Virus record (IMG/VR): IMGVR_UViG_3300025132_000006 | Span: 1-59,842 of that record | Strand: one strand, 5' to 3' | Length of the DNA stretch: 59,842 nucleotides | Source: a virus | Lineage: Duplodnaviria; Caudoviricetes | Part shown: one piece after another, positions 1 to 59,842 of the stretch | Numbering within the stretch: the stretch's first letter is position 1 | How the letters are laid out: each line of letters starts with the position of its first letter | Translations under genes and position numbers: made by a program | The notes under the pieces: model-generated | Database searches by the model: none | Told to the model about the DNA's origin: nothing | Seen by the model: the letters and a program-made list of their open reading frames with translations, nothing else

Positions 1-99
1 GACTGGTAATGGCATGAGGATTCAAACTTCTGATAACGCTGATATAAAATTTAGCTCTGGTACTGGTGATACTATTTTTGATTATGCTGGTGCTGGGGG
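1..99 (+). repeat. Direct terminal repeat, left copy (assembly overlap marking a circular or circularly permuted genome)
   Basis: Bases 1-99 (gactggtaatggcatg...tgctggggg) are identical to 59744-59842. The repeat lies inside an ORF, and 99 is a common assembler k-mer length. Confidence 0.95.
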
Positions 100-1561
100 A
101 AAGGTCGGTATCGGCACAACCTCGCCAAGTCACACACTACATGTGAAAGGTTCAGGTAATACCAATCAAAGTCTTTTTCTCATTACAGATAGCGATGATA
201 ATAGTCAATTTAGAATAGATACTTCATCTGCCGATGGTACTCCTCATATGAGATTGTATGACACAAGTGGCTCTTCAAAAGTAGTATTTAGCAGTAGTGG
301 CAATTCTAAAATTATGGGAGGCAATCTCGGTATCGGTACAGACTCGCCAACGCAAAAATTAGTTGTTTGGGGTCAAGTAATGATTGACAATTGGATTCGA
401 GGTTATGAAAATGCCACCAATCATACTTATGAACGATACTGGATGAGTTTTGATAGCGGTAGTCCAATATATAGAACTGGTGATAATGCTAAATATCATA
501 GGTTTCAAAATTATAGTGGTACGAATACTATGTCTGTTGGTGGCAGTAATAATAGGGTTGGTATCGGTGTAGACTCACCAACTAATAAACTTCATGTTTA
601 CGAGGAAGGAGCTACATCTGCAAGATTTTCTACAAACAATGTATTAAATTACATACACCTTACAAATAGTGGTGGTGCAAATCACTACATACAAACTAAT
701 CAACATACAGTAGCAATAAATGCTGATGGTAATAATACTCGTGGTAATGTTGCTTTAATGACTAGTAATACTACTAGATTAAATGTTGTTTCCGATGGAA
801 AAGTTGGAATTGGTATAAATGCACCAAGTGTTAAACTTCATGTTCAAAATGATGATTTAGCAAATTCAGTATATGATGCTAATTCAATAGTCGTTGCAGA
901 AAATGATGATTTTGCATTTTTTCAAACAGCATCTGCAACTAGAGGTGGTATCTTATTTGGAGATGCGGCTTCAGCTTCTGCTGGACATATAGTTTACGAC
1001 CACACCGACCAAGGTGCTGGTGCTAATGTAATGAAATTTTCTATTAATGGGACTACTAGAATGAGCCTAACTCAAAATGGTCCGAGCGTTTCTAATATTT
1101 ATACACCATCTATAGTCGCCGCTGGTGGTGACAATCTTACTCTTTTAGCATCTGGTCCTCAATTAAATATAGCCGCTGATTACGATAGTAGTTATGGACA
1201 AATTAATATGTTTCCAACTGGTAAAAATATTGGTACTGGAGCAACAGTAATATTCCATGATACTCATACAGATTTTACAGATAAACCTTTAAGATTTGCA
1301 GTAGCATCAGACCCAAGTGCAGTTGCAAATAATTGCCATTTATATGCAAAAGATGTTTCAAGTAGTGCAGAATTATTCGTTCAAGATGAGGCTGGTAATG
1401 TAACTCAGATTTCACCTCACGATGAAAATGGTGAATGGATATATAATTCAAAAAATATAAAAACAAAGATTCGTAAAAAAATACGAATGGAAAAATTAAT
1501 TAGAAAGCTTGAGGAATTTTTTGGTGAAGAATTTATCGAAGAAATCCTTGAAACAGCATAG
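14..1561 (+). CDS. Giant modular tail fibre, 3' part (C-terminal 515 aa of the ORF starting at 54060)
   Basis: Four more VGIG(T/V/I)xxP repeats, in frame with 54060 through the terminal repeat. The Met at 14 is internal. Confidence 0.9.
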   Translation: MRIQTSDNADIKFSSGTGDTIFDYAGAGGKVGIGTTSPSHTLHVKGSGNTNQSLFLITDSDDNSQFRIDTSSADGTPHMRLYDTSGSSKVVFSSSGNSKIMGGNLGIGTDSPTQKLVVWGQVMIDNWIRGYENATNHTYERYWMSFDSGSPIYRTGDNAKYHRFQNYSGTNTMSVGGSNNRVGIGVDSPTNKLHVYEEGATSARFSTNNVLNYIHLTNSGGANHYIQTNQHTVAINADGNNTRGNVALMTSNTTRLNVVSDGKVGIGINAPSVKLHVQNDDLANSVYDANSIVVAENDDFAFFQTASATRGGILFGDAASASAGHIVYDHTDQGAGANVMKFSINGTTRMSLTQNGPSVSNIYTPSIVAAGGDNLTLLASGPQLNIAADYDSSYGQINMFPTGKNIGTGATVIFHDTHTDFTDKPLRFAVASDPSAVANNCHLYAKDVSSSAELFVQDEAGNVTQISPHDENGEWIYNSKNIKTKIRKKIRMEKLIRKLEEFFGEEFIEEILETA

Positions 1562-1569
1562 CGGTTGAT

Positions 1570-1598
1570 AGTTGTCTGCTTATAAAAAACAACTTAAA
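1570..1598 (+). promoter_or_regulatory. Possible sigma70-type promoter TTGTCT-N17-TAAATT
   Basis: Intergenic, upstream of the GGAG RBS of ORF 1627. A similar TTG...TAAATT lies upstream of the scaffold gene. Confidence 0.35.
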
Positions 1599-1626
1599 TT
1601 TAATACCAACTTAATGGAGAAATATC

Positions 1627-1869
1627 ATGGCTGATAAATTCACAAAGAAAGCAGTAGCCTCTTCTTCATCACCTGCTCCGGCAGCTGATGCATGGAAAGA
1701 TGCAATGGTTGAAAAAGAACATCAACCTGCTAAACAAAAATCTGATGTCTCTTACAGGCAACTCGAATCTGAAGTTGCAAGTATAGAACAGCAAGTAAAA
1801 TCTTTGGGTGACAGAAAAGCACTACTTCAAGCAGAAATGGCTGAAGTAAAGAAAGCTGCTCAAGGATAA
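1627..1869 (+). CDS. Small coiled-coil protein (possible fibre chaperone)
   Basis: GGAG RBS; heptad pattern LESEVASIEQQVKSLGDRKALLQAEM; directly after the fibre gene. Confidence 0.6.
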   Translation: MADKFTKKAVASSSSPAPAADAWKDAMVEKEHQPAKQKSDVSYRQLESEVASIEQQVKSLGDRKALLQAEMAEVKKAAQG

Positions 1870-1890
1870 TAACAAGATAAAGGAGTTACT

Positions 1891-2085
1891 ATGTCAAAAA
1901 AGAATGGCGTACAACAGGAAGAAGCTCAATCTGCACCTGTCAATCTAGAAGACCAAATGAGAGCTATTGAAAGTCAAATAGCTGAACTTCGTGGTATTCA
2001 TAACTATCTAAACTCTTTAAAAGAGGGAGGATTTGATTTGATTCCACCATCTAGTGATGGCAAAGAGGCAGAAGCCCAGGGCTAA
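1891..2085 (+). CDS. Small coiled-coil protein
   Basis: AAGGAG RBS; helical heptads. Confidence 0.6.
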   Translation: MSKKNGVQQEEAQSAPVNLEDQMRAIESQIAELRGIHNYLNSLKEGGFDLIPPSSDGKEAEAQG

Positions 2086-2383
2086 ACCTACAAAGAAAGG
2101 AGGGGTAGTGATTAGTTATGCTACAAAGTATACTAATACTACTCCTCTGATAAAGTGGGCTGTTCTCTTTTTTATATTACTCCTTCCATCTTGTAGGGGA
2201 GGATGGTCTGTTGGTGGTTTAGAAGTATCGCCACCTGATTCCCTAAATACAGATTTTATGATTATAACTGACCAAGATAGTGTCCAGCATTTTTATGTAA
2301 GGACAACTTCAGGGGGAGGTATTTTAGTTGGAGATAATTGGTGTCATAGACATGAAAAATGGGAGACAGTGGAGAAAAAGTGA
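2054..2383 (+). CDS. Putative lipoprotein (o-spanin-like or other lysis accessory)
   Basis: Basic N-terminus, hydrophobic stretch WAVLFFILLL, then the lipobox-like LPSC. Confidence 0.5.
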   Translation: MMAKRQKPRAKPTKKGGVVISYATKYTNTTPLIKWAVLFFILLLPSCRGGWSVGGLEVSPPDSLNTDFMIITDQDSVQHFYVRTTSGGGILVGDNWCHRHEKWETVEKK

Positions 2384-2715
2384 ATGAGACAAGTAAACCT
2401 AAGACGGCAAGGTCTTACAGAGCAACTGTCGTTGGCGACAATACTGTTGTTAGCATTAATCTTAAATGGGCTGGGCAGGTACTTATACTTGTGGCTGGAC
2501 TTGTCTATTCGTACTTACAAGTTGAAAATAGAATTAGAGAACTTGAGCGAAGAGTGGAATTATCTGATACCGAAATTGAAGAACTTGTCAATAAACATAT
2601 TGTAGAAGAAGAAGCTAAAATTAGCAAGATGCAACAAGAACTTGATTGGTATGAAAAAGAATTAAATTTAAATCCTCTTAGTTGGGGAAAAAAGAAAAAG
2701 AGAAAGAAAAAGTAA
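2380..2715 (+). CDS. Membrane-anchored coiled-coil protein (i-spanin/holin-like)
   Basis: Likely GTG start at 2380 after GGAG; one TM segment (WAGQVLILVAGLVYSYL) followed by coiled coil and a basic tail. Confidence 0.55.
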   Translation: MNETSKPKTARSYRATVVGDNTVVSINLKWAGQVLILVAGLVYSYLQVENRIRELERRVELSDTEIEELVNKHIVEEEAKISKMQQELDWYEKELNLNPLSWGKKKKRKKK

Positions 2716-3035
2716 TGGATTTTTTAGCATTGTATGGTGAGGCAGGAATGATTGGTGTAGTTGGTGCAATGTGTGTATATCTAGTTGTCTCATTAACTAA
2801 TAAATCTAATAAACAACAAGAAAGTCTTGAAAATTTAAAAATAGAAAACGCAGGTCAATCAGAAACTCTTGAAAATATGGAAGGTATGATTATAAAACTT
2901 ATAAACAGATGGAATAAGAGTGATGATAAATTAGACAGAAAATTTGATGCAATAACAAAAGAAATAAATGATTTAGATAATCAAGTATCTGAAATAAAAG
3001 GAAGTTTAAGCAGGGTTAATGGAAAACATGGATAG
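2715..3035 (+). CDS. Holin-like membrane protein with coiled coil
   Basis: Likely start at the TAATG overlap (MDFLALYGEAG...); one N-terminal TM segment, then coiled coil. Confidence 0.55.
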   Translation: MDFLALYGEAGMIGVVGAMCVYLVVSLTNKSNKQQESLENLKIENAGQSETLENMEGMIIKLINRWNKSDDKLDRKFDAITKEINDLDNQVSEIKGSLSRVNGKHG

Positions 3036-3174
3036 TTTAAGAACAAGTAGTTTTAGTTTAGCACATGGCGTTATTTATTGGATGGATGTAATACCTGCGA
3101 TACTTATGTGTATTATGCTTTGCTTTAATATTTATTATTTATACATAAAAACAAAAAAGATAAAGGAGTCGTAA
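3028..3174 (+). CDS. Small membrane protein, 48 aa (holin-like; not in ORF track)
   Basis: MDSLRTSSFSLAHGVIYWMDVIPAILMCIMLCFNIYYLYIKTKKIKES; overlaps both neighbours. Confidence 0.6.
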   Translation: MDSLRTSSFSLAHGVIYWMDVIPAILMCIMLCFNIYYLYIKTKKIKES

Positions 3175-3335
3175 TGGACATATCTCAATTCTTAATAGAT
3201 AACTGGCAATTAGTTGCCTTAGTTATATTAGTAATAGATAAGGCAGTGGCTTTATCTCCAATGGAACAAGATGATTTAATATGGTCATCTATTAAAGGAG
3301 CTGTCTATAAATTGGCAGGAAAGGATAAATCATGA
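3174..3335 (+). CDS. Small membrane protein, 53 aa (holin-like; not in ORF track)
   Basis: AAGGAG RBS; MDISQFLIDNWQLVALVILVIDKAVALSPMEQDDLIW..., with an LSPxxxDD motif seen in small phage holin-like proteins. Confidence 0.6.
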   Translation: MDISQFLIDNWQLVALVILVIDKAVALSPMEQDDLIWSSIKGAVYKLAGKDKS

Positions 3336-3592
3336 AACCGATAAGAGGAATAGCAAAAGCATGGATGAAAGTTGGTGGATTCGTTAAAAAGCAAAGAGAT
3401 AATATTGGATTTGCTAGATTAGTAATAGAATTCGCTGAGTTTGTAGCTAAACTTACTCCATCAAAAAAAGATGATAAATTTGTTGAAGATTTGAAAAAGA
3501 TGATAAACAAAGCTGATTCAAATTTAAGCAAAGTTGAAGCCGTAAAAGCAAAAGCTGAAGAAGTTGTGAAAAAAGCAAAGAAAAAGAAGTAA
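3332..3592 (+). CDS. Hypothetical basic protein with LTPSKKDD motif (holin-associated)
   Basis: ATGA overlap; motif resembles that of the preceding ORF. Confidence 0.55.
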   Translation: MKPIRGIAKAWMKVGGFVKKQRDNIGFARLVIEFAEFVAKLTPSKKDDKFVEDLKKMINKADSNLSKVEAVKAKAEEVVKKAKKKK

Positions 3593-3601
3593 TGACATCT
3601 G

Positions 3602-6421
3602 ATGCCAAAGCAATCTTTAAAAGTAGGAAGCTTTCATAGCGGTCTAAATACTAAAGCTGACGCTAGAGATATAAAAGATGATGAGTTAGCTCTTTCTGAT
3701 AATATATCTGTAGATAAAGTAGGTAAAATAGTTATGGCAGGAAATTCTCCTGAGATAACTACTATTACTATAAATGCTTTGGGGGAAATTAATAAAGGAC
3801 ACGGTCTCTTTAGATTTAGTTCAGATTATAATGCTAGTGGTTCTTTTGTACCAACAGATTATATAATAGTTTGGGATGACGCAGAGGGAAAGTTTTATTG
3901 GTCGCCTGATGGAGGTAATTTTGCAGAGGCTATTGATTTATCTAGTACTTGGGGAAATTCTGAGAATTCGATACCTATTTTTTATTATGTAGATGGTGCT
4001 TTAAGGATTGTAGATTCTAGTTTTCCTGCTACTGCTAATCCATCAATTTGGTTTGGAGTTGTAGATAGACTTCTATTCCCAGATGCTACCCACCCTGATG
4101 CAAGTACTCCTGCTGATAATGACTTTTTACTCTCTGGTTGGAAAAAAGGTTTTTCTGAATTAAAAACACCTACCGCAGGTAAAATATCAACTACTATTCC
4201 AGCTAACTCAGCTGCCCTTGAAACTGATTCTGTCTATTGGCACGTTAGGAATATGAGAGATGAAACTGTTCAATTATATGATTTCCCTACGACTAATTTA
4301 ACTAGTGATTATTCTAACGAAAGTGTTTATAATTTATCTAAACCATATCAAAATGGATATGAAAATTGGCAAACAATTCATGGAATTAATGAAGGATATA
4401 AAGGTGGGACTGCTCATCAATTTGGAATTGCTCTATTTGAAGAAGATGATAAAGAATACTCTACAAATAGAAATTGGGTATTAAATGATTTTCCTTCGGC
4501 TAATACTGAAGATTTTAAATCTGGAAAGTCTGTATATTTAGCATTTAGATTGCCAACCCAATCTTCTAGAGAAACATGGCTTGGGAGTTATCAATTATTA
4601 CAATCTTCAAATTCATCTAGTTCAGCTACTATTAATATTTCAGATGCATCAATTATATTAAAAGATTCAGGAGCTTCTGATATGATTTCTTTTAAAATTG
4701 ATTCTACAAAATTTACAGACATTACAACACCTGTTGGTCAATGGCATATTGTTGAATTTCCTTATGATGATTATTATCATTTAACTAGAAGTGATACTAA
4801 TTTCTATATTGACCAATTTGTCTTATCAATGGATTATTCAATTGAGGTTGTTGGCACTACCCTTTCAACCTCTGGAGGTAATAGTAATAATAATGCGGGG
4901 TTTGTATTTTTAGAATTATCTGATTTAAGAATAGGTGATTCTGATTTAGTCGGAGTAGATACTGTTGGCAGGCATAAATTTTTTATGAGTCACACATATG
5001 ATGATAAAGAAAATGAAAGCTTGTTAAAAGACCTCGGTGAAATTGAATTAAGCAGAACAACTTCAGAGTATTTAATTGGAATTACTGCTTATCACAAAGA
5101 GCCTAGTGCTTCATTCAATCCTAGAATCACTGGTTCAAATCTTTATATAGAAGATGAAGGAGTTCCATATAGAATTGCTGAATTAAGATATTTAAGAGGT
5201 TTAAGGGGTTCGTGGGAACAAGAATTTCCATCATCTAGTAGATTTAGTATATTTGATACAAATAACGCTAAGAGTAATACGATTAAAAATAATGGACTTC
5301 CTTTATTAGAAAGTTATGAGGCTATGAATGGATATACTCCTGAAATAGAATCAATTACTGCTGATTTTAAAGCATCTACATTGTTAAATAGGAGAGTTTA
5401 CGCTGGGAATATAAAACAAAATGGTAAGATTTACGGTGATAGAATGATAAAGACCGTTACCAATAATTTTGATGCATTCCCATCCGTTGGTAGAGAAATA
5501 GATGTTGTTATAAATGATGGAGATGAAATTATAGCATTAGAAACATATGCTGATAGAATACTTCAATTTAAGAAAAATACTATGTATTTAATTAATGCTA
5601 CTAAATCAAGTGAATATTTAGAAGATACCTATCAAGGTAAAGGAATTGCAACTGATATGGCTGTTTCTAAGACAGATATGGGGATAACGTGGGCAAATAA
5701 GAATGGTTGTTATTTATATGATGGTCAAAAAGTATATAATATATCTGATGGATTAATAGATGACGATGAATGGTCTACTCATATAGGAATAGATACAGAT
5801 GTCATGTATTCTCCTTTAAATAATAAGATTATAGTTAGTGGTGGTACAAATGGTATAGATGTATTTGAATTTTCTTTACAAACTAAAGGATGGTCTAAAG
5901 CTAAAAGTAAAATTCAAGCAACGAAAACAAATTCTGTATTGGATGTAGATGATACAATAAAATATTTGACAACTGATAAAATATATAATTGGCTAGATAC
6001 TCCTTCTAGTGGGGTTATTCGTATTCTAACTAAAGATTTTGATTTTGGAAATCCTGCTCAGAGAAAGAAATGTTTTAAGTTTTATGTCACATATAAATCA
6101 AGTGCGGCATCAAATGTTATGGTTTATTATGGCACAAATGGACAAACTCTAACTGATGTTCAAACTGGGACTCCTCTTCCATGTGGAAAGCAAATGAAAG
6201 CTTCTAATTTTGCTGGAACAAGTACTAGTGGTTATTCAGTTACAAATGGATTAGCTACTACTGGAGGAGAATGGAAACAAGTAGAATTAAAACCATCAAC
6301 TTCTATTAATAATAAATATTCTGTTCAGTTACATTTTATTACTAAGGCATCTGAAACCACTCCATCTAGTTTTGAGATTAATGATATAACAATAATTTAT
6401 AGACCAAAACCACTTAAATAA
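3602..6421 (+). CDS. Tail nozzle/stabilisation protein (P22 gp10 / T7 gp12-like beta-propeller)
   Basis: N-terminal F.SGLNT..D.RDI...E motif typical of podovirus tail-tube-B proteins; beta-rich; C-terminal ILTKDFDFGNP..RK motif. Confidence 0.7.
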   Translation: MPKQSLKVGSFHSGLNTKADARDIKDDELALSDNISVDKVGKIVMAGNSPEITTITINALGEINKGHGLFRFSSDYNASGSFVPTDYIIVWDDAEGKFYWSPDGGNFAEAIDLSSTWGNSENSIPIFYYVDGALRIVDSSFPATANPSIWFGVVDRLLFPDATHPDASTPADNDFLLSGWKKGFSELKTPTAGKISTTIPANSAALETDSVYWHVRNMRDETVQLYDFPTTNLTSDYSNESVYNLSKPYQNGYENWQTIHGINEGYKGGTAHQFGIALFEEDDKEYSTNRNWVLNDFPSANTEDFKSGKSVYLAFRLPTQSSRETWLGSYQLLQSSNSSSSATINISDASIILKDSGASDMISFKIDSTKFTDITTPVGQWHIVEFPYDDYYHLTRSDTNFYIDQFVLSMDYSIEVVGTTLSTSGGNSNNNAGFVFLELSDLRIGDSDLVGVDTVGRHKFFMSHTYDDKENESLLKDLGEIELSRTTSEYLIGITAYHKEPSASFNPRITGSNLYIEDEGVPYRIAELRYLRGLRGSWEQEFPSSSRFSIFDTNNAKSNTIKNNGLPLLESYEAMNGYTPEIESITADFKASTLLNRRVYAGNIKQNGKIYGDRMIKTVTNNFDAFPSVGREIDVVINDGDEIIALETYADRILQFKKNTMYLINATKSSEYLEDTYQGKGIATDMAVSKTDMGITWANKNGCYLYDGQKVYNISDGLIDDDEWSTHIGIDTDVMYSPLNNKIIVSGGTNGIDVFEFSLQTKGWSKAKSKIQATKTNSVLDVDDTIKYLTTDKIYNWLDTPSSGVIRILTKDFDFGNPAQRKKCFKFYVTYKSSAASNVMVYYGTNGQTLTDVQTGTPLPCGKQMKASNFAGTSTSGYSVTNGLATTGGEWKQVELKPSTSINNKYSVQLHFITKASETTPSSFEINDITIIYRPKPLK

Positions 6422-9414
6422 TGTCTAAGAGAAGTCAAAGAAGAGCTAGGCATCAAAATGCAAGTCAAACAGGTATAGGAAGAGGTAATTTAGGTTCTTC
6501 TGATGGAAGAGTAGGCTCTCAAGAATTTAGAACTATAGCAGGTAAAGGTCTAGTCCATATGGTCAAAACTGAGACTGGATGGAAAGAAATGTCTAGTAGT
6601 CTTAGAGATACTACTAAGGGGAATACAACTGCTGATATATTAGCTGATTTAGTAGCTCCTGTTATAACTACTGCATCAAGTGGGGATGGAACTGGCACAA
6701 GTAATCATAGCGAGTTAGAAAGTCTAACTTCATCAGATGACCACACTCAATATGTTCATAACACTACTGTGAGAACTATAAGTGCTAATCATAATTTTAC
6801 AGGAAATCCAACATTTACAACTGGTACATTTACTGCTCCAGATATAAATGGGGGAACAATAGATGGTAGTACTATAGCTACTTCTAATATAACAGTAGGT
6901 AGTAGCAAGACATTAGATGTTCAAAATGGAACTTTAACATTAGGAGATAACCAAATAAGTGGAGATAAAGTAGAGGGAGGAACAATAGCAGCTACTACTA
7001 TTACTGCATTAACAACTGCAGGTATAACTGCTACTGCTAATATTGATATAGGAACTTTTGATTTAAGAGCTAATACACTTACTTCTGATATAGCAGATGG
7101 GACTTCTCCTCTTAATATAACTTCTACAACTGAAGTAACTAATTTAAATGCTGATTTGTGGGATGGGTATCAATTTAGTGACTATCTTAACCAAGCAGTT
7201 AAAACAGTTTCTACTCCTACATTTGCTTCAATAACAACTCCTACTATATTATCAGCTGGTGATATTACACTTAATCCAACAGGGAAAGATGTACTTCCGA
7301 ATAGCACTGTAGATATTGATTTAGGTGATTACAATAGAATGTGGAAAAGTTTATATGCTGCTGAACTTATTGTAGAAACATTAGTGGCTCAAGATGTGAT
7401 GGCTACTATTGGAGGTAGAATTATGGTAGCTCCGACTACTAAATTAATTTCAAATTTACAATCTAATGATACTGTAATAAATGTAGAACATAATAATATT
7501 AAAAATAAATATGTTATGTTAAAAACTGCTCCTTCAGGTGTTGCTCAAGTAGAGGTTATAAAAATAGAAAATTCTAATCCTACTTCGGTTACAGGTGGAT
7601 ATAGATATAATATACAATCAAGAAATTTAGATAATACAACTGCTAATGCTTGGCAAGAGGGAGATGCGGTATGTTCGTTAGGAGGCTCAGCTGGTGAAGG
7701 TTTTATAGATTTAACAAGTACATCTACTGTTCTTAATCACGCAGGTCCGACTATGGCTATATATTCTAGAACCGCAGCTACAAATTGGAATGATTTAAAA
7801 CCTACTGTTGCAGTCGGGCAATTGTCTAGTTTTGTTGATTATTCTAGTAATGATAAATTTGGAATCGCTATTGGAAATGATATTACATTAACTCCCACAA
7901 CTTCATTTAAGGGCTTAACTGCTGATAATACTAATGGCTTAAGAATGTTTAATACTCCTATTGAATTATATAATAGTACTGAAAAAAGAGTAAAAATAAC
8001 ATCTACAGGAACTGTGAAGATGGGAGAACATTTAGATAATACTGCGGGTAGTACAGAAAGTGCAAAATTCCATTGGGATGGTGCTGATTTAACTTTAACT
8101 GGTGCAATTACTGCTGATACAGGATATATAGGGGGAACATCAGGGTGGACAATATCATCTAGAAAATTGTATAACTCGTATCAAAATAATTATATAGGTC
8201 TTGTCCAACAAGGTTCTGCTAATGCAGATGTTGGAAGTCTTAGTGCTTTTTACGCTGGTGCTACATCAAGTACAGGTCAAAATGCAAAAATATCATTTGC
8301 TTCAGATGGAAAAATACGAGGCAATGGTATATATAGAAAGGATAATGTTGATTATCTTATAACGGCTTCAAGAATATTTGGTAATGGTAGTGATGGTGCT
8401 TTATCAACTAGTGGAACTATAAATTTAACTAGAGATAAGTATTATACATCTATTACTGTTGCGAATGGTCAAAATTTATATCTTAATCCACGAGGATTTA
8501 GAATATTTGTTAGAGACACTGTGACTCTTCTCGGAACTGGGAGACTTTATATTAGAAATAATGGAACAAATGGGGATAATGGAAGTCAAGGAGGTAATGA
8601 ATCTGGTGGAAGTGGAGGAAGCGGAGCAGGTATAGGTGGATTAGAAGGAAGTTTAAGAGGAGGAATTAATGGAGGAAATGGTGGAAATGGCGGAGGAGCT
8701 GGAATAGGTGCCGGAAATAGCGGGGGTTCAGGTAGTGCAGGTGCTAATGTTCCTGCCGTCAGTCCAGTTGTTAGAGAGTATTCCGTTTCTATTGGTAATG
8801 TTAATGATGGTGCAAAAGGAGGGGGTGGTCAAAATGGTGCTGCAGGCGCAGGGGGTACTGCAAATACACCAAATAATTCTAATACATCTTCTCAAGGTGC
8901 TATAAGTATTCAAAGTTCAGATTTAACCTTTATAATTGCAATGAGAGATATATTTGCCGTTGGAAATAATACTCCTTCTATTTATCCTGCCGCTGGTGCT
9001 TGCGGTGGAGGTGGTGGAGCAGGAGGTGGACCTGCTAGTAATGCATCTGGCGGGCAAGGTAAGTCTGGTGGCGGTGGAGGTCAAGGAGGAGGCTCAGGAG
9101 GTCACGTTATGTTATTAATGAGAGAATTTGTAGGGACACAAAGTCAATTATATTTAAGTGCAAATGGTGGTAATGGAGGTAATGGAGGTAGTCAAGGTAA
9201 TATAGGAAGTGGAGGAGCAGGGGGAAAAGGCGCAGGTGGTAATGGAGGCGATGGAGGATGTGTTACTGTTATATCTGGTCAAGATATTTCAGGTGCAACT
9301 ATAACTGTCACGAAAGGTTCAAAGGGGGCACCAGGCACCACAGGAAGCGCAGTAAATGAACCAGAGACTGCTTCTGATGGCTCAGATGGAACTATAATTA
9401 GAATTGAATGTTAG
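6421..9414 (+). CDS. Tail spike/fibre-like structural protein with glycine-rich C-terminal domain
   Basis: T/G/S/N-rich; FGNGSDG motif followed by GGNGGNGG-type tracts; located in the tail cluster. Confidence 0.65.
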   Translation: MSKRSQRRARHQNASQTGIGRGNLGSSDGRVGSQEFRTIAGKGLVHMVKTETGWKEMSSSLRDTTKGNTTADILADLVAPVITTASSGDGTGTSNHSELESLTSSDDHTQYVHNTTVRTISANHNFTGNPTFTTGTFTAPDINGGTIDGSTIATSNITVGSSKTLDVQNGTLTLGDNQISGDKVEGGTIAATTITALTTAGITATANIDIGTFDLRANTLTSDIADGTSPLNITSTTEVTNLNADLWDGYQFSDYLNQAVKTVSTPTFASITTPTILSAGDITLNPTGKDVLPNSTVDIDLGDYNRMWKSLYAAELIVETLVAQDVMATIGGRIMVAPTTKLISNLQSNDTVINVEHNNIKNKYVMLKTAPSGVAQVEVIKIENSNPTSVTGGYRYNIQSRNLDNTTANAWQEGDAVCSLGGSAGEGFIDLTSTSTVLNHAGPTMAIYSRTAATNWNDLKPTVAVGQLSSFVDYSSNDKFGIAIGNDITLTPTTSFKGLTADNTNGLRMFNTPIELYNSTEKRVKITSTGTVKMGEHLDNTAGSTESAKFHWDGADLTLTGAITADTGYIGGTSGWTISSRKLYNSYQNNYIGLVQQGSANADVGSLSAFYAGATSSTGQNAKISFASDGKIRGNGIYRKDNVDYLITASRIFGNGSDGALSTSGTINLTRDKYYTSITVANGQNLYLNPRGFRIFVRDTVTLLGTGRLYIRNNGTNGDNGSQGGNESGGSGGSGAGIGGLEGSLRGGINGGNGGNGGGAGIGAGNSGGSGSAGANVPAVSPVVREYSVSIGNVNDGAKGGGGQNGAAGAGGTANTPNNSNTSSQGAISIQSSDLTFIIAMRDIFAVGNNTPSIYPAAGACGGGGGAGGGPASNASGGQGKSGGGGGQGGGSGGHVMLLMREFVGTQSQLYLSANGGNGGNGGSQGNIGSGGAGGKGAGGNGGDGGCVTVISGQDISGATITVTKGSKGAPGTTGSAVNEPETASDGSDGTIIRIEC

Positions 9415-9472
9415 GGATTGGTTATGAAAAATATTATTATTAATAGTCTAAAAGCAGTAAATTAGGGTACTT

Positions 9473-10330
9473 ATGGCTTCATATGGTAAAATAGCACAAG
9501 CTCAAAAAAGAGTAGTAGACTCATCTTCTATGATTTCAGATAGAAGCAGTTTAATAGAGCATCAAGCTAAAATGGATAGTAATAGTGAAGTATTTGGCTA
9601 TGCTAATCAAATTTTATCTAGTTTAGGTACAGTGGCGGCTGGGTTTGATGCAAATAAAGAGTCATATCAAAATTTATCTACTGGTGCAACAGAGGCAGGT
9701 GTTGAGGGTATTAAAGAATGGGATGAGTTATCATTCGGAGATAAAACTAAAATAGGTTTTGGGTTAGGAAAAGATGCAACTGCAATTGAAGATTTAGACT
9801 CAACTTATTCAACAGATGAAGGTCATTTTAGCACAGCTAGTTTGATGGAAATAGGAAGAAAATCAAAAGCAGGTACTTTACAACCAAGCTTAGCAGGACC
9901 AGATGGTAAAAAACAGAGTGTTTGGAGTATATATGGACAAGATTCATCAGACGCAGACGGAACAATTATACCCGCAAGTGGTAAAGCACAATATTTAAAT
10001 AAAAATGATAACGAAAAATCTGATAGTAAAGGTTTTTTAGGGATTGGAGATGGAGTAAATCAAACTGGAAATCTTTTAAAAGCAGGCGGAGAAGCTATTA
10101 AAAATATGAGTGGTGAAGGAAGTTTACTTGAAAGTTTAGGGAAAACTGTCGGAGGTGCAACTAAGGCATTAGGCATTACAGATGATAAAGGATGGCTTCG
10201 GGGTACTAATAGTAAATGGGGATTTAAAGTTGGTGAGCATGTTGGTTTTGATAGAGATTCGAGTCCGTACAACCTTTCAAATATGTGGGATAACTATAAA
10301 AATAAAAAACAAGTAGCGTCAAATGATTAA
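9473..10330 (+). CDS. Putative internal virion (ejection) protein
   Basis: G/S/A/D-rich helical protein between tail genes and giant virion proteins; call is positional. Confidence 0.5.
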   Translation: MASYGKIAQAQKRVVDSSSMISDRSSLIEHQAKMDSNSEVFGYANQILSSLGTVAAGFDANKESYQNLSTGATEAGVEGIKEWDELSFGDKTKIGFGLGKDATAIEDLDSTYSTDEGHFSTASLMEIGRKSKAGTLQPSLAGPDGKKQSVWSIYGQDSSDADGTIIPASGKAQYLNKNDNEKSDSKGFLGIGDGVNQTGNLLKAGGEAIKNMSGEGSLLESLGKTVGGATKALGITDDKGWLRGTNSKWGFKVGEHVGFDRDSSPYNLSNMWDNYKNKKQVASND

Positions 10331-10871
10331 TTTTAGAAAAAGATTAAGACCTCATAAAACCAAGTCTGTGAAAGACAAGTCGTCAGATGATGACGAGGTT
10401 GAGTGGGTTCAAGCAGCTGTAGCGGTTGCTGGTTTAGGTCTTTCTCTATGGGAAAAACACGAACAAGGCAAAGCTGATAAGCAACTTAAAAAGAGCTTAC
10501 AAGCTAAACAATCTCAAGTAGGCTCAGCTATGGGTGGTGTAGTAGACACTCTAGATGCTTCTTTAGGTTTATTTAAAGATAGAAAAGACGAAGATAAAAA
10601 GATTATGGGTGATAATTTGACTACTAAATTAAAAAATGATTTAGACCAAGTAAGAGATAAAGGTAGTTCTTTTGCAAATACAGGAACTGATAATACTATG
10701 GTGGCAAACATTGATAATAATCTATGGAGTGGTTATAATCAAGGTACTTTAAAGTTAGATAGGCAAGAAGAAAATGCTAAATTAGGTGCATATTCTACTG
10801 CATATAAAAGTAATGCTGATTTAAGAACACAAATGAATGAGCTTGAGTCTCAAATAGAATCGTTAAGCTAA
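10323..10871 (+). CDS. Putative ejection/pilot protein
   Basis: Hydrophobic WVQAAVAVAGLGLSLW near the N-terminus, then helical Q/K/D-rich sequence, like T7 gp14/P22 gp7-type proteins. Confidence 0.55.
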   Translation: MINFRKRLRPHKTKSVKDKSSDDDEVEWVQAAVAVAGLGLSLWEKHEQGKADKQLKKSLQAKQSQVGSAMGGVVDTLDASLGLFKDRKDEDKKIMGDNLTTKLKNDLDQVRDKGSSFANTGTDNTMVANIDNNLWSGYNQGTLKLDRQEENAKLGAYSTAYKSNADLRTQMNELESQIESLS

Positions 10872-12241
10872 TGAATAGAAAACAAAGAAGAACATTGGGG
10901 GCAGTAGCTGATTTAACTACAGTGCTAGATAGTTTATATAGAATAGAGCATGAGAAAACAAAAAGTAAAGAAAGAATAGCTCTTCAAGATATTCGTGAGT
11001 CTGCTAATACAAAAAGGCAAATATTAAGAGATAAGGCTCAAACTAAATTGACACAAGATAGAGATGAAGCTCAACATAGAAGGTCATTATTAACAAAATA
11101 TGACCCACAAGATATATCAATAGATACAACAACTGGAGAATGGTTACCTAATGATGGAGCAGTTAGTAGAACTATTAAAGAAAAGAAGCAAGATTTAATG
11201 TATGGATTAACAGGGCTGAAGCTAGATTATGATAGTCCTGATATGTCTATGTATCAAGAAATATTACAATCATCAAATAATGCAAATGAACCTTCTTGGG
11301 AAGACGACCCTACTCCAGATGCTTTTACTCAAAGAGATATACCTCAATTAAATCAAAAAATATATGATGAGTATGAGAAAAAATATGGTAAAGAAACATT
11401 TTTCAATGAAAGTGCAATTAAAAATGTAATTGGAACTAGTACTAAAGCTCGTATAGGTAAAGATATAATGACTACAGCTGAGTATAATACTATGCATAAA
11501 GGCTTGGCTCAAGAAGATGTATATAGAGACCAAATTACAACTAATGCTAACACTCGTATGGGTGATGCAATAAAACAAGAATTAGCCGATAAAGACTATA
11601 TTAAAGAAACCTATCAAGAATCTCCTTTTAGTCGTGCTTATGTGAAAACCGAATTAGGAACGACGCAAGAGAGAGAAAATTGGGCATCTAGCAAAGAACA
11701 ATTATTTAAAGATTTAGAAAATGATGGTGTATCAGAGGCTGGGATGGTTCAATATCAAAATGCTATAAATCAAATATTTAATTTTAATAACGACCCTCGT
11801 GAATTTTTAAGTGCTTTTAAAAGGTGGGATAGACCCTCTAGAGATGGTGGAATGAGTATTACAGAAGATATTTATAATAGATTAGGTTTAACTAAAACTT
11901 CTTATATAGGTACAAAAGATTTAATTGAAGGTAGAAATGAAAAAGTTAAAGGAAAAAGATTAAAACCATTTGTTCAAGATATAGGTCAACCTAGAAAAGT
12001 TGATTTTTTTACTGAACAATTTGGAAACGAATCGAAGTTTATAGATATAGCATTAGATAGTGGTGCTATAGATATTATTAAAATAAGAAAGAACCAATAT
12101 AGTATAAAAGTTAAAAATAAAAATGATTTTCAAAGAGTAATGAAAACTTGGATAAAAAATGCTGAAAAATATCCAAAATTTAGAGAAGCTCTTCAAAGAT
12201 TTAAAATGTTCACAGAGCAAGGCAATATAGGGTTTGAATAA
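10871..12241 (+). CDS. Putative internal virion protein
   Basis: TAATG-coupled ORF; charged and helical; call is positional. Confidence 0.5.
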   Translation: MNRKQRRTLGAVADLTTVLDSLYRIEHEKTKSKERIALQDIRESANTKRQILRDKAQTKLTQDRDEAQHRRSLLTKYDPQDISIDTTTGEWLPNDGAVSRTIKEKKQDLMYGLTGLKLDYDSPDMSMYQEILQSSNNANEPSWEDDPTPDAFTQRDIPQLNQKIYDEYEKKYGKETFFNESAIKNVIGTSTKARIGKDIMTTAEYNTMHKGLAQEDVYRDQITTNANTRMGDAIKQELADKDYIKETYQESPFSRAYVKTELGTTQERENWASSKEQLFKDLENDGVSEAGMVQYQNAINQIFNFNNDPREFLSAFKRWDRPSRDGGMSITEDIYNRLGLTKTSYIGTKDLIEGRNEKVKGKRLKPFVQDIGQPRKVDFFTEQFGNESKFIDIALDSGAIDIIKIRKNQYSIKVKNKNDFQRVMKTWIKNAEKYPKFREALQRFKMFTEQGNIGFE

Positions 12242-13245
12242 TGAGTGATAAGAATAAACCTCAAAATATGCAAACTTTTTTTACATCAATGCTTGATAGT
12301 GCTTTTGCAGATACTTCCGATGGTAAATTGGGTGCGCAGTTATTATTAGATAATCAGCCTCCTAAGAAAAAGAAAGTTATAAAAGACACTACTAGTGTAG
12401 ACATTGAAAAAAAATTAGGTGGAGTAACAGGTTTATATGGTAAAATATCTAAATTTTTAGATGTTAATCAATTAGCAGTAGAAGCTGAAGAGTATATGAC
12501 AAGTGGGGGAGATTTAGCTAAAGAATGGTCTCCTGATACATGGGCTAGTGATAATTTAAATTTTAGAGGATTGGATAGCCCATATAGAAATGAAGCAATT
12601 AATATGGCTAGAGAAAGAGTTGAACAGCCTGGGTTTAAAACATATTTTACAGACAGAAGTAAAGAGGGTGCTTATAGCATTGCAGATGATTATTTTTATA
12701 ACTTAGCCTTAACTGATGTTTATCAAGGTGCTTATAATGAAGCAAAAAAAGCTCGACCTTTGGATATTGGCGATGAAATAGAAAGAAGTATAGGATTAGA
12801 GGTTCACAGGTGGGATTCATATAAACCTCGTTTAGATAAATGGGTTAGTAAAGAAGATATGGAAACTTTGACAGGACTAGCAAGAGAAAAAGCATCTGGT
12901 TGGGCGAGTTCATATAGAAAAGATTTAAAAACAAATATTAAAGGGACTGTTGACCAAATTAATAAAGGTGAGGTTTCTAAAAAAACTGGAATTTTAATTG
13001 ACTCATTAAATGATATGTTAAATAAAACAGAGTCGTTACAAACTCTATACAATACTAAAGAAGAAATACACTATGTACAAGGTGCAAGTGGAATTCAAAA
13101 TCCTGATGTAGATAAAATATTAAAAAGAATTGAAACTAGAACAAGAGCTAATTTAGAATCAGCAGGAAAACAAGCATCTAAGGTTTATGACCCTGAACTT
13201 ATTGGACATAAAGCATTAATAAATGCTACTAAAACAATTAAATAA
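12241..13245 (+). CDS. Putative internal virion protein
   Basis: TAATG-coupled ORF just upstream of the RNAP-like gene. Confidence 0.5.
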   Translation: MSDKNKPQNMQTFFTSMLDSAFADTSDGKLGAQLLLDNQPPKKKKVIKDTTSVDIEKKLGGVTGLYGKISKFLDVNQLAVEAEEYMTSGGDLAKEWSPDTWASDNLNFRGLDSPYRNEAINMARERVEQPGFKTYFTDRSKEGAYSIADDYFYNLALTDVYQGAYNEAKKARPLDIGDEIERSIGLEVHRWDSYKPRLDKWVSKEDMETLTGLAREKASGWASSYRKDLKTNIKGTVDQINKGEVSKKTGILIDSLNDMLNKTESLQTLYNTKEEIHYVQGASGIQNPDVDKILKRIETRTRANLESAGKQASKVYDPELIGHKALINATKTIK

Positions 13246-13247
13246 TA

Positions 13248-16200
13248 ATGTCAGATATAAATAGCCTATTAGACTCGTTACAACAATCTATTGACGAAGA
13301 TTATCGTCATTCTATAACTCCTAAACCTTCTACTACGAATAGAAGTCTTCACAAATCATTAGATAATTTACAACAAGAAGAACTTCAAGATAGAACATCA
13401 ATTCAAAATCAAAGACCAACAGATGCTCCAAAAGGAACATTTGGAAGTCAATTTATATGGGGTGTTGCTGAATCGGCTATGGTTGCACCTGGTCTATGGG
13501 AATCACTAGGTAAGCAAACTGGAATTGCTCCAAATATACAAGAAGGAGATATAAGAAAATCTTTAGGAGGAGTAAAATGGGATGATGCTACTCAATTAGG
13601 TAAGGTTGGTCATGTATTTGGCGCTGGTGTAGGTATGTTAGCTCCTTTTGGTCTTGCAGGTAAACTTGTTGGTGGAGTACTTAGAGTTGGTGGGAAAGTA
13701 ATTCAAGGAGGACAAGCTTTAATGAAGTCCACTCCTTTCTTAGCAAGAGCCGCTTCAAAAGAATTAATAGAACGAGTTGGTAAAGTTACAGGTAAATCAG
13801 CTACTACCTTAAGTAAAGAAAATGCTAAAACTATAGTCAATTTAGCAGAAGATGTTATATCTAAACCATCAGTTTTAAATAAAATTAGAGGTCTTAAGCA
13901 TCATGATGAAATAGTCAAAGGACTAGGTCAAATTGAAATGAGAAATGTTATTAAGAATTCTATTCCTGATATTGCTGATGATGCAGTAGATGATATTTCT
14001 AGAATTGCAATTGAGGCAGTAAGTCATCATTCTGTTAAAAATGCACACGCTATACTTGAGTCAGCGGCAAGAGGCTTAATGAGTTTAGGTGGGAAAAGGC
14101 AAACTGGATTACCAACAGATTTATTAGCTGCTTATAGTTACGATGCACTACTTGGTGGTGTATTTGGATTTGGTAAATACGCTGCTGAACAATATTCTAA
14201 ACAAGCATGGCAAGATGAGACAGGTGTTCTTGAAGCAGGAAAATTTATACAAGATACAGATTGGTGGGAAGGTGCTAATCATATGTTAGAAGAAGGTGCT
14301 TGGTTAGGACTTTTAGGACCTGTTAGATATATAGCTGGTGGTACTGGTTCTCCATTGATAACTGTCCCTAGATTCTGGAATAAGAATCCCGGAAAAGTAA
14401 ACAAAATAATTGGCGGATTAGCTAAAAATTGGAAAAAAATTGATAATATAACTCCAAATGAAGCTAGGGCTACTATGCAAATGATGGATTCTGTGAGTAA
14501 TGGTGCAATAAGGCATTTTATAGATAAAGGTAAGATGCCAATTGTTAGTAAAGCTATGGAAAAAAATCCTTCTGCTTGGTGGCAATATTTTACAAAAAAT
14601 GGAGATGAAGCGATAGGTGCTTTAAATGAAATAAGAAGTACATTTGTTAGGAATGCACCTAGAATACTAGCAGGAGAGACTTTAAAAGATTTTGCTTATA
14701 GTTTACCTAGAATGGGAATGGGTGCATTTACGATGAATCTTCCTGTAATTCATGAGACATGGAAAAATGCTAAAGGAATGCCTACTGGAGAAAGATTTAA
14801 ATGGACTGCTGAAAATTCATTTGGAGAAACATGGGCTGATATAGGTGCTAATATAACAGTTGCTATGTTAATGACTCGTTCTGGGAGAGCTATACGAAGA
14901 TTTGATAAACCTGCATCTGGCTCTGCTAAAGACACTGGTATGCAATTAGGAATAAGTCGTGGTGAAATGCAAACTCATTTAACAGGAGCTGATAGATATA
15001 TAAAAGAAGTTCAAGCTGGTTTAGAAACTATGGGTCTTGCACCTTCTCAGCGACATCAATTAGCAATGAGATATTCACAACATAATGAATTTCCAGGTGA
15101 GTATGGTAATAGATTATCACAAGCAATTACTGAAACAGATGCTACATTTAAAGGAATAAATGAAAAAATAAACGAAAGAAGCTTAACTAAAGAAGAAATA
15201 TCTAAACTAGATATAGAAAAAATAGAATCTGAAGGTAGGCATATAGATATACAAGAAGCTTATAAGAAAGCTGCTAAAGAAAGAAATCTTAGTTCTGAAG
15301 AGATTGCTCAATGGAATAAAGATTTAGAAATTGCTAAAGCAGTTGAAAGATTTATGGAGTCTGAGTTAATAACTGGTGAGATTACTCATAAACCAATGAG
15401 TCCTAACGAAGCTAGAGAGTATGTTAAAGATTTAGCTAATACAAAAATTGATGGAGTTTCATTAACATCTGAAAACGTAATGCCTTTATTAAGAAAAGCT
15501 AGAAATCATGCAGTCGCTAAAGCTACAAAAGAATCTTATAATGAAATTATAATGACTTATAAAGATGTTGCTGAAGCTTTAGGATTAGAAGTTGTTTATG
15601 ATAAACAAAGAGGCGTTATATATGCACCTGAATCTTTGCAATTACCAATGCTTGGAAGAGTAGACGTAGCTAATCAAAAAAGCAGAGATAGAAATGCTAT
15701 GACTGAATCGTTTAATCATATACATAAATTGGGAATTCAATTAGGATGGATAAAGCCTCAAAAGAAAGTCTCATCAATGACAGCTGAAAATTTAACAGGA
15801 GAAGGTTATGATAAAGCTGTTAATATTTTTTCTGAAAGATTATTAAATCTTCATAAATATACTTATGGGCATGAGCATAATAGAGAAAGTTTAGAAGGTG
15901 GTCATAGTTGGAATGATTTTATGATGACATCTGATACTTGGCATTATGCTTATGGAGCAGGTAAAAGTTATTTACAAAGAGAGAATGTTAAATCTTTTCT
16001 ACGAGGTGATTATAAGAATGTAGATAGTCATTTAGGAGGAGATGAAATATCAAAATTTCATAGAGAATTAGAAAGTAGAATTGGTTCAAACTGGGTAGAA
16101 ATAAAAGACTTAGATAAGGTTACTAGCGATAAAAATGAGCAAAATGATATAAGAGCTTTTATTACAAACTTAAATAAAATTTATAGACTTGGCACTCCGT

Positions 16201-19200
16201 CTGAAAGAATAGAATCAAAAACAAAAGAGATAGAAGGAGTTGCTGCTTCTGAATTAAAACAAAAAACAGAAGAGTTGTTTGGTAATGCTTTTTCAGATAA
16301 AGATGTTTTAGGTAGGCTAGAAAGTGAAATACTACAAGAGGCAGTAGAAAGAATAGACCTAAAAAATACAGACAGAACTTATACTAAGTCAACTGTTTCT
16401 TTATTGACTAACCCAGAGTTTGCTGGTGGCACTATTAATTCATTAAGAAGTATTAAAGATATTCATGCATTTCTTGACTCTATGGCTAAAAATGGTAAGC
16501 CTACTGAAGAAGTTGATATGTTAAAGCAATTTTATGAAAATTTACATAGAGCTATAGAAAAATCTGAAAGTGGAGTTATAAAATTTAACAAAGAAACTTT
16601 ACCTGTTGATGGTCTTGAAAATAATTTATATCAGGCATTAAGAGAAGCAGAGCATTATTCAAGGCAAAGTTCATTAGATGCTCTTATATATGGTTCTCAA
16701 GAAATATCCAATTCTTTAAATAAATTAGTATTTGATACAACAAAAGAGATAGCAACAATCGTTAATACAGATACAAATATGCCTGAGCAAAATAGAAAAG
16801 AACTATTTGATACATTATTTAAAACTCAAAGACTTGGTCAATCTTTAATAGACCAAATTTCTATTGCAAAACGAGAAGGAAATTTAGTTGCCTTAAATAG
16901 CTTAAATAAAAGAAAAGTAGATTTAGATAAAAGTTTAACAGAGCTTACAAGTAATATTCAAAGTAAAACTGCTCACGAAAGTTATCAACAAGTATTAGCC
17001 GATATGGCTAGGGTTCAAGGTGAAATAAATTCAAAGCCATTAAATCATAGTGAAATTGAAACTATTTTTAATGAAAGATTGCAATATGAAATGAAATCTT
17101 CTAAAGCTCCTTCTATAGAACCTCCGAATACTATATCTTTAAATCAATTTGAATCTAAATATTTTGTAAAAATGAGTGACTACATTTTAATGGAAAGAGC
17201 ATTAAATGAACCAATACAAACTGGTAATAGTGCTATAGATTTATTAATAACTGCAAAAAGAAATATTAAAGTTAATCTCGGTACAGAGAGTGAGTCTATG
17301 GTTGCAGATGCTATGAGAATATTAGATAAGGGTATAGAAAACTTAAAAAATTTACAAGGTAAAAAAGTTTTAGAGCCTAAAGAAATGGTTGATTATATTC
17401 GTAAACCTATGATGGAGTACATAAAAACTCAATTATTTTCTGCTCAAAAACTTGGAATACTTGATAATGAAGCATTTGCAAAAAGATTATTAGAAGTTGA
17501 TAGTGATTTAAATCAGATTATGACTCAAGCATTTTCAACAAAACAGTTAAGAAGTCTTGAATTTCATAAAGGAGGATTCCTTTTAACAAAAGAAACTGTT
17601 CCTAATACAGATAAAACTGGGTTTTTAGCAGTTGAAAAACAATTAGGCATTGAAGGTAGAATGTTTTTATTAAAAAATAGTGGAGTAGATGCTGAAGGCA
17701 ATAGATTTCAAAGAGTTAATAAAGAAATGCGTGAAAATATTGAACTTGCGTTATCTAGTGATGTTGGAGCGACTGTAGTAAATAGAGACGCAGAAGCAGA
17801 TTTTTATAGAACTCAAGACCCTAAAATTATTGAAAAAGATGCAGACTTAGTTTCGAATAAAAGAAAACTTCAATTAATAACAATAGATGAGGGTGTTAAT
17901 TTATTAGTTGAAAATTCTCCAGAAGTAATTGCAAATATTAATGCTAATTATACATGGGATGCCTCATCTAAAGGAAAAAATAGTGAGATAATGCAAACAC
18001 TAGATAGAATTTTAGTGGATGGAAATAACGCAGATAACTTAGCTTTAACAGAGAAATTTAGAAATCCAAATATGAAGGGTGAAGATATAGCTAGTGCAAT
18101 ATTATTAACTAGAGCTATTTCTGATAGTAAAAGTCTTGTTTCTGACTTTTTAAAGAATACTGCAAATGATAAATTATTAAAAGCTGAGTGGAAGCGTCTA
18201 AAGATGTTTGAACATAGAAGTGGCTTTACTGGAACTAAGGATAATGTAAAATTTGTATATGAATTATTAAGAGAAACTGTTCGTGAGGGTATGTTTAAAC
18301 ACCAACACAAGCTTTCTTTAGAAAAATTAGAACAAGTATTTGGCAAGAACGGTGAAACACCTTTGGATTTAGTTGTTATAAATGATGAAACTGGTCCTGT
18401 TGAGGTAAATGGTAAGATGAATTATAATCCATTTGATTATAAACAAGGAGTTGCTGCTAGATTAAAAAAACAACTTCAAGAGCAGCTTGATTTAAAATCA
18501 ATTACCCAAGAACAGTTAAATGAGACTATGGATAAACTAGCAAAAGATAAAAGCGAAGTAGATAGTGTCACATATTTAAATAAAGATACATTTCAAGCTC
18601 TTATGACTTTTCTTGGAGTCAAAGACCAAATGATAGAATATAGACCTGATGGAAGTGCTATAATTAGAGCAGGTGCTATTAAACCAGTAATTACTCATAG
18701 TGAAATTTCAAAAGACGGTAGTTTGTTAGAATTTATTTTAAAAACTTCTTTTCAATATAGTCCGACTGTTGAAGGGATAATGCCTAAAAATGTAAATGGA
18801 ATAGCTTTTAAGAGTGGTGCAAAGAAATTTAAGACTAGACAAGGTAAAGGGGAAATGGTAGATAGTTATATGGCTCCTGATAGAGTTCCTGGAGATATTT
18901 TAAAGAATGCTAGTTTAGATAGAAAATTAGATATGACTTTTGAAAATGTTGATATATCAAATAGCGTTGCTAGTATTCCTTTATCTTCTATAAACCTTAA
19001 ACAAGCCTCTAGTGAACATACTGGCTTAGTAGCTGCTAATACTGGTGTTCATTTTAATAGAAGAGGTATGGAAGGAATGAGGAAATGGACAGGTATTGAT
19101 AGAAAGATGAGCGATTTTGGTAGAACTCAGCAAGAAGTTTGGTTAAATCCATATAAAAGAACTGCTGTTGCAAAAGAATTATTTGGGTATAGTCAAGAGA

Positions 19201-22200
19201 CTGGCGACCCTTTTATGCTAAATACTGGTCTTGACTTTATATTAGAAAATAGAGGTGTGCTTGTTCAAGATTGGATTCAACCAGTTATTGAAAGAAGTTT
19301 AATAAGCCATCATTTAAGTGGTGGGAATATAACTGCTAGAAAAATTTATGAATCTGAGACTGCAGTAATGACTCCAGATTCAGGTGGACTTCAATTACCA
19401 TTTAGAACAAAATTAAATGGGACTAGAGCTGTTCAAAGAATTTTTGGAGGTTCAAGAATATCAACATTCTTAGGAAACAAGCTCGTAAAGTTTGATGGTG
19501 AAGTAAATAGACATAATGACCAAGCTAGTGATACAGCCGCTAATATTGTTAAGTTTTCAGATGGTTTAGAAGGTATATTAGTTCATGGTTTAAATAATAA
19601 AAGCAAGGCAAGTAAAGAAGCTACTTTATATGTAGATGGTTATATGGTTACTCCTGAAGGTAAAATATATGATTTAAGCACAGGCATGAATAAAGAAGTT
19701 ACCTTACCAGAAGCTCAAAGAGTTGAATATATAAATAAACAAAAAGAAGCAAATGAATTAGGTAATCTTTTAAAAGAAAAACTTAATTTAAAAGAAAATG
19801 GAACTGCTACAATGTCTCAAGCTATGGGAGAAGCTGAGAGTGTTAGAAATTCTTTGAAAAAAGGTGATAATAGAGGCATATGGATGGCTTCTATAAGTGT
19901 AAGACAACCTAGAAACCAAGCTGGTGATATGATTGTTGAAAAATTGGAAGGGTTTACTAGAGGTCAAGGCAACGTAAAAGAAACAAATAGTATAGATGCA
20001 ATTCAAACTGCTGATGCTGATTTTGATTTAGATAAAATTACAACGTACACTGCTTCTAATAAAGAAGTATGGGGAGAAGTTGCTAGATTAGCTGGGCATA
20101 CAACATTTAATTCAGATGCTGATATACAGAATTACATAGAAAGAGAATTTTCATCTTTTGATAGCTTTAGAGACCATAATAACAATATTCAAGAAACTGC
20201 TTTTGTTCGCTCTAGGTTTGTAAAACTACATCAAACAATGACTTATTTAAAAAATATGCTTGGTGGGAATAGTATTGCAAATTTTAGATACGGTAAAGAG
20301 TTATACTCTATAAAATTAAAACAAGAAACAAGTGAGTTTTTAAATACAGAAGCAATTTTATCTCAAATGGCTAAAATGTATATAGATGTATATAATAATA
20401 CTCCTCGAATTAATTCTAATTTTGTTAACCATGCAATGAGAAAATTATTTTTTGGCGAGAATGGAATGTTCCAAGTTAAAGTTATAGATAAAGGTAAAGA
20501 ATTAGATAGTGATTTACAACTATGGCATAAAGATGGTACAAATAATCCTTATGGAGATATAAATACTAATTTTATAGACGTTATTCAAGCAATAGAAGGT
20601 AGGTTTATTAGTCCACTTGGTCAATATTTACAATATAACAGAGGAGTTACTCAATTAGATAGTAATTTTCAAAGGTCTTCTAGTATTCAAGATTTTTCTG
20701 GTGCTTATGAAAGAACATTATATTCATTTAATGACAGAGTAAAATGGAATGGGACTGAGTCTAAAACAGATATATTAGATTTAACACCTGGTTTAAAGGC
20801 TGCTCAAGCTTATTTTAGAGACTCTTCTAATCCATATGATATTGGAATGAGAGAAATGAATAATCTTAATGCTAAAAAACATAAGGAAATAAATATTTTT
20901 GAAGGCGATATGGGTAAATTAGTTACTGCTATAGAAGAAGGGGTTATCGATACTGGAGATTATCAACAACAATATAGAAATGCAGTCAATAATGCATATG
21001 ATAAGTTTATAAAGAATCAATTTAATATGGCTGAAGTAACTGCTTTATTAAGAAGACAATATGGAGTAGAGTCGCAAATGAATAGTTTAGAAATGAGATT
21101 TTCTAGAATGAACATTAAAGAGACTCCTGAATATATGGCTTTAGCAAAAAAACAAGAACGACTTTCAGAAGCAGTTGAGGGATTAAGACAAGTTATGGGA
21201 GCTGGGAGAGATTTTGAAATAGCTAAAGGAAATGAATTTTTTGATGAAATAAGATTAAAAAAGAATTTTAAGGAAAAGGAATATGTAAATACATCTAAAG
21301 CACCTATTGTAGTTAGGTCTGGAGATGGAAGCATGAAAGAAATTATTCGTGGAGGAGAAAGAAATCAACAGCGAATAGGGAAGAAAGATAGAGTATTTAA
21401 GCATGGTAGGAGATGGGAGTTTGCATCTGAAACTCAAATAGGGGCAGATATAAATAATATAGCCTTTGGAATGTTGCCATCTTATAATAGAGGTGGTGAT
21501 ACTTCAATAATGAGTGAAGGTCAATTTAAAAAATATCAAGATTGGAGAACTAGGCTTGAAATTAATTTAAGAGAAATTGAGAATAGTTTAACAGATAAAA
21601 GAGGGAGACAAGTAACTATGTTAACCTCTCAAGAAAACTCAATGATAACTGCTCAAAAAATGAGAGAATTGAATAATTTCATTCAAGAATTTAATTTTAA
21701 TGATGGTACAAATATACTTGATAAGTGGGCAATCGTTCATGCATTAATGCAACCAAAGGTAGATAAAAATGTAATGTTAGCAAAGCCAGTTACTGATGGA
21801 AAAGGCGTGAAAGGAATGTCTTTTGGAAATAAAGTATATATGCATAATTATGGTAGAACAGAAAAACTACTATGGGATTATTTAAATGAAGTAAGAAGTA
21901 CACATCACGAAAATTTTAAAGACTCAGGTATTAGTTCAGTAGAAGCAGCTGAGTTTATGAGAGCTATTATACAAAATCAAAAACAAGCATTATTAATACA
22001 TGAAAGACCTTATGGAGATATTAGAATGAATGTTGATGGCTTTTGGACTGAACCATCTAGAATTACTGAAAGCAACCATTTTAAACAAACTAATTTACAT
22101 GCAGAAGTTCATGAATTAGCTAGGTCTGCTAACGAACAAGTAAAAATGGCAGCTAATACTTTAATAAGATATTCAAGAGGAGAAGGTGGATTAGTAGACC

Positions 22201-22427
22201 CAATAACATTATATAAAGCTCAAAGAACTCTTGAAACAGAAGGTAATATACCAGCTGGTGAAACATTTATGATGGTTCAAGCAAAAGAACCAAATGTGGC
22301 TTTTGGGAATATGAACCTAGAAGGAATAAAAAATAATATTAATTATAATAGAAGAACTGGGACAGAAGGTGTTTTAAAAGAAAAACCATCTCAGTACTTA
22401 GAAGATGCGATAAGGTGTTTACAATGA
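13248..22427 (+). CDS. Giant virion protein carrying a two-barrel (double-psi beta-barrel) DNA-dependent RNA polymerase
   Basis: RQP at aa 2219 (nt 19902) and DADFDLDK at aa 2256 (nt 20013) match the beta'-type R-x-P...DxDxD arrangement. Upstream VDSVTY / IKP / LKTS / FKSGAKK resemble the second-barrel motifs of crAss-type RNAPs. The N-terminal third is G/A-rich, like ejection proteins. Confidence 0.8.
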   Translation: MSDINSLLDSLQQSIDEDYRHSITPKPSTTNRSLHKSLDNLQQEELQDRTSIQNQRPTDAPKGTFGSQFIWGVAESAMVAPGLWESLGKQTGIAPNIQEGDIRKSLGGVKWDDATQLGKVGHVFGAGVGMLAPFGLAGKLVGGVLRVGGKVIQGGQALMKSTPFLARAASKELIERVGKVTGKSATTLSKENAKTIVNLAEDVISKPSVLNKIRGLKHHDEIVKGLGQIEMRNVIKNSIPDIADDAVDDISRIAIEAVSHHSVKNAHAILESAARGLMSLGGKRQTGLPTDLLAAYSYDALLGGVFGFGKYAAEQYSKQAWQDETGVLEAGKFIQDTDWWEGANHMLEEGAWLGLLGPVRYIAGGTGSPLITVPRFWNKNPGKVNKIIGGLAKNWKKIDNITPNEARATMQMMDSVSNGAIRHFIDKGKMPIVSKAMEKNPSAWWQYFTKNGDEAIGALNEIRSTFVRNAPRILAGETLKDFAYSLPRMGMGAFTMNLPVIHETWKNAKGMPTGERFKWTAENSFGETWADIGANITVAMLMTRSGRAIRRFDKPASGSAKDTGMQLGISRGEMQTHLTGADRYIKEVQAGLETMGLAPSQRHQLAMRYSQHNEFPGEYGNRLSQAITETDATFKGINEKINERSLTKEEISKLDIEKIESEGRHIDIQEAYKKAAKERNLSSEEIAQWNKDLEIAKAVERFMESELITGEITHKPMSPNEAREYVKDLANTKIDGVSLTSENVMPLLRKARNHAVAKATKESYNEIIMTYKDVAEALGLEVVYDKQRGVIYAPESLQLPMLGRVDVANQKSRDRNAMTESFNHIHKLGIQLGWIKPQKKVSSMTAENLTGEGYDKAVNIFSERLLNLHKYTYGHEHNRESLEGGHSWNDFMMTSDTWHYAYGAGKSYLQRENVKSFLRGDYKNVDSHLGGDEISKFHRELESRIGSNWVEIKDLDKVTSDKNEQNDIRAFITNLNKIYRLGTPSERIESKTKEIEGVAASELKQKTEELFGNAFSDKDVLGRLESEILQEAVERIDLKNTDRTYTKSTVSLLTNPEFAGGTINSLRSIKDIHAFLDSMAKNGKPTEEVDMLKQFYENLHRAIEKSESGVIKFNKETLPVDGLENNLYQALREAEHYSRQSSLDALIYGSQEISNSLNKLVFDTTKEIATIVNTDTNMPEQNRKELFDTLFKTQRLGQSLIDQISIAKREGNLVALNSLNKRKVDLDKSLTELTSNIQSKTAHESYQQVLADMARVQGEINSKPLNHSEIETIFNERLQYEMKSSKAPSIEPPNTISLNQFESKYFVKMSDYILMERALNEPIQTGNSAIDLLITAKRNIKVNLGTESESMVADAMRILDKGIENLKNLQGKKVLEPKEMVDYIRKPMMEYIKTQLFSAQKLGILDNEAFAKRLLEVDSDLNQIMTQAFSTKQLRSLEFHKGGFLLTKETVPNTDKTGFLAVEKQLGIEGRMFLLKNSGVDAEGNRFQRVNKEMRENIELALSSDVGATVVNRDAEADFYRTQDPKIIEKDADLVSNKRKLQLITIDEGVNLLVENSPEVIANINANYTWDASSKGKNSEIMQTLDRILVDGNNADNLALTEKFRNPNMKGEDIASAILLTRAISDSKSLVSDFLKNTANDKLLKAEWKRLKMFEHRSGFTGTKDNVKFVYELLRETVREGMFKHQHKLSLEKLEQVFGKNGETPLDLVVINDETGPVEVNGKMNYNPFDYKQGVAARLKKQLQEQLDLKSITQEQLNETMDKLAKDKSEVDSVTYLNKDTFQALMTFLGVKDQMIEYRPDGSAIIRAGAIKPVITHSEISKDGSLLEFILKTSFQYSPTVEGIMPKNVNGIAFKSGAKKFKTRQGKGEMVDSYMAPDRVPGDILKNASLDRKLDMTFENVDISNSVASIPLSSINLKQASSEHTGLVAANTGVHFNRRGMEGMRKWTGIDRKMSDFGRTQQEVWLNPYKRTAVAKELFGYSQETGDPFMLNTGLDFILENRGVLVQDWIQPVIERSLISHHLSGGNITARKIYESETAVMTPDSGGLQLPFRTKLNGTRAVQRIFGGSRISTFLGNKLVKFDGEVNRHNDQASDTAANIVKFSDGLEGILVHGLNNKSKASKEATLYVDGYMVTPEGKIYDLSTGMNKEVTLPEAQRVEYINKQKEANELGNLLKEKLNLKENGTATMSQAMGEAESVRNSLKKGDNRGIWMASISVRQPRNQAGDMIVEKLEGFTRGQGNVKETNSIDAIQTADADFDLDKITTYTASNKEVWGEVARLAGHTTFNSDADIQNYIEREFSSFDSFRDHNNNIQETAFVRSRFVKLHQTMTYLKNMLGGNSIANFRYGKELYSIKLKQETSEFLNTEAILSQMAKMYIDVYNNTPRINSNFVNHAMRKLFFGENGMFQVKVIDKGKELDSDLQLWHKDGTNNPYGDINTNFIDVIQAIEGRFISPLGQYLQYNRGVTQLDSNFQRSSSIQDFSGAYERTLYSFNDRVKWNGTESKTDILDLTPGLKAAQAYFRDSSNPYDIGMREMNNLNAKKHKEINIFEGDMGKLVTAIEEGVIDTGDYQQQYRNAVNNAYDKFIKNQFNMAEVTALLRRQYGVESQMNSLEMRFSRMNIKETPEYMALAKKQERLSEAVEGLRQVMGAGRDFEIAKGNEFFDEIRLKKNFKEKEYVNTSKAPIVVRSGDGSMKEIIRGGERNQQRIGKKDRVFKHGRRWEFASETQIGADINNIAFGMLPSYNRGGDTSIMSEGQFKKYQDWRTRLEINLREIENSLTDKRGRQVTMLTSQENSMITAQKMRELNNFIQEFNFNDGTNILDKWAIVHALMQPKVDKNVMLAKPVTDGKGVKGMSFGNKVYMHNYGRTEKLLWDYLNEVRSTHHENFKDSGISSVEAAEFMRAIIQNQKQALLIHERPYGDIRMNVDGFWTEPSRITESNHFKQTNLHAEVHELARSANEQVKMAANTLIRYSRGEGGLVDPITLYKAQRTLETEGNIPAGETFMMVQAKEPNVAFGNMNLEGIKNNINYNRRTGTEGVLKEKPSQYLEDAIRCLQ

Positions 22428-25400
22428 GTTGGATTACTTGTAATAAATTATTTAGACGTAAAGGCGGTATGTCTGATTCTAAAAGAAAAAAATTATCTGA
22501 TAGATTGCGTTCAGCAGTTGCGTCATATGAAAGCAATCCAATGTTTATAAAAACTAAGTATGCTAATGATACTGAAACTATGTTGTGGCTTTGGAATAAA
22601 TTTACAAAGAAAGAGTTGGATTTTGATTTTAATCCTATAAAAATGTCTGATGTTAGAAAATTTGAACATGGTATAAAATGGTTTGAAAAAAATCTAACAA
22701 ACAAAGCTAATGGTAAAGGTAAATTTTTTGATATGTTTAAAGTAGGAGATGCTTTAACAAGAAAATTTCCAGAGCTTCAAGCATTTCAAGAAAATCTTTC
22801 TCAAGAGACAGGTCATTATCGTAATGTTACTATTAAAGGCAGTCAACTATCTGACGAAATTGTAAAAGGATGGGTTCACCTTGCTAAACAAAAAGGTGGT
22901 GATGTGAAAAAATTAAGATTATTAGAAGGTAATCTTGAAAAAGAATTATCAAAGCCTAAAAATCTACAAGACAAAACATATATAAATACAACAGAAAAAG
23001 AAATACAAAAATTTCTAAATGAAGAAAGTTCTAGTAGAATTTTTAGAGATTTTAATTTAGTTATGAATGGCTTAGATGTAGAACAACTAAATGTTGGAGG
23101 TGGAGACCGATATGTACACGATGGTAAAGAATATAATAAAGAGCGTTATAACTCAGAAGATATGAAAGTATGGAGAACTATTGATTCCAATATGAAAGAA
23201 ATGAGAACTATGGGTGTCAAAGTTCTAGGGCAATCAATTAATAAAGTTTTAGCAACTGCTAAAATACTTGATAAGAGAGAACAAGGTACAAGGAATTTAG
23301 AAGCTACTGTTAGAAATGCAGTAGATATGATAAAAAGATTAGAGTTCCAATCTGAAGTTGATGCAGGTCCTGGATTAACATCTAAAGAAATGAAATGGTT
23401 TGATGAGTTAAGTGCCTTTGGTTTTAGGAAAGGTGAAGATGCAGCTATATTAAAAAAATATATGCCATTATATGTAATAGGTGCTACTAAGTTATTAAGA
23501 CAAATGTCATTAGAAATGAGAAAGAATACTATTGACAATTCTTCTTTAGACCAAGTATTAAAAGACCAAATTGATGGATTTAGAAGAACTAGTACTAGGA
23601 TTTTAGAAAGAGGTAATATACAAGATGGTAGATATACTATAGACCCAGCTTATTTCTTAAAAAAATATGTTCATGATGTTTCTACATTTAATTTTACAAC
23701 ACACTTAGAAAATAGTTATTGGAAGCACGCAGAAAAACTACTTGATATGCATGCCAAAGCTAAACATGACAACGATAAAGAAGTTATGAATTTAGCTGAA
23801 AGTCTTATTAAACAAATGAATGAGATGAAAGATGTTGTTACTAGCGTAGACCCAAATAACGATACTATGATTAATGATTTAAGTAGATTAATGACATCCG
23901 TTACATATTTAAGACTTATGGGTGGAAACTTAAGGTCTGCTCTTAGAAACGGTACTCAGAGAATATATGAGGTAATGGAGTTTGGAGTTGGTGCTTCATG
24001 GAATGCTAGACAATGGAGAAAAAAAGCTGAAAACCAAGAATTAGTAAATAAACAAGCAAAAAGATTTGGATTAAGTTGGTATGTCAATGAAGGGGCTGGA
24101 TTACTTGGAAGAAGTCGTGATTTACCAATAGAACAAGCAACAAGAGGTGCTATAGCTGAATCTAATAGAGTTCCAGAAGGAATGAAAATAAACGAATTAG
24201 GTGAGATGGTAAAGTCCGATTCAGCAGTTAGGGGTATAACTAAAGGAACTGCAGATGTCGCTTCTTGGGTAGCAGGTAAATTAGGTAAAGCTCATACTAT
24301 AGTAGAGGATTGGAATAGAGCTGGGACATTTGGGACTGCATTCGCATTGCAATATCAAAAAATGCAAGTAGCTCCTAAACCTTGGTTAATGAAAAAGATG
24401 GGTTGGAGAAAGGGTCAAAAGACTCCAAGTGATGATGCAATAGAAAGATTTAGACAAAATAAAGCTGGTAGAATGGCTTATAATTTAACAACAGACTTAC
24501 ATTTTGAATACTCTAAGTGGGCTAAATCAAAAGCATTTGGAGGAGCAAGTGGAATGGCAGGAGCTGCTGGTCAAATAGGTGGACAGTTTATGCATTATAG
24601 ATTATCAATGTTTAATATGATGCAAAGATGGGTAAAAGAAGGTTTACTATCTATGAAGACGGGAGATTTTACAAGTGAAGAAGTTTGGAAACTTGCAAGA
24701 GCTGGAATGATTTTCTATTTAATTGAAGGAATGAGTATGGCTTCAAATATGAATTTAAGTCAATTAGCTCAAAACGATGTTGTAGATACTTTAGAAAAAA
24801 CATGGAATTTCTTTGCATTAGATAGAGATAATCCTGCAGAGAAAAAAGAACTAGACAAAGAGCTGTATGGTCAAGGTGCTTGGTCTTTTGCAGGTCCTAA
24901 TATATTATACGCAGCTAATATTGGCGAAGCAGCTGGTTTTTGGCATTTAGGTGAAAATAGTTATTTTAAGAGTCAAAACATAGTTGAGGGGAATGAAAAT
25001 TTTACTCGACAACAAAAATGGAAATCTAGAGCATTAATCAATAGCCAGCTTGCAAGATTTACTAGTTATACAATGCCACTTCTTGTTAAGAGGGGATTTT
25101 GGGACGCTGCTAGATTTGAACTTGGTCTTATGCCTGATAAAAAATGGAAAAATATGAGGGGTTGGATTGGTCATAATTTTAAAAAAGAAATTCCTTATAA
25201 ATTGAGAAAACAAGTTGCATTAACTGGTATAAGAAAAGATATTCAACGAGGGTTTAAGGATAGAAGTGTTCTTGATACTAGAGATATGTTAACTGATTTA
25301 GATGTTCTACAAGGGAGAATAACTCCATCACAATCTCTGAATCGTAGAAAACGGAGGACTACGAGAGGTGGATATAAAAATCAGAAAAATGTGATGGAGG

Positions 25401-25429
25401 CATTAACATTTATGGAATCTCTTCCTTAG
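22424..25429 (+). CDS. Large internal virion (ejection) protein
   Basis: Likely ATG at 22424 (ATGA overlap with the RNAP stop); helical with G/A-rich and hydrophobic C-terminal segments; last late-arm gene. Confidence 0.6.
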   Translation: MSWITCNKLFRRKGGMSDSKRKKLSDRLRSAVASYESNPMFIKTKYANDTETMLWLWNKFTKKELDFDFNPIKMSDVRKFEHGIKWFEKNLTNKANGKGKFFDMFKVGDALTRKFPELQAFQENLSQETGHYRNVTIKGSQLSDEIVKGWVHLAKQKGGDVKKLRLLEGNLEKELSKPKNLQDKTYINTTEKEIQKFLNEESSSRIFRDFNLVMNGLDVEQLNVGGGDRYVHDGKEYNKERYNSEDMKVWRTIDSNMKEMRTMGVKVLGQSINKVLATAKILDKREQGTRNLEATVRNAVDMIKRLEFQSEVDAGPGLTSKEMKWFDELSAFGFRKGEDAAILKKYMPLYVIGATKLLRQMSLEMRKNTIDNSSLDQVLKDQIDGFRRTSTRILERGNIQDGRYTIDPAYFLKKYVHDVSTFNFTTHLENSYWKHAEKLLDMHAKAKHDNDKEVMNLAESLIKQMNEMKDVVTSVDPNNDTMINDLSRLMTSVTYLRLMGGNLRSALRNGTQRIYEVMEFGVGASWNARQWRKKAENQELVNKQAKRFGLSWYVNEGAGLLGRSRDLPIEQATRGAIAESNRVPEGMKINELGEMVKSDSAVRGITKGTADVASWVAGKLGKAHTIVEDWNRAGTFGTAFALQYQKMQVAPKPWLMKKMGWRKGQKTPSDDAIERFRQNKAGRMAYNLTTDLHFEYSKWAKSKAFGGASGMAGAAGQIGGQFMHYRLSMFNMMQRWVKEGLLSMKTGDFTSEEVWKLARAGMIFYLIEGMSMASNMNLSQLAQNDVVDTLEKTWNFFALDRDNPAEKKELDKELYGQGAWSFAGPNILYAANIGEAAGFWHLGENSYFKSQNIVEGNENFTRQQKWKSRALINSQLARFTSYTMPLLVKRGFWDAARFELGLMPDKKWKNMRGWIGHNFKKEIPYKLRKQVALTGIRKDIQRGFKDRSVLDTRDMLTDLDVLQGRITPSQSLNRRKRRTTRGGYKNQKNVMEALTFMESLP

Positions 25430-25602
25430 TCTTTTTTTGTTTCTCTGTTACATAATGTAATAACATATTGAGCTTGTTTTGTAGTCTCAAATATAATATC
25501 TTTGTAATCAACAGCTGATTCTATTGAATTGATATAATTGTTTGCATTATTTAATAATTTTTTTCTATCGTAATCTGATACTTTGTAGTGTAATTTAACC
25601 AT
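25426..25602 (-). CDS. Hypothetical protein, 58 aa (not in ORF track)
   Basis: AGGAG RBS; MVKLHYKVSDYDRKKLLNNANNY...; stop overlaps the stop of the converging late gene. Confidence 0.6.
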   Translation of the reverse strand: MVKLHYKVSDYDRKKLLNNANNYINSIESAVDYKDIIFETTKQAQYVITLCNRETKKD

Positions 25603-26056
25603 TATCTTTCTCCTTTAAATATCTAGCAATTAAAATAGCATCTGCTGTTGCTAGAGTTACGTTAACCATATAATTACTGGCAATTTCCTTTAACTTTCTT
25701 TTCTTTTTAACGTATTCTTTTGGTATATCATGCTCTTCTTTGTATAAAGTTTGCCACTCTTGAGGTCTAATAAATTGAGGTTCTATATTTAAACAACCTA
25801 ATATTCCTTGCCACATACCATAATTTGTACCAAATGTAAATGCACTTACTTTCCCATCTGTTGGGAATACATTGACCTTTTCAATACAAACTAAAGAATT
25901 GTAGTTTAGTTTACTACACTTGTTTAAGTATTCTCTTATTATATCAGACATTTCTTTTGCAGTTTTTGGACACTTGTATGATTCTATATTGTTTGGATAT
26001 ATTATAGCTACTGCACCATTTTTTCCAGGGTCAATCCCTAAGTATGCTGTTTTCAT
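25595..26056 (-). CDS. RuvC-like Holliday junction resolvase
   Basis: YLGIDPGKNGA, CIEKV, FGTNYG, P..WQ and ADAILIA motifs. Confidence 0.85.
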   Translation of the reverse strand: MKTAYLGIDPGKNGAVAIIYPNNIESYKCPKTAKEMSDIIREYLNKCSKLNYNSLVCIEKVNVFPTDGKVSAFTFGTNYGMWQGILGCLNIEPQFIRPQEWQTLYKEEHDIPKEYVKKKRKLKEIASNYMVNVTLATADAILIARYLKEKDNG

Positions 26057-26250
26057 ATTATTTCTCCATCAAATTTATCAATTATCATTTTTATTATACC
26101 ACTAGGCTCTATATTGTTTTTTCTTTTGTATAATTTACAACCTTTATCAATAATGTTTTTTGGAATTATTTTCTTAGGTTGAAACCACGAACAGCTACTA
26201 CGACCATCATATAAAAGACAACCGTAGCAACTTTGTGGCTTGTTTTTCAT
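26053..26250 (-). CDS. Small Cys-rich hypothetical protein
   Basis: CYGC...C...C; overlaps both neighbours. Confidence 0.55.
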   Translation of the reverse strand: MKNKPQSCYGCLLYDGRSSCSWFQPKKIIPKNIIDKGCKLYKRKNNIEPSGIIKMIIDKFDGEII

Positions 26251-27575
26251 TAAGCTAAGTTTAAAGCCTCTGATTCAGAAATGTAAAACTTACATTTGTT
26301 ACCATTGAAACCAACTGTACCTTCTCCTGTTAATCCATACCTTGCTTTAGCAGATATAATATTAACTGAATGAGGACTAAACTTTTCATCATCATACTGA
26401 TATGGATAATAAACAAATAAAGCAGCTTCTGCAGTTTGTTCTATTACACCACTTTCAGCGAAATCAGACAATTTAGGTTTAGGGTCAAATCTACGTTCAA
26501 TTTCTCTATTAAGTTGAGAAACTAAAATAGCTGAACAATTTTCTTTTTTACATATCCATTTATAATCATTCATAATTACCTCTAATTGAAATCTTCTATC
26601 TAACGATGAAGGCATTTGTATTAGTTGTATATAATCATCAATAATTACATCAGGTTTGAACTTTGTAACTTCACCCATAGCTTCATCAAGACTCCTAAGA
26701 TTATCAAACATCTTAAGCTTCTTATACTTTTTTGCTATGTCTTCAATTATCCCATTTTGTAGTATATCTTTGTGTGCTTCTTCTACTTGATTTTCTCTTA
26801 AGTCATTATATGTCATATTAGATTCTAATACTAGTAGCTTTCTCATCATTTCTGTATTATTCATTTCTCTATTGAGTAGTAGAACTTTCCTACCATCTTC
26901 AATAAGTTTCTGAACAATGTTTACAATGAGAGTAGTTTTACCATGTCCTGGTCTACCACCTACAACAGTAACTTCACCTCTTGTCATTCCGCCTGCAAAT
27001 TCATCAAGTGGAGGAAAATTATAACTAATCATCGAATTACCTTTGACAATCTTATCTACTGTTTGCTCTGCAATGGAGGTTATGTCCGTTGTTTTTGAGG
27101 GCATTAAAGCTCTTAAGGTATCTACACTTCTGCCATGTTCTTCTAATATCTGTCTAGTCTTATCAATAGGTAGATAACTTGAGTTTAATAGCTTATTAGC
27201 TGTTCTAATTACTTCTCTTTGTACATGTTTCTCCCAAACTATTTTAGCATGAGAACCTATAAATGAAGCACCTATAGATTTTTCGGTTAATCCCGTTAGC
27301 CAAAAGCTTGTTATTGTATTATTTTTCTTTTTACACTCGTCTCTAATATTTATTATGTGGTATTCTATTTCTTCTCTTCTTAGTCTTTTAAGAGCCTGCC
27401 ATAGATGCTTACACTCATGACTATAGAAAGCATCATCATCTTGAATGATTTTCTCTGCATCATCTAGTGCTTTAAATCCATTAGCCATTACTTCTGCTAA
27501 TAAATTTTCTTCAGCATCTATATCTGACGGAGGCAGCTTTATATCATCTATTGGTTTCATTTTATACTCCATCAA
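26250..27575 (-). CDS. dnaB: DnaB-like replicative helicase
   Basis: PP.D..AE N-terminus; Walker A GGRPGHGKT; IIDDYIQL; LVSQLNREIERR...PKLSDFAESGVIEQTA; KARYG. Confidence 0.95.
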   Translation of the reverse strand: MMEYKMKPIDDIKLPPSDIDAEENLLAEVMANGFKALDDAEKIIQDDDAFYSHECKHLWQALKRLRREEIEYHIINIRDECKKKNNTITSFWLTGLTEKSIGASFIGSHAKIVWEKHVQREVIRTANKLLNSSYLPIDKTRQILEEHGRSVDTLRALMPSKTTDITSIAEQTVDKIVKGNSMISYNFPPLDEFAGGMTRGEVTVVGGRPGHGKTTLIVNIVQKLIEDGRKVLLLNREMNNTEMMRKLLVLESNMTYNDLRENQVEEAHKDILQNGIIEDIAKKYKKLKMFDNLRSLDEAMGEVTKFKPDVIIDDYIQLIQMPSSLDRRFQLEVIMNDYKWICKKENCSAILVSQLNREIERRFDPKPKLSDFAESGVIEQTAEAALFVYYPYQYDDEKFSPHSVNIISAKARYGLTGEGTVGFNGNKCKFYISESEALNLA

Positions 27576-28404
27576 ATATTGTTTGTTGTACTGCTGGTGG
27601 TTCGTAATTAGTAATGACTATTTCATTCTTATAATCACGCTTTGTTGTTTGTCCTGAGTAGATAACCGGTATTTTTTCTATATTATAGTTTTTGTATAGT
27701 TCGTGTACTTTTGGGTTATCATCGTAACTCACCATAAACCTTCCACCGAAAGCATTTATTTTATCACAAATATCAAATAAATCCAAATGGTCTTGATGTG
27801 TAAATGTATGTATATAATAGTCTTTACGTTTGGATGCCACGAAATATGGAGGGTCTAAATACCATAAGTCATTTTTATTTGGTTGATACTTATCAATCAG
27901 TACTCTGAAATCTAAGTTTTCAACTGTAACATTATTAAGGTATTGCCTAGATACTTCAAGGTCTTTAATAAATGTGTCTGTATTCCAGTCTTTAGAGTTT
28001 TTAGAAAATGTGCCTTGAGGATTATTGTTAAAGGAACACTTTACTAGGTAATAATATCTAGCAGCTCTTTTAGGGTCTGGGATTTCTGTTTCTTTTGTAT
28101 TGTATATGTAGTCTTTATATATTTTATGTTGTGTTCTGCTTTTTATATACCAACCTATATGTTCGCAAAATGAATCAAATTCTTCTGCTAATGTAGCATA
28201 TAGATTAACTAGGTTATTATCTTTGTCATTAACAATATTTTCTTCAACTTTTCTTTTTCTGAAGAACATCGATAATCCACCAGCAAACACTTCTATATAT
28301 CTTTTGTGTTTTGGTAGTTTTGGTATTAATTGTCTACTTAACTGGAATTTCCCGCCATAATAAGGTATTACGACGGGACAATCCTTCCATTGATGGTCTG
28401 ACAT
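27562..28404 (-). CDS. D12-class N6-adenine DNA methyltransferase (Dam family; target unknown)
   Basis: PYYGGK, YIEVFAGG, VND and YLDPPY motifs. Confidence 0.92.
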   Translation of the reverse strand: MSDHQWKDCPVVIPYYGGKFQLSRQLIPKLPKHKRYIEVFAGGLSMFFRKRKVEENIVNDKDNNLVNLYATLAEEFDSFCEHIGWYIKSRTQHKIYKDYIYNTKETEIPDPKRAARYYYLVKCSFNNNPQGTFSKNSKDWNTDTFIKDLEVSRQYLNNVTVENLDFRVLIDKYQPNKNDLWYLDPPYFVASKRKDYYIHTFTHQDHLDLFDICDKINAFGGRFMVSYDDNPKVHELYKNYNIEKIPVIYSGQTTKRDYKNEIVITNYEPPAVQQTIFDGV

Positions 28405-29171
28405 TAAGCTTTTGCTACCATTTTAGCCCACTTATCTATAGTAGGATAAATTTGTTTTTCAAACTTATGTGTCGTATTCCAATTTCTGTTCATATGATGT
28501 GTATTAACCCATGTAGCAGCGTTAAACAAGTCCCAATATGTTTCGGGTTTCTCTGCAATTAAATGCTGAACAAACGGTTCCATAACATGATTTGGTACTA
28601 AGTCTATCATCTTCTTTATATGAGATTGTCTTACTTTTGTATCTTTTAATCGTGGAAAATCAGAATTAAATACTTCTTTTGTAGATTCAATTGTACTAAT
28701 GATTTGTTCTTCTATCTCATTTAATCTAGGATTATGTATACTATGTTTATTTCTTTTCTTATTAAGAATGATTCCTATTACCATACCATTAAGACATATT
28801 AATCTAAATGCACCTGACATTATTCCTAACTCCCAACTACCATCGTAGGAATTTTTAATAATTATTTCAGGCGTACAAATATCATCTTTACTAATAGGTA
28901 TTTTTAAATCAGGTAAATTAAACTTATAAACAGTTCTTTTACCATCACTAAGAATCTTAGCCTCTCTAGGTTTAGCACCAACTTTATCTAATATAGGTAA
29001 AGCAGTGTCCATAATATCTTTATTTGTAACTAACTTGTATTCATCTGTCATGCAACTTAGTATTTCACCAGTGTCTTCTCTCATTATAAACTTATGTCCT
29101 GTTTTTGTAATAATATCTGCTCCAAGTTGAGCTGGTACTTCTCTTACTGGAAATAATGTTTCATTTATCAT
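28404..29171 (-). CDS. DUF932-family protein
   Basis: Y.LV.N and NSYDGS...GAFRLICLNGM motifs. Confidence 0.85.
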   Translation of the reverse strand: MINETLFPVREVPAQLGADIITKTGHKFIMREDTGEILSCMTDEYKLVTNKDIMDTALPILDKVGAKPREAKILSDGKRTVYKFNLPDLKIPISKDDICTPEIIIKNSYDGSWELGIMSGAFRLICLNGMVIGIILNKKRNKHSIHNPRLNEIEEQIISTIESTKEVFNSDFPRLKDTKVRQSHIKKMIDLVPNHVMEPFVQHLIAEKPETYWDLFNAATWVNTHHMNRNWNTTHKFEKQIYPTIDKWAKMVAKA

Positions 29172-29556
29172 ATCCTAACTCCTTTTTTTTATTTTTTATA
29201 CTTTTAGGTGATTTACCTAACATTTTTAATTCTGCATCTCTTTTTAACTTTAATTCTTCAGCCCCATTTTGTATCATAGCTCTGAGATAAGCATATCCCT
29301 TACCTTTTTTAAATTCTTGTTTAAGCATATAAGCTTTAACAGAATGTTCAACAAATTCATCTTCATATTTTTGTATACCATATAAGAATGCATATTCTTT
29401 ATAACTTTTCTTTTCTGTTGTTATTGTATTCTTTATATTCTTAATTGCCGTATTAAGCAGTTTTCTTGTTTTATCACTTCTTTGAAATTTCAATCTTGTT
29501 ATCTCTGTAGTACCTACTTTTGTATATTCATAACCACAAGCAATACATTTACTCAT
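29161..29556 (-). CDS. Hypothetical protein (possible replication initiator/loader)
   Basis: N-terminal CxxCG; YAYLRAMIQN resembles DnaD-type helical motifs. Function is weakly supported. Confidence 0.45.
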   Translation of the reverse strand: MSKCIACGYEYTKVGTTEITRLKFQRSDKTRKLLNTAIKNIKNTITTEKKSYKEYAFLYGIQKYEDEFVEHSVKAYMLKQEFKKGKGYAYLRAMIQNGAEELKLKRDAELKMLGKSPKSIKNKKKELGYDK

Positions 29557-29744
29557 TCTTCTTCATCCAATTGCATTTCATCATGTATTTCATTGAGTTT
29601 AGCATAAGCAGGGTCATTACTTCTTTGTCTCATTTCTTCGTGAGCAACCATAAATCCTATAGCCATATTTTTATTACCTACAAAATCTATTAAAGATTCT
29701 AAATCTCCATTTTCACAAAGTTGAGATATTTTATTCATCATCAT
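29553..29744 (-). CDS. Hypothetical protein
   Basis: Overlapping ORF in the operon. Confidence 0.55.
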   Translation of the reverse strand: MMMNKISQLCENGDLESLIDFVGNKNMAIGFMVAHEEMRQRSNDPAYAKLNEIHDEMQLDEEE

Positions 29745-30030
29745 ATATTTCCTTTACTTCTGTTGTAGCTCCTATTATATGTTTACCTAAATAGTAATTT
29801 CTATCTTCTGTTGGAATATTAGGAACTTCTGTTATTATTACTTTAGCATTAGTTTCACATTCTATTAATATACCTTTCATTAGATTAGGTGTTATAAAAT
29901 ATGAACCTATTGGAATATCTTTTAAGAATTTATATCCTTTAGCTGGTTTTATTTTAAAATTGTCTTTTAATGCTTTATTCGCAAGTTTGGCAATTTTCCG
30001 GTGCTTGATAGCTAGTGGGTTTCTCTTCAT
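29731..30030 (-). CDS. Hypothetical protein
   Basis: GAGGAAGG RBS; in the operon. Confidence 0.6.
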   Translation of the reverse strand: MKRNPLAIKHRKIAKLANKALKDNFKIKPAKGYKFLKDIPIGSYFITPNLMKGILIECETNAKVIITEVPNIPTEDRNYYLGKHIIGATTEVKEIYDDE

Positions 30031-30250
30031 ATCCTTCCTCTTTTCTTATTAAATCATCTTTTATTTTTATAATATCTTTTCTTATTTTTTCAAAAGGTTT
30101 AGCATAATCAAAATTACTTAAGGTTCTTGCAGAGTTTTCAGCTAACACAAGTGCTATTATAATATTCTGCATTTCTTCTTTACTAAACCTTATTAAAGCA
30201 GTTGATTTTTTTAACCATTCTGTTTCTTTATATACATCTCTTGTCATCAT
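29975..30250 (-). CDS. Hypothetical protein ending in CxxCE
   Basis: In the operon; C-terminal CQTCE. Confidence 0.55.
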   Translation of the reverse strand: MMTRDVYKETEWLKKSTALIRFSKEEMQNIIIALVLAENSARTLSNFDYAKPFEKIRKDIIKIKDDLIRKEEGYEEKPTSYQAPENCQTCE

Positions 30251-30510
30251 TCTTCCTCATCATTTTTCATAGAAACAGCAGGCATTACTTGTATCATAAA
30301 CTCTTCAAATATTTCATTAGCTACTTGATGTTTGAAAGCATCACTTTCTACATTAGCATTTTTATATTTAGATAATACCATTTTAACAATATCTGTGACT
30401 GTTACTCGATAAAATTCATAATCAATATCTTCTGGCATATCACTTAAGTCTATTTTTTTCTTTCTTCCATCTATGATAGGTGGATTATTTAATCTATCTA
30501 TAACTTTCAT
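30247..30510 (-). CDS. Hypothetical protein
   Basis: AAGGA RBS; first gene after the structured intergenic block. Confidence 0.6.
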   Translation of the reverse strand: MKVIDRLNNPPIIDGRKKKIDLSDMPEDIDYEFYRVTVTDIVKMVLSKYKNANVESDAFKHQVANEIFEEFMIQVMPAVSMKNDEEE

Positions 30511-30537
30511 AATGTTTTCCTTATATTAGTTAATTCA

Positions 30538-30662
30538 TAGGCAGTCTCAGAAAAGAATGGTTCGCCAACCATAGTCAATCTCTTTTTATAAATCGCTCTT
30601 GTGAACATAACACTCACAGTATTAATTGTTAAAAGAAAATAGTATTCTTCTGAAACTGCCTA
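30538..30662 (-). ncRNA. Structured RNA candidate A (multibranch, closed by a TAGGCAG/CTGCCTA stem)
   Basis: Minus strand taggcagtttcagaa pairs with ttctgagactgccta (one G-U). Internal hairpins atggtt/aaccat and tgtgag/ttcaca. Confidence 0.6.
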
Positions 30663-30676
30663 AATTAGAAAAGGTT

Positions 30677-30743
30677 GAGTGGTTAAGCCTAAGATGGTAT
30701 ATGGAAGGTGTATAAGCTGTAGATATATTGACGTTAACCACTC
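30677..30743 (-). ncRNA. Structured RNA candidate B
   Basis: Perfect 10-bp closing stem gagtggttaa/ttaaccactc. Confidence 0.5.
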
Positions 30744-30759
30744 TTCTTAATTTAAAACA

Positions 30760-30830
30760 GAAAGAGGGTAAGAAACAAACAAGAAGGAACTTGTATGAAT
30801 ATAGATTCGACACTATTCCTACCCTCTCTC
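30760..30830 (-). ncRNA. Structured RNA candidate C / possible terminator after SSB
   Basis: 15-bp closing stem whose two plus-strand A-C mismatches are G-U pairs on the minus strand; inner hairpin acaag-ttcctt-cttgt; T-rich tail. Confidence 0.55.
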
Positions 30831-30837
30831 ATTTTAT

Positions 30838-31410
30838 TTAGAATGGCACGTCACTATCAAACTCACTAGCATCTTTTCTTTCGCCATTTTGCCAAGGATA
30901 AACTTGAAATACTTTCCAAGCTTTTCTTGTGCTACCATCTTGAGCCTTGTATTCTTCTTGACCAATCTTGATTAAGCAAGGTAATCCAATTACATCAGAT
31001 TCTTCTACTTGACCTAATACAGTATCGTTATTGTCATCTACTTGGAATACAACGCCAATGGATTCAAACCATTGTTTATACTTCCGGTTCTTCCATTTTT
31101 CATCACCTGGTTTAGGAGTAAGCCATATGCCATTACTTCTAAATTCCTTAGATGCTAGATATGAACCACTTATCTTTTGTGGGTTTCCATCAGCATCTAC
31201 AACTTTAACAAGCTCACCATTTTCAATAGTTTGCTTATCAATAGATACTTTTTCAACTTCGTTAGCAACAGTAAAAATCATGTTATAAACGACACTATCG
31301 TTCCATTCTTTTATATCTATTTTGCTTACGTGAGCAGGATAAGTTCCAGGTATGATAGGTAAAGATTTTTCATCTCCTTTACCTAATGTAGTATTTTCTA
31401 ATGTTTTCAC
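30838..31410 (-). CDS. Single-stranded DNA-binding protein (DUF669-like)
   Basis: PGTYPAHV N-terminal motif, beta-rich core, acidic tail ending DSDVPF. Confidence 0.75.
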   Translation of the reverse strand: MKTLENTTLGKGDEKSLPIIPGTYPAHVSKIDIKEWNDSVVYNMIFTVANEVEKVSIDKQTIENGELVKVVDADGNPQKISGSYLASKEFRSNGIWLTPKPGDEKWKNRKYKQWFESIGVVFQVDDNNDTVLGQVEESDVIGLPCLIKIGQEEYKAQDGSTRKAWKVFQVYPWQNGERKDASEFDSDVPF

Positions 31411-31421
31411 TAGTATTCTCC

Positions 31422-31724
31422 TTATTTGGTTGATTTGGTTGTTGTGTACTTTTCCATTAACTTATTAAACTCGCTACGAAACTCAAGCATTTTTTTACTT
31501 GGCTCTGCTCCATTGCGACCTTGAAAGTATAATTGAGGACTTACAAAACTACCTGTTTTGGTTTTCATAAACCTACGAGTATTGTGTCTACGAGTACTAG
31601 CAAAGCCAGATTCTTGTAGTTCTTTAACTGTCTTATCAGTTAGAACACCATTTTTATTTAGGTCTTCTATTTCTTTAAGAGTTAATTTACCCATTATATT
31701 CTCCTTTTTAATAATCTCCATCAA
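31422..31724 (-). CDS. Hypothetical basic protein
   Basis: ORF in the operon; true start probably at MGKLTL after AAGGAG. Confidence 0.6.
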   Translation of the reverse strand: MMEIIKKENIMGKLTLKEIEDLNKNGVLTDKTVKELQESGFASTRRHNTRRFMKTKTGSFVSPQLYFQGRNGAEPSKKMLEFRSEFNKLMEKYTTTKSTK

Positions 31725-31944
31725 TATATCTAGGTTCTTCTTCTTTATCCATTTCTATGGTAAAAGCATAATAACTAGGATTAATAGAGATGTTTTTGTT
31801 ATTGTGTGTTTTAAAGCACATCATTGGCTTTCCATTAAGTAACTTATATCCTTTAAATACAACTTGACGGAATTCTTTTCCATCATTTGTACCTATAACA
31901 TATTTATCGTTTACTTCTAGGATTCCATCATCATTTAGATTCAT
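31708..31944 (-). CDS. Hypothetical small beta-rich protein
   Basis: AGGAG RBS; in the operon. Confidence 0.6.
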   Translation of the reverse strand: MNLNDDGILEVNDKYVIGTNDGKEFRQVVFKGYKLLNGKPMMCFKTHNNKNISINPSYYAFTIEMDKEEEPRYIDGDY

Positions 31945-32503
31945 TTTCTAATCTCCTCTTTAGTGATGCATATGTAACTTCAAAATTATCTGCGTGAACT
32001 AATTCCTTATCAATTCCATCGCTAACTTCTTTATGTTTACTTGCTCCTAGCTTTTCAGCAACAACTAGAAGTGCTTTTTTCTGCTCTTTAGTCAAAGGAG
32101 TAGTATGAGGTAAGTCTTCACCTGCATATATATATAATCCTAATCCATGTAGAGCAATCGCTTTAGCTAAACATCTAGCATGTGATGTATTTATTTGAAA
32201 AGCATTAGGTTTCTCAATAGTCTGATTTCTGTTGTCTAGTACAGGATGAGTTTGTGTTCTTGAAAGCCCATTAACTGTTACGCTTACCTTTACAAAATAT
32301 CCAGTATCTGTCTTCATGTATGGTTGAGAACCTCCATTGCCATCACTGTATTCAAATACATGCCATGTAGCGTCAGGTGCTATTTTTAACAACTCTCTAA
32401 TTGCCCAAGCCCAACTAAGATATGTAAAATTACCTTTTTTCTCAGTATACTCATTTACATTTATACTATTTAGTGTTTCAAAAGTATTAATTTCATTTGG
32501 CAT
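31931..32503 (-). CDS. Sak/Rad52-like single-strand annealing protein (DUF1071)
   Basis: TYLSWAWA, PVLD.RN and IN.S..RCLAKAIALHGLGLYIYAGEDLP signature. Confidence 0.93.
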   Translation of the reverse strand: MPNEINTFETLNSINVNEYTEKKGNFTYLSWAWAIRELLKIAPDATWHVFEYSDGNGGSQPYMKTDTGYFVKVSVTVNGLSRTQTHPVLDNRNQTIEKPNAFQINTSHARCLAKAIALHGLGLYIYAGEDLPHTTPLTKEQKKALLVVAEKLGASKHKEVSDGIDKELVHADNFEVTYASLKRRLENESK

Positions 32504-32515
32504 ATTGCCTCCTAT

Positions 32516-32797
32516 TTAGTTTTCATTCATCCATGTATAATACCATAAGTCGCCAGTGTCTTCATCCTCAAATTCTAATTCATTGATAGGATAAACAGTA
32601 CTGACATCTTTTATGCAAGAAATAGGTTTCCAATAGGCATATCGTATACCTGTCTCCCTAAATTCTAGTTCATTTGTATTATAACCTTTTTCTTTCATTA
32701 GTTTTGCTATCTTATTTCTTTTATTTTTATCAACTGGACATGAATTATGATATTTATATCCCCATTGATTATCTGTGTTGTGTGGTACTCCTGCCAT
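32516..32797 (-). CDS. Hypothetical protein
   Basis: AGGAG RBS; in the operon. Confidence 0.6.
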   Translation of the reverse strand: MAGVPHNTDNQWGYKYHNSCPVDKNKRNKIAKLMKEKGYNTNELEFRETGIRYAYWKPISCIKDVSTVYPINELEFEDEDTGDLWYYTWMNEN

Positions 32798-32798
32798 T

Positions 32799-33536
32799 TT
32801 ATACTCCTTGACATTCTATTTTATGAAATGGACAATATTTACATTCCCAATTATATACTGGAGTGTTATGACTACCTATATCTGGTAATCCTTCTTCATC
32901 TAATGTTTCATTTAACTCGACCCAGTAATAAAATGCATTCTTTATCCATTCGTTACTAATAATTTGAGTTTTCATCATACTATCATCTTTACGATACCAT
33001 ATTAAACCAAGCTCAACACTACTTGCTTCTTCTTCTCTGCCTAAATGATTAAGCATACCTAATGCATATGTACCTAATTGAAGCTCATAGTTAACAGAAG
33101 GATTAGGGTCTCTATTAAAAGCTCTTCCAAATAATTTTTTCCATTTAAATGAATGAGCAGTCTTAACATCGTATACAAATAGTTTTTCTTCATTGTCAAT
33201 AGCTAAATCTAAATGACCAACTACATTTAAATCTGGTAGCTTAATTCGAAACTCAGAATAGATAGTAATATTATGTTCTTCATCTTTATTTAAGTTATTG
33301 TATTCTAATATTGCTTCTTCTAAGTCTTTATGAACTAAAGTACCTAACCTCATAACTCTCATAGGTCTTTCAGTTGGTGCTATCTCATCATATCCTTCTT
33401 TTTTATACCATTGTTTTCTAAAACATGAACCTGCAGTAGATGCACTAAACCATCCTTTAAACTTTTCATATTTTTCTTTATGTTTTTTACCTTGATTTAA
33501 TAAATAGTCATGGTAAATATTTTCTATATTAATCAT
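32799..33536 (-). CDS. PD-(D/E)XK (Cas4/RecB-like) exonuclease
   Basis: SAS...C.RK, GTLVH, GHLD...DVKT, QL..Y and C-terminal CKYCPF...C; probable start at MINIENIY. Confidence 0.88.
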   Translation of the reverse strand: MINIENIYHDYLLNQGKKHKEKYEKFKGWFSASTAGSCFRKQWYKKEGYDEIAPTERPMRVMRLGTLVHKDLEEAILEYNNLNKDEEHNITIYSEFRIKLPDLNVVGHLDLAIDNEEKLFVYDVKTAHSFKWKKLFGRAFNRDPNPSVNYELQLGTYALGMLNHLGREEEASSVELGLIWYRKDDSMMKTQIISNEWIKNAFYYWVELNETLDEEGLPDIGSHNTPVYNWECKYCPFHKIECQGV

Positions 33537-33693
33537 TTCCCCATTCCTTATTATATTCATCATAGTTCTTCATAATGTTTATCCATTGTAGTTTAGTCAA
33601 TGATGTTAGTTCTCTTGCTCTACGGTCAAACATATTAAATGAACCATTTCTACGAACAACTTCGTATTCTTTAAATTGTTTTTTTGTAATCAT
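33529..33693 (-). CDS. Small protein, 54 aa, DUF5049-like (not in ORF track)
   Basis: AGGAGG RBS; MITKKQFKEYEVVRRNGSFNMFD... with a VR..G..NMFD motif. Confidence 0.65.
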   Translation of the reverse strand: MITKKQFKEYEVVRRNGSFNMFDRRARELTSLTKLQWINIMKNYDEYNKEWGND

Positions 33694-33737
33694 ATATCCT
33701 CCTAAAATTACATATTGTTACACTTACATAAAAGCTT

Positions 33738-33812
33738 AATGAGGGATACTGCATAATTGAAAAGAAGATTTCCCAATAAACCAACAATTATACATGGGTT
33801 GTATCCCCCATT
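33738..33812 (-). ncRNA. Structured intergenic RNA candidate D
   Basis: Minus strand aatgggggatac/gtatccctcatt plus inner tgtataattg/caattatgca; mismatches resolve to G-U on the minus strand. Confidence 0.5.
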
Positions 33813-33858
33813 TGTGCATCCACATGAACTAGCAGAGTCCTGCGTTTCACGTAAGGTA

Positions 33859-34083
33859 CTACTTAACTACTGCCTCTAGTTTATAAGAAGCGTAAGTCTT
33901 ACCTTGTCTAGTTATTTTCTTAGTCTTTATCTTATGACCATCTGCTCTTAAATTAAATATTACAGCTGCTAATCTAAAGCATCCATATTGTTCAAGTGCA
34001 TCAAGTGGTGTAATAGAACCTACTTTTTTTAAATGATTAAGTATATTCTTTTGTTGACTAGTATATCTACCTGCATTTAACAT
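33859..34083 (-). CDS. Winged helix-turn-helix protein
   Basis: SQ...IL..L.....ITPLDAL..YGCFRLAAVIF.LR..G..I pattern (phage HTH_39-like). Confidence 0.8.
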   Translation of the reverse strand: MLNAGRYTSQQKNILNHLKKVGSITPLDALEQYGCFRLAAVIFNLRADGHKIKTKKITRQGKTYASYKLEAVVK

Positions 34084-34679
34084 ATTTCAAACCCTCCAGA
34101 TTGTTCACAAAACTCAGCAAAATCAATTATACTTTCTTTAGAAAATGGATAATAGCCATTCCAATCCTTCTTTCTATATACTTCATCCCATATTTCTTTC
34201 CAATTTCTAGGATAGTCAGCAGGAACTATATCTTTATCACCAGTTTCTTCTTGAACCATCTCATTAACTTTATCAAGTAGTAATGTAATCTTTTTATTGT
34301 GCCTTCGAGCTGTTTCATATATTTCATATTTTACATCTGCGTATTTATCTAAAGTACCATCTTTATGTAATCTTCTTATTCTGGCAGCTACTTTCTTAGC
34401 TTTTGTCTTACCTATTTTCTTACCATCATTAAAGTCACCTTTCTCTAAGTCTCTTTCTGATAGTATATCACTACAAAAATCACTCACGAAAGTCCATATA
34501 GGTCTCCATCCCCATACATTTGCTCTAAAATAATGACCTGGAACTGCATTTTCAAACTCGGTTAGCTCCTTAAAATAGTCTTCTTTTTCTTTTTCTGTAT
34601 TCTCCTCACTCCAATTTATTGTTGGTTGTGTAAGATTTTTAGGGTTATTAGGGTTTACTCCATATAAATCAAATCCCAT
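34077..34679 (-). CDS. Conserved phage hypothetical protein
   Basis: MGFDLYG...YFRANVWGWRPIW...FAEFCEQSGGFEIC pattern; GAGG RBS. Confidence 0.7.
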   Translation of the reverse strand: MGFDLYGVNPNNPKNLTQPTINWSEENTEKEKEDYFKELTEFENAVPGHYFRANVWGWRPIWTFVSDFCSDILSERDLEKGDFNDGKKIGKTKAKKVAARIRRLHKDGTLDKYADVKYEIYETARRHNKKITLLLDKVNEMVQEETGDKDIVPADYPRNWKEIWDEVYRKKDWNGYYPFSKESIIDFAEFCEQSGGFEIC

Positions 34680-34852
34680 TATTTACCTCTCTTTCTATCT
34701 ATTTGTTGTTGTATTATTGTATCTATTTGCGATTCTAAATAATCACAATAGTCTTGTTTTAAACATGCTACTACTTCATCTGCTTTTATACCATCATCAC
34801 CAATTACTAAAGTAACAGTTTCTCTTATTTGATTTAAGTCAAACTTTAGCAT
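34679..34852 (-). CDS. Hypothetical protein, 57 aa (not in ORF track)
   Basis: AAGGAG RBS; MLKFDLNQIRETVTLVIGDDG...; TAATG coupling to the next gene. Confidence 0.6.
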   Translation of the reverse strand: MLKFDLNQIRETVTLVIGDDGIKADEVVACLKQDYCDYLESQIDTIIQQQIDRKRGK

Positions 34853-34867
34853 TACATCTCCTTATAA

Positions 34868-34899
34868 AAGACAGGGTAGGAAAGGAACTACCCCGTCTT
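34868..34899 (-). terminator. Hairpin with short U-tail after the ParB-like gene; loop UUCCUUUC
   Basis: aagacggggtag-ttcctttc-ctaccctgtctt followed by ttat. Confidence 0.6.
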
Positions 34900-34907
34900 G
34901 TTGCGTG

Positions 34908-35666
34908 TTATAAGAAACGCACTTTCTTACCTCTTGATTGATAATTATATATATCTTCAAGAAGAGTCATATACGTTTCAGTATCTGGACAACGAACTAA
35001 TTTGGTACTTTGATATTCAACTTTCTGCATCATTGTATCATGATTATAGTCCTCTACTGTTTCTATAATCTTAAGTAATGCATTAATAAATCCTCTTTGT
35101 TTATACCATTTAAACCAATTAGAGAACTCATTAATTTGTTCAATGATTGCATTAACTTCGTTGACTGTTCTTAAGAACTCAAGACCACCTGTCTTAAATG
35201 CTATTTGAGAACCTTTAGTATTCCCCATAAATAACATTATCAATGAGTTATGACTCCATCCACTTCTTCGCTTAATACCACAATACATTTTATAGTTCTT
35301 GTGACCTAAGTTAGCATAGTGTTTAGCGTAATCATCATAATTCCATCTGTTTTGTTGTTGTATAGAAGCCACATTCCACGGCTTTAACCTTTCATGTTCA
35401 TCAACAACATAATGAATAGACTCACCAAGTTCTTTACAAGCAGTGAATCTGTACTGCCCATCATATACAGGATGCTTACCATTTGGATACTCATCATCTT
35501 TATAAGCTGGGTTAAGTGGTAATACAATAACTGGATTAACATCAGTTAAATTACCTATAGCTTTAATATTGTTAACTATCTCAGCTAAGTGATTAGGCTT
35601 TATGTCTCTATTCCAGTCCTCAAGAGTAAATAGACCATAATCCTTTGTTTTACGTATTCTAGGCAT
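34908..35666 (-). CDS. ParB/Srx-like N-terminal domain protein
   Basis: NR.I...H...I, PVIV, V.DGQYRF.AC..L and N..W...D motifs; likely start MPRIRK after GGGAGG. Confidence 0.75.
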   Translation of the reverse strand: MPRIRKTKDYGLFTLEDWNRDIKPNHLAEIVNNIKAIGNLTDVNPVIVLPLNPAYKDDEYPNGKHPVYDGQYRFTACKELGESIHYVVDEHERLKPWNVASIQQQNRWNYDDYAKHYANLGHKNYKMYCGIKRRSGWSHNSLIMLFMGNTKGSQIAFKTGGLEFLRTVNEVNAIIEQINEFSNWFKWYKQRGFINALLKIIETVEDYNHDTMMQKVEYQSTKLVRCPDTETYMTLLEDIYNYQSRGKKVRFL

Positions 35667-35709
35667 AGTGCCTCCCTTCATCTTTTTGTTAGAGTCGCTA
35701 TCTCTTTAA

Positions 35710-35847
35710 TTATCTAAGTCCAATATACTCCATAGCTCTATAAACAGGCGACTGTCTACAATAGTTTAACCACGCATTTAATATAATATCAGCTTTAATC
35801 TTTTGCTCACCAATACTATTCTTAGATTGTTTTATCTTTTTGTTCAT
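35710..35847 (-). CDS. Hypothetical protein
   Basis: Likely start MNKKIK after a purine-rich RBS. Confidence 0.45.
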   Translation of the reverse strand: MNKKIKQSKNSIGEQKIKADIILNAWLNYCRQSPVYRAMEYIGLR

Positions 35848-36016
35848 TTTCTTCCCTTTCCTTGTCAAATACAAGTCTTGCAGTATTCTTTGAACCATTT
35901 ACTGCTTGAAGATATACCATAGTATACTCACACAGTCCATTAGCGTCAAGAAATGATTTAGGTAGTGTTAACCTGCCTCTATCATCTATTCTGCATCTAG
36001 TTATATACATACTCAT
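35822..36016 (-). CDS. AbrB/MraZ-type DNA-binding protein
   Basis: RIDDRGRLTLPKSF signature. Confidence 0.75.
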   Translation of the reverse strand: MSMYITRCRIDDRGRLTLPKSFLDANGLCEYTMVYLQAVNGSKNTARLVFDKEREENEQKDKTI

Positions 36017-36029
36017 TTATTACCTCTTT

Positions 36030-36107
36030 CTACTCTTTTAATTGATAATGATTAAATATTCCCCATGCAACTAAGCATGTACCTACAATAATCCATGATT
36101 CTATCAT
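36030..36107 (-). CDS. Possible 25-aa single-TM micropeptide
   Basis: AGGAG RBS; MIESWIIVGTCLVAWGIFNHYQLKE. Confidence 0.4.
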   Translation of the reverse strand: MIESWIIVGTCLVAWGIFNHYQLKE

Positions 36108-36134
36108 TTATTTACTCTCCTATTTTAAAAATTT

Positions 36135-36220
36135 AGAGGCAACTACGAAGTAAAGGTTACTCCCATCGTATTAGTAACTTCAGCTCGAGCTTGGGAACTA
36201 GACTCGTTATCATTGCCTCT
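36135..36220 (-). ncRNA. Structured RNA candidate E (three-way junction, possible loop-loop kiss)
   Basis: agaggcaa/ttgcctct closing stem; hairpins cgagt/gctcg and gttact/agtaac; loops contain complementary CCCA and UGGG. Confidence 0.55.
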
Positions 36221-36229
36221 TTAAAGTTA

Positions 36230-36619
36230 GAATTGCACCTGTCCCCGTTGGTTAGATATACCCGTTACGGTCTTAATATAACAATGCACCCTTTAGCACG
36301 GTGTTTACATTGCGTAGGATAACTTATAGTAAGTGTTAGCTAAACAAATCTATAAGCGATTATAATCCTCCGATACATGGCTCTTCAGCTTCTTCGGTAA
36401 TAGAGAATATATATTATACGACCTAACGATAGCTTAACATTGCTTGTATGAACCACATCTCTTTAGGAGACCCTGTTACACATACTACAGTCACTACAAC
36501 TGTTATCGTTCTTATGCATACCAATATATTAGTGGCAATAGCATAAATAGGAAGGTACTAAAGATAGTTCTTATAGTACTCTACTATATTAAGATGGTTA
36601 CACATATCAAGTGCAATTC
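36230..36619 (-). ncRNA. Large (~390 nt) multi-domain structured RNA candidate F, class unknown
   Basis: 12-bp terminal helix, second long-range 11-bp helix and at least five internal domains (see findings). No credible minus-strand ORF. Confidence 0.7.
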
Positions 36620-36630
36620 ATTAAAATTTA

Positions 36631-36764
36631 TAGGCAGAATAAGGCGATGTAATTGCGACCACTTTTACATTCTTATATTATGGTTACCTTGCTCATATAT
36701 GACTGTTGGACTCTATATCTATGTTTTACCATGAATGCCACCAGAATTTCATAAGTACTGCCTA
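36631..36764 (-). ncRNA. Structured RNA candidate G (same TAGGCAG/CTGCCTA closing stem as candidate A)
   Basis: taggcag at 36631 and ctgccta at 36758; inner hairpins atgaa/ttcat and atgtaa/ttacat. Confidence 0.5.
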
Positions 36765-36889
36765 AATACTCTTGTACTATACAAATAATAAATATTATCT
36801 CTTGCTCTGGTTTAGATTAAGTTGAAGCTCTTACAACACACAAGAGGTAAATTGAGAGTTTATCCTATACTACTCACAAGGTTTTAAAA

Positions 36890-37111
36890 TCAATAGTCCA
36901 GTACTAACAAAGGAACACCTGGATGCCTACGCAGATGATTGGAAATCTGCTTCATCGTATCATCGTAATCACAGGTTATCTGCACTACATAGTTGTCCTT
37001 TAACATGAATCTAGTACCTATCATACCATTGTCAAATGTAAGACTACGAATAGCCTGTACATTGCCCAGATTAATGGTGTAAGTATGTGATTTAAGTAGA
37101 ATATTGGTCAT
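36890..37111 (-). CDS. Small protein, FlbD/LytTR-like pattern
   Basis: AGGAGG RBS; INL..V..I...T.F.L.D...V......D...K pattern. Confidence 0.6.
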   Translation of the reverse strand: MTNILLKSHTYTINLGNVQAIRSLTFDNGMIGTRFMLKDNYVVQITCDYDDTMKQISNHLRRHPGVPLLVLDY

Positions 37112-37235
37112 GTTCCCTCCTTTTTAAGTTTATGCCCAAGTTATATGTAATTTTATACTAATAATAGAGTATTTATATCTTTCCATTATCTGCTTGTATT
37201 ATACAATAAACATAAGAATAACATCATAATAACAA

Positions 37236-37265
37236 GGACAGAACAGCCATAAGACTGCTCTGCCC
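37236..37265 (-). terminator. Hairpin/terminator downstream of the first early gene
   Basis: gggcagagcagtc-ttat-ggctgttctgtcc (13 bp with G-U pairs on the minus strand) followed by ttgttatt. Confidence 0.6.
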
Positions 37266-37345
37266 AAACAAACCACGTGAAACGTCAAGAGATGCACTAC
37301 CATATTAAAGATAGGTTTCCTCTGCGTTCAATGGATGCCATAAAG

Positions 37346-37600
37346 TTATTTCTTGTCTCCTCCTACCATCTCTAGTAAGTGACCGACAACTGCTGTCAAC
37401 TCTTCAATTGGTTGAGATATGTTAGCATTACTATTCACACCTGCCCATAGAGCGGCGACGTCTTCAAATGAACCTTGACTCGCGGCTTTGGCTAGCATGA
37501 TAGCAGATAGAGTATCCATACTCTTCTTATCTACACTCTTTAGACCATTGAGGTTGATACGTGTTGGGAAGTCTCTGCCTCCCTGTATTCTTAAACTCAT
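37346..37600 (-). CDS. Hypothetical protein, first gene of the leftward arm
   Basis: Strong GGAGG RBS. Confidence 0.7.
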   Translation of the reverse strand: MSLRIQGGRDFPTRINLNGLKSVDKKSMDTLSAIMLAKAASQGSFEDVAALWAGVNSNANISQPIEELTAVVGHLLEMVGGDKK

Positions 37601-37734
37601 GTTTCCTCCGTTAATTAATCATCAAAAAGTAAATTCTTAAAAATCAATTACAACGTAAATCCTAATAAGGAAAAACCCTTACTAGGGGGTGTACAAGATA
37701 AATAAGAGGGAGTATCAAAATCCTACAATTTTTC

Positions 37735-37764
37735 TTGAAAAGAACCTGGGCATAGGTATATATT
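37735..37764 (+). promoter_or_regulatory. Possible promoter TTGAAA-N18-TATATT for the late arm (leaderless start at ATG 37770)
   Basis: Lies at the strand switch; ATG is 5 nt after the -10 element and has no SD. Confidence 0.4.
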
Positions 37765-37769
37765 CGCCT

Positions 37770-37976
37770 ATGAGTTATATTACATCTAAACAATTATCAG
37801 GAAAAGAGGCAACTACGGGAGTCGCTAGGACAGAGAAAAAAGCCCGTGAAGAAAATCAAAATGAAGTAGTAATTCTGGCAAGAAAAATGGCTGATGAAAT
37901 CATAAAGAAAGAAAAAGAAAAAAAGAAAAGTAATATAAAAGAAAAAAAGAAAAAGAAAGAAATAGATACAATTTAA
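37770..37976 (+). CDS. Lys/Glu-rich hypothetical protein
   Basis: In frame with the listed ORF at 37689; ATG 37770 is the more plausible start; A-tract-rich 3' half. Confidence 0.45.
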   Translation: MSYITSKQLSGKEATTGVARTEKKAREENQNEVVILARKMADEIIKKEKEKKKSNIKEKKKKKEIDTI

Positions 37977-37987
37977 AGATTAAATAG

Positions 37988-38197
37988 ATGTCAGAAGTTA
38001 TGGAAAATATTACAAATTTATCAGTTGAAGAACAGGATAAGGTTTTAACTAAACTGGCTAGTATTACAAATTTAGAATCAATCGAAGTGGATGGTGTGGT
38101 ATATCACATCCCAAAGCCTGTGTCTGAGCTAATTGATAGTATTTGGTTACAACTTCAAGATAAAAGATTAAAACTAGGTGAAATCAAAAAAGATTAA
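37988..38197 (+). CDS. Hypothetical protein
   Basis: ORF overlapping the putative terS. Confidence 0.6.
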   Translation: MSEVMENITNLSVEEQDKVLTKLASITNLESIEVDGVVYHIPKPVSELIDSIWLQLQDKRLKLGEIKKD

Positions 38198-38945
38198 GGA
38201 CATAGAACATATCGTTTACGATAGTGTCCAAGACTTCAAAGAACATAACCCAACTTCTGAATTATCCAATGATTGGAAAAATGCAAAAGAAGGTGAATGG
38301 GTATTATCAGATGATAATCGAGTTGTTCAACTTTTAAAGGTATCCCACAAAATCAATCATCCCTCAGATAGAAAAAATTACACATATGCCAAAGGATGGG
38401 TAAGAACAATCGTTGGGACATTCCTCATTCACAAAAATACATTTATGGATACAGATTTTGACCTACATCCAAATAGATACACATTCAGTAAAAATATAAA
38501 AGATACCAACAAAAGAGTTAAGCAAAGAGCGAATGTAACTAAAAAAGAAAAACTATTTGCTACAAATGTTGCCGTAGGTATGGGGGCAGTTAAATCCTAT
38601 ATGGATGCCTATGGAGAATTAAACCATAACAAAGCTAAAAATAAAGCTGCTGTGCTTTTAAAGCAGGAGAGAGTAATGAAAGAAGTAGAAAAGAGTGTAA
38701 TGGATGTCGCCAAAGAGCTTGGTGTAGACCATGAATACATTTTTAGAAATCTTAAAATATTAGCTGAAACTTCTACTGACGAGAATATTGCCTTGCAATC
38801 CTTAAAGGAACTTGGAAAAGCAATTGGTACGTTAGGAGGAGGAGTAAAGAAAGTTGAACAAGGTGTTGTTGGTCTATTTAGTGGATTCACTCCAGACCAA
38901 ATAGCAAATGTTGAGCGTAAAATGATTGCGGAGAAAAAAGAATAA
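38178..38945 (+). CDS. Putative terminase small subunit
   Basis: T.KEKLFA...A.G..A..SY..AY......A...A..LLK...V HTH, followed by helices ending SLKELGK; upstream of terL. Confidence 0.6.
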   Translation: MKSKKIKDIEHIVYDSVQDFKEHNPTSELSNDWKNAKEGEWVLSDDNRVVQLLKVSHKINHPSDRKNYTYAKGWVRTIVGTFLIHKNTFMDTDFDLHPNRYTFSKNIKDTNKRVKQRANVTKKEKLFATNVAVGMGAVKSYMDAYGELNHNKAKNKAAVLLKQERVMKEVEKSVMDVAKELGVDHEYIFRNLKILAETSTDENIALQSLKELGKAIGTLGGGVKKVEQGVVGLFSGFTPDQIANVERKMIAEKKE

Positions 38946-40024
38946 TGGCTATAGATGATTTTACAAAAGATGACGATGGTCGTTTAATAGCTTGTCCAAA
39001 GCCGACTTGTGGAGGTAGAGCTATGAGGAAAGACGGTTGGCAATATTGGAAAAATTCTAAAAAACAACGATGGTTTTGCTATTCTTGTTATAAAAAAACA
39101 CTAAATCCTAAAATAATTCACGAAGCTGAGTTTGAAGTAAAAGAATACCATGATGAAGACCCTGAAGTGCCAATTGACACTCTCATTGATTGGAGAAAGC
39201 AAAAATTTCAAAGAACTATAGAAAATAAGACTAAAAAGACTCTTATAGACATTGAAATTGGAACAAAAGGTCCGATAGGCATTGCACACTTTGGAGACCC
39301 TCATGTAGACGATGATGGAACAGATATAGCACAAATTCTACACTATACAGACATAATTAACCAAACGGAAGGTATGTTTGCAGGGAATTTAGGTGATATA
39401 CAAAATAATTGGATTGGAAGACTAGCTAGGCTTTATTCAGCTCAATCAACTACCGCTAAAGAGTCTTGGAGGCTTACTGAGTACTTTGTAAGTAAGGTTC
39501 AATGGCTCTATTTGGTAGCAGGAAACCACGATGTCTGGTCAGGTGATGGTGACCCTCTAGAATTTATAATGAGAGACCATAAGGGCGTATTTGAGCGTCA
39601 TGGTGCTAGAATGAATTTAAAATTTCCTAATGGAAAAGAGATTCGTATCAATGCTCGTCACACTTTTAAGGGAAATAGTATGTGGAATACTGCTCATGGA
39701 GTTTCTAAAGCAATTCAAATGGGTTGGCGTGACCATATACTTACTTCTGGGCATACTCATGTTTCGGGTTATCAAGTTCTTAAAGACCCTGCTAGTGGAA
39801 TAATTAGTCATGGACTACAAGTCGCTTCTTTTAAAATTATAGATGAATATGCTGATAGGCTTGGTCTTGACGATAAAAATATATTCAATTGCCCAGTAAC
39901 AATTATTGACCCACAATATGCTGACGATGATAATAGATTAATTACTACAATATTTAATCCTGAAAATGCTTGTGAATATTTAACATACTTGAGGAAGAAA
40001 TGGAAAGAATCAACGAAAAAGTAA
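38945..40024 (+). CDS. Calcineurin-like metallophosphoesterase with N-terminal zinc ribbon
   Basis: GDPH, NLGD, GNHD, ARH and GHTH motifs; CPKPTC...K.G...QRWFCYSC ribbon. Confidence 0.85.
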   Translation: MAIDDFTKDDDGRLIACPKPTCGGRAMRKDGWQYWKNSKKQRWFCYSCYKKTLNPKIIHEAEFEVKEYHDEDPEVPIDTLIDWRKQKFQRTIENKTKKTLIDIEIGTKGPIGIAHFGDPHVDDDGTDIAQILHYTDIINQTEGMFAGNLGDIQNNWIGRLARLYSAQSTTAKESWRLTEYFVSKVQWLYLVAGNHDVWSGDGDPLEFIMRDHKGVFERHGARMNLKFPNGKEIRINARHTFKGNSMWNTAHGVSKAIQMGWRDHILTSGHTHVSGYQVLKDPASGIISHGLQVASFKIIDEYADRLGLDDKNIFNCPVTIIDPQYADDDNRLITTIFNPENACEYLTYLRKKWKESTKK

Positions 40025-40212
40025 TGAAAAAAATAAAATCTCGTTTAGACGAGGGTGCTAAGAAATATGGTGAAGAAATATTAATAAATGATGATAGAGA
40101 ATTTGTAAATGAGGCACTTGAAGAATTATTAGATGCTTGTGTTTATCTTTCTTGTAAAATAATTCAATTGGAAAATAAGTTCAAAGGAATACAAAATGAC
40201 CCAGAATGCTAA
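40000..40212 (+). CDS. Small all-alpha NTP-pyrophosphohydrolase (MazG-like) candidate
   Basis: R...G.KKYG and EALEELLDACVYL (ExxEExxD) motifs. Confidence 0.55.
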   Translation: MERINEKVMKKIKSRLDEGAKKYGEEILINDDREFVNEALEELLDACVYLSCKIIQLENKFKGIQNDPEC

Positions 40213-40315
40213 TTATGTTAAAAGAAAAAAAGGGAAAAAAACAAGACAAGGTTCTGGTCGAGGTACAAAAAAAAGTTATAAATCTTATAGAGGACAAGGA
40301 GGTCGTAAAAGATGA
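40196..40315 (+). CDS. 39-aa very basic micro-protein with YRGQG motif (not in ORF track)
   Basis: AAGGA RBS; MTQNANYVKRKKGKKTRQGSGRGTKKSYKSYRGQGGRKR; ATGA overlap with the next gene. Confidence 0.65.
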   Translation: MTQNANYVKRKKGKKTRQGSGRGTKKSYKSYRGQGGRKR

Positions 40316-40509
40316 TAAAACGTAAAGGTATTACAAAAGGTGAGATTGTAAAAGCAATTCAAGGATTAGTTAATCATACTCAAATAATGTCTTCTAGACT
40401 TGATGATATAGATAGAGTTGTTGGTGATTATATAACCTACAAAGGTGACATAAAAAAGTTTGGTGATTTTTTAGATGAAAAATATAAACCTAATGATGAA
40501 GAAGAATAA
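40312..40509 (+). CDS. Hypothetical protein
   Basis: AGGAGG RBS; coupled to terL. Confidence 0.65.
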   Translation: MIKRKGITKGEIVKAIQGLVNHTQIMSSRLDDIDRVVGDYITYKGDIKKFGDFLDEKYKPNDEEE

Positions 40510-42077
40510 TGGCTAATATAAATTCAAGAAATATAAGTCAAGCTGAAGAAGCATTGCAACTTGCACATAGTGACTTGATTGCATTTGGTAAATTATTTTT
40601 ACCTGACGATTTCCTGAGAAGTGAAACTCCTGCATTTCATTATGAGATGGCAGATTCTATTGATGACCATAATACAAAACAATTAGCAATTATTTTACCT
40701 AGAGGACATGGTAAAACTGTCCTTACTAAATGTTCTATTATAAAAGATTTCGTATTTACTGAAAAAGACGATATGCATTTCTATGCTTGGGTAGCTGCTA
40801 CTCAAAAATTATCTGTAGGTAATATGGATTATATCAAGTATCATTTTGAATATAATGAAAGTATTAAATATTATTTTGGTGCTTTGAAAGGAAGAAAATG
40901 GACAGAAGAAGATATAGAGTTAAGCAATGGGTGTAAACTCATTTCCAAGAGTAATGTCGCTGGGATACGGGGAGGAGCGAAATTGCATAGAAGATACGAC
41001 CTCATCATCCTCGATGACTTTGAACACGAACAAAACACAATCACGGCTGAAGCTAGAGCTAAAAATGCTAATCTTGTTACCGCTGTTGTTTATCCCGCCC
41101 TTGAGCCTCATACTGGTAGGCTTCGTGTTAATGGGACTCCTGTTCATTACGATAGTTTTATCAATAATCTTATTATTAATTACGAAAGAGCCAAAAAAGG
41201 AAAAGTTGATAAAGAGTTCTCTTGGAGAGTAATTACTTATAAAGCTATTCAAAAAGATGGCACTCCCCTATGGGATTCATGGTTTCCTATAAAAAAACTA
41301 GAAGAAAAAAAGAAATTCTACCAAGATTCAGGTACACCATCTAAATTCTATCAAGAATATATGATGGAGGTACAATCAGCAGAGGATTCTGTATGGTTAA
41401 GAGAACACATAAAAGATTGGGAAGGATATTATAGAAATGAAGAGGGAATCAATTATATTGTCATTAACGGCGAAAGTACTCCGGTTAATACGTTCATTGG
41501 ATGCGACCCAGCAACAGATATTGACACAAAAGAAAGTGATTTTAGTGTTATTATGGTTATTGCTGTCGATGTTGATAATAATCTCTATGTGCTTGAGTAC
41601 GAGCGACACCGAAGTATCCCAACTATTGGAGCTAAAAAAGTTAGTGGCGACTTAATGGATAAAAAAGGGGTCGTAGACTATATCATAGATTTGTACGATA
41701 AGTACAAATGTTCATCTGCGACCGTAGAAGATGTTGCTATGAACCGAAGTATATTTCAAGCTTTAAATGATGAAAGAAGAAGATTAAATAGATTTGATAT
41801 AGCAGTAATTCCTGAAAAACCTGGTGGCACTAATAAAAGAAATCGCATTTATAGTGGTTTAAGCGGTAGATTTAGCATGGGAACTGTACATATAAGGGAA
41901 AATATGTTTGATTTAAGCAATGAAATTGTTACTTTTGGTCCGAGAATGGCACATGATGACACCATAGAAAGCCTTTATTATGCAAATTTGCACTCATATC
42001 CGCCTAATTATCAACAAGATAAGGAAAGAAAGTGGATAAAACCAAAAAGAAAAGCTAAAAGCTGGATTGTAGCGTAA
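40509..42077 (+). CDS. terL: Terminase large subunit
   Basis: Walker A LPRGHGKT, IRG, Walker B LIILDDFE, GTP, QEYM, nuclease GCDPA...DFS and HDD motifs. Confidence 0.95.
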   Translation: MANINSRNISQAEEALQLAHSDLIAFGKLFLPDDFLRSETPAFHYEMADSIDDHNTKQLAIILPRGHGKTVLTKCSIIKDFVFTEKDDMHFYAWVAATQKLSVGNMDYIKYHFEYNESIKYYFGALKGRKWTEEDIELSNGCKLISKSNVAGIRGGAKLHRRYDLIILDDFEHEQNTITAEARAKNANLVTAVVYPALEPHTGRLRVNGTPVHYDSFINNLIINYERAKKGKVDKEFSWRVITYKAIQKDGTPLWDSWFPIKKLEEKKKFYQDSGTPSKFYQEYMMEVQSAEDSVWLREHIKDWEGYYRNEEGINYIVINGESTPVNTFIGCDPATDIDTKESDFSVIMVIAVDVDNNLYVLEYERHRSIPTIGAKKVSGDLMDKKGVVDYIIDLYDKYKCSSATVEDVAMNRSIFQALNDERRRLNRFDIAVIPEKPGGTNKRNRIYSGLSGRFSMGTVHIRENMFDLSNEIVTFGPRMAHDDTIESLYYANLHSYPPNYQQDKERKWIKPKRKAKSWIVA

Positions 42078-42463
42078 TGGACCCGGAATTAAGAAATATA
42101 GAAGGTATTATAAAAAATTTAGATATAACATCTAATGAATCTGTTCTAAACTTTCAAAAGAAGGTAAATGCCTACACAAATGACTCTACTGGGATTGGAA
42201 TGTACCCAGATAGAGATTTATTAAAAGAAGATGGGATATATGGTGGACATAGTAGAACTAGGCTAGGTAGAATGAAAGAATTTATAAATGATAGAAGAGC
42301 TGATTCTTTATTTGATGCTAATGAAAAAGCAAAAAAAGATTTTTATAGAGATTATATGTGGACTATACCAGAAGATACTTTAGGTGTTCAAGGTGCTAAG
42401 AAATATAGAGCAACTGAAATGTTAAAAGCTAAAACTAAAGAATACAATAAAGGAAGTCGATAA
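42077..42463 (+). CDS. Hypothetical protein with PG_binding_1-like motif
   Basis: V..FQ......L.EDGIYG..S resembles the peptidoglycan-binding motif; immediately upstream of the endolysin. Confidence 0.45.
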   Translation: MDPELRNIEGIIKNLDITSNESVLNFQKKVNAYTNDSTGIGMYPDRDLLKEDGIYGGHSRTRLGRMKEFINDRRADSLFDANEKAKKDFYRDYMWTIPEDTLGVQGAKKYRATEMLKAKTKEYNKGSR

Positions 42464-42844
42464 ATGCCTAGATTTGGGAAAAGGTCTAAAAAAAGACTCG
42501 AAGGAGTAGATAATTCATTAGTTAAAATTTTGAATAAGCTCATAAAAATTATGGATGTAACAATTATTGAAGGTCTTAGAACAAAAGAAAGGCAAGAAGA
42601 ATTAGTTAAAAAAGGAGCGAGTAAGACAAAATACTCTAAACATCTAAAAGGAAAAGCAGTTGATGTAGCTCCTTACCCAATTGATTGGGAAGATAGAGAA
42701 AGATTTCATTACATGGGAGGTATGCTTAGAGGAATTGCTTATGAAATGGGTGTTAAAATTCGTTGGGGCGGCGACTGGGATAGCGATGGCGAAATTGCAG
42801 ATAATTCATTTGACGATTTAGTCCATGTGGAGTTGATAGACTAA
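42464..42844 (+). CDS. Endolysin, peptidase M15 (L-Ala-D-Glu endopeptidase type)
   Basis: IIEGLRT.ERQ, SKHL.G.AVD, RWGGDW and D..HVEL motifs. Confidence 0.92.
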   Translation: MPRFGKRSKKRLEGVDNSLVKILNKLIKIMDVTIIEGLRTKERQEELVKKGASKTKYSKHLKGKAVDVAPYPIDWEDRERFHYMGGMLRGIAYEMGVKIRWGGDWDSDGEIADNSFDDLVHVELID

Positions 42845-42936
42845 TGCCAATGCCTTTTCATTGTATTGAATGTGATAAACCAATATCTCAAGCATTAAAT
42901 GGTGTTTGCGATGAATGTAAACAAGAGGAAGAGTAA
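42844..42936 (+). CDS. 30-aa CxxC...CxxC zinc-finger micro-protein (not in ORF track)
   Basis: MPMPFHCIECDKPISQALNGVCDECKQEEE; TAATG-coupled; GGAG upstream. Confidence 0.6.
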   Translation: MPMPFHCIECDKPISQALNGVCDECKQEEE

Positions 42937-42938
42937 AG

Positions 42939-45200
42939 GTGGCAAGAAAAAGTCTTAAAGTTAAAGCAGGTGAAAATCATGCATTATGGGAGCGTTCTAA
43001 TACTGCTCAAAGAAATAAATGGCAACACGTTGCTCAACAAGGATATGATTTTTATTTAAACGAACAATTATCTACAGAGGAAAAAGACGCTTTAAGAGAC
43101 TCTGGGATGCCAGATTTTATTATTAATCGTATAACACCGATTATTGAAATAATGAAATACTTTGTAACTGCAAATAGTCCTAAATGGAAAGCAGTTGGAG
43201 CTGAAGGTAGTGATGCTGATATTGCTCAAGTTCATTCTGATATTGCAGAGTATTGTTGGTATCTTTCAAATGGAAAATCAATCTATAGCAATGTAATACT
43301 CGATGCATTAACTAAAGGTGTTGGTTATTTTATGGTCGATATTGACCAAAATGCTGATTTAGGTAAAGGTGAAGTATCATTTAAAAGAGTAGAACCTTTT
43401 GATGTATTTGTAGACCCAATGAGTAGAGACTTCTTAATGAGAGATGCTACTTTTTTAATTATTCGTAAAAACTTATCTAAAACACAATTAAAACTTTTAT
43501 TACCTGATTATAAAGCTAAAATAGAAAAAGCAGCGGGTAGAAGTGACCAAATGAGTTTTTCAAAAACTGATTTTGGTGATAGAGATAGTATTATCTCAGA
43601 AGATGTAGATAGTACATATGTTCCATCTGGTGAAGATGATGAAGTTTTACCTTTTTATGAGTGCTATAAAAAAATAAGAGTTCCATTTTATAATTTACTT
43701 ATGCTTGTTCCTCCTACTGAAGAAGAAATGAAGCAAATACAAGCTGATGTTCAAAGTCAATTAGGTGAATTTAAAGCTGAAATGGAAGTTCAAATCCAAG
43801 AAAAATCAAATGAACTAGACGAAGCTGTTCAAAGAGGAGAAATAATTCCTGAAAGAGCAGAGTTAGAAAAACAAAAAATATTAAAGGATATCCAAGAAGC
43901 AATAGCACAACAAGAAATGCAACTAATGTCTCAAATGCAGGAGGCGGCATCACGAACAGAAACTAATATTGTAAGTGAAGAGGAATATAAGATATTAGTT
44001 AAGAATAAAGAAGTAGCTAAACAAATTATTGAAGAAAATAGATTTCATCAAATTAGAATAGAGCTTACTTGTAGTGTTGGAGAAGATACTTTCTTATATG
44101 AGTATGTATTACCTATTTCTGAGTATCCTATTATTCCATTTTCATATATGTATACTGGGACACCATATCCAATGTCAGCAGTTGTCCCTTTAATTGGTAA
44201 ACAACAAGAAGTGAATAAAGCACATCAAATTATGATTCATAATGCTAATCTCGCTTCTAATCTTAGATGGATTTATCAAGAGGGTTCTATCCCTGAGGAG
44301 GAGTGGGAACAATATTCATCTTCTGCAGGTGCATTACTTAAATATAGACAAGGATTTGAAGCTCCAACTCCTGTTCAACCAGCAGCTATTAATAATGCTT
44401 TCTATACAATTACTCAAGAGGGTAAGCAAGATATGGAATATATTAGTGGTATTTATTCATCAATGATGGGTAATACTAAAGAGCAACCTGATACATATAG
44501 AGGGTTACTAGCTAATGATGAGTATGGTACTAGAAGAATTAAAGCTTGGATGACTAATATTGTAGAACCTTGTTTAGAGCATTTAGGAAGAGTATTTAAA
44601 GAAATAGCTCAAAAAACCTATACTGCTAATAAAGTATTTAGAATTGTTCAACCAGAAGCTGGTCAAGCTGCGGATGCCGCTAAAGAGAAAGATGTTGAAA
44701 TTAATATTCCAATTTATAACGATTATGGTGAAGCAGTTGGGAAATGGATGGATTATGAAGGAGCTAAATTTGATATTCGTGTAGTGGCTGGTTCTTCATT
44801 ACCTCTTAATAGGTGGGCATTGTTAGAAGAATACTTCAGATGGTTTCAAGCTGGTCTTATTGACGATATTGCAATGTTAGGAGAAACAGATGTGCGAAAT
44901 AAGAAGAATATTGCAAAGAGAAAATCTTTATATGCACAACTAAAAGGTCAATTAGAACAAATGGAAGAAGCAGTTAAAGATAAAGATGGAACTATTGAAA
45001 CTCTAGAACGTCAATTAGTACAAGCAGGTATAAAAGACAAAATCAAAACTGGGGAAATGGAAGTTCGTAAGGATGTATTAAATACAGAGGCTCAACAAAA
45101 ATTATTACGAGGAATGATGCAAACTGAAATGGATACATTTAGAAAAGACATGAGAAGAGAGATGGATAAGGCAAAAGATTCTTCAAAACCTAAAGAATAG
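42939..45200 (+). CDS. Portal protein (P22-like podovirus type)
   Basis: FY..EQ, INRI.P, G.GY...D, V.PFDVFVDP.S, YPIIPF and Q.EVNK motifs; coiled-coil C-terminus; between terL and scaffold. Confidence 0.88.
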   Translation: MARKSLKVKAGENHALWERSNTAQRNKWQHVAQQGYDFYLNEQLSTEEKDALRDSGMPDFIINRITPIIEIMKYFVTANSPKWKAVGAEGSDADIAQVHSDIAEYCWYLSNGKSIYSNVILDALTKGVGYFMVDIDQNADLGKGEVSFKRVEPFDVFVDPMSRDFLMRDATFLIIRKNLSKTQLKLLLPDYKAKIEKAAGRSDQMSFSKTDFGDRDSIISEDVDSTYVPSGEDDEVLPFYECYKKIRVPFYNLLMLVPPTEEEMKQIQADVQSQLGEFKAEMEVQIQEKSNELDEAVQRGEIIPERAELEKQKILKDIQEAIAQQEMQLMSQMQEAASRTETNIVSEEEYKILVKNKEVAKQIIEENRFHQIRIELTCSVGEDTFLYEYVLPISEYPIIPFSYMYTGTPYPMSAVVPLIGKQQEVNKAHQIMIHNANLASNLRWIYQEGSIPEEEWEQYSSSAGALLKYRQGFEAPTPVQPAAINNAFYTITQEGKQDMEYISGIYSSMMGNTKEQPDTYRGLLANDEYGTRRIKAWMTNIVEPCLEHLGRVFKEIAQKTYTANKVFRIVQPEAGQAADAAKEKDVEINIPIYNDYGEAVGKWMDYEGAKFDIRVVAGSSLPLNRWALLEEYFRWFQAGLIDDIAMLGETDVRNKKNIAKRKSLYAQLKGQLEQMEEAVKDKDGTIETLERQLVQAGIKDKIKTGEMEVRKDVLNTEAQQKLLRGMMQTEMDTFRKDMRREMDKAKDSSKPKE

Positions 45201-45202
45201 CA

Positions 45203-45232
45203 TTGATTATAACAGGTGAAAAGTTTTAAATT
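45203..45232 (+). promoter_or_regulatory. Possible promoter TTGATT-N18-TAAATT upstream of scaffold/capsid
   Basis: Intergenic, before the AAGGAG RBS. Confidence 0.35.
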
Positions 45233-45253
45233 AAAGAAAAGGAGCAGATAATA

Positions 45254-46141
45254 ATGGAAAAAACTGAACAGGACAACACTCAACAAGAGTCCCCTGAAGT
45301 AGACATTATGCAATTAGAAACATCAGAAACAGCGCCAGACGACTCCAATGCCTTTTTTGAGGCACTTGACAGAGGTACGAATGGTGCAATATATGATGAA
45401 CCCTCAACACAGAGAACCTCCGAAGGTGGCAATAACAAGCCAACCGAGAGTCCTGTCGAGAGTGCTGAAGCACAAGCATCTAATAACACAGAAGCAGACA
45501 ATCTTCAGCAAAGGTATTCGGCATCTAGTAGGGAAGCGAAGCGTCTAAATGGTCGCTTATCCGAAATAGAACCGTATATGCCTATATTAGACGCAATGAA
45601 AGAAGACCCTAATTTAATTCAACATGTGAGGAATTATTTTGAGGGTGGTGGAAACGCACCAACTAGTATGAAAGAACAACTGCAATTAGATGAAGATTTT
45701 ATCTTTGATGGCAACGAAGCCTTTGATAATCCAAGCTCTGATTCTGCTCGTGTTCTTAATGCGACAATAGATGGTATGGTTCAAAGAAGGTTGTCAGATT
45801 TTTCATCAAAACAACGCTCCGAAAATCAAAGACTTACTAGTGAGAGTGATTTTAGGCAAAGACATGATATGTCCCAAGAAGAATGGGAAGATTTAGTAGG
45901 ATTTGCTAAAGATAAGAAACTCGATTTAGAAGACATTTATTACCTTAAGAACAGAGAAAATAGAGATAAGAATATAAGACAAAATGCTCAACAAGAGGTT
46001 GCAAACCAAGTGCGAAATGTACAAGGAAGACCTCAATCGTTAGCATCTACAGGCGGAGCAGCCACAGAAGAAAAATCAGCAGATGATGCAGTGTTCGACC
46101 AATTACTAGGCGGTGAGTCAATTAACCGTCTACTTGGCTAA
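45254..46141 (+). CDS. Capsid scaffolding protein
   Basis: Acidic disordered N-terminus, coiled coil RY..SSREAKRL; between portal and capsid. Confidence 0.75.
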   Translation: MEKTEQDNTQQESPEVDIMQLETSETAPDDSNAFFEALDRGTNGAIYDEPSTQRTSEGGNNKPTESPVESAEAQASNNTEADNLQQRYSASSREAKRLNGRLSEIEPYMPILDAMKEDPNLIQHVRNYFEGGGNAPTSMKEQLQLDEDFIFDGNEAFDNPSSDSARVLNATIDGMVQRRLSDFSSKQRSENQRLTSESDFRQRHDMSQEEWEDLVGFAKDKKLDLEDIYYLKNRENRDKNIRQNAQQEVANQVRNVQGRPQSLASTGGAATEEKSADDAVFDQLLGGESINRLLG

Positions 46142-46165
46142 AAGTCGAACAGCCATAGAGTAGAC
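46128..46165 (+). other. Hairpin between scaffold and capsid genes (possible mRNA stabiliser or processing site)
   Basis: gtctact-tggct pairs with agcca-(tag)-agtagac. Confidence 0.4.
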
Positions 46166-46188
46166 ATAAAACACAAAAGGTACACACT

Positions 46189-47718
46189 ATGGCACAATCA
46201 GATGCCACCTATCCGGGTGACCATCCCTTACATTTAAAACATAGTTCGGGATTAGACGAAGGATATGGTGTATTTAATGGTTCTTCACTTTCCACAGGTG
46301 ACCTTCGGAGAAAATATAATTTTGCTGAAAGATTCAGCGAATTGGCTATTGACCAAACACCTTTTTTCCGATTGGTATCCAAGGTAGGTAAAAGACCAAC
46401 TGACGACCCTTCGTTTAAATTTACGGAGAAACGTCAATCATGGATGAAACGCTACTGTTATGTAGTAGCTCAAATCAAAACAGGCTCAACAAAAGTCTAT
46501 GACGATGCTACATTAACAGCTCATGGCGGTGATGCATCAATGGCAGTAGGTGATACTGTGAAACTATATATGGCTACTGATTATGAATCAGCTGGTAATA
46601 TACAGAATATTCACGGACAATCATCTGGTGCTATTGCAATTGGAGCGGCTGGAACAGCTCCTGAATTCCTATTACCAAACCAAATAATCCAAGTTAATCT
46701 ATCAGCTACGACTGGTGGTGGAACTGCAGTAAGTGATTATACTCTGATTAAAATATCATCAGTAGGTGCACAAGAAGCAATTACTGGTGTAGCAGAGGCA
46801 AAGTTGGTAACAGGTACTGTAGTTAAAGCAGCTAGCGGTGAGTTTACTTCTTTTTCAAGTAACGCACCAGTCTTACAAGCTTATGACAAAATTATTTCTA
46901 GCGATTTAGAAGCTAAGAGATGTTATGTTGTAGGTAACTCATATGAAGAAGGTTCTTCTTTAATGGGTAAGACATGGAAAGATAATCCATATAGTACTGG
47001 TTATGGACAGACTCAAATCTTTAGGTCTGAGTTTGGTATGACCAATACTGCTCGTGCAACTGTCCTTAAATACGAACCTAATGAATGGGCTCGTGTTTGG
47101 AGAGACAAACTTATCGAGCATAAGTGGGAAATCGAACAGACTGCTCTCTTCGGTTCACAATATACAGATGGTAGTGGAGTACAACATACTCAAGGAGCTG
47201 TTGATTATATTGTTAATTATGGAAACGTATTCTCATGGTCTACAAGTAAAAATGTAGACAATTTCATGGATGATATGTCTTCATACATTGACCCTAGATA
47301 TAATAGCTCAAAAGCTACTGTTTACTTTTGTGATACAGAAGTCTACAACTGGTTACATAAACTAGGTGGTTACTTCTCGCAAAACGTGAGTATTGATTCT
47401 CAGTTTAGCGCAGACTTAGCTATCACTGGTCGTAAGAAAGTCTTAGGACTTGATGTTACTACCATTAGTACTCCATTAGGAAGTATGAATGTAACTAGGA
47501 ATGTTGCACTTGATAGAAGCAATGTTAAGATTCTAGGAGTTAACATGAATAACGTCAGATACCGTCCTCTAGTTGGAAACGGCATTAATCGTGATACATC
47601 GATTTATGTTGGAGTACAATCTCTAGAGAATACTGGAACTGATAAACGTGTTGATATGATTCTTACAGAAGCTGGATTCGAGTGGAAGATGCCAGAATCA
47701 CACGCAGTTTGGAAATAA
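46189..47718 (+). CDS. Major capsid protein (DUF5309/SU10-like, HK97 fold)
   Basis: TPF..L, F.F.E, TQIF...F..T.TA.A, K..EHK.EIE...LFG and final E.GFE.....SH pattern. Confidence 0.88.
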   Translation: MAQSDATYPGDHPLHLKHSSGLDEGYGVFNGSSLSTGDLRRKYNFAERFSELAIDQTPFFRLVSKVGKRPTDDPSFKFTEKRQSWMKRYCYVVAQIKTGSTKVYDDATLTAHGGDASMAVGDTVKLYMATDYESAGNIQNIHGQSSGAIAIGAAGTAPEFLLPNQIIQVNLSATTGGGTAVSDYTLIKISSVGAQEAITGVAEAKLVTGTVVKAASGEFTSFSSNAPVLQAYDKIISSDLEAKRCYVVGNSYEEGSSLMGKTWKDNPYSTGYGQTQIFRSEFGMTNTARATVLKYEPNEWARVWRDKLIEHKWEIEQTALFGSQYTDGSGVQHTQGAVDYIVNYGNVFSWSTSKNVDNFMDDMSSYIDPRYNSSKATVYFCDTEVYNWLHKLGGYFSQNVSIDSQFSADLAITGRKKVLGLDVTTISTPLGSMNVTRNVALDRSNVKILGVNMNNVRYRPLVGNGINRDTSIYVGVQSLENTGTDKRVDMILTEAGFEWKMPESHAVWK

Positions 47719-47732
47719 TCCAATCTAGTAAT

Positions 47733-47790
47733 ATACGGGGATGGGTCGTGAGTTTATTCGCCTCCTTTCTGCTTACGCCCTGACCCGTAT
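47733..47790 (+). promoter_or_regulatory. Hairpin after the capsid gene with an anti-SD loop (TCGCCTCCTTTCT)
   Basis: atacggg/cccgtat plus ggg(t)cgtgagt/gcttacgccc stem; loop is complementary to the GAGGT RBS just downstream. Confidence 0.6.
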
Positions 47791-47801
47791 TGTGAGGTAA
47801 T

Positions 47802-50800
47802 ATGAAAATTTGGGAAAGAGTTAATAACATTACGGGCAACAATACAAAAGCTCGTTTTCTTGTTGAATATGTAAACGCAGGTGCTAAGTTTATACTAGCA
47901 GCCTTACCTGAGAAATTCTTATGGACTGTAGCTACAGAGACAGAAATCGTAGGTAGGGATTCTAGTGGAGTAAATAAAATAGGCAAGGGTTCTACTATTG
48001 CATATGATAAGATTTTAGCAGTATATAGATGGGATGGCACAGATGCCAATGGAAATCCTAAAAAAAGAGTAGCTGAAGAATCACCTGACAATAGTATACA
48101 TATATTTGATGAATCTAATAGTTTATTAAAAGCTACAAGCATATTTCCTAAGTTTTATAAGTTAGGAGGAAAGATTTTTATTAAACCAGACCCTGATTAT
48201 AATGATGGAGTTGGTACTTATACATATACAAAGTTAGGTGAGTCATCTACTACTACAGTTAATTCTGGGACTGGAGATAAAGGAGTAATAGTATATTCTG
48301 CTCCACCTATTATAGATGAAAATGATGATTCTTGGATATTAACTGAGTATGAAAATATTGCTATTTTTTATGCAGGGTCGTTAGACTTCTTAAGATTAAG
48401 TAGTGTATATAGAGATTTATGTAAAACAGAGATAGACGAAGTAGTTAGTGCAACAGGGTTATTAAAGAATTATAGAGATAAGGTTACTGCTTCTTCTTTT
48501 GACCCTACAAAAGCAACTGATGGTTCATCTACTATTAATATTCCTAATAAAGTACTCTCATTTAGTGTAGGCACTAGTTTACCTACATTTAGTTTTAGTG
48601 GTTCTCTTCCGTCTGATTTCGTTATTTCTTCATTATTACCTAGTAATATAACACTAACTAAAGAGCTTCCAAGTTTTTCAATAGCTGATTCTCTACCAAG
48701 TGATTTTAGTATAAGTGAAACTTTGCCAAGTAGTAATATTTCTGTTGGTTCTTCGTTACCTTCATTTTCATTTGTTGAAGCATTGCCATCTTCTTTTGTA
48801 AGTCCTTCAACTAGTCTACCTTCATTTAGTTTCTCAGGTAGTCTTCCAACTTCTATTAATGTATCTACATCTTTACCATCAGGTTCTTTTTCTAAATCAT
48901 TACCTAGTATATCGATAAATGCAGTTCCTCCAAGTGATATTAATGTAACAGAATCTCTTCCAACATTTAGTTTTACAAAAGAATTACCTTCAGAAATGGT
49001 AATAGGAGAATCTCTACCTGATGATATTGTTGTTTCATCTCCTTTACCATCTTTTAATGTAGCTTCTTCTCTTCCATCGGATTTTAATATAGAGTCTTCA
49101 TTACCTTCTAATTTTATAGTTTCAACATCTTTGCCTAGTGCTATTAATGTTGAGACTCCATTACCAAATGATTTTGCACCAGCTGAAACATTACCATCAG
49201 ATTTTAATATATCTCAAACTATTCCTACTTTTTCAGAACTTAGTCATAGTATGGTTCTATCTGGAGCCGATGACGCTATGGATAAGGCTGAGAAATTAAT
49301 AGATGGTAGTGAATTAAGTAATGAGATTGATAATGCTCAAGGATGGATAGACGATGAAGATGTTGAAATGGCTTCAGTTGTTATAAATACCGCGGCTCAA
49401 GAAATAAATAGAGCTTCAGCTTCTATTAACAAAGAAAAAACTAAATTAGAAGAATTTTCTACTAAAGTGAATCAAAAAGTAAATAAATATCAAAATGATA
49501 TAGCTAATTATAGTAATGAAGTCCAAAAAGAGCGTAATAGAATGCAATCTCAAATGGAAAAATATACTCAAGCAATTCAGAAGGAACAAGTAAGGGTTGG
49601 TTCTTCAATAGAAAAATATCAAGCAGAGTTACAAAAAGAATTTCAAAGAGTATCAAGTGAAACTCAAAAATATCAGAATGAGGTTCAAAAAGAAGCTGAA
49701 AGAGTTCAAATAGAACTAGGAAAGTATAAACAAGAAGTAGATAAAGAAACACAAAGAGTTAAAAATGGTCTTGAAAAACATCAAGCGGAAGTTACTAAAC
49801 AAGCTCAAAAGTCTAAAACTGAGGCTGATGCATATGGTGCAGAGCTTCAAAAAGAAACTCAAAAAGCAACATCAAAAATTAATAAATATCAACAAAATGT
49901 TTCTAAAGAGTCTCAAAGAGTCCAAACAGAAGTTTCTAAGTACTCTAATGAACTACAGAAAGAAGTTGCATCTTCTCAGAGACAAGCTGAAAAATATAAT
50001 CTACAATTACAAACAGAAATTAATAGAGTATCTTCTGGTTTAAATAAATTTCAACAAGAAATTGCTAAAGATATACAATCTTATCAAAAAGAAATAGAAG
50101 TTTACACTGCTGAGATACAAGGAGAGGCTGCTAAAGCAAATATAGATATAAATAACTATCAAGCTGAATTAGCTAAAGAAACTCAACGTCAAAACTCAGA
50201 ATTAGCTAAATATCAAGCTGATTTACAAAAATCTATACAAGTTTTTACTCTAGACCTTAATAAATATGCATCAGAGGTTCAAAAAGAATCTGCAAGATTA
50301 AATGCTGATGTATCAAGATATGCACAAGCTAATAATAAAGAAATTGCAAGATATAATGGTGAGTTGCAAAAGTATCAAGCAGATTTAGCAAAAGAAGTTC
50401 AATTATTTAATACTCAAGTTGCTTCTTATCAAGCTGATGTACAAAAGGAATCTTCTAGAGTTAGCTCTGGCGTAGCAAAATATAATTCTTCTCTTCAGAA
50501 AGAATCTCAAAGAGTTAGTATGGAAATAAATTCCTATCAAGCTGAATTAGGTAAAGAATCACAAAGAATTGGGACTGATGTACAAAAATATGGTGCAGAA
50601 GTTCAAAAAGAAACTCAGAAAATAAATTCAGGAATTGCCAAGTATCAAGCTGAGCTTCAGAAAGAAACTTCAGAATTTGGAACAAAGATTCAAAAGTTCA
50701 ATGCTGACCTTCAAAAAGAATCAACTAAATTACAAAAAGATATACAACAATTTACTCTTGATATAAATAATTATTCCAGTTTAATACAAGCTAAAAGCGG

Positions 50801-51023
50801 TAAGTTTCAACTAGATATGACAGAAGCTAATTCATATTTGCAGGAAGCAGGTACTAAAATACAAGCATCTCAATTATATGCACAAAAAAGTCAAGTTTCT
50901 ATTAGCTCATCTAGGGATTATTACCAGAGAGCAGTATCTGAATTATCAGCAATTACTGGTGCAGTAGTAGCTCCAGAACAACAACAAGCTAGTCAAAGAC
51001 GAGAGCAAGGGAAAACTTCATGA
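47802..51023 (+). CDS. Head-tail adaptor-like protein with a long repeat extension
   Basis: Adaptor-type N-terminal domain (FY..GGKIFI.P.P...IVY..PP...IFYA), 23 LP repeats and 23 18-aa helical repeats. Confidence 0.65.
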   Translation: MKIWERVNNITGNNTKARFLVEYVNAGAKFILAALPEKFLWTVATETEIVGRDSSGVNKIGKGSTIAYDKILAVYRWDGTDANGNPKKRVAEESPDNSIHIFDESNSLLKATSIFPKFYKLGGKIFIKPDPDYNDGVGTYTYTKLGESSTTTVNSGTGDKGVIVYSAPPIIDENDDSWILTEYENIAIFYAGSLDFLRLSSVYRDLCKTEIDEVVSATGLLKNYRDKVTASSFDPTKATDGSSTINIPNKVLSFSVGTSLPTFSFSGSLPSDFVISSLLPSNITLTKELPSFSIADSLPSDFSISETLPSSNISVGSSLPSFSFVEALPSSFVSPSTSLPSFSFSGSLPTSINVSTSLPSGSFSKSLPSISINAVPPSDINVTESLPTFSFTKELPSEMVIGESLPDDIVVSSPLPSFNVASSLPSDFNIESSLPSNFIVSTSLPSAINVETPLPNDFAPAETLPSDFNISQTIPTFSELSHSMVLSGADDAMDKAEKLIDGSELSNEIDNAQGWIDDEDVEMASVVINTAAQEINRASASINKEKTKLEEFSTKVNQKVNKYQNDIANYSNEVQKERNRMQSQMEKYTQAIQKEQVRVGSSIEKYQAELQKEFQRVSSETQKYQNEVQKEAERVQIELGKYKQEVDKETQRVKNGLEKHQAEVTKQAQKSKTEADAYGAELQKETQKATSKINKYQQNVSKESQRVQTEVSKYSNELQKEVASSQRQAEKYNLQLQTEINRVSSGLNKFQQEIAKDIQSYQKEIEVYTAEIQGEAAKANIDINNYQAELAKETQRQNSELAKYQADLQKSIQVFTLDLNKYASEVQKESARLNADVSRYAQANNKEIARYNGELQKYQADLAKEVQLFNTQVASYQADVQKESSRVSSGVAKYNSSLQKESQRVSMEINSYQAELGKESQRIGTDVQKYGAEVQKETQKINSGIAKYQAELQKETSEFGTKIQKFNADLQKESTKLQKDIQQFTLDINNYSSLIQAKSGKFQLDMTEANSYLQEAGTKIQASQLYAQKSQVSISSSRDYYQRAVSELSAITGAVVAPEQQQASQRREQGKTS
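48579..49250 (+). repeat. 23 degenerate 9-11-aa LP(S/T)xFxxxxS repeats
   Basis: Counted from LPTFSFSGS to IPTFSELSHS. Confidence 0.85.
49503..50744 (+). repeat. 23 consecutive 18-aa helical repeats (consensus about xKYQAELQKExQRVxxxI)
   Basis: From ANYSNEVQKERNRMQSQM to QKFNADLQKESTKLQKDI; 23 x 54 nt = 1242 nt. Confidence 0.9.
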
Positions 51024-51298
51024 CAATATTAGAAATTATGGAAAGAGCAAATTCTAGAGATACGAATCTTGTAATAGCTTTTGTAAAAGATGCAGTTATG
51101 AGGATACAATCTAACTCAGAAGAAAATTTAAAAGTTGCTAAACAAACTATTACTAAAAATACTAGAGATTATGACTTACCTACTGATTTAGTTGCTTTAA
51201 AAAGTGTTAGTATATTAGATACTGAAGATGATGATAAATATAAAAGAATTGCTAGATTAACAGGAGAACCTAACGTAACTGAGGATACAAATCCGTAA
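51020..51298 (+). CDS. Adaptor/tail-tube-A-like protein, N-terminal-type half
   Basis: MT..EI..R and Y.LP.D...L..V motifs. Confidence 0.6.
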   Translation: MTILEIMERANSRDTNLVIAFVKDAVMRIQSNSEENLKVAKQTITKNTRDYDLPTDLVALKSVSILDTEDDDKYKRIARLTGEPNVTEDTNP

Positions 51299-51753
51299 TG
51301 AGTTTTGATACCGCTAGAAATTTTGTTTATAGACTTCATGGGAAAACATTAAGACTATGGAGATATAGGAGAACTCCAGCTAAAGATACAGATACAGAAG
51401 GAAGAATAAGTACTTCTGGTTGGCATTCAATAGTATATCCTGATGAAACAATAACAAATGGATTAAGAATTGAATATACGGCTATTAATAAGCCTTTTGT
51501 TCAAGAAGACCCTGATTCAAATTCTAGTCTTACTGAGGTTACGAATCCGACAGAATCTAGTCATGTAAATCTTAATAGAATGTTATCTTTAGCAGTAGTA
51601 GATTATGTAAAAGCTTATTTAGCAGAAAGAGAAGGAAATCTTCAAGCTAAAGAGTATTTTATGAGAGAATTTTTTAATAAATTGGCTGACAATGAAAGTA
51701 ATAAAAATCATGCATATGTTGCTCAGGCAGTCAGCCCATATGCAGTAAAATAG
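51298..51753 (+). CDS. Adaptor/tail-tube-A-like protein, C-terminal-type half
   Basis: Y...G..L.L, LRIEY.A and LAVVDYV.A.L motifs. Confidence 0.6.
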   Translation: MSFDTARNFVYRLHGKTLRLWRYRRTPAKDTDTEGRISTSGWHSIVYPDETITNGLRIEYTAINKPFVQEDPDSNSSLTEVTNPTESSHVNLNRMLSLAVVDYVKAYLAEREGNLQAKEYFMREFFNKLADNESNKNHAYVAQAVSPYAVK

Positions 51754-51762
51754 GGAAATATT

Positions 51763-52215
51763 ATGGCAAGAATAGATTATGCGGTAAGTGTAACTCCTAT
51801 ACAATCCACAACATATGAGGGTCAAACTTTAGATGTTGTCGACCAAGAAATTGGAAGAAGTTTAGGAGGAGGAAGTTCTTCTACGGCTTGGGATGGTAGT
51901 GCAGTGGCAACACCGAATTGGGAAGCTGGGAAAGCTGATGCTTATCAAAGTGGTGATAGTTCAAATACTTTTGCAGTCGATAGTGGTGCTCAAGGTCTTT
52001 GGATAAAGCACACTGGTTTTAATTATGACGCTTCTGCTACAAATAAAATTGGAGCTACGGCAAACGATGTCTTAGTTACTGTTACTGGTGCTAATGATAT
52101 AATTTGTAAATTAAAGGGTGGAGAGGCAATATTTTTACCAATGCCTAAAAACCAAACTATTACATTTTCAGACGCAGGAACAGCAGCAGCTATGGAAGTT
52201 GTTGTATTAACTTAA
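51763..52215 (+). CDS. Structural beta-sandwich protein (hypothetical)
   Basis: Beta-rich; L..GEAIFLP motif; in the structural cluster. Confidence 0.6.
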   Translation: MARIDYAVSVTPIQSTTYEGQTLDVVDQEIGRSLGGGSSSTAWDGSAVATPNWEAGKADAYQSGDSSNTFAVDSGAQGLWIKHTGFNYDASATNKIGATANDVLVTVTGANDIICKLKGGEAIFLPMPKNQTITFSDAGTAAAMEVVVLT

Positions 52216-52227
52216 TAGGAGAATACT

Positions 52228-52428
52228 ATGGCAAATTTCGCAGTAATAACTAAGGTTATTGTCCATAACAAAGTGGATAGTAGCGCTGATACTATTGCAG
52301 GTTCATATGCTAAAGAGGTTTCTGATTACTTAGAGAGTGTAGTTAATACGAAAACTATTCGTTCAATACATTCTTGTGAATTAGCTTCTTCTGGCGCAGT
52401 AATGACAGTAATAATACATGATTCATAA
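52228..52428 (+). CDS. Small structural/hypothetical protein
   Basis: AGGAG RBS. Confidence 0.6.
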   Translation: MANFAVITKVIVHNKVDSSADTIAGSYAKEVSDYLESVVNTKTIRSIHSCELASSGAVMTVIIHDS

Positions 52429-52870
52429 TGAAACATATCAAGATATTCAAATCTTACAAGGTCACAACTTTGAGAATATAGTAACTTTTGATAGTACTCA
52501 TATAATGTCTGCTACAATGTCTTATGTCGCTATTATAGTAAAAGACAAAAGTAGGAGTACATTTACAGGTCCTAAAAAAACTACTGGGACTTTAGGTACG
52601 AGAGGAGGAAGTGATGCTTGGCAATCTAATGACTCAATAACTGCAATACATTGTGATATTGTAGCTGATAGAAGTGAGAATACTGTTAATATCAAATTGC
52701 CTGCTGAAGCTACTCAACACTTTACTGATTCATTTGAGGGATATTGGGAATTACTTGAAAAAGATACAAGTACAGACCCAGATACATATGTAAGACAAAT
52801 ACAAGGAGATGTAGTTATATCTAACGCGGCTACTTCGCTAACAGATACATTTACTACATCAGTCGCATAA
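52418..52870 (+). CDS. BppU-like Ig-fold fibre-attachment protein
   Basis: I.QG..F, I.LP...T, Y.EL and R..QG.V.I pattern; precedes the fibre genes. Confidence 0.6.
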   Translation: MIHNETYQDIQILQGHNFENIVTFDSTHIMSATMSYVAIIVKDKSRSTFTGPKKTTGTLGTRGGSDAWQSNDSITAIHCDIVADRSENTVNIKLPAEATQHFTDSFEGYWELLEKDTSTDPDTYVRQIQGDVVISNAATSLTDTFTTSVA

Positions 52871-54060
52871 TGGCTATAACCGCTAAAGTAACAAATGCTA
52901 GTTCTACTAAAGCAGTAGGCACTCAAAATGCTACTAAAACTCAAGATAGTTTTAATGTAAAAGCAGGGGCAATTTCAGTTGATTTAACTGGTAGAATTTC
53001 TACTGCTAGAAATGTTAATGATGCTTTACAACTATTAGATGCAAGAACAGCGGCTCAAACATCTGCTCCAAATCCGATGACTGAGGGAGATATATGGTAT
53101 AAGACAGATACAGATGAATTATATATAAGAACAGATAGTACTTGGAATGAAATAGTAGTTAGTGGAGTTTCAGGTACAATTTATGGAGGAACTGACACAA
53201 CTCCTTTAAATAGGAACACAATTAAAAGGTCTGCTTATAATGCATCTAATGTTCCCTCAAATAATAGTATTTTAGCAGGTGAACTTAATTTTATACAAGG
53301 AAGCAAAAAGCTTTATATTGGAAGGGAAAATGATGGTACTGGGACTATTGAAGCTTATCATATCCCTCTAGCAACAGATTTATTACCTAATTCTACTAGT
53401 TTTACATTATCAGATAATAGTGGAAATGCAAACGATAATAGTCAAGTACTTGCATTGGCTAGTGGAGTCGCAGGTAATGGATTAAGTCTATCAAATCACG
53501 CTTTATCGGTAAATCCTGATAATGATAGTATTGAACTAAATAGTGATGCATTAAGAATTAAACCTTCAAAAGTTTTAGTAAATGTAAGTGATGGTAGCAA
53601 TTCCACGGGGATTACATTAGGAAATACTGCCACATTCTCAGGAACTGCAAATGAGACAACTGTAGCAGAGAATAACGGAACGATTACTGTTGGTCTGCCT
53701 GATAATGTTACAATACAAGGTAATTTAACTGTTGGTGGGACAACTACTACAATTAATTCATCTACTGTAACTATTGATGACCCTATCTTTACATTAGGGG
53801 GAGATACAAATCCCTCTTCGGATGACAATAAGGACAGAGGAATAGAATTTAAATGGCATAATGGTAGCTCTCATAAATTAGGTTTTTTTGGAATGGATGA
53901 TAGTGATGGAAAATTTAAGTATATACCAGATGCTACAAATAGTAGTGAAGTATTCTCAGGTTCTGTTGGTAGTGCAGTATTCAACGATGTAGCAATATCA
54001 ACAATTAATGGAAACGCAGTATTTGATAGTAACTCAACTGTGGATGGTGGGACTTTCTAA
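52870..54060 (+). CDS. Tail fibre/collar protein
   Basis: GDIWY.TDT..LYI, GELNF...KLYIG, GNLTVGGTTTTINS..VTIDDPI.TLG and DRGIEF motifs; ends VDGGTF. Confidence 0.8.
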   Translation: MAITAKVTNASSTKAVGTQNATKTQDSFNVKAGAISVDLTGRISTARNVNDALQLLDARTAAQTSAPNPMTEGDIWYKTDTDELYIRTDSTWNEIVVSGVSGTIYGGTDTTPLNRNTIKRSAYNASNVPSNNSILAGELNFIQGSKKLYIGRENDGTGTIEAYHIPLATDLLPNSTSFTLSDNSGNANDNSQVLALASGVAGNGLSLSNHALSVNPDNDSIELNSDALRIKPSKVLVNVSDGSNSTGITLGNTATFSGTANETTVAENNGTITVGLPDNVTIQGNLTVGGTTTTINSSTVTIDDPIFTLGGDTNPSSDDNKDRGIEFKWHNGSSHKLGFFGMDDSDGKFKYIPDATNSSEVFSGSVGSAVFNDVAISTINGNAVFDSNSTVDGGTF

Positions 54061-57000
54061 TGGCTAATACTATTAAAATTAAAAGAAGTGGAACTTCTGG
54101 AGATTCTCCAACTTCAGGAGAACTACAACATGGTGAATTAGGGATTAATTATGCAGATGGTAAATTATTCTTTAAAAACTCTAGTAATGTAGTACAAGAA
54201 TTATTAACAAGTCCAGGTACTTCAAATGGGCAATTATTATTTGCTAATTCTAGTAGTAATTTTGAAGGGGATAGTAATTTATTTTGGGATAACACGAATA
54301 AAAGACTTGGTATAGGTACAGCCTCTCCCACAGAAAAACTTCATGTAGAAGGAGCAATACAACAAACTAAGATAAAAATTTATAATAGTGGTAATAGTGG
54401 TAATATAGAACAGACTGGTGCTTTTGGTGGTGGAACAATGTTTTTTAAACAACTTGGTTCTAACCACGATATAAGATTTCAAACCAATAAAGCTGGTTCA
54501 ACTACAACTGCTTTAGCTATTGATGGTTTAACACATAATATTGGTATAGGGACAGAATCGCCTAGCTTGTCCTATGGTGGCGGTTTGCATATAAAAAATG
54601 CAAGTAATGTAGCAAATTTAAAAGTTAGTAGTGGTAGCTCAACTGGGTTTGATTTATGGCAAGATACTGGCGGTAATGCTTATGTAATTAATCACGATAA
54701 TGCTGGGATATTATTTAAGACTAATGGTGGAGATAGGCTTTATATTAAAAGTGATGGCGATGTTGGTATTGGTACATCCTCTCCGACAAAAGGGAAATTA
54801 GAAGTTTATGGTAATGGAGCAGATACTACATTAGCAATACATGAAGATGGAGGAAGTCATAAAGCACAATTACACCTTAGAAGTGGTGGCAATGATGTAA
54901 AATTACATACAAGTGCATCTGATAGTAAATTTTATATAGATACAGAAAATGTATCAAAAGCATTTACTATAGCAACTGATGGAAAGACTGGCATAGGCAC
55001 AGACTCTCCTACTCATGGGAAACTACAAGTAAATCCAGGTTCAAATAGTACTACTGGTCTTGCAATATGGGGTGCAAATGATGGTATAAAAATTCAAAGA
55101 GCTAATGGTTCTAATGACGGAGCGTTTGGTCACATTACTTTTACAACTAATGATTGGATTCACCTAAAAACATATTCAGAAACCAAAGGTATTGGTGCAG
55201 ATATAATTGGTGGAGCTAACAGCGGTATCAATCCAGCTAACAATTACATTCACTTTAGTGGCTATGATAAAATATTTAGTCGTGTAGGCACTACTCAGTT
55301 GACAATGGGCAATGGTAAAGTTTATTTTGAAAATGTTAATGTCGGCATAAATACATCTTCTCCTACTCTTAGTAAATTACAAATAAATACATCCTCTAGC
55401 ACAAGAGGATTAGTAATAAATGCTACTGATAGCAATGCTTCTTACATGCAGTTTTCAAATTCAACAACTGGAACTGGTACAAGTCAAGGACTTCAAGTGG
55501 GTTTACAAGTAGATGAATCTGCTTTTATAGACTTAAAGTATTCAAGCCATTTAGCAATTAAGACATCTGGTGCTGAAAGAATGAGAATTACTTCAACAGG
55601 AAGCGTCGGTATCGGTACAACCTCACCAACAACAATACACCATGTTCACAATTCAGGAGCAACTACTGGTTGGACACATTATACAAATTCAAGTACTGGA
55701 ACGACTGGGAATGATGGTACTCATATAGGTACTAATGGAGTACACGCTTATTTATGGAATAGAGAAGCTGGTGATATTTATTTTGGAACTCAAGCTACTA
55801 CAAGAATGCTTGTTCAAAGTGGTGGTAATGTTGGAATTGGCACAACTTCGCCTAGTAATACGCTCCATGTTAATGGAACTGTTAGAGTTGACAGTTTATT
55901 ATCTTTTAGTGGCAATAGTTATATACAAGATGTAAGTAATAATTATTTAAAGCTAAGAATAGCTAATGGAGATTATTTTGCTATTCATGGTGGTGCATCT
56001 GATGCAGAATATATGAGAGTTGCTAACGATGGTAAAGTCGGCATCGGAACAGACTCTCCTGTTGCTAATTTACATATTTATAAGGATACTACTACTAATA
56101 ACGACAAGTTATTTAGAATATATAATGGCAGTGGATTGCAGTGGGAAATACAAGGCGATGGTAGCATGAGTGGCTATCTTGGTAATCCTATAGATAGTGT
56201 TACAATGATTAGAGGTCCATGGCAAACTGATTTATCAGTATCAGGTGGTAGTGCTAGTAGTGAAGCTGCTGCTGGTAATGTAGTTTTTAAAACAAATGAT
56301 GTTGAAAAAATGAGGCTTACTAAGACTGGACTACTCGGTATTGGTACATCCTCGCCTCAAGAAAAATTAGATATTTCTGCTGGTAATATAAGATTAGATA
56401 ATCAGCAACTTTTGACATTCGCAACTACAGATGCTAATAGTGGAAGAGTAGCTATTCAAGGCGATGAAGGAAGTGACTTTTTAAGATTTAGAACTGATAA
56501 TGCTAATAGAATGGCAATTACGAATACTGGTGTTGGTATTGGGACAATTTCTCCTAGTGTACCTCTTCACATTTCAACAACAAGTACAAATCCACTTTTA
56601 TTAGAAAATACTACTCAAGATGCTAGTGGCGGTGCAATACTAAATAAAATTTCTTTTAAACACAACGCTACATTAAATACAAGTTTAGAACATGGTTCGA
56701 TTGGCTACTATGCTGGTGAAACATGGGATGATACAAAATTTTATCAAACAATAAATAACGGAAATAGCGCACAAGTTGTAGCTGAAAATGTTCGTGGTAA
56801 TACTTGGAAATGGTATACTGGCGGAACTTCAAGAATGGTTATTGATTCGTCAGGCAAGGTCGGTCTAGGCACAGCCTCGCCTACTGCACCATTGCATATT
56901 AAAACAGCAATGTCTACTAACACAAACACAGATGCTTTAAAAGTAGAAGGTAATTATTTACTTGCAATATTAGGTGGAGATGACGCTCTATATAACGCTG

Positions 57001-59842
57001 GTAAATTAGAATTATATCAAGATGGTAGTACAAAAAATGTTCATTTAAGTGGAACTGCAAGTGATTCTTACCCAAGTTATATTTTAGGTCGTCTTGGCAT
57101 CGGCACATCCTCGCCTCTGCAAAAATTACATGTAAATGGCATTATACAAACTCAATATGAACTAAGGTCGTCAAGTGGTAATGGACTATACCTTCAAGCA
57201 TTAGGCTCAAGTGGAGGATTTACACATAGGTTTCAAGATAATGGAACTGATAGAGTAACTATGAGCGGTGATGGAATACAACTTCCATTAAAAGCTAGTG
57301 ACACTAGTCACAAATTAAAATTTACTGCTTCAACATCTGCTGAAATATATGCAACTGGGTATGGAGATTTAAATTTAATTGGTGGGTTAAGTAATGCTAT
57401 TAAATCTAGAGATAGTACAATTTTTGGCGATTCAGCTAATGCTAGAAGAGTCTATATTAACCATCAAACTACTGATAATAGTTCAGTTAGAAATATTCTT
57501 AGTACTATGCCAAAATTTTCTATGTATAGTGGGACTAGTGGGCATTTTGGATTTTATACTTATGGAAGTAGTGGTGCTTATAATGCTATTACAAATGTAC
57601 ATACTGATAACAATACTAGTGGATTAAAATTAAATTATAGAACTGGTGGTAATGATACTGAAGCAATGGAAATTGGTAGTGATGGTAAAATTAATATTGG
57701 TAATTCAACTGTAACTGCTTCAGGTGGTGTTGCTCAGACTGCAAGTCTTCGTGCAAAAGGTATAGATATTGATGAGCTAGTTTTTTCAGGAGGTTCTCCT
57801 AGATATGCTAATCATGTATGGAAGTCTAATAGTTCTGACCCCAATACTTTAGATTTGGTTGGCAGAACATTTGGTGGGTCTACAATCACTTATGGTAAAA
57901 TGATACTTGGTCAAAATGCTTCTGATTTACATCAGATATTTGGTCTTGGTGGTTCTAATGTAGGCATAGGAACTGAAACTCCTAGTGCTAATACAAAGCT
58001 TGATGCATCAGGTCCAATACAAGCTCCTTCTTTTTATATAGGTGCTAATCCATATCATGGAGTAATAAAACATATAGCCAATGGCAATATTGAACATCAT
58101 CCAAGAGCTAGTTATGATATAAACTTTGTAATGGGTACTAATAATGCTTTTACTGTTAGTACTTCTTCATTGCAAAATGGAGCAGATGGCATTGGTAACA
58201 CATCAAAAAATTTAGGTGGACTGCCAGTTCGTATTTATTCTAGTGAACCTTCTTTTATTATTGATGGACATGTTACTGCTGACCAATACTGGGGAACAAG
58301 GTCTGGCGGTACTAATGAAAAATTAATGAGTATGCAGATGAGCAACGACCAAAAGATGAGTTGGAAAGCATGGAATGATAATGGTACTGTAAAATATGAT
58401 GATATGCTTCTTCTTGATGGTGGTACTGGTAAAGTTGGGATTGGAACAGATTCTCCTAGTGCTACTGTAACTATGAAAGGCAGTAATTCTAATCTGTTAC
58501 ATTTTGACCCAGCTAATGCCTCTATTTATAGTAGTACTGCTGGTATTTATATAAGCGGAAATAATGGAAATTCTGCGTTAATTGTTGGTAGTAGTGGTGC
58601 AACTCCTACATTACAAGCCAATAGTGGTGGTAATATCGGAGTGCTTTCTAATCTTGGTATTGGAACAACCTCACCTGCAAAAGCACTTCATGTTTCTCAA
58701 ACTGGAACTGGAGATTTAGCAAGATTTGAATCAACTGGAGAGAGCTTTAGCATTCAGATGTTAGCTGATGATTCAGGTACACCAGTTAATTACCAATTGA
58801 CACATACTGGTGACAAGTTTGTTCATTATAATAATGGTAATGTTGTTCACTCTAGTTTAAAGACTGGAGAGGTTGGCATAGGTACAGCCTCGCCTAGTGC
58901 TAAGCTTGATGTTGCTGGAGATGCAAATATTGACACAAAACTATGGTTAGGTAATACTCATACTGGTGGTCAAACTTGGGCTAGTATGGGTAATAAAGGT
59001 AATGAGTTAGTAATTGATGGTGGTGCAGATTCAGGTATGACAATAGTAACTGGGACATCAAACGCTGGTTATATTAACCATAACAATTATAATAATGGTA
59101 ACTATCAACATATAAAATTTGATGCGGCTAATGCTGGAATATTTTTTAAAACTGCGGGAACACTTGAAACTGCAGTTATAGATAACAATACTTCTTTTTC
59201 TTTTAATAGAGCAACTGTAGTTGATAATAATTTTTTAGGACATATAGAATTTAAAGGCAATAATGGAACTGAAACGCATACTTATTCCAAGATTTCTGCA
59301 CAATGTTTAAACTTTGAAGATGGTGCTGAATATTCAGATGTAAAAATATATGGTTCAAATGGTAGTAATGGTCTTGAAGAAATAGCCAAGTTTTATGCTA
59401 GACAATTTCTTATGACTAATAGTGGTTCAAAGGTTGGTATCCGAACAGCATCTCCTAGTACTGCTCTTCATGTGGCTAGTGGTGCTATAAGATTAGATAG
59501 TAGTCAGCAATTACAATTTGGTGGTGCTTCTACTCACATTGATGGCGATAGTGGGCATATGTCTTTTGATGTTAATTCAGCATTAAGACTAAAAATTGAT
59601 TCTGTAGGGCGAGTTGGAATTGGGACTGGTTCACCTAATTATAAATTAGATATTATTCATGATGCAGATGAACAATTTAGAGTAGGTAGGTCAGGTGGTA
59701 AATATGTAGCTATCAGAGATGATGTAATGCAGTTTACTGGTATGACTGGTAATGGCATGAGGATTCAAACTTCTGATAACGCTGATATAAAATTTAGCTC
59801 TGGTACTGGTGATACTATTTTTGATTATGCTGGTGCTGGGGG
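54060..59842 (+). CDS. Giant modular tail fibre, 5' part (continues across the origin to 1561; ~2414 aa in total)
   Basis: ATG at 54060 overlaps the upstream TAA and translates MANTIKIKRSGTSGDSPTSGELQHGELGINYADGKLFFK (common tail-fibre N-terminus). It is absent from the ORF track, consistent with no stop before the window end. Position 59757 (= position 14) is in frame (5697/3 = 1899 codons). It carries repeated (K/N)VGIGTxSP..KLHV motifs. Confidence 0.9.
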   Translation, partial: MANTIKIKRSGTSGDSPTSGELQHGELGINYADGKLFFKNSSNVVQELLTSPGTSNGQLLFANSSSNFEGDSNLFWDNTNKRLGIGTASPTEKLHVEGAIQQTKIKIYNSGNSGNIEQTGAFGGGTMFFKQLGSNHDIRFQTNKAGSTTTALAIDGLTHNIGIGTESPSLSYGGGLHIKNASNVANLKVSSGSSTGFDLWQDTGGNAYVINHDNAGILFKTNGGDRLYIKSDGDVGIGTSSPTKGKLEVYGNGADTTLAIHEDGGSHKAQLHLRSGGNDVKLHTSASDSKFYIDTENVSKAFTIATDGKTGIGTDSPTHGKLQVNPGSNSTTGLAIWGANDGIKIQRANGSNDGAFGHITFTTNDWIHLKTYSETKGIGADIIGGANSGINPANNYIHFSGYDKIFSRVGTTQLTMGNGKVYFENVNVGINTSSPTLSKLQINTSSSTRGLVINATDSNASYMQFSNSTTGTGTSQGLQVGLQVDESAFIDLKYSSHLAIKTSGAERMRITSTGSVGIGTTSPTTIHHVHNSGATTGWTHYTNSSTGTTGNDGTHIGTNGVHAYLWNREAGDIYFGTQATTRMLVQSGGNVGIGTTSPSNTLHVNGTVRVDSLLSFSGNSYIQDVSNNYLKLRIANGDYFAIHGGASDAEYMRVANDGKVGIGTDSPVANLHIYKDTTTNNDKLFRIYNGSGLQWEIQGDGSMSGYLGNPIDSVTMIRGPWQTDLSVSGGSASSEAAAGNVVFKTNDVEKMRLTKTGLLGIGTSSPQEKLDISAGNIRLDNQQLLTFATTDANSGRVAIQGDEGSDFLRFRTDNANRMAITNTGVGIGTISPSVPLHISTTSTNPLLLENTTQDASGGAILNKISFKHNATLNTSLEHGSIGYYAGETWDDTKFYQTINNGNSAQVVAENVRGNTWKWYTGGTSRMVIDSSGKVGLGTASPTAPLHIKTAMSTNTNTDALKVEGNYLLAILGGDDALYNAGKLELYQDGSTKNVHLSGTASDSYPSYILGRLGIGTSSPLQKLHVNGIIQTQYELRSSSGNGLYLQALGSSGGFTHRFQDNGTDRVTMSGDGIQLPLKASDTSHKLKFTASTSAEIYATGYGDLNLIGGLSNAIKSRDSTIFGDSANARRVYINHQTTDNSSVRNILSTMPKFSMYSGTSGHFGFYTYGSSGAYNAITNVHTDNNTSGLKLNYRTGGNDTEAMEIGSDGKINIGNSTVTASGGVAQTASLRAKGIDIDELVFSGGSPRYANHVWKSNSSDPNTLDLVGRTFGGSTITYGKMILGQNASDLHQIFGLGGSNVGIGTETPSANTKLDASGPIQAPSFYIGANPYHGVIKHIANGNIEHHPRASYDINFVMGTNNAFTVSTSSLQNGADGIGNTSKNLGGLPVRIYSSEPSFIIDGHVTADQYWGTRSGGTNEKLMSMQMSNDQKMSWKAWNDNGTVKYDDMLLLDGGTGKVGIGTDSPSATVTMKGSNSNLLHFDPANASIYSSTAGIYISGNNGNSALIVGSSGATPTLQANSGGNIGVLSNLGIGTTSPAKALHVSQTGTGDLARFESTGESFSIQMLADDSGTPVNYQLTHTGDKFVHYNNGNVVHSSLKTGEVGIGTASPSAKLDVAGDANIDTKLWLGNTHTGGQTWASMGNKGNELVIDGGADSGMTIVTGTSNAGYINHNNYNNGNYQHIKFDAANAGIFFKTAGTLETAVIDNNTSFSFNRATVVDNNFLGHIEFKGNNGTETHTYSKISAQCLNFEDGAEYSDVKIYGSNGSNGLEEIAKFYARQFLMTNSGSKVGIRTASPSTALHVASGAIRLDSSQQLQFGGASTHIDGDSGHMSFDVNSALRLKIDSVGRVGIGTGSPNYKLDIIHDADEQFRVGRSGGKYVAIRDDVMQFTGMTGNGMRIQTSDNADIKFSSGTGDTIFDYAGAG
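59744..59842 (+). repeat. Direct terminal repeat, right copy
   Basis: Identical to 1-99. Confidence 0.95.

Follow-up and report, generated by a model that had tools for sequence, protein, structure and literature searches.

A complete 59.7-kb marine phage genome with an SU10-type capsid, a predicted gp66/QDE-1-type RNA polymerase and no DNA polymerase or primase found by profile searches

How could a phage bring its own transcription enzyme into the cell while leaving the copying of its DNA to the host? The question is raised by IMG/VR virus record IMGVR_UViG_3300025132_000006, analysed here over its whole stretch of 59,842 nucleotides (the window). We consider it likely that the window belongs to a lytic, podovirus-type marine phage with an SU10-type head, whose late-expressed, gp66/QDE-1-type RNA polymerase is proposed to be ejected, whose replication genes are accessory only, and whose DNA synthesis would depend on the host.

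The window represents an uncultured marine phage in full, with a genome of 59.7 kb. Its first 99 nucleotides (1..99, no strand assigned) recur at its end (59744..59842) with 100% identity over 99 nt, and this terminal overlap closes the assembly to a unit of 59,743 bp. IMG/VR lists the entry as a virus with direct terminal repeats and a CheckV completeness of 100, and the closure claimed by the first-pass annotation holds. Near-copies of the window, contigs 99-100% identical to it, occur in three further marine studies, and three relatives identified by their major capsid protein (MCP) and rated 100% complete measure 59,737, 60,018 and 61,102 bp. The genome is laid out as a co-directional structural arm of about 47 kb and an early arm of 12 kb on the opposite strand. 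Of the 60 called ORFs, about half lack an informative match to any family in Pfam, PHROG or NCBIfam.

The plus-strand structural arm carries a terminase block (38178..42077) in which the small (38178-38945) and large (40509-42077) terminase genes are separated by a Zn-ribbon metallophosphoesterase insert (38945-40024). A P22-like portal protein (42939..45200, +; E 1.4e-44) and the 509-aa MCP (46189..47718, +) follow. The MCP matches SU10_MCP (E 1.2e-19, 71.4 bits against a cut-off of 24.1) and carries a large insertion that the 292-position profile lacks, while an SU10-type head-tail adaptor (51020..51298, +) exceeds its cut-off marginally, at 27.8 bits against 27. The tail fibre gene (54060..59842, +) encodes 14 copies of a GIGT..SP...LHV-type repeat and crosses the junction into 1-1561. 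Six unannotated late ORFs of 939, 997, 285, 182, 456 and 334 aa (3602..13245, +), upstream of the polymerase gene, are presumed to encode tail and internal or ejected proteins. The large terminase (TerL) is at most 25% identical to deposited phages among the matches listed, and for the MCP a search of 50,697 phage records gave nothing at E 1e-5. These comparisons support placing the window far from every deposited phage. Its head module appears only remotely related to that of the SU10/Kuravirus group and unrelated to that of crAss-like phages.

A single ORF of 3059 aa (13248..22427, +) in the late, structural arm takes up 15% of the genome and is predicted to be a single-chain, two-barrel RNA polymerase. 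It has no match in Pfam, PHROG, NCBIfam or the PDB sequences searched with phmmer; its own family takes in 78 representative sequences, none of them shown to be a crAss enzyme, from a library that carries no names. The ORF contains DxDxD at a single site, aa 2256, within the catalytic-type motif D-A-D-F-D-L-D-K (aa 2256-2263; 20013..20036, +). Across 37 aligned homologs, residues D617, D619, D621, D623 and K624 (core numbering) never vary, nor does an R-x-P...D motif. Ten of 11 aligned sequences have L or F at the fourth position of DFDxD, with L in the window and F in most relatives; an ORF of the related genome G002 departs from this with DNDGD. The residue is thus hydrophobic, as in the crAss-like enzymes, for which a section of the gp66 preprint gives I or V and not Gly.

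The predicted fold points the same way. An AlphaFold model of the folded core (aa 1640-2760; 18165..21527, +; pLDDT 78.5, pTM 0.76) finds 6vr4_A, the virion RNA polymerase of phage phi14:2, as its best Foldseek match (E 1.8e-07, probability 1.00) and its sole match at E ≤0.001, with QDE-1 and the largest subunits of cellular RNA polymerases ranking next. In an independent VIA search, the top 18 rows are all two-barrel RNA polymerases, led by QDE-1 (Z 10.2, rmsd 5.0, 452 aligned) and 6vr4 (Z 9.8, rmsd 5.2, 633 residues aligned, chain 886-1864); gp96 of Thermus phage P23-45 is matched more weakly, at Z 7.1. According to the names given in a portion of the gp66 preprint, residues 886-1864 of 6vr4 span the connector, the DFDID motif, the bridge helix and the trigger loop. 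The overall TM-score to 6vr4 in Foldseek is low (0.26), and a Z of about 10 is only modestly above the background of 7-8 stated by VIA. No sequence-level link to gp66 was found: hhalign of the A1 profile of the polymerase family against gp66 gave a probability of 1% and E 0.054. Kinship to gp66 rests on the predicted fold and a short motif. Taken together, motif and model make the core very likely to be a two-barrel RNA polymerase of the phi14:2-gp66/QDE-1 type.

The first-pass annotation had called this protein a virion RNA polymerase. The fold and the motif bear out the polymerase; the word virion draws on gene position. The gene closes the structural arm, a position that gp66 also occupies in phi14:2, and its end overlaps a 1004-aa ORF (22415..25429, +; 43% in the related genome G004, 25% in G002) that is the positional analogue of phi14:2 gp65, the 'RNA polymerase associated protein'. 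From this placement, the enzyme is probably carried in the particle and ejected. No promoter-like motif common to the polymerase-bearing genomes G000, G002 and G004 was found. The polymerase HMM matched no ORF in G001 or G003, whose MCPs are 53-54% identical, and the polymerase is therefore not universal among near relatives.

The early arm, on the minus strand, encodes the replication set that had been listed at first reading: DnaB, a single-stranded DNA-binding protein (SSB), Sak, an exonuclease and a resolvase. All but the SSB are recovered by HMM matches. They comprise a Holliday-junction resolvase (25595..26056; phrog_1770, E 1.3e-25), a 441-aa DnaB-type replicative helicase with no primase domain (26250..27575; PF03796 DnaB_C E 2.6e-42, PF00772 DnaB_N E 1.1e-09; in NCBIfam it scores 198 bits as DnaB, short of the equivalog cut-off of 385), a Sak single-strand annealing protein (31931..32503; E 1e-53) and a PD-(D/E)XK or Cas4-like exonuclease (32799..33563). 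The OB-fold SSB (30838..31410) was missed by all HMM libraries and had no SSB match in Pfam with the threshold relaxed to E 10; its identity is confirmed by its predicted fold and its acidic C-terminal tip, ...D-V-P-F. The model (pLDDT 82.6) matches PrgE in Foldseek (E 4e-04), along with many bacterial SSBs at probabilities of about 0.9 to 1.00, and again PrgE in VIA (Z 9.1, rmsd 6.5, 114 aligned). Within the tip, P189 and F190 are invariant and V188 is present in at least 90% of 23 sequences.

The arm also holds genes beyond that list. HMM matches identify a D12-class (Dam-type) N6-adenine DNA methyltransferase (27562..28404, -) and a DUF932 protein, a conserved early gene (28404..29171, -), and an HTH_39 winged-helix protein, a 200-aa virus-only ORF and a ParB-like protein (together 33859..35681, -) are candidate regulators or initiators. 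No origin-binding protein or helicase loader was recognised by Pfam, PHROG or NCBIfam.

What had not been recognised by eye, a polymerase, a primase or an integrase, was not found by profile searches either. A Pfam scan of all 112 ORFs of at least 60 aa (60 + 52) gave no match to a polymerase, primase, integrase or recombinase family. The search of all frames that had been suggested at the outset was also run: in six-frame searches, for which control genomes gave signal, PolA, PolB, Prim-Pol, DnaG_N, Zn_ribbon_DnaG, Phage_integrase and the primase profile phrog_16345 were each found in none of five records. The lack of a DNA polymerase and a primase in the window is thus confirmed at the level of profile searches.

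A survey of 20 IMG/VR genomes of at least 48 kb carrying this RNA polymerase family places the window in a wider clade. SU10_MCP is present in all 20, and PolA, PolB, DnaG_N and Prim-Pol exceed the cut-off in none. DnaB_C is found in 19 of them and the phrog_16345 primase in 17, and all six helicase ORFs sampled from the clade are primase-helicase fusions. At the clade level, what the plan lacks is the DNA polymerase rather than the primase. The sub-lineage of the window may have swapped the fusion of its clade for a cellular-type DnaB, and replacement of the fusion by a plain DnaB is proposed to bring full dependence on host priming.

Two explanations would make the missing enzymes only apparent. 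That the polymerase-less plan is an artefact of an incomplete or chimeric assembly, or the mark of a prophage or plasmid-like element, is very improbable. Although the record is metagenome-derived, the exact 99-bp closure and the CheckV value argue against a faulty assembly, as do the independently assembled relatives that converge on 59.7-61.1 kb, the near-identical contigs from three other marine studies and the long polymerase-bearing records, 16 of 20 of which are at least 90% complete at 49.6-61 kb, with one more of 82.9 kb. The ParB-like gene and the placement of two relatives in MAG bins would suit a prophage or plasmid, but neither the Pfam scan of the ORFs nor the six-frame Phage_integrase search found an integrase or recombinase, the two MAG labels conflict (Dehalococcoidia and Roseobacter), and one of the MAG contigs is an entire phage-sized contig of 47 kb. 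It is less improbable, though still unlikely, that a priming or polymerising enzyme of the phage's own is hidden in the unannotated ORFs or within the N-terminal stretch of the giant protein, some 1600 residues long. Neither the RNA polymerase nor the SSB was seen by any HMM library, which means that profile searches do miss real enzymes in this window; about half of the called ORFs lack an informative match, and most relatives with the same RNA polymerase family possess a primase domain. The candidates are the DUF932 protein, early proteins of 131 and 200 aa and late proteins of 939, 997, 456 and 1004 aa. However, all early-arm ORFs other than DnaB are at most 280 aa, too small for a replicative polymerase of family A, B or C, and the large unannotated ORFs belong to the structural arm. 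The 200-aa ORF is part of a family confined to viruses, in which no relative has a name, a profile search with DUF932 found no solved relative, and the primase profile that detects 17 of the 20 relatives finds nothing in the six frames of G000, G002 and G004.

The role of the two-barrel enzyme is open to other readings as well. It could remain in the cell as a late RNA polymerase, or act as an enzyme that copies RNA templates or makes primers; QDE-1 and RDR2, both RNA-dependent or dual in activity, equal gp66 in their VIA scores, and non-virion two-barrel phage polymerases exist (P23-45 gp64 and P74 gp62). We regard a non-ejected enzyme as improbable, given that the gene ends a co-directional structural arm beside other large ORFs and that phi14:2 gp66, similarly placed, was found in the virion by mass spectrometry according to annotation notes. 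Its length of 3059 aa, with some 1600 residues N-terminal to the core, resembles that of virion polymerases fused to large domains, as described in part of PMC10770324, and the Pfam scan of the 112 ORFs found no second polymerase or sigma factor for the early genes. A bolder proposal, which we rate as a long shot, holds both that the gp66-type ejected polymerase is a module common to, or exchanged between, unrelated head lineages and that here it makes the primers for replication. A primer-making polymerase would explain the loss of the clade's primase-helicase and the retention of a plain DnaB, and the need for the host would then be reduced to DNA polymerase itself.

The reading preferred here, an ejected RNA polymerase paired with host-dependent replication, suggests the following course of infection. 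The enzyme would be made late, packaged and ejected with the DNA, and would begin transcription of the 12-kb early arm with its first genes; later genes would be left to the host polymerase, a division shown for phi14:2. The phage would then load its own helicase and SSB, through both of which host primase and DNA polymerase III could be recruited, and may afterwards switch to recombination-dependent replication in the manner of SPP1 and lambdoid phages. An RNA polymerase of its own, combined with the lack of a DNA polymerase and primase, points to a phage that probably starts its own transcription and depends on the host for DNA copying.

Particle-borne, single-chain, two-barrel polymerases have so far been documented in crAss-like phages and, as tape-measure fusions, in Thermus phages. 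The present analysis would add a clade of marine phages of about 50-60 kb with another capsid family and an enzyme, some 3000 residues long, that resembles gp66. The alternatives are that the strategy long predates Crassvirales and that the polymerase module passes from one head lineage to another. The clade appears to join the greatest autonomy in transcription to the least autonomy in replication. Devoid of any detected DNA polymerase and, in the sub-lineage of the window, of a primase too, it offers a natural case for studying the benefit of polymerase carriage. The 78 representative sequences and a confident model provide a basis for biochemistry, and the invariant bacterial-type SSB tip a handle on the recruitment of the host replisome.

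Comparison with the crAss-like phages shows a similar enzyme in a different phage. Like phi14:2 gp66 (PDB 6VR4), the polymerase of the window is a giant single chain with two double-psi beta-barrels (predicted here) and a DFDxD motif with a hydrophobic fourth residue, encoded where the structural module ends, with other large ORFs beside it. The enzyme of the window is longer, however, at 3059 aa against 2180 aa, and its motif is extended to D-x-D-F-D-x-D-K. The genome is 59.7 kb, against 100.4 kb for phi14:2, and lacks a detectable DNA polymerase or primase. The MCP of phi14:2 is a Crass_capsid protein (PF23898, E 8.4e-200), whereas that of the window matches only SU10_MCP at E ≤0.01. BLASTP against phi14:2, the one crassvirus compared, gave best E values of 1.2 for TerL and 2.7 for the portal and no similarity for the MCP, and tblastn of 60 window proteins gave a single 42-aa match. 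Crassvirales carry a DnaG-family primase and, outside the epsilon group, PolA or PolB; the DnaG_N, Zn_ribbon_DnaG, PolA and PolB profiles matched none of the five records. By capsid family, terminase, portal and primase, the window falls outside Crassvirales, and the first-pass suggestion of a separate lineage is upheld on this point.

The same annotation contrasted the window with crAss-like phages as having another capsid family, which stands, and as encoding their own DNA polymerase, which is too strict. Parts of PMC7886860 and PMC11054128 describe epsilon crAss-like phages (e.g. crAssE-Sib) with a virion RNA polymerase and no phage DNA polymerase; by the latter account they keep a DNA primase, and some carry repressor or anti-repressor genes. 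Some duplodnaviruses, according to a section of PMC11348598, lack almost all replication genes. The gene set of the window is as first described, but the plan is less unusual than had been thought. The epsilon phages, compared by description, are gut phages with Crassvirales head genes and a primase; the window has an SU10-type capsid, a marine origin and no detected primase.

Another two-barrel virion polymerase outside Crassvirales is Thermus phage P23-45 gp96, which part of PMC10770324 describes as fused to the tape measure. It too is joined to a large virion protein, but in a siphovirus tape measure and with a flat, clamp-less architecture. The head of the window finds its likeness in Escherichia phage SU10/Kuravirus (Gordonclarkvirinae), which shares the SU10_MCP and SU10_adaptor families. 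Both genomes follow the order TerL, portal, scaffold, MCP, tail and internal proteins, with a final large ORF and a convergent early arm, although tblastn of 60 window proteins against bases 1-50000 of SU10 gave no match at E ≤0.01. The annotation of SU10, 77.3 kb long, names a DNA polymerase together with an ECF sigma factor, in place of which the window carries the giant RNA polymerase.

The replication genes have their counterpart in SPP1 and the lambdoid phages, which encode a helicase, an SSB, an annealase, a 5'-3' exonuclease and a resolvase and leave synthesis to host primase and DNA polymerase III. The window holds an equal functional set of helicase, SSB, annealing protein, exonuclease and junction resolvase. 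SPP1 and the lambdoid phages use host RNA polymerase from the start, unlike the phage proposed here, which would bring its own.

The genome closes on itself: bases 1-99 are exactly identical to 59744-59842 when the window is compared with itself, and because these 99-bp ends are identical the unit measures 59,743 bp. CheckV rates the completeness of the IMG/VR virus record, which has direct terminal repeats, at 100. The G+C content is 33.1%, and no tRNA genes or Rfam families were found in the window. Genes are laid out in two arms, a plus-strand arm of about 47 kb running from 37689 through the junction to 25429 and a 12-kb minus-strand arm running from 37600 down to 25595, and the GC skew switches sign in step with this layout. 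The plus arm encodes a small terminase, a Zn-ribbon metallophosphoesterase insert (38945-40024) and an M15 endolysin, all identified by Pfam or PHROG HMMs, along with the large terminase (phrog_38, E 5e-71), a P22-like portal (E 1.4e-44), the major capsid protein (MCP; SU10_MCP, E 1.2e-19), a 1073-aa coiled-coil protein (47802-51023), an SU10-type adaptor that passes its cut-off of 27 with 27.8 bits, a tail fibre whose gene spans the assembly junction (54060-59842 continuing into 1-1561) and six unannotated ORFs. It ends with a giant ORF of 3059 aa (13248-22427) and a 1004-aa ORF. Pfam, PHROG and NCBIfam HMMs identify a resolvase, DnaB, Dam methylase, DUF932, Sak, a Cas4-like exonuclease, an HTH_39 protein and a ParB-like protein in the early, minus-strand arm. 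The first-pass annotation, which had described a closed genome with a virion-type RNA polymerase, an SU10-type capsid and no DNA polymerase or primase, was confirmed overall.

The 359-aa metallophosphoesterase, which lies between the two terminase genes, combines an N-terminal Cys-rich Zn ribbon with the motifs GDPHVDD, GNHD and GHTH, matches phrog_7339 ('DNA repair exonuclease') and is missing from all four relatives found by MCP. Within the coiled-coil gene, between MCP and adaptor, a 46-nt repeat occurs eight times at intervals that are multiples of 54 nt (49472-50564); the gene product, conserved in relatives at the ends only, may serve as a head fibre, a decoration protein or an internal protein.

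The giant ORF has no match in Pfam, PHROGs, NCBIfam or, by phmmer, PDB sequences. Neither gp66, the virion RNA polymerase of the Cellulophaga crAss-like phage phi14:2, nor the adjoining gp65 has a Pfam match either, and hhalign detected no relation between gp66 and the profile of the giant ORF and its homologs. A search of 5.8 billion proteins recovered eight more, about 2000-3080 aa in length, and an exhaustive one of 1.84 billion representatives yielded 78 at E <= 0.001; full-length members of this polymerase family are all about 3000 aa. The predicted model of its core (aa 1640-2760; mean pLDDT 78.5, pTM 0.76) has a sole Foldseek match in the PDB at E <= 0.001, the phi14:2 virion RNA polymerase (6vr4_A, E 1.8e-07), followed by QDE-1 chains at E of about 0.01 and then by the largest subunits of cellular polymerases. 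A VIA search of 48,161 chains returned RNA polymerases in 18 of its 18 top rows, including QDE-1 (Z 10.2, rmsd 5.0, 452 residues aligned), 6vr4 (Z 9.8, rmsd 5.2, 633 aligned), RDR2 (Z 9.6, rmsd 5.2, 415 aligned) and P74 gp62 (Z 8.8, rmsd 4.8, 383 aligned); these Z values exceed the background stated for the tool by a moderate margin only, and the TM-score to 6vr4 is low (0.26). The two independent structure searches concur on an RNA polymerase fold. Because the fold matches while the scores stay modest and hhalign is blind to gp66, the giant ORF is predicted to be a two-barrel RNA polymerase of a distinct sequence family within the gp66/QDE-1 structural class.

The catalytic region of the model agrees with this assignment. 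VIA aligns model residues 3-978 with 6vr4 chain residues 886-1864, a range that takes in the connector, DFDID, bridge helix and trigger loop of gp66; the gp66 preprint (10.1101/2020.03.07.982082) locates all four, the connector at 1095-1238 and DFDID at 1361-1365. The giant ORF has exactly one DxDxD site, at aa 2256 (context '...VRQPRNQAGD...ADADFDLDK...'), and R580, P582, D588, D617, D619, D621, D623 and K624, counted within the core, are invariant in a 37-sequence alignment. According to the same preprint, crAss-like enzymes have I or V at a motif position where all other polymerases have Gly; 10 of 11 aligned family sequences have L or F there. A 3102-aa ortholog (HMM E 2.4e-19) is encoded by the relative G002 (L059, record 7166-16474, minus strand), and its motif at residue 2256 is DNDGD, with the canonical Gly, against DFDLD at the same number in the window; both motif types therefore exist in one phage group. 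The preprint also reports a zincin domain in gp65. The HExxH motif of such a domain is absent from all large late ORFs, and the window's 1004-, 939- and 997-aa ORFs have no significant PDB match by phmmer.

A Pfam scan of all 112 ORFs of at least 60 aa found no DNA polymerase, primase or integrase. Profile searches of all six frames for these enzymes, the check proposed in the first-pass annotation, found none in the window: PolA, PolB, Prim-Pol, DnaG_N, Zn_ribbon_DnaG, Phage_integrase and the primase family phrog_16345 were each absent from five of five records, comprising the window and the four MCP relatives, three of them rated as 100% and one as 80% complete, and control genomes were positive every time. 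A virion RNA polymerase without a DNA polymerase had been considered unusual, but replication without a phage polymerase is common and precedented even alongside a virion polymerase. PMC11348598 notes that DNA polymerase genes occur in more than half of duplodnaviruses and that nearly the whole replication gene set is missing from some. Epsilon crAss-like phages are published as devoid of a DNA polymerase (Yutin et al.) and are described in PMC11054128 as having a primase and a virion polymerase. PMC10770324 lists 23 two-barrel polymerase families and one virion enzyme outside Crassvirales; the present family may be among the 23, and the words 'marine', 'uncultured' and 'Pelagibacter' do not occur in the supplements of that paper. 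Literature searches found no description of the marine lineage.

Fifty-four IMG/VR contigs encode the polymerase family, and the 20 of at least 48 kb, 16 of them at least 90% complete, served as a survey of the clade. SU10_MCP exceeds its cut-off in all 20 and DnaB_C is present in 19, while PolB, DnaG_N and Prim-Pol occur in none and PolA passes its cut-off in none (one 9.7-bit match, E 0.008). The DnaB_C-bearing ORFs are 564-638 aa long where not cut by a contig end, and six of six sampled carry an N-terminal primase domain (phrog_16345, E 1e-18 to 4e-24), two of them with a weak match to Pfam DNA_primase_S. A six-frame search detects phrog_16345 in 17 of the 20, including 15 of the 16 that are at least 90% complete; of the three records without it, two have the helicase gene at a contig end. 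On these counts, the clade plan is an ejected-type RNA polymerase, an SU10-type head, no DNA polymerase and a primase-helicase. The window, G002 and G004, another polymerase-bearing MCP relative, have a plain DnaB in place of the primase-helicase (65-79% identical to each other), and the absence of primase is a trait of this sub-lineage. The only polymerase-bearing record well over 61 kb, G006 (82,923 bp; locus L088), has DnaB_C matches at 12-425 and 54572-55018 and is probably a concatemeric assembly of a genome of about 54.5 kb rather than a larger phage.

The remaining MCP relatives, G001 and G003 (about 60 kb, MCP 53-54% identical), have no ORF matching the polymerase-family HMM and no DnaB homolog by tblastn. 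Other giant ORFs, of 3015 and 3272 aa and of 2139, 1774 and 1476 aa, are found in G001 (L056-L058) and G003 (L062-L065). That these genomes lack the polymerase and DnaB yet carry other giant ORFs suggests that a large ejected-protein module is exchanged between close head lineages.

The DnaB of the window (441 aa) consists of DnaB_N and DnaB_C, and its best phage matches are scattered across phages at about 27% identity. The N-terminal domain of DnaB binds DnaG, and primase, the chi subunit and repair proteins dock on the Pro-Phe tip of bacterial SSB. The 190-aa ORF at 30838-31410, named SSB on first reading, went unseen by every HMM library tried, but tip and fold both support the name: its 23-member family ends in an invariant ...V-P-F preceded by acidic residues, and its predicted model (pLDDT 82.6) matches PrgE of pCF10 (E 4e-04; Z 9.1) and many bacterial SSBs. 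Its nearest named family in the ESM Atlas is DUF669, in 14% of one cluster. A 200-aa early ORF falls in virus-only clusters without a name in that atlas. The best PDB match of the DUF932 profile (E 0.44) was taken as chance, and of 13 papers that mention DUF932 none does so in its title or abstract.

No promoter motif emerged. A scan of 25000-40600 found 72 sigma-70-type sites against 81.4 expected, and k-mer searches of the window's intergenic regions and across the window, G002 and G004 gave AT-rich words only. Repeats at 35900-37750 were short and unconvincing. An 873-bp gene-poor stretch heads the early arm (36020-36892). It has neither a convincing ORF nor any nucleotide match in the four MCP relatives, and might serve as an origin, hold a cluster of promoters or give rise to an early non-coding transcript. 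Two short contigs from a run guessed to be RNA-Seq match 36244-36566 exactly, and a third from that run maps to the ParB-like gene.

All ten sequencing runs listed are marine or seawater metagenomes, and three studies besides the likely source contain short contigs that match the early arm at 99-100% identity. The tail-fibre gene repeats a 48-nt unit, which encodes a GIGT..SP...LHV-type motif, 14 times, and in the databases it resembles only fibres from marine phages (pelagiphages, cyanophages, roseophages). Its 62 matches, every one to a marine phage, divide into Synechococcus (50), Pelagibacter (6), cyanophage (4) and Roseobacter (2); pelagiphages rank first and cyanophages are most numerous. 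These matches, a DUF932 homolog labelled Pelagibacterales and the 33% G+C make SAR11 no more than a weak lead as host. Contigs of related phages also occur in metagenome bins (L071/L072) labelled Dehalococcoidia (47-kb contig) and Roseobacter (7-kb contig); these labels disagree and look like binning noise, so no host was taken from them. Such membership is likely contamination able to mislead host prediction.

Comparison with known phages sets the head lineage apart. SU10_MCP is the only Pfam match of the window's MCP, whereas the phi14:2 MCP matches Crass_capsid (E 8.4e-200). BLASTP against phi14:2 gave best E values of 0.066 for MCP, 2.7 for portal and 1.2 for the large terminase (TerL), and the window's 60 proteins produced a single 42-aa tblastn match to phi14:2 loci and none at E <= 0.01 to the first 50 kb of the Escherichia phage SU10. 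Among 50,697 deposited phage records, TerL has 247 matches, all below 60% identity (22-25% in the 25 listed), and MCP has none; MCP and portal have no significant PDB match by phmmer. By these comparisons the phage is no crassvirus, and its kinship to SU10 is remote. The earlier proposal of a separate lineage that brings its own transcription enzyme and borrows the host replisome is supported in part: as far as prediction can show, both the lineage and an injected-type polymerase hold. SU10 has gene order in common with the window, but genes for a DNA polymerase and an ECF sigma factor appear in its annotation. In phi14:2, the gp66 gene closes the structural arm beside large ORFs, as the giant ORF does in the window, and gp66 was detected in virions by mass spectrometry, according to a note in the phi14:2 record. 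By analogy of gene position, the window's polymerase would be packaged in the virion as gp66 is.

Follow-up and report, generated by a model that had tools for sequence, protein, structure and literature searches.

GOLLD and ROOL count among the largest RNAs of bacteria and phages whose function is not known. GOLLD is frequently, not obligatorily, found next to tRNA genes. In HIV-1 (DIS) and phage phi29 (pRNA), copies of one RNA are paired through a palindromic or complementary loop; the phi29 pRNA is an early phage transcript and its loops are complementary, not palindromic. In T4-type phages, promoter/stem-loop ('PeSL') repeats shuffle the modules of the early region, which are small ORFs. 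In one preprint, GOLLD was described as a variable 5′ domain, a linker and a universally conserved 3′ domain, and both ROOL and GOLLD as forming RNA-only cages (bioRxiv 10.1101/2024.12.08.627333). In the same source, palindromic covarying loops mark RNA-RNA contacts (GOLLD L21a, OLE L9.3), and covariation from palindrome to palindrome was taken as support for intermolecular kissing loops in OLE and GOLLD (bioRxiv 10.1101/2024.12.08.627333). Phage RNAs of the manA type, shorter than 200 nt, were reported to be able to form cages, trimers and filaments (bioRxiv 10.64898/2026.07.01.735769).

The locus analysed here is a 0.75-kb stretch of an uncultured marine phage genome (the window, 59,842 nt). 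It probably holds three independent modules of structured non-coding RNA (Units C, B and A), a cassette that is transcribed early and fills the slot held by GOLLD in relatives. Like GOLLD (RF02032), it is a phage-borne non-coding RNA locus of ~0.8 kb in an identical slot, and Unit A adjoins the 3′ end of GOLLD in another contig, L111. Unlike GOLLD, it has no match to the conserved 3′ domain; unlike many GOLLD loci, it has no tRNAs nearby; and in place of a two-domain plan of ~800 nt it consists of modules of 134, 390 and 86 nt, each of which occurs alone elsewhere. With ROOL (RF03087) and the manA-type RNAs it shares being phage-encoded and structured, with no protein partner known; those RNAs self-assemble. 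The RNAs of the window have no Rfam match at E <= 10. Loop pairing between RNA copies, as in HIV-1 DIS and phi29 pRNA, is a candidate property of Unit A, but its palindrome is 10 nt long, lies within a pseudoknot and is unrelated to either in sequence or family. As in PeSL cassettes, short conserved non-coding joints flank interchangeable early-region modules; here, by contrast, structured RNAs are shuffled, and as joints there are AU-rich linkers whose conservation is only loose.

The window is a complete phage genome with direct terminal repeats. Plus-strand genes from 37689 onward include those for the small and large terminase subunits and the portal. The minus-strand (early) arm runs from 37600 to ~25600, encodes a ParB-like protein, a Cas4-like exonuclease, a methyltransferase and a DnaB-like helicase, and diverges from the terminase arm at 37601-37688. 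The best match of the large terminase among cultured phages was below 25% identity, and the small terminase (TerS) had 487 relatives in IMG/VR. Pfam and PHROG searches with the neighbouring proteins found nothing beyond the ParB-like protein, exonuclease, helicase, methyltransferase and terminase, and blastn of 35700-37300 against 50,697 phage records gave zero matches. Fifteen runs were listed as sharing sequence words with 35600-37700, 14 of them marine or seawater metagenomes and one labelled as a viral metagenome. Large plus-strand ORFs at 13248-22427, 54060-59840, 3602-9414 and 22415-25429 (3059, >1927, 939, 997 and 1004 aa) had no credible Pfam match, and neither of the two largest had a PHROG match; for the 3059-aa ORF a single sub-threshold Pfam match was recorded (E 0.0075; 16.9 bits, the cut-off being 23.1).

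Gaps were defined as stretches without a same-strand ORF of at least 50 codons. The largest of the genome, 36017-36889, measures 873 nt and the runner-up 234 nt, which bears out the preliminary description of ~750 gene-free nucleotides in a dense genome. Its placement two genes into the early arm was likewise correct, with minus-strand genes at 37346-37600 and 36890-37111 lying upstream. No credible ORF was present: on the minus strand, which carries all neighbouring genes, the longest frame in 36017-36889 was 47 aa, and no gene opened there when TAA, TAG or TGA was read as sense. An antisense ORF of 96 aa at 36444-36734 had no PHROG match, and its C-terminal part is not kept in L116, a metagenome locus with a copy of Unit B. 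On the 3′ side the cassette is followed by a mini-ORF of 23 codons and then by an AbrB/MraZ-like 64-aa gene. The features of the stretch, in the order of the minus strand, are as follows.

36852-36879, minus strand: hairpin just past the stop codon of the gene at 36890-37111, with an 8-bp AU-rich stem and a 12-nt loop, AGUAUAGGNUAA
36771-36784, minus strand: dyad TTGTA-N3-TACAA, just 5′ of Unit C
36765-36770, minus strand: AU-rich linker before Unit C
36631-36764, minus strand: Unit C, 134 nt, closed by UAGGCAG/CUGCCUA
36620-36630, minus strand: AU-rich linker between Units C and B
36230-36619, minus strand: Unit B, a 390-nt multi-branched module with a long imperfect closing stem of ~31 bp
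36221-36229, minus strand: AU-rich linker between Units B and A, read from the sequence
36135-36220, minus strand: Unit A, an 86-nt pseudoknotted motif with covariation in 10 sequences
36182-36191, minus strand: perfect 10-nt palindrome AGCUCGAGCU in a loop of Unit A
36040-36110, minus strand: membrane mini-ORF of 23 codons with a ribosome-binding site, the 3′ limit of the cassette

The whole window was searched with Rfam 15 (including ROOL RF03087, self-cleaving ribozymes and riboswitches) at gathering score, with 0 matches. At E <= 10, the region 35900-37300 gave only two chance-level matches (a snoRNA and DUF805b, E 4-6). ARAGORN found 0 tRNA or tmRNA genes in the window, and no tRNAs were found in the loci of 14 relatives. 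The earlier comparison with a tRNA cluster therefore holds loosely, and the GOLLD locus is the better analogy. A sigma-70 promoter scan gave 7 sites against 8.1 expected, with no promoter above chance within the cassette. No intrinsic terminator was called inside the cassette, all terminator-like hairpins lying outside it.

The closing inverted repeats and the AT-rich linkers of 6-11 nt were found in the sequence and the repeat list where the preliminary description had placed them. It had proposed four closed units, the last of them less clearly. Units A, B and C are real modules, whereas the fourth ('unit D', 36771-36880) does not close on itself and contains a conserved hairpin and the dyad. 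The hairpin, at 36852-36879, marks where the gene-free stretch has its 5′ edge. In an alignment of six loci (A6) the loop of this hairpin was almost invariant; one stem pair was G-C in L003 and U-A in L004, L086, L091 and L101, and a U-run followed the hairpin in three of the six loci. The borders of Units A, B and C are homology breakpoints in other genomes, as given below for each unit. AU-rich flanks resembling AAAUUUUAA stand beside the Unit A copies in other loci, and the Unit B copy in L116 is likewise bordered by AU-rich flanks.

Folding energy was compared with that of shuffled sequences. The whole gap gave z values of -1.0 (minus strand) and +0.4 (plus strand), and Unit A, Unit C and unit D gave -1.3, -0.3 and +0.9, respectively. 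Unit B reached -3.1, with 0 of 100 shuffles folding as well, but five of 27 coding windows of the same length from this genome also reached z <= -3.0. Folding energy was consequently dropped as evidence: the stability of the units, which the preliminary description had presented as self-contained folds, is not above chance, being either insignificant or, for Unit B, matched by coding windows. Since energy alone does not support the units, the case rests on comparison with other genomes. Coding windows of 390 nt near 15800, 27400 and 31600 gave z of about -4, which may reflect the noise of 15 shuffles or local mRNA structure.

Unit A comprises helices P1 and P2, an invariant helix a (UCCCA/UGGGA), a pseudoknot helix b, an invariant CUAAYACGAUGGGAG and the 10-nt palindrome, and all features of the motif are present in the window copy. 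An exact-pattern scan of IMG/VR yielded 11 stretches with Unit A. Alignment A4 consisted of the window and nine of these stretches (10 distinct sequences), L109 and L114 being excluded as repeats of L105 and L107. In A4, 93.5% of 294 cells were paired and both sides changed in 15 of 30 pairs; 0 of 500 shuffles reached those values, and slid structures were 35-45% paired. The pseudoknot helix was paired throughout (100%); two of its pairs were compensatory and four cells G-U. Over the whole unit there were 8 G-U and 2 A-C cells, an excess that points to the minus strand as the RNA, and in all 11 loci the copy has the orientation of its flanking ORFs. The covariance model R1 matched the window at 36126-36221 (99.7 bits, E 2e-24, the window being among the 10 training sequences), which gives the borders of the unit. 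Run over 98 sources (669 kb), R1 gave no Unit A copy beyond those of the window and the contigs already known. An Rfam search at E <= 0.1 on the copies in L104, L105, L106, L108, L109, L111, L113 and L002 returned no family matching Unit A. A match to the Unit A pattern in a Polaribacter MAG, from a scan of 185,579 species genomes, lies in coding sequence and is unseen by R1, and was rejected as chance. In L002, one of the two nearest relatives, Unit A is absent from the slot, but the early arm has a copy ~4 kb farther along, at 6960-7053 (plus strand). The sequence that comes after this copy, AAAUUAGGCAG, is similar to the beginning of Unit C. Unit A is a compact, strongly covarying motif new to catalogues. 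Its loop, palindromic in every aligned copy, bears the mark from which RNA-RNA contacts were deduced in OLE and GOLLD, so that the motif lends itself readily to native gels or cryo-EM.

The palindrome of Unit A takes five perfect forms at one position in the 10 sequences: AGCUCGAGCU, AGUUGCAACU, ACUGCGCAGU, AGUUCGAACU and AUUGCGCAAU. All of its cells are paired. Covariation is seen at four of the five pairs, among them the central two, which are impossible in a hairpin. The calculated energy was -12.3 to -17.3 kcal/mol for the self-duplex and 0 to -0.4 kcal/mol for the hairpin. The palindrome is a candidate symmetric RNA-RNA (homodimer) contact, through which Unit A might self-associate and so dimerise, or bridge RNA attached to it.

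No homolog of Unit B was found in ~100 loci of relatives. The metagenome locus L116 has 87.8% identity over 403 nt (window 36219-36620), nothing else similar to the window within 5 kb of its flanks, and no match to seven early-arm proteins (g1-g4, the mini-ORF product, the ParB-like protein and g6). A contig from run X3 carries a more diverged Unit B, with similarity over 36232-36617 and different sequence beyond; in it one hairpin still pairs through four changes and another pair goes from A-U to C-G. The minimum-free-energy (MFE) structure of the window's own Unit B was rejected, because 17 of its pairs (interior, long-range) are broken in L116, and a two-sequence consensus was used instead. 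This consensus has 119 pairs, nine of which change on both sides and five on one side, with ~13 conserved G-U pairs; the nine compensatory pairs are partly circular, as these two sequences also served to derive the consensus. The changes are concentrated in one arm, where the terminal loop UAGCUA is kept and the stem goes from UGUU/AACA to UGAU/AUCA. The MFE was -105 kcal/mol for the minus strand and -85 kcal/mol for the plus strand. Two full sequences and one partial variant give moderate support to the predicted structure. L115, found in IMG/VR with an 18-mer of Unit B, proved to be a chance match of 35 nt and was rejected.

The 5′ half of Unit C is a long hairpin with a conserved loop of ~27 nt. 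In L004, Unit C has 92.4% identity over 145 nt (36624-36768, which sets its borders), whereas the flanking genes have only 71-73%; in L003 only the 5′ half is present. The inner stem pairs in three sequences, with G-C, G-U and A-U at one site and a G.A mismatch replaced by U-A or U-G elsewhere. Pairing in Unit C, drawn from ~2.5 sequences with little variation, is suggestive but thin. A mini-ORF of 8 codons within the unit (36720-36746, minus strand, MKFWWHSW) was rejected as a gene on account of non-synonymous changes and the absence of a clear ribosome-binding site. As a Trp-rich mini-ORF it stays open, the L003 and L004 counterparts reading MKFYWYSW and MTFCWHSW.

The nearest relatives, L002 and L003 (ParB-like protein 88% identical), have a gene-free insert of 843 nt at the same place. 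It is mostly unrelated to that of the window; both contain half of Unit C, the hairpin and a stretch extending from Unit A's 3′ edge into the mini-ORF, the product of which is 64% identical to that of L003 over 22 aa (E 6e-8). In other relatives the slot contains either genes or gene-free inserts of unrelated sequence. In L011 the slot is occupied by GOLLD (118.9 bits, E 8e-31, full 416-position model), which sits between homologs of gene 1 and of g3, g4 and the ParB-like gene, confirming synteny. GOLLD was also found over the full model length in L084 (125.6 bits) and L061 (120.8 bits), so that, with L011, it occurred in 3 of 53 records searched (1 of 5 and 2 of 48). The Rfam gathering score for RF02032 is 150 bits. 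It was exceeded in L111, a 58-kb contig found through Unit A, where GOLLD (156.2 bits) ends 19 nt before the Unit A model match and ParB-like and g6 homologs lie downstream. A ParB-like gene is found 0.5-1 kb downstream in the window, L011, L108 and L111. Counting L111, four relatives have GOLLD at this slot, and the cassette locus is positionally equivalent to theirs. The window itself had no GOLLD or ROOL match at E <= 10, either in 35900-37300 or in the whole genome (7 candidates scored, relaxed filters), and BLAST detected no similarity between the window and the GOLLD of L011. An automatic count of gaps of at least 300 nt (23 of 36 relatives) was confounded by spurious 40-aa ORFs and the divergent promoter region and was not used.

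Gene-free inserts were also seen in the early arms of L003 (3342-4184), L004 (2928-3413) and L009 (1725-2370), and upstream of Unit A in L105 and L108; they measure 0.4-0.9 kb, have raised G+C and have no Rfam match. The last hairpin of L003 has a loop, UAAUCUCA, that resembles the loop of GOLLD's final hairpin.

Comparison of related genomes, proposed with the preliminary description, bore out gain, loss and re-assortment of whole units (L004, L116, L111 and others), and structural conservation was seen as compensatory changes in Units A and B. Units A, B and C match no catalogued family; phage-borne large structured RNAs are themselves a known kind. A literature search of limited depth found no publication on GOLLD alternating with other sequences at one slot or on Unit A beside GOLLD. 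GOLLD alternating with unrelated structured RNAs at one slot is a natural swap experiment, in which the alternatives should share its role. Likening the modules to GOLLD, itself an RNA without a known function, is positional only.

Sequencing runs were available as assembled contigs only, from which ends, strand and abundance are not readable. A contig in run X10 (its RNA label being a guess) was 100% identical over 36244-36566, inside Unit B, and one in run X11 (oligo-dT) was 100% identical over 36499-36741, spanning the linker between Units C and B. These are RNA-labelled libraries from two studies in which DNA carry-over is possible, and they hint weakly at the presence of the region as RNA. 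The genes on either side had no cover in X10 and X11, nor had parts of the stretch in X2 and X3, which does not count as evidence either way. The X11 contig does not establish a precursor and is compatible with processing at the linker. Cutting at the linkers and a host-takeover or decoy function, both put forward in the preliminary description, are thus conjectural.

The earlier reading as an RNA array stands in so far as it concerns separate non-coding modules on the early-gene strand, with conserved structure and re-assortment of whole units. The minus strand is taken as the RNA strand because of the G-U excess in Unit A, the ~13 conserved G-U pairs in Unit B, an MFE lower by 20 kcal/mol and the orientation of the flanking ORFs. 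The modules would be transcribed in the order C, B, A (5′ to 3′) with or just after the first two early genes, and are probably co-transcribed with them; the slot reads gene 1, gene 2, RNA, small genes, ParB-like gene. Each module is closed by a terminal stem, is set off by short AU-rich linkers and behaves as an exchangeable unit, recurring from border to border with different neighbours in other phage genomes (10 contexts for Unit A). The linkers may be the joints at which recombination takes place and might also admit nucleases. The modules presumably act as RNAs in their own right, as is thought for GOLLD and ROOL, and their role may be GOLLD-like. The comparison also shows whole structured-RNA modules, besides genes, to be shuffled among phage genomes. 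A further proposal, conceivable if doubtful, is that a marine phage lineage keeps an early slot for interchangeable RNA-only machines, with Units B and C as new occupants, unrelated to GOLLD, doing the same job and Unit A as a portable dimerisation or bridging module whose palindromic loop would join two copies of any large RNA fused to it; if true, this would provide new natural self-assembling RNAs and a comparative handle on GOLLD function, since these RNAs would be its replacements.

The modules might instead be cis-acting parts of an early polycistronic mRNA (5′-UTR stabilisers, insulators, terminators or antiterminators, sites of RNase entry or blocking) that tune the next gene. Five of the 10 Unit A copies, including that of the window, have a ribosome-binding site (Shine-Dalgarno) and a start codon within ~30 nt downstream, which keeps a cis role in view; the 5′ hairpin right past a stop codon, with its U-run in three of six loci, and the RNA-library contig that bridges the linker between Units C and B point the same way. 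Yet half of the copies have no adjacent start codon, and the genes downstream of Unit A are unrelated to each other (a 23-aa membrane peptide, a 97-aa protein and others). The structure extends over 745 nt with no terminator inside, and GOLLD, a free-standing RNA class, occupies the slot in relatives; we know of no leader that needs near 745 nt of structure. A purely cis-acting role is considered unlikely. A reading of the units as DNA elements, either miniature mobile elements with terminal inverted repeats or protein-binding dyads (the 10-bp palindrome, for instance, as a site for the ParB-like or AbrB-like protein), or both, would account for the inverted repeats and AT-rich flanks that bound each unit and for the movement of each unit as a whole. 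The ParB-like gene 0.5-1 kb downstream and the AbrB/MraZ-like 64-aa gene after the cassette (a weak Pfam match) would fit as well. This reading is quite improbable, as covariation reaches the internal helices and the pseudoknot, G-U is tolerated and A-C rare (8 against 2), the non-palindromic loops are invariant, and a protein site is not expected to take five unrelated palindromes amid 30 invariant nucleotides. The ORF list of the genome holds no transposase, and terminal inverted repeats and AT-rich flanks were found with no clear target-site duplication.

The cassette could also be a very divergent GOLLD (or ROOL) beyond the reach of the Rfam models, given the same slot, the similar length (~750 against ~830 nt) and Unit A as a common 3′ neighbour. 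The GOLLDs of relatives score 119-156 bits, however, whereas the window gave no match at E <= 10 with relaxed filters and no BLAST similarity to the GOLLD of L011, and the three domains are separately closed and also found separately; divergent GOLLD is accordingly rated very improbable. Decayed coding sequence or neutral spacer would be in keeping with folding energies like those of coding controls and with the 96-aa antisense ORF. This explanation is largely refuted and retains hardly any credibility: Unit C is conserved above its flanking genes, Units A and B show compensatory changes, the modules recur in unrelated contexts, and the antisense ORF has no PHROG match and loses its C-terminal part in L116. 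The cassette of three structured RNA modules remains the preferred reading.

A second exact copy of the dyad TTGTA-N3-TACAA (36771-36784) is found at 37193-37206 (minus strand), in the other non-coding gap of the early arm, and at <=2 mismatches the window has six matches against 2.6 expected. Lying immediately upstream of Unit C, the dyad may act as an operator or promoter. The 64-aa protein at 35822-36016 (minus strand) has weak MraZ/AbrB-type matches (E 0.005). It possibly binds DNA as a looped-hinge-helix protein, which would make it a candidate partner of the TTGTA-N3-TACAA dyads. TATAACTTGGGCATAAAC occurs once in the window, at 37128-37145 (minus strand), ~20 nt upstream of the ribosome-binding site of the gene at 36890-37111, and a near-identical ATAACTTGGGCAATAAC is present in gene-free gaps of L009, L012, L014 and L024; TATAACTTGGGCATAAAC is possibly a phage-specific promoter or 5′-UTR signal. 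Directly past the first early gene, at 37236-37265 (minus strand), there is a 13-bp GC-rich hairpin with a U-rich tail, like an intrinsic terminator, so that transcription of gene 2 and the cassette may need read-through or a second promoter.

What the first reader, a model, noticed from the sequence alone, without database searches (positions are those of the whole stretch)
36230..36619. A ~390-nt elaborately folded non-coding RNA of no class I recognise
Seen on the minus strand: terminal helix gaattgcacttg/caggtgcaattc, then gatatg/tatatc and a long-range helix tcttaatatag/ttatattaaga. These enclose consecutive domains: gtacta/tagtac; ttatgc/gcataa; aacgata/tatcgtt (containing acagtt/gactgt, gtatg/catac, tctc/gaga); aggat/atcct (containing gcttatag/ctataagt); and gcaatgt/gcattgt with cacc/ggtg. 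Several plus-strand mismatches become G-U pairs on the minus strand, which favours selection at the RNA level in the early transcription direction. It lacks tmRNA ends, and I saw no RNase P or group I/II intron cores. Inference: a new large phage ncRNA (compare ROOL or GOLLD in concept only), made early in infection.
Basis: partly seen in the sequence, partly recalled or inferred. Interest (0 to 1): 0.85.

Follow-up and report, generated by a model that had tools for sequence, protein, structure and literature searches.

The report
New folded RNA in marine phages
This stretch is a real gene for a roughly 390-base, intricately folded non-coding RNA that matches no catalogued RNA family, is shared by a handful of uncultured marine phages, and has an unknown job.

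Summary
Window 36230-36619 (minus strand) is a discrete, about 390-nt structured RNA. No Rfam 15 family matches it.

I found five homologues in other viral contigs. Similarity starts and stops at the terminal helix.

On the six-sequence alignment:
- 97% of 599 pair cells are standard pairs.
- 32 of 100 pairs keep pairing through changes on both sides. Shuffles give a mean of 17.2, and 0 of 500 reach 32. Slid controls give 2-9.
- G-U pairs outnumber A-C 48 to 1.
- No reading frame is conserved.
- A loop-to-junction pseudoknot also covaries.

All six copies sit in the same slot, 1.3-2.6 kb from the small-terminase-like gene, in the sense of the replication-gene operon. The RNA's similarities disagree with the phage backbone, and its peripheral domain is shuffled between copies. 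None of 15 other related records has it. The window's nearest relatives carry a different folded 680-nt sequence in the slot.

Function is not shown. My best guess is a free-standing, trans-acting early RNA like ROOL or GOLLD in concept. A cis-acting leader is the main rival.

The parts
36230..36619 (-). The whole RNA unit (nt 1-390 counted from 36619 downwards). It is present once in the genome.
   Evidence: The homology boundaries with L004 coincide with these ends. An nhmmer profile of the six copies hits only here in the window.
36608..36619 (-). P1, 5' strand of the terminal clamp helix.
   Evidence: Pairs with 36230-36241. The helix has 13 pairs in the alignment, 5 of them with changes on both sides, and 97% of cells are paired.
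36230..36241 (-). P1, 3' strand of the terminal clamp helix.
   Evidence: helix 1.
36242..36261 (-). Nearly invariant 3' block (nt 359-378). It forms the asymmetric internal loop between P1 and the next helices.
   Evidence: Identical in 4 of 6 copies, with one substitution in each of L070 and L071. This is more conserved than pairing alone requires, so a contact or active site is inferred.
36585..36594 (-). P3, 5' strand of the long-range helix (nt 26-35).
   Evidence: Pairs with 36271-36280, 320 nt away. 9 pairs, 5 of them with changes on both sides (helix 3).
36271..36280 (-). P3, 3' strand (nt 340-349).
   Evidence: helix 3.
36554..36578 (-). Hairpin 1 (nt 42-66). The stem is built on CUAAAG/CUUUAG and the sequence varies between copies.
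   Evidence: Forms in 6 of 6 copies folded singly. Its 3' strand is also complementary to the P9 loop in all six copies, over 6 columns of which 3 vary.
36426..36546 (-). Conserved core: the P5 hairpin (nt 74-108) and the P6 three-stem domain (nt 111-194), including the UCUC/GAGA hairpin with a CUAAA loop.
   Evidence: helices 5-12. This segment is 97% identical between the window and L004.
36524..36530 (-). Pseudoknot, loop side (nt 90-96, the loop of the P5 hairpin).
   Evidence: Pairs with 36406-36412 in 6 of 6 copies over 7 columns. The two end columns change on both sides.
36406..36412 (-). Pseudoknot, junction side (nt 208-214).
36370..36397 (-). P7 (nt 223-250): a CCGA/UCGG stem with an inner 3-bp stem capped by GAAG.
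   Evidence: helices 13 and 14. The inner stem has 2 of 3 pairs changed on both sides while the loop stays the same.
36316..36369 (-). P8, the variable peripheral domain (nt 251-304): three stacked stems ending in a UAGCU loop.
   Evidence: The architecture is the same in 6 of 6 copies despite 40-58% identity between most pairs. The domain is shuffled between copies: window-L070 89% here, against window-L004 56%.
36281..36313 (-). P9 (nt 307-339): GCAAUG/CAUUGU plus CACC/GGUG, with a CUAAAG-bearing loop.
   Evidence: helices 16 and 17. In helix 17, 4 of 5 pairs change on both sides.
36620..36694 (-). Upstream 75 nt. It belongs to the segment that is replaced in the nearest relatives (L002/L003) and is a possible promoter region.
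   Evidence: blastn to L003 stops at 36695 and resumes at 36138. A -10-like box ends 7 nt before P1 (read), but the promoter scan does not call it.
36127..36229 (-). Downstream element: an 8-bp long-range stem (36213-36220 with 36135-36142) enclosing about 70 nt, followed by a T-run. It is a possible terminator or second small RNA and is part of the replaced segment.
   Evidence: Read. Its loop is too large for the terminator scan to call it.

Best explanation
This is a gene for a roughly 390-nt non-coding RNA of a previously uncatalogued family. It is read from the minus strand, in the sense of the phage's replication-gene (presumed early) operon.

Shown: the RNA folds into a closed, multi-domain body. 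A 12-13-bp clamp (P1) brings the two ends together. A long-range helix (P3) and a junction carry a highly conserved core (P5, P6, P7, P9), at least one pseudoknot, and a swappable peripheral domain (P8). The gene occupies one fixed slot near the head of that operon in six marine phages. It moves between phage lineages as a unit bounded by P1.

Inferred: it works as a free-standing, stable RNA particle that acts in trans during infection. It would come either from its own start just upstream of P1 or be cut out of the operon transcript, at P1 or next to the tRNA-like gene that precedes it in two phages. On this reading the invariant core and the invariant 3' internal loop are the working surface, for binding a host or phage factor or for catalysis. 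The shuffled P8 domain, with its partly self-complementary UAGCU loop, would be a partner or self-association contact, as in ROOL and GOLLD-type ornate phage RNAs.

My odds: real structured RNA gene about 0.95; trans-acting free-standing RNA rather than cis leader about 0.5.
For: - Family and boundaries: five homologues exist, at 73-88% identity. Similarity stops at P1 in every differing context.
- Structure: 100 consensus pairs, 97.0% of 599 cells paired (shuffles 87.3%), and 32 pairs with changes on both sides (shuffles 17.2, sd 2.7; 0 of 500 reach it; slid controls 2-9).
- Strand: 48 G-U cells against 1 A-C cell. The sense fold is more stable than the antisense in 6 of 6 copies.
- Not coding.
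- Tertiary complexity: a 7-bp loop-to-junction pairing is kept in 6 of 6 copies, with both end columns compensating.
- Autonomy: the genes downstream differ between loci. So the RNA is not tied to one regulated gene.
- Cassette in the window: the block replaced relative to L002/L003 is 36139-36694. That is the RNA plus 75 nt upstream and a hairpin with a T-run downstream, as expected of a self-contained gene.
- Accessory and mobile: the window's large terminase is 31% identical in protein to L004's, yet its RNA is 87.7% identical. Inside the L004 clade the terminase is 92-95% identical but the RNAs only 73-79%. P8 is mosaic. 0 of 15 other related records has the RNA, 4 of them at least 90% complete.
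- tRNA-like genes (CAU anticodon loop) end 8-15 nt before P1 in 2 of 6 loci. From recall, not from a call, ROOL and GOLLD also tend to sit beside tRNA genes.
Against: - No experiment or raw RNA read shows the transcript, its ends or its stability.
- In 4 of 6 loci the next ORF starts about 20-55 nt after P1. The scan finds no terminator after the RNA in any of the five other loci. That fits a co-transcribed leader as well as an excised RNA.
- The promoter scan calls no promoter just upstream of P1 in any of the six loci. The only sense-strand promoter-like site common to all six lies inside the RNA (TTGATA, or CTGATA in L070, then 16 nt, then TATAGT, at RNA nt 10-37). If that site fires, it gives a transcript lacking the 5' strands of P1-P3.
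- Only six sequences are known, and four come from one phage clade. The shuffle control does not correct for relatedness.
- The structure was derived from these same sequences.
- Self-association through the UAGCU loop is pure inference, and G001 lacks that loop.
Confidence: 0.5

Rival explanations
1. It is a cis-acting leader of the early/replication operon. The nascent RNA folds and acts on the transcribing polymerase or on the downstream message, for example processive antitermination in the manner of phage HK022 put RNA, or control of mRNA stability or translation. It is never released as a separate molecule.
For: - The RNA is always in the sense of the operon and always near its head, 1.3-2.6 kb from the divergent small-terminase-like gene, in 6 of 6 loci.
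- In 4 of 6 loci an ORF follows within about 20-55 nt and no terminator is called.
- A general effect on transcription would not need any particular downstream gene, which fits the differing downstream genes.
- The nearest relatives hold a different folded RNA in the same slot. This could be an analogous module.
Against: - From recall, known antitermination RNAs are 70-120 nt. This element is 390 nt with a closed clamp, a pseudoknot and a shuffled peripheral domain.
- Complete or nearly complete relatives lack it altogether. The operon architecture therefore does not depend on it.
- In the window and in L004 a long structured segment ending in a T-run separates it from the next ORF.
- In the window it follows two ORFs and a strong terminator-like hairpin at 37236-37265, rather than following the operon promoter directly.
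Confidence: 0.22
2. It is a selfish DNA element: a small non-autonomous mobile element whose terminal inverted repeats are what the reader saw as the terminal helix. The fold would be incidental.
For: - Homology ends within a base of the 12-bp inverted termini.
- It has been transferred between phages whose large terminases are only 31% identical.
- Its distribution is sporadic.
Against: - It is always single-copy. It is always in the same slot and orientation.
- No target-site duplication is seen at any of the six junctions.
- 27 of the 32 covarying pairs are internal, in helices other than P1. A transposase-binding repeat does not explain that.
- The strong G-U over A-C asymmetry points to selection on one strand's transcript.
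- A scan of the viral collection for the two terminal 9-mers at the right spacing found only L004 plus 10 unrelated chance hits.
Confidence: 0.06
3. It is a replication element: a structured primer RNA (ColE1 RNA II-like) or a single-strand DNA initiation signal at the head of the replication module.
For: - It lies in the operon that holds the ParB-like, exonuclease and DnaB-like helicase genes.
- G-T wobble is also tolerated in single-stranded DNA, so the strand asymmetry does not exclude a DNA fold.
- There is a G-rich invariant stretch near the 3' end.
Against: - It is exchanged on its own, without any initiator gene.
- It is absent from complete relatives.
- I did not notice iterons or an AT-rich unwinding block in the sequence read; no repeat search was run.
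- A pseudoknotted 390-nt fold with a shuffled peripheral domain is not expected of an origin.
Confidence: 0.06
4. It is not a functional feature: a chance fold in AT-rich spacer DNA or the remnant of a decayed gene.
For: The region is AT-rich, and the z-score of the window copy alone (-3.1) would not be decisive.
Against: Six copies at 73-88% identity sit in flanks that no longer align. There are 32 compensated pairs, 0 of 500 shuffles reach that number, and there is no frame conservation.
Confidence: 0.01

Closest known systems
ROOL and GOLLD (large ornate RNAs of phages and prophages, function unknown)
   Same: A large, multi-domain, pseudoknotted non-coding RNA carried by phages, sporadic in distribution and of unknown function. 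It lies next to tRNA-like genes in 2 of 6 loci. That ROOL and GOLLD often neighbour tRNA genes and occur in phages is recalled, not read here. That they form homo-oligomeric complexes comes from the abstract start in the listing of PMC12286853.
   Different: There is no sequence or structure match to their Rfam models, even at E up to 10. It is smaller: 390 nt against roughly 580 and 800 nt (sizes recalled). It comes from uncultured marine phages of about 32% G+C, not from Firmicutes-type hosts (recalled). Oligomerisation is untested.
Phage HK022 put RNA and other processive-antitermination RNAs
   Same: A folded RNA in the sense of, and near the start of, a long phage early operon, with no dependence on a particular downstream gene.
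   Different: It is several times larger and closed by a terminal clamp. It is dispensable in complete relatives, and in the window it does not directly follow the promoter region. No test of antitermination was possible. The features of put RNA are recalled, not read here.
Candidate structured RNAs of IMG/VR (PMC10690425, over 10,000 csRNAs)
   Same: The same kind of source (intergenic regions of viral contigs) and the same kind of evidence (covariation).
   Different: That catalogue's IMG/VR candidates were 29 to 151 bases long (passage read). So this 390-nt unit as a whole is not among them. Pieces of it might be.
tmRNA and RNase P RNA (other 350-400-nt RNAs whose ends pair)
   Same: Similar length, and a terminal helix formed by the 5' and 3' ends.
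   Different: ARAGORN finds no tmRNA. No tmRNA or RNase P model of Rfam matches, even at E up to 10.

Membership tests
Any Rfam 15 family (4227 models, including ROOL, GOLLD, OLE, raiA, HEARO, IMES, RNase P, tmRNA, 6S, group I and II introns, self-cleaving ribozymes) | Covariance-model score at or above the family's gathering score. | tested here: not met
   There are 0 matches in the whole window at gathering score. At E up to 10 over 35900-37000 there are 2 matches. One is a snoRNA model at 20.6 bits against a cut-off of 50, overlapping only the 5' 38 nt. The other is DUF805b at 12.2 bits, outside the element. The homologous loci also give nothing over the element.
tmRNA | A tRNA-like domain formed by the two ends, plus a tag reading frame. 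| tested here: not met
   ARAGORN finds 0 genes in the window and in the loci scanned (L002, L003, L004, L054, L057, L058, L070, L071).
Protein-coding gene or small-peptide gene | An open frame conserved across homologues. | tested here: not met
   Every one of 6 frames in each of 6 copies has at least 5 stops. The window's 61-codon antisense open stretch is split over frames or interrupted by stops in the other five copies: split over frames in L004, L071 and G001, and stop-interrupted in L070, G001 and G002.
Structured non-coding RNA (generic) | Base pairs maintained by compensatory change, above controls. | tested here: met
   32 of 100 pairs are compensated, against 17.2 (sd 2.7) in shuffles. 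0 of 500 shuffles reach 32. Slid controls give 2-9.
Terminal-inverted-repeat mobile element (MITE-like) | Target-site duplication, multiple copies or varied insertion sites. | tested here: not met
   One copy per genome. The same slot and orientation in 6 of 6 loci. No duplication at the junctions. Other viral contigs with the same terminal 9-mers are unrelated.
ROOL/GOLLD-type self-assembling RNA | Homo-oligomeric assembly. | not testable with these tools
   The only hint is a partly self-complementary UAGCU loop, kept in 5 of 6 copies.
Processive antitermination RNA | Terminator read-through conferred in cis. | not testable with these tools
   Only position and orientation are compatible.

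The most novel reading that the evidence does not exclude
This would be a new class of large ornate phage RNA that is either a ribozyme or a self-assembling RNA particle. It is carried as an exchangeable cassette in a dedicated 'RNA slot' at the head of the early operon of a group of marine phages. On this reading different phages plug different large RNAs into the same slot: this 390-nt RNA in six phages, and an unrelated folded 680-nt RNA in the window's nearest relatives. The shuffled peripheral domain would set partner specificity, as expected in an arms race with host defences or competing phages.
Probability: 0.3. Interest if true: 0.88.

Novelty: new variant of a known kind. Interest (0 to 1): 0.72.

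Why it matters
Bacterial and phage RNAs larger than about 300 nt with intricate conserved folds are rare. From recall, almost all characterised ones are ribozymes or the cores of ribonucleoprotein machines. The few orphans (ROOL, GOLLD, OLE, raiA) have turned out to form unexpected assemblies. The assemblies of GOLLD, ROOL and OLE come from the abstract start of PMC12286853 in the listing.

This RNA is a new orphan of that sort. It has well-defined ends, a covariation-supported secondary structure, a pseudoknot and a compact size suited to cryo-EM. It also shows an unusual evolutionary pattern. It keeps one fixed genomic slot, it is exchanged horizontally between distant phages, one of its domains recombines between copies, and a non-homologous folded RNA replaces it in the closest relatives.

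That pattern suggests phages trade large RNAs the way they trade anti-defence genes. If so, it opens a testable route to a function for ornate phage RNAs in general.

Tried and rejected
**Known families.** Rfam at gathering score and at E up to 10 gave nothing usable. ARAGORN gave nothing.

**GenBank phages.** blastn (distant mode) of 36000-36900 found no match. The large terminases of the window and of L004 reach at most about 27% identity to any listed cultured phage. So no cultured relative or host could be named.

**Poor search patterns.**
- An 18-mer from the P7 region returned 22 stretches. 21 of them were coding sequence for acidic peptides.
- The two terminal 9-mers with a gap returned 11 stretches, 10 of them unrelated.
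- The metagenome scan returned the L004 contig again plus one chance hit in a bacterial gene.
- The genome scan returned one 21-22-nt chance match inside a coding region of a MAG. So no prokaryotic or prophage copy was found with that one pattern.
- A 17-mer from the 5' end returned 9 stretches. 6 of them (L063-L068) were chance.

**Relatives.** 16 loci fetched through a conserved 54-aa neighbouring protein held no further copy. Nor did the full records of 15 of them. Many of these records are fragments, so absence is firm only for the 4 that are at least 90% complete.

**Expression.** No RNA holder is listed. Two runs labelled RNA-Seq by guess (X8, X12) were laid as contigs. X8's contigs cover 36244-36566 inside the element and 35161-35559 in the ParB-like gene. 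X12's contig covers 35411-35640. Because the RNA label is a guess and contigs show neither strand, ends nor level, I draw no conclusion on expression from this.

**Habitat.** The runs that hold half or more of the words are marine metagenomes: X1, which may be the source, and X2.

**Covariance model.** I did not build a shorter one, so no structure-aware search for remote homologues was made. In particular, I did not test whether the different RNA in L002/L003 is a distant relative. nhmmer sees no similarity between them.

**Promoter assignment.** I could not settle it. The -10-like boxes just upstream of P1 that I saw by eye are not called by the scan, and such boxes are common in AT-rich DNA.

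**Neighbouring proteins.** They gave no functional lead.

**Literature.** Four literature calls found no description of this RNA: searches, and passages read. Supplementary tables of PMC10690425, which could list fragments of it, are closed.
Full report
**What the window is.** The window is a complete viral record of 59,842 bp with direct terminal repeats. It has about 32% G+C around the finding. It has no close cultured relative: the large terminase is at most 25% identical to any listed GenBank phage.

Its genes form two divergent blocks that meet near 37600-37690. The plus-strand block holds the small-terminase-like gene, large terminase, portal and major head genes. The minus-strand block holds small ORFs, a ParB-like gene, a Cas4-like exonuclease and a DnaB-like helicase. 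DNA of this phage is held by marine metagenome runs.

**The observation.** Between a 73-aa ORF (36890-37111) and a 25-codon mini-ORF (36030-36107), the minus strand has no ORF of 30 aa or more apart from one 33-codon TTG-started stretch.

The 390 nt at 36230-36619 fold to -105.1 kcal/mol on the minus strand. That is z = -3.11, and 0 of 100 shuffles fold as well. The plus strand gives -84.9 kcal/mol and z = -1.18. All but one are confirmed by comparison, as described below.

**Known families.** Rfam 15 gives no match in the window at gathering score. At E up to 10 it gives only two meaningless ones. ARAGORN finds no tRNA or tmRNA. blastn finds nothing in GenBank phages.

**Homologues.** A 19-mer from the 5' end found one viral contig, L004.
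- The match is 87.5% over 408 nt. It starts one base before P1 and ends at its last base. Nothing else in 5 kb of flank aligns.
- A 17-mer from the invariant 3' block found two more contigs, G001 and G002.
- A degenerate pattern from the P6 core found L070 and L071. A 17-mer from the 5' end found no new copy.
- Together with the window that makes six copies, 387-435 nt long and 73-88% identical. Each is single-copy.
- Other pattern hits were chance or coding sequence.

**Structure.** RNAalifold on the six copies gives 100 pairs in 19 helices. Counting on that structure:
- 97.0% of 599 cells are standard pairs (shuffled 87.3%).
- 32 pairs keep pairing through changes on both sides (shuffled 17.2, sd 2.7; 0 of 500 reach 32).
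- When the 3' partners are slid by 1-3 columns, 33.9-43.3% of cells pair and 2-9 pairs are compensated.

The terminal clamp P1 has 5 compensated pairs of 13. The long-range helix P3 has 5 of 9, and the inner stem of P9 has 4 of 5.

G-U cells outnumber A-C cells 48 to 1. In all six copies the sense strand folds 10-35 kcal/mol better than the antisense, with z from -2.3 to -4.5.

Two regions that the alignment could not line up, hairpin 1 and the peripheral domain P8, adopt the same shapes in all six copies when folded singly.

A search of the unpaired columns for pairings kept in all six copies found a 7-bp pairing between the P5 hairpin loop (nt 90-96) and the junction strand nt 208-214. The columns at both ends of it change in a compensating way, so it is a pseudoknot. 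The same search found that the 3' strand of hairpin 1 can also pair with the CUAAAG loop of P9. In G001 the matching change is on both partners. I treat this second contact as a lead only.

**Not coding.** Every frame of every copy has at least 5 stops. The window's 61-codon antisense open stretch is broken into different frames or interrupted by stops in the other copies.

**Caveats.** There are only six sequences, and four are from one phage clade. The structure was derived from the same sequences, and the shuffle control ignores relatedness. The slid control keeps relatedness, and the number of independent compensations in long-range helices is large. Together these make a chance explanation very unlikely in my judgement.

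**Context.** In all six loci the RNA lies 1.3-2.6 kb from the start of the divergently transcribed small-terminase-like gene. It follows the first one or two small ORFs of the other operon and has that operon's sense.

What follows the RNA differs between loci. In the window it is a structured segment of about 90 nt with a T-run, then a mini-ORF. In L004 it is about 220 nt, then a 129-aa ORF. In G001, G002, L070 and L071 an ORF starts about 20-55 nt downstream, and these ORFs are not all related. None of the neighbouring proteins has a family assignment.

In G002 and L070 a 70-nt tRNA-like gene with a CAU anticodon loop ends 8-15 nt before P1. It scores 24.7 and 30.1 bits in Rfam, below the cut-offs, and ARAGORN does not call it.

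The promoter scan calls no site just before P1 in any of the six loci. It does call one inside the RNA in all six (TTGATA or CTGATA, 16 nt, TATAGT). No terminator is called after the RNA in the five other loci.

**Evolution.**
- L004, G001, G002 and L070 have large terminases 92-95% identical in protein. L071 is at 64-66% to them and the window at 31%.
- The RNA does not follow this pattern. Window-L004 is 87.7%, G002-L071 is 84.2% and L070-L071 is 83.1%. Pairs inside the L004 clade are at 73-79%.
- By segment, the core is 97% identical between the window and L004, but P8 is only 56%. P8 is 89% identical between the window and L070, and 91% between G002 and L071.
- So the RNA has been exchanged between distant phages, and its peripheral domain has recombined between copies.
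- The window's nearest relatives (L002/L003, with a ParB-like protein 88% identical) have the same flanking genes. Window 36139-36694 is replaced there by an unrelated, G+C-richer 680-nt non-coding stretch. That stretch also folds far better on the sense strand (z -3.06, against -1.30 on the antisense) and has no Rfam match.
- None of 15 further related records has the RNA, 4 of them at least 90% complete.
- The RNA is therefore an accessory, exchangeable cassette in a fixed slot.

**How it most likely works.**

Shown: it is a discrete, strand-specific, pseudoknotted RNA fold under purifying selection. Its sequence conservation in the core and in the 3' internal loop exceeds what pairing needs.

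Inferred: a fold that closes on itself, is bounded exactly by its clamp helix, is independent of the identity of the downstream gene, and is dispensable and swappable behaves like a gene product rather than a regulatory leader. I therefore favour a stable RNA acting in trans early in infection. It would be released by its own start or by processing at P1 or at the neighbouring tRNA-like gene. The core would be the working surface and P8 a partner or self-contact. I put this at about 0.5.

The main rival is a cis-acting leader such as an antitermination RNA (about 0.2). It is favoured by the position, the sense orientation and the missing terminators. It is disfavoured by the size, the closure and the dispensability.

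A mobile DNA element, a replication element and chance are each unlikely, for the reasons given under rivals.

**Comparison with what is known.** The RNA is not a member of any Rfam family. In concept it is closest to ROOL and GOLLD. The catalogue of viral structured-RNA candidates from IMG/VR (PMC10690425, passages read) reports elements of 29-151 bases. It therefore cannot contain this unit whole, and its supplementary tables were not available. I rate the finding a new family within the loosely defined kind 'large ornate phage RNAs of unknown function'. Its cassette behaviour is an unusual addition.

**Verdict.** The function is unknown, with a stated best guess. Interest is 0.72.

Noticed in passing
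L003:4480-5160 (the same in L002:615-1295): The window's nearest relatives carry an unrelated non-coding stretch of about 680 nt, richer in G+C, in the slot where the window has the 390-nt RNA. It folds to -202.7 kcal/mol on the sense strand (z -3.06) against -153.1 (z -1.30) on the antisense. It has no Rfam match. It may be a second unknown large RNA.
   Followed up: partly
L058:1421-1490 and L070:6440-6510: tRNA-like genes with a CAU anticodon loop end 8-15 nt upstream of the RNA. They score below the Rfam cut-offs (24.7 and 30.1 bits) and ARAGORN does not call them. They are either unusual tRNAs or tRNA mimics.
   Followed up: partly
L058:1338-1420 and the matching stretch of L070 (about 6355-6437): A block of about 85 nt is conserved between G002 and L070 just upstream of the tRNA-like gene. 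It is closed by an 8-bp long-range helix and is possibly another small RNA. L070 has a promoter-like site (TGGACA, 16 nt, AATAAT) at 6410-6437 that could drive the tRNA-like gene and the large RNA.
   Followed up: no
L058:1187-1283: A G002-only element of about 100 nt is closed by a 12-bp helix that includes G-U pairs on the sense strand. Together with the items above, G002 seems to hold a cluster of RNA genes.
   Followed up: no
L004:5275-5322 and L057:1330-1375: A block of about 35 nt is conserved between L004 and G001, 140-165 nt upstream of the RNA. It gave a weak hit to the alpha-proteobacterial tmRNA model (16.4 bits, E 0.42). Its GG and GC doublets are spaced as in -24/-12 promoters (spacing recalled, not tested).
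   Followed up: no
window 36583-36610 (minus strand), and the same place in all five homologues: A promoter-like motif (TTGATA, 16 nt, TATAGT; CTGATA in L070) lies inside the RNA's 5' part. Its two hexamers are invariant while the spacer covaries with the 3' strand of P3. The conservation could reflect a DNA-level promoter that makes a 5'-shortened transcript.
   Followed up: partly
window 36726-36752 (minus strand): An 8-codon Trp-rich mini-ORF (MKFWWHSW) lies inside a 60-nt block that is 83% identical to L003. L003 has a similar Trp/Tyr-rich mini-ORF there. It sits just upstream of the RNA slot in both phages, although they hold different RNAs.
   Followed up: no
window 36030-36107 (minus strand): A 25-codon hydrophobic mini-ORF with a good ribosome-binding site is conserved in L003 (5186-5263). 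It is probably a small membrane peptide.
   Followed up: no
window 13248-22427 (+): A 3059-aa ORF has no PHROG match. The neighbouring 939-, 997-, 1004- and 1073-aa ORFs have none either. The phage is very far from described ones.
   Followed up: no
L057:1770-1792: G001's extra 45 nt in the variable domain P8 form a 9-bp hairpin followed by a T-run. The terminator scan calls it, so it may be a terminator-like insert inside the RNA.
   Followed up: no
window 37236-37265 (minus strand): A strong terminator-like hairpin (13 pairs, 7 of them G-C) follows the 84-aa first ORF of the minus-strand operon. The RNA therefore lies downstream of a likely early stop signal.
   Followed up: no

Follow-up and report, generated by a model that had tools for sequence, protein, structure and literature searches.

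A candidate hairpin whisker inserted in a phage protein with a head-to-tail adaptor fold

Phage head-to-tail adaptors have been seen as compact portal-tail rings with docking sites for separate fibres. Neck fibres with a long helical shaft are known from the whiskers of T4, whose fibritin (wac) is a separate protein that forms a parallel trimeric heptad coiled coil with a C-terminal foldon, while the exchangeable apolipoproteins and apolipophorin III build long amphipathic helices from short repeats of 11 or 22 residues. In excerpts of the published account of phage SU10 (PMC9509320), the adaptor is described as a dodecamer whose C-terminal embracing loop is wedged between the portal clip domains and from whose helix bundle the fibres branch off. 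The closest analogue of the protein described here is bacterial: the streptococcal AgI/II stalk (A3VP1, PDB 3iox), which excerpts of two reports (PMC3707005, PMC3178794) present as a folded-back chain in which helical repeats pair with extended proline-containing repeats, exposed prolines packing on aromatics, to give a long thin stalk with a module at its far end.

The protein considered here, P0001 (1073 aa), is encoded at positions 47802..51023 on the plus strand of a 59,842-nucleotide stretch of DNA from an uncultured marine phage, the window, and matches its own record (IMGVR_UViG_3300025132_000006) at 100%. Its open reading frame and translation describe an adaptor-fold protein with a two-armed repeat insertion. 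As with the T7 and SU10 adaptors, the gene sits in a block of portal, scaffold, capsid and tail/adaptor genes. Upstream (46189..47718, plus strand) lies the gene of an SU10-type major capsid protein (PF17236, E 1.2e-19), and downstream (51020..51753, plus strand) are ORFs of 92 and 151 aa that together appear to make up a split SU10-type adaptor: the 92-aa ORF matches PF24175 (SU10_adaptor) at 27.8 bits against a cut-off of 27, and the Atlas structure of the 151-aa ORF has a TM of 0.59 to a 247-aa SU10-adaptor-domain cluster. The same split is seen in L063. In all 67 loci (67 of 67) that extend far enough, a major capsid-like gene lies upstream, and the 92-aa and 151-aa neighbours follow downstream in 57 and 55 of 57 loci, respectively. 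Profile comparison between the P0001 family and the 92-aa neighbour found no similarity, and Pfam searches of the five largest other ORFs returned no family.

The N-terminal part of P0001 (aa 1-246; 47802..48539, plus strand) is delimited by structure matches, many invariant columns and the secondary structure of an AF2 model, with helices at residues 3-43, a beta domain at 45-166 and helices at 184-230. The C-terminal part (aa 1030-1073 plus stop; 50889..51023, plus strand) consists of a closing helix and a strongly conserved tail; in the homologue alignment columns 1037-1068 are near-invariant, and 53 of 54 aligned proteins have a constant 32 aa beyond Y1041. Fold comparison was carried out on the AF2 model of an armless 292-aa homologue, a model of middling confidence (base models: pLDDT 61-67, pTM 0.41-0.49). 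It contains the elements of the T7 gp11/SU10 gp11 adaptor (tail tubular protein A), namely an N-terminal helix bundle, a beta domain resembling the 'fibre dock', a closing helix and a C-terminal tail. The best Foldseek match was the SU10 tail (7z47_B, E 1.1e-5, prob 1.00), followed by the podophage tail or neck entries of phicrAss001, A4, GP4, VP1, Pa223 and KHP30. VIA-align gave Z 12.7 to Pa223 9nwi_A (188/207 residues aligned), 12.6 to A4 9k09_d (196/216) and 10.9 to SU10 7z47_A (181/227), and also matched the PhiM1 portal and adaptor complex 8vb4_M, HK97 gp6 and P22 gp4; named BFVD matches were 'Head to tail adaptor' and 'Tail tubular protein A'. In P0001's own model, A4 and GP4 chains aligned at Z 10.5 and 10.2 across residues 1..1063, with adaptor chains running up to model residue 1062-1063, which ties the C-terminal end to the N-terminal part. 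The models thereby bear out the 'adaptor-like' N-terminal domain of an earlier, sequence-only reading and show a single T7/SU10-type head-to-tail adaptor fold built from the N-terminal part and the last ~45 residues. Since both protein ends form this one fold, the insertion must leave and rejoin the same base, an independent reason for the out-and-back chain which that reading had proposed. At the sequence level no adaptor Pfam family was matched: PF24175 gave no hit to P0001 at E<=0.01 or to the 292-aa form at E<=1, and is not among the 25 most frequent families across 46 members. P0001 thus differs from the T7 and SU10 adaptors in lacking a PF24175 match while coexisting with a separate split SU10-type adaptor, in having ~790 aa inserted between the last two bundle helices, and in carrying its putative fibre in the same chain rather than as a docked trimer.

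The insertion opens with an outbound arm (aa 247-483; 48540..49250, plus strand) of 24 LP-led units, each of 9-13 aa. Twenty-three LP-led units of 9-11 aa had been recognized before, and these are confirmed at aa 260-483 (eight of 9 aa, thirteen of 10 aa and two of 11 aa; beginning with LP in 21, PP in one and IP in one); the 24th, of 13 aa and IP-led, begins at aa 247. The longest chain comprises 24 LP-type motifs at 9-13 aa spacing, compared with 5 in 2000 shuffles of the region. The arm is rich in Ser, Pro, Leu and Phe, has a net charge of -16, and holds 29 prolines in 237 aa, essentially one per unit; each unit carries 3-4 hydrophobic residues in a conserved pattern of two classes. The AF2 monomer assigns it no regular secondary structure (pLDDT ~28). 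Tandem Repeats Finder reported no DNA-level arrays with a period of ~30 or ~54; the P0001 repeats are old and maintained at the protein level. A triple beta-helix was considered for the LP array and set aside: rising by ~4.8 Å per unit, such a fold would be too short to close a hairpin against a 70-nm helix, and the slope of the arm co-variation described below would be left unexplained.

The outbound arm ends in a conserved helix-loop-helix with invariant columns, the cap or 'tip' (aa 484-549; 49251..49448, plus strand). It carries an invariant acidic motif in which E519 and D520 are invariant and L516, E522 and M523 nearly so; it is kept in armless forms of 285-297 aa and missing from forms of 249-261 aa. 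The linker of the sequence-only reading is therefore present, though with the boundaries used here it measures 66 aa and not ~85 aa. The return arm (aa 550-1029; 49449..50888, plus strand) contains 26 in-register 18-aa repeats (550-1017) in a single register with zero indels, and position 3 is Y, F or H in 26 of 26. At lag 18 the arm has a BLOSUM self-score of 1.62, where shuffles give -0.39 ± 0.09 (z = 22); 18 (7+11) is the dominant period, with lags 18, 36 and 54 scoring 1.64-1.89, and heptad periodicity was not found in the shaft. The uninterrupted 18-aa repeats with an aromatic third position thus stand as previously described, but their exact number does not: the count is 22-24 when motifs are scored strictly and 26 in register, and because it depends on where the array is cut, the proposed equality of 23 with 23 is boundary-dependent. 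AF2 predicts a single helix at 521-1052, a proline-free stretch, with pLDDT dips at 666-678, 775-778 and 906-927. As 18 residues of helix complete exactly 5 turns, positions 3, 7, 14 and 18, which are hydrophobic, line up as a straight, narrow stripe of 4-5 hydrophobic residues per 18.

Six Pfam families matched P0001 at E<=0.01, five of them below curated cut-offs. The apolipoprotein-type scores are sub-threshold (PF01442, 22.0 vs 90 bits; PF07464, 24.1 vs 36.3 bits), with ApoLp-III matched at E<=1 in 34 of 46 members and Apolipoprotein A1/A4/E in 28 of 46. PF21009 (Suprabasin GxHH repeat) scores above its cut-off (49.7 vs 31 bits) and covers residues 810-981; as that stretch is without any His and the GxHH motif is absent from the whole of P0001, we read the match as a likeness of composition and period. 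Searches of the PDB by sequence returned just apolipoprotein-type chains, at E>=0.09. Compared with the apolipoproteins, whose long amphipathic helices it resembles, P0001 has a period of 18 and matches below the cut-offs, and the likeness is one of composition and periodicity.

The sequence-only reading had offered co-variation of the two repeat regions across homologues as its test. Motif counts and regex anchors proved unreliable in divergent clades, and HMM anchors and lengths were therefore used in their place: three conserved anchors were located with HMMs and arm lengths measured either side of the conserved cap. The survey took in 274 proteins; all three anchors could be placed in 242, among which 216 unique sequences represented 66 distinct length pairs. 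The two lengths do co-vary, with r=0.995 and a slope of 1.66 among the 216 unique full-length proteins, and r=0.988 when armless forms are excluded (n=165). Phylogenetic contrasts computed on a tree of the conserved parts (n=206) correlated at r=0.888; 56 of the 59 sizeable ones had the same sign, and independent leaf pairs changed in the same direction in 26 of 26 cases (r=0.992, slope 1.68). The family ranges from 0 to ~27 repeats, and homologues of 285-297 aa have neither arm. Because both arms begin and end in the same base, they must cover equal distance. Relative to the armless form, the ratio of helix side to other side is 1.44-2.07 per length class; at the helix rise of 1.5 Å per residue this corresponds to 2.2-3.1 Å per outbound residue, never above the established rise of an extended or PPII chain. 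Among distant relatives (23 cluster representatives with an outbound side of >=40 aa, compared with weak anchors and without phylogenetic correction), the ratio is higher the more proline the outbound arm contains (Spearman 0.68, p 4e-4): its median is 1.49 where that arm is Pro-rich (n=11) and 0.95 where it is Pro-poor and helical-looking (n=8), as in P0222 (182/150 aa).

Strict unit-for-unit pairing, in which each LP unit docks on one helical repeat, is not borne out by this comparison. Homologues that share a helix arm of 484 aa have anywhere between 289 and 311 aa on the other side, and as the helix side goes from 304 to 322 aa the other side gains just ~5 aa. P0046 (144/274) and P0040 (122/226) have ~3 surplus helical repeats each, and those of P0046 are uncompensated in the other arm. 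Charge complementarity between the arms does not discriminate: of 165 proteins, 164 have an acidic LP arm, but the helix arm is near neutral (positive in 91, negative in 56). A role of the repeats as a head-length ruler was rejected because contigs are of similar size with ~27 repeats (60,258 and 60,294 bases) and without any (53,449 and 56,880 bases).

Contact between the arms was sought in structural models and in the positions of indels. The AF2 monomer of P0001 (54-sequence alignment; mean pLDDT 60.7, pTM 0.41) shows no arm-to-arm docking, but a two-chain prediction pairing the helix arm with the LP arm of a short homologue, L037, scored 0.50 (runs 0.50, 0.47 and 0.56) against 0.00 for the best control, a result the tool terms 'weak support'. 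By comparison, 58 of 80 solved complexes attain the tool's mark, as do 2 of 110 mismatched pairs; just 7 of those 80 complexes, but both of those mismatches, do so with scores <=0.60. The runs share >=62% of contacts, and the pLDDT of the LP partner is 65-66 beside the helix arm and 40 with an unrelated chain 1. The two-chain prediction weakly supports direct strand-on-helix docking, and the helix stripe and the hydrophobic residues of the LP units could bury each other. In addition, indel positions in one arm, counted from the cap, tend to match those in the other, with an overlap of 0.50 against 0.27 for a shifted null (22 independent pairs, Wilcoxon p 0.002); antiparallel and parallel registers (0.50 vs 0.39, p 0.19) are not separated.

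We regard a hairpin whisker inserted in an adaptor-fold neck protein as the best explanation of these data and as a reasonably probable one; co-variation and out-and-back topology favor it, while strict unit docking is not borne out. In the model we propose, aa 1 to ~230 and ~1030-1073 would fold into the head-to-tail adaptor of a virion neck protein, and the middle ~790 aa would form an insertion built as a hairpin. The chain would run out through 24 LP-led units of ~10 aa in an extended, non-helical conformation, turn in the conserved 66-aa acidic helical cap, and return as a single unbroken alpha-helix with ~27 of the 18-residue repeats; most likely the extended arm would follow the hydrophobic stripe of the helix at ~10 residues per 27 Å. 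We infer this strand-on-helix docking, which would give every subunit a slender rod ~70 nm long, presumably in 12 copies if the adaptor ring forms as in SU10 and T7, and probably projecting from the neck as the adaptor-fold models suggest. The ~492 helical residues inserted in P0001 would correspond to ~74 nm, and the ~143 of the L037 type to ~21 nm. Evolution would have adjusted rod length between 0 and ~27 repeats by gains and losses paired across the two arms. With low confidence, we suggest that the rod serves as a whisker, holding out the conserved cap to a distance that differs between lineages so that it can first touch the host surface or another part of the virion.

The same topology could arise with no specific unit-by-unit interface if adjacent subunits join their helix arms, by way of the hydrophobic stripe, in coiled-coil fibres (6 dimers or 4 trimers per ring, for instance) and the LP arm runs beside them as a near-taut tether, an arrangement that we consider unlikely. 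Closure of the adaptor fold already forces sufficient length on the LP side, the LP arm is disordered in the AF2 monomer, unit parity is loose (about +/- 1-2 units), and a 7+11 hydrophobic stripe is typical of straight coiled coils. A tether, however, sets a lower length bound alone, whereas the observed relation is tight in both directions (r 0.99); the LP units keep their conserved two-class hydrophobic pattern, the stripe is narrow, and the gain in LP-arm pLDDT and the score in the two-chain prediction also argue, weakly, for an interface. The sub-threshold ApoLp-III and Apolipoprotein A1/A4/E matches, the amphipathic helix and the three pLDDT dips, which could be hinges, might instead point to an apolipoprotein-like, folded-back helical bundle, a compact knob on the neck or a lipid-binding module, which the LP arm wraps or spaces. 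This appears very improbable to us, as the five Pfam matches of this kind all fall under curated cut-offs, 468 aa pass without a proline or a break in the 18-residue register, and a bundle explains neither the linear arm relation with its extended-versus-helical slope nor a ratio near 1 where the first arm looks helical.

The location of the hairpin is a separate question, to which a hairpin rod could accommodate itself either way. P0001 could be an adaptor paralogue that sits off the portal as a head fibre or decoration protein, with the 92-aa and 151-aa pair as the true adaptor; its gene position would be that of SU10 gp10 and phi29 gp8.5. The gene does lie between the capsid gene and the SU10-type adaptor, like gp10 in the excerpted SU10 account (PMC9509320), and PF24175 is matched by the neighbour and not by P0001. 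In that same account, however, gp10 is predicted to be immunoglobulin-like (PMC9509320), whereas the base of P0001 matches whole adaptor chains, its conserved C-terminal tail included, for which reason identity with SU10 gp10 or a phi29-type head fibre was set aside; and the C-terminal tail is nearly invariant, as would be expected of a portal-embracing element, the role we infer for it. We consider an off-portal location improbable, although the split SU10-type adaptor next door is a competing candidate for the place on the portal. Returning to the hairpin whisker in the neck, a further elaboration, to which we attach very little credence, would make it a latch: the LP strand would be a removable cover over the hydrophobic stripe of an apolipoprotein-like amphipathic helix of ~70 nm, and on contact with the host envelope it would peel away from the cap downwards, baring helices (up to 12 per neck) that might bind lipid or lipopolysaccharide, so that the virion would be tethered and drawn to the surface with a reach set by the paired, quantised arms.

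The sequence-only reading knew of no described phage protein built in this way, and our searches found none; the AgI/II stalk nevertheless provides a bacterial analogue. P0001 reverses the order of AgI/II, with the extended arm first and the helix second, has ~1 Pro per ~10 aa and thus not a true polyproline II arm, bears at its far end a 66-aa helical cap and not a lectin-like domain, and is a putative phage neck protein rather than a cell-wall adhesin, with a pairing that is proposed and not solved. Homology to AgI/II was not detected, as no AgI/II family is among the 6 Pfam matches of P0001 and none was returned by the PDB sequence search. With the whiskers of T4 it would share a neck location and a long helical shaft, but compared with fibritin its shaft has period 18, is inserted into an adaptor fold and comes back to the base. 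Full-text literature searches, judged by titles and abstract openings, found no description of an adaptor with such an insertion. With P0001, the armless form or the capsid protein as tblastn query, no match was found among 50,697 phage records, and cluster look-ups returned 'hypothetical protein', 'apolipoprotein A1/A4/E family protein' (a MAG) or spurious names only. The lineage comprises 216 unique proteins and, in a wider search, 92 clusters at 50% identity, none of them named.

A marine phage lineage thus appears to grow a fibre from the adaptor itself. The family offers a natural titration, from 0 to ~27 repeats, in which two chemically different arms hold the length ratio of a helical to an extended chain. 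The pairing of strand and helix, if real, would be a second independent invention, after AgI/II, of an alpha-helix/extended hybrid stalk, and would provide a simple designable rod with length steps of ~2.7 nm; were the latch to prove true, it would be the first viral zipper of an alpha-helix and an extended strand, and a new adsorption device. These findings raise the question of what role a conserved acidic cap may play, at a distance of 0-70 nm from the neck, in adsorption in the ocean.

The window, 59,842 bases long and carrying direct terminal repeats, is a complete virus record. Its plus-strand ORF 47802-51023 encodes the 1073-aa protein P0001 and comes after three genes: 42939-45200 for a P22-type portal, 45254-46141 probably for a scaffold, and 46189-47718 for a major capsid protein of the SU10 type. 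Translation of the ORF gives a conserved N-terminal part (aa 1-246), an outbound arm of 24 proline-punctuated units (aa 247-483), a conserved 66-aa segment, the cap (aa 484-549), a return arm of 18-aa repeats in a single unbroken register (aa 550-1017) and a conserved C-terminal 44 aa. The sequence-only reading had described 23 LP-led units of 9-11 aa, and these were recovered along with a further, 24th unit; 23 of the 24 fall in this size range and 21 of those 23 begin with LP. The aromatic residue it placed at position 3 of the 18-aa repeats was likewise confirmed (Y, F or H in 26/26 rows). Its equality of 23 and 23 repeats depends on where the boundaries are drawn: there are 23 outbound units of 9-11 aa, but helical counts vary between 22 and 26. 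Both arrays greatly exceed chance expectation, as the lag-18 score of the helical array has z = 22 against shuffles and the LP array forms a chain of 24 motifs versus a maximum of 5 in 2000 shuffles. Over the P0001 gene no repeat with a period of about 30 or 54 was found at the DNA level, indicating that the repeats are old.

Elsewhere in the window, five very large plus-strand ORFs of 939 aa (3602-6421), 997 aa (6421-9414), 3059 aa (13248-22427), 1004 aa (22415-25429) and at least 1927 aa (54060-59840) match no Pfam family at E<=0.001. The last runs past the record end and, the record having direct terminal repeats, may carry on into the 5'-open frame at 2-1561. The region of about 25500-36000 is a block transcribed divergently from the structural genes, with minus-strand ORFs and a reversal in sign of both GC skew and AT skew.

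The base of the protein, that is, the N-terminal part and the C-terminal end together, matches no adaptor family in sequence. Its fold was approached through homologues of 285-297 aa in which the cap is present and both arms are absent. The AF2 model of a 292-aa armless form (pLDDT 67, pTM 0.49) found its best structure matches among chains of podophage tail and neck structures. Foldseek returned SU10 7z47_B (E 1.1e-5), then phicrAss001, A4, GP4, VP1, Pa223, KHP30 and B2, while VIA-align returned Pa223 (Z 12.7, 188/207 aligned), A4 (Z 12.6, 196/216) and SU10 (Z 10.9, 181/227), with explicitly named adaptors at lower ranks (PhiM1 portal and adaptor complex, HK97 gp6, P22 gp4, Sf6 gp7). We assume that the SU10 chains of 227-228 residues are gp11, as their length and the two conformers described for SU10 suggest. 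Named matches in BFVD were 'Head to tail adaptor' and 'Tail tubular protein A'. In the model of P0001 itself (pLDDT 60.7, pTM 0.41), the A4 and GP4 chains align across residues 1..1063, and both ends of the protein therefore belong to one fold. These models identify the base as a predicted T7/SU10-type adaptor by fold and place the repeats where the chain passes from the second-last to the last helix of an adaptor-type bundle, as an insertion. Since the repeats would be inserted within one base fold, a chain leaving the base must return to it, and this predicted reason for an out-and-back path is independent of the repeats. An extra segment of ~60-70 aa, absent from P0001, occurs in the base beta domain of homologues P0006, P0025, P0026, P0041-P0051 and L056, at one of two sites (about columns 60-135 and 260-330 of homologue alignment A3).

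Co-variation of the two repeat regions across homologues, a test set beforehand, was strongly seen. Among 274 homologues gathered from two protein searches, 80 viral contigs and cluster members, small HMMs were used to locate three anchors, placed where the N-terminal part ends, at the cap and at the C-terminal part; 242 had all three and a complete C-terminus (216 unique), the other 32 being fragments or cap-less forms. The length from the first anchor to the cap (X) and from the cap to the last anchor (Y) form 66 distinct pairs in the 216 unique proteins with r = 0.995 and a slope of 1.66, and r = 0.988 after leaving out 51 armless proteins. Relatedness does not explain the correlation: on a tree built from the conserved parts only, 206 phylogenetic contrasts gave r = 0.888 with the same sign in 56/59 sizeable contrasts, and X shifted in the same direction in all 26 independent leaf pairs differing in Y by at least 10 aa (r = 0.992, slope 1.68). 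Length matching of the two arms is thus established. Unit parity is loose, as at Y = 484 X spans 289 to 311, and homologues P0046 and P0040 carry a surplus of about 3 helical repeats. The clearest exception is P0046 against its close relative P0042 (76-78% identity in the arms), where the helix arm differs by 55 aa and the outbound arm by 1 aa; the ratio of 2.07 is still inside the physical limit. The length series of the 216 unique proteins contains no forms between 0 and about 5.6 helical repeats: 51 are armless, the next class already has ~5.6, and none has 1-5. In two homologues (249 and 261 aa) the cap motif itself is missing as well.

The geometry of the arms is consistent with a hairpin. 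AF2 predicts one unbroken helix from 521 to 1052. Hydrophobic residues occupy positions 3, 7, 14, 18 and partly 11 of the repeat, within about 80 degrees on a helix of 3.6 residues per turn, and the stripe runs straight because each 18-residue repeat completes 5 turns. P0001 exceeds the armless form by 492 residues on the helix side and by 286 on the outbound side, and the ratio of these excesses ranges from 1.44 to 2.07 across length classes. At a rise of 1.5 A per helical residue, each outbound residue covers 2.2-3.1 A, at or below the established PPII and beta rises and never above them; therefore the outbound arm would always be long enough to reach along the whole helix and is seldom much longer. 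By this reckoning the P0001 rod would be about 70 nm long.

Distant relatives provided a natural control. When the armless form was used as a phmmer query against the whole library, 92 cluster representatives matched at E <= 0.001; the distant ones share the overall plan but differ in arm chemistry: the outbound arm is Pro-, Ser- and Thr-rich in P0255, P0271, P0239 and P0261, and Pro-poor, Ala-rich and so presumably helical in P0222. In the 23 representatives that have every anchor and an X of at least 40, where the anchors are weak and kinship is ignored, the arm ratio increases with outbound-arm proline content (Spearman 0.68, p 4e-4), from a median of 0.95 for arms of <=2% Pro (n=8) to 1.49 for those of >=6% Pro (n=11). 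A ratio rising with proline is what a closed hairpin predicts.

Unit-by-unit docking of LP units on helical repeats, as the sequence-only reading proposed, is plausible. The length match counts in its favor, since a loose tether would not need an X-Y relation that is tight in both directions; the loose unit parity counts against it. Two hydrophobic patterns are conserved among the LP units, a 9-mer LP[TS]FSF.. and a 10-mer LPS.[FIL].[IVL].., whose hydrophobic residues could fill the narrow helix stripe. When the two arms were aligned independently in 22 independent pairs and distances were measured from the cap, indels tended to overlap at matching distance (0.50; shifted null 0.27; p 0.002), and one of the clean matches sets 33 aa against 61 aa at the same level; antiparallel and parallel registers were not separated (0.50 vs 0.39, p 0.19). 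The AF2 monomer of P0001, in which LP-helix contacts were to be sought, gave the LP arm a pLDDT of about 28, which counts against docking. Two-chain prediction with the helix arm and LP arm of the short homologue L037 scored 0.50 (runs 0.50, 0.47, 0.56) against a best control of 0.00, graded as weak support on a benchmark where the mark was reached by 58/80 solved complexes and 2/110 mismatched pairs, scores of 0.60 or under comprising 7 of the 80 solved complexes and both passing mismatches. The runs share at least 62% of contacts, and the LP arm has pLDDT 65-66 with the helix arm versus 40 beside an unrelated chain.

In the published accounts of the streptococcal AgI/II stalk, an alpha-helical and a PPII repeat region in the same chain wind around each other and hold a distal domain outward (PMC3707005, PMC3178794). 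The P0001 rod would work the same way through a pairing that we infer, but membership of the AgI/II family is ruled out by the lack of homology, the reversed arm order and the single proline per unit. Apolipoprotein family membership was also rejected, all matches being below threshold, and the sole above-threshold match, the Suprabasin GxHH repeat, was set aside, as P0001 has no GxHH motif. Searches of phage records, protein clusters and the literature found no named relative, cultured phage or publication with such an adaptor. We read P0001 as an adaptor that carries its own whisker, made of two arms matched in length.

Directly downstream, two plus-strand ORFs look like a split SU10-type adaptor. 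The product of the 92-aa ORF (51020-51298; 6876-7154 in homologue locus L063) matches the N-terminal part of the SU10 adaptor family (PF24175, 27.8 bits, cut-off 27), and the Atlas structure of the 151-aa ORF (51298-51753; 7151-7612 in L063; 151-153 aa over both loci) has TM 0.59 to a 247-aa SU10-adaptor-domain cluster. These ORFs lie downstream of the P0001-type gene in 57/57 and 55/57 loci. Their stop/start overlap is 1 nt in the window and 4 nt in L063, and the split thus looks like a conserved feature, not a sequencing error. With the adaptor-fold P0001, the phage therefore has two adaptor-fold products, which may stack or share one ring in alternation, or of which one may have taken up another place.

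The SU10 adaptor is described as a dodecamer with a C-terminal embracing loop wedged between portal clip domains and with long fibres branching off the adaptor helix bundle (PMC9509320). The C-terminal tail of the P0001 family is nearly invariant and, by analogy, would hold the portal, with up to 12 whiskers leaving the ring. The cap motif is invariant in armed and armless forms alike, and the cap looks like the end that does the work or nucleates, set at a distance characteristic of each lineage. With low confidence, we propose that the whisker may be used for reach or first contact.
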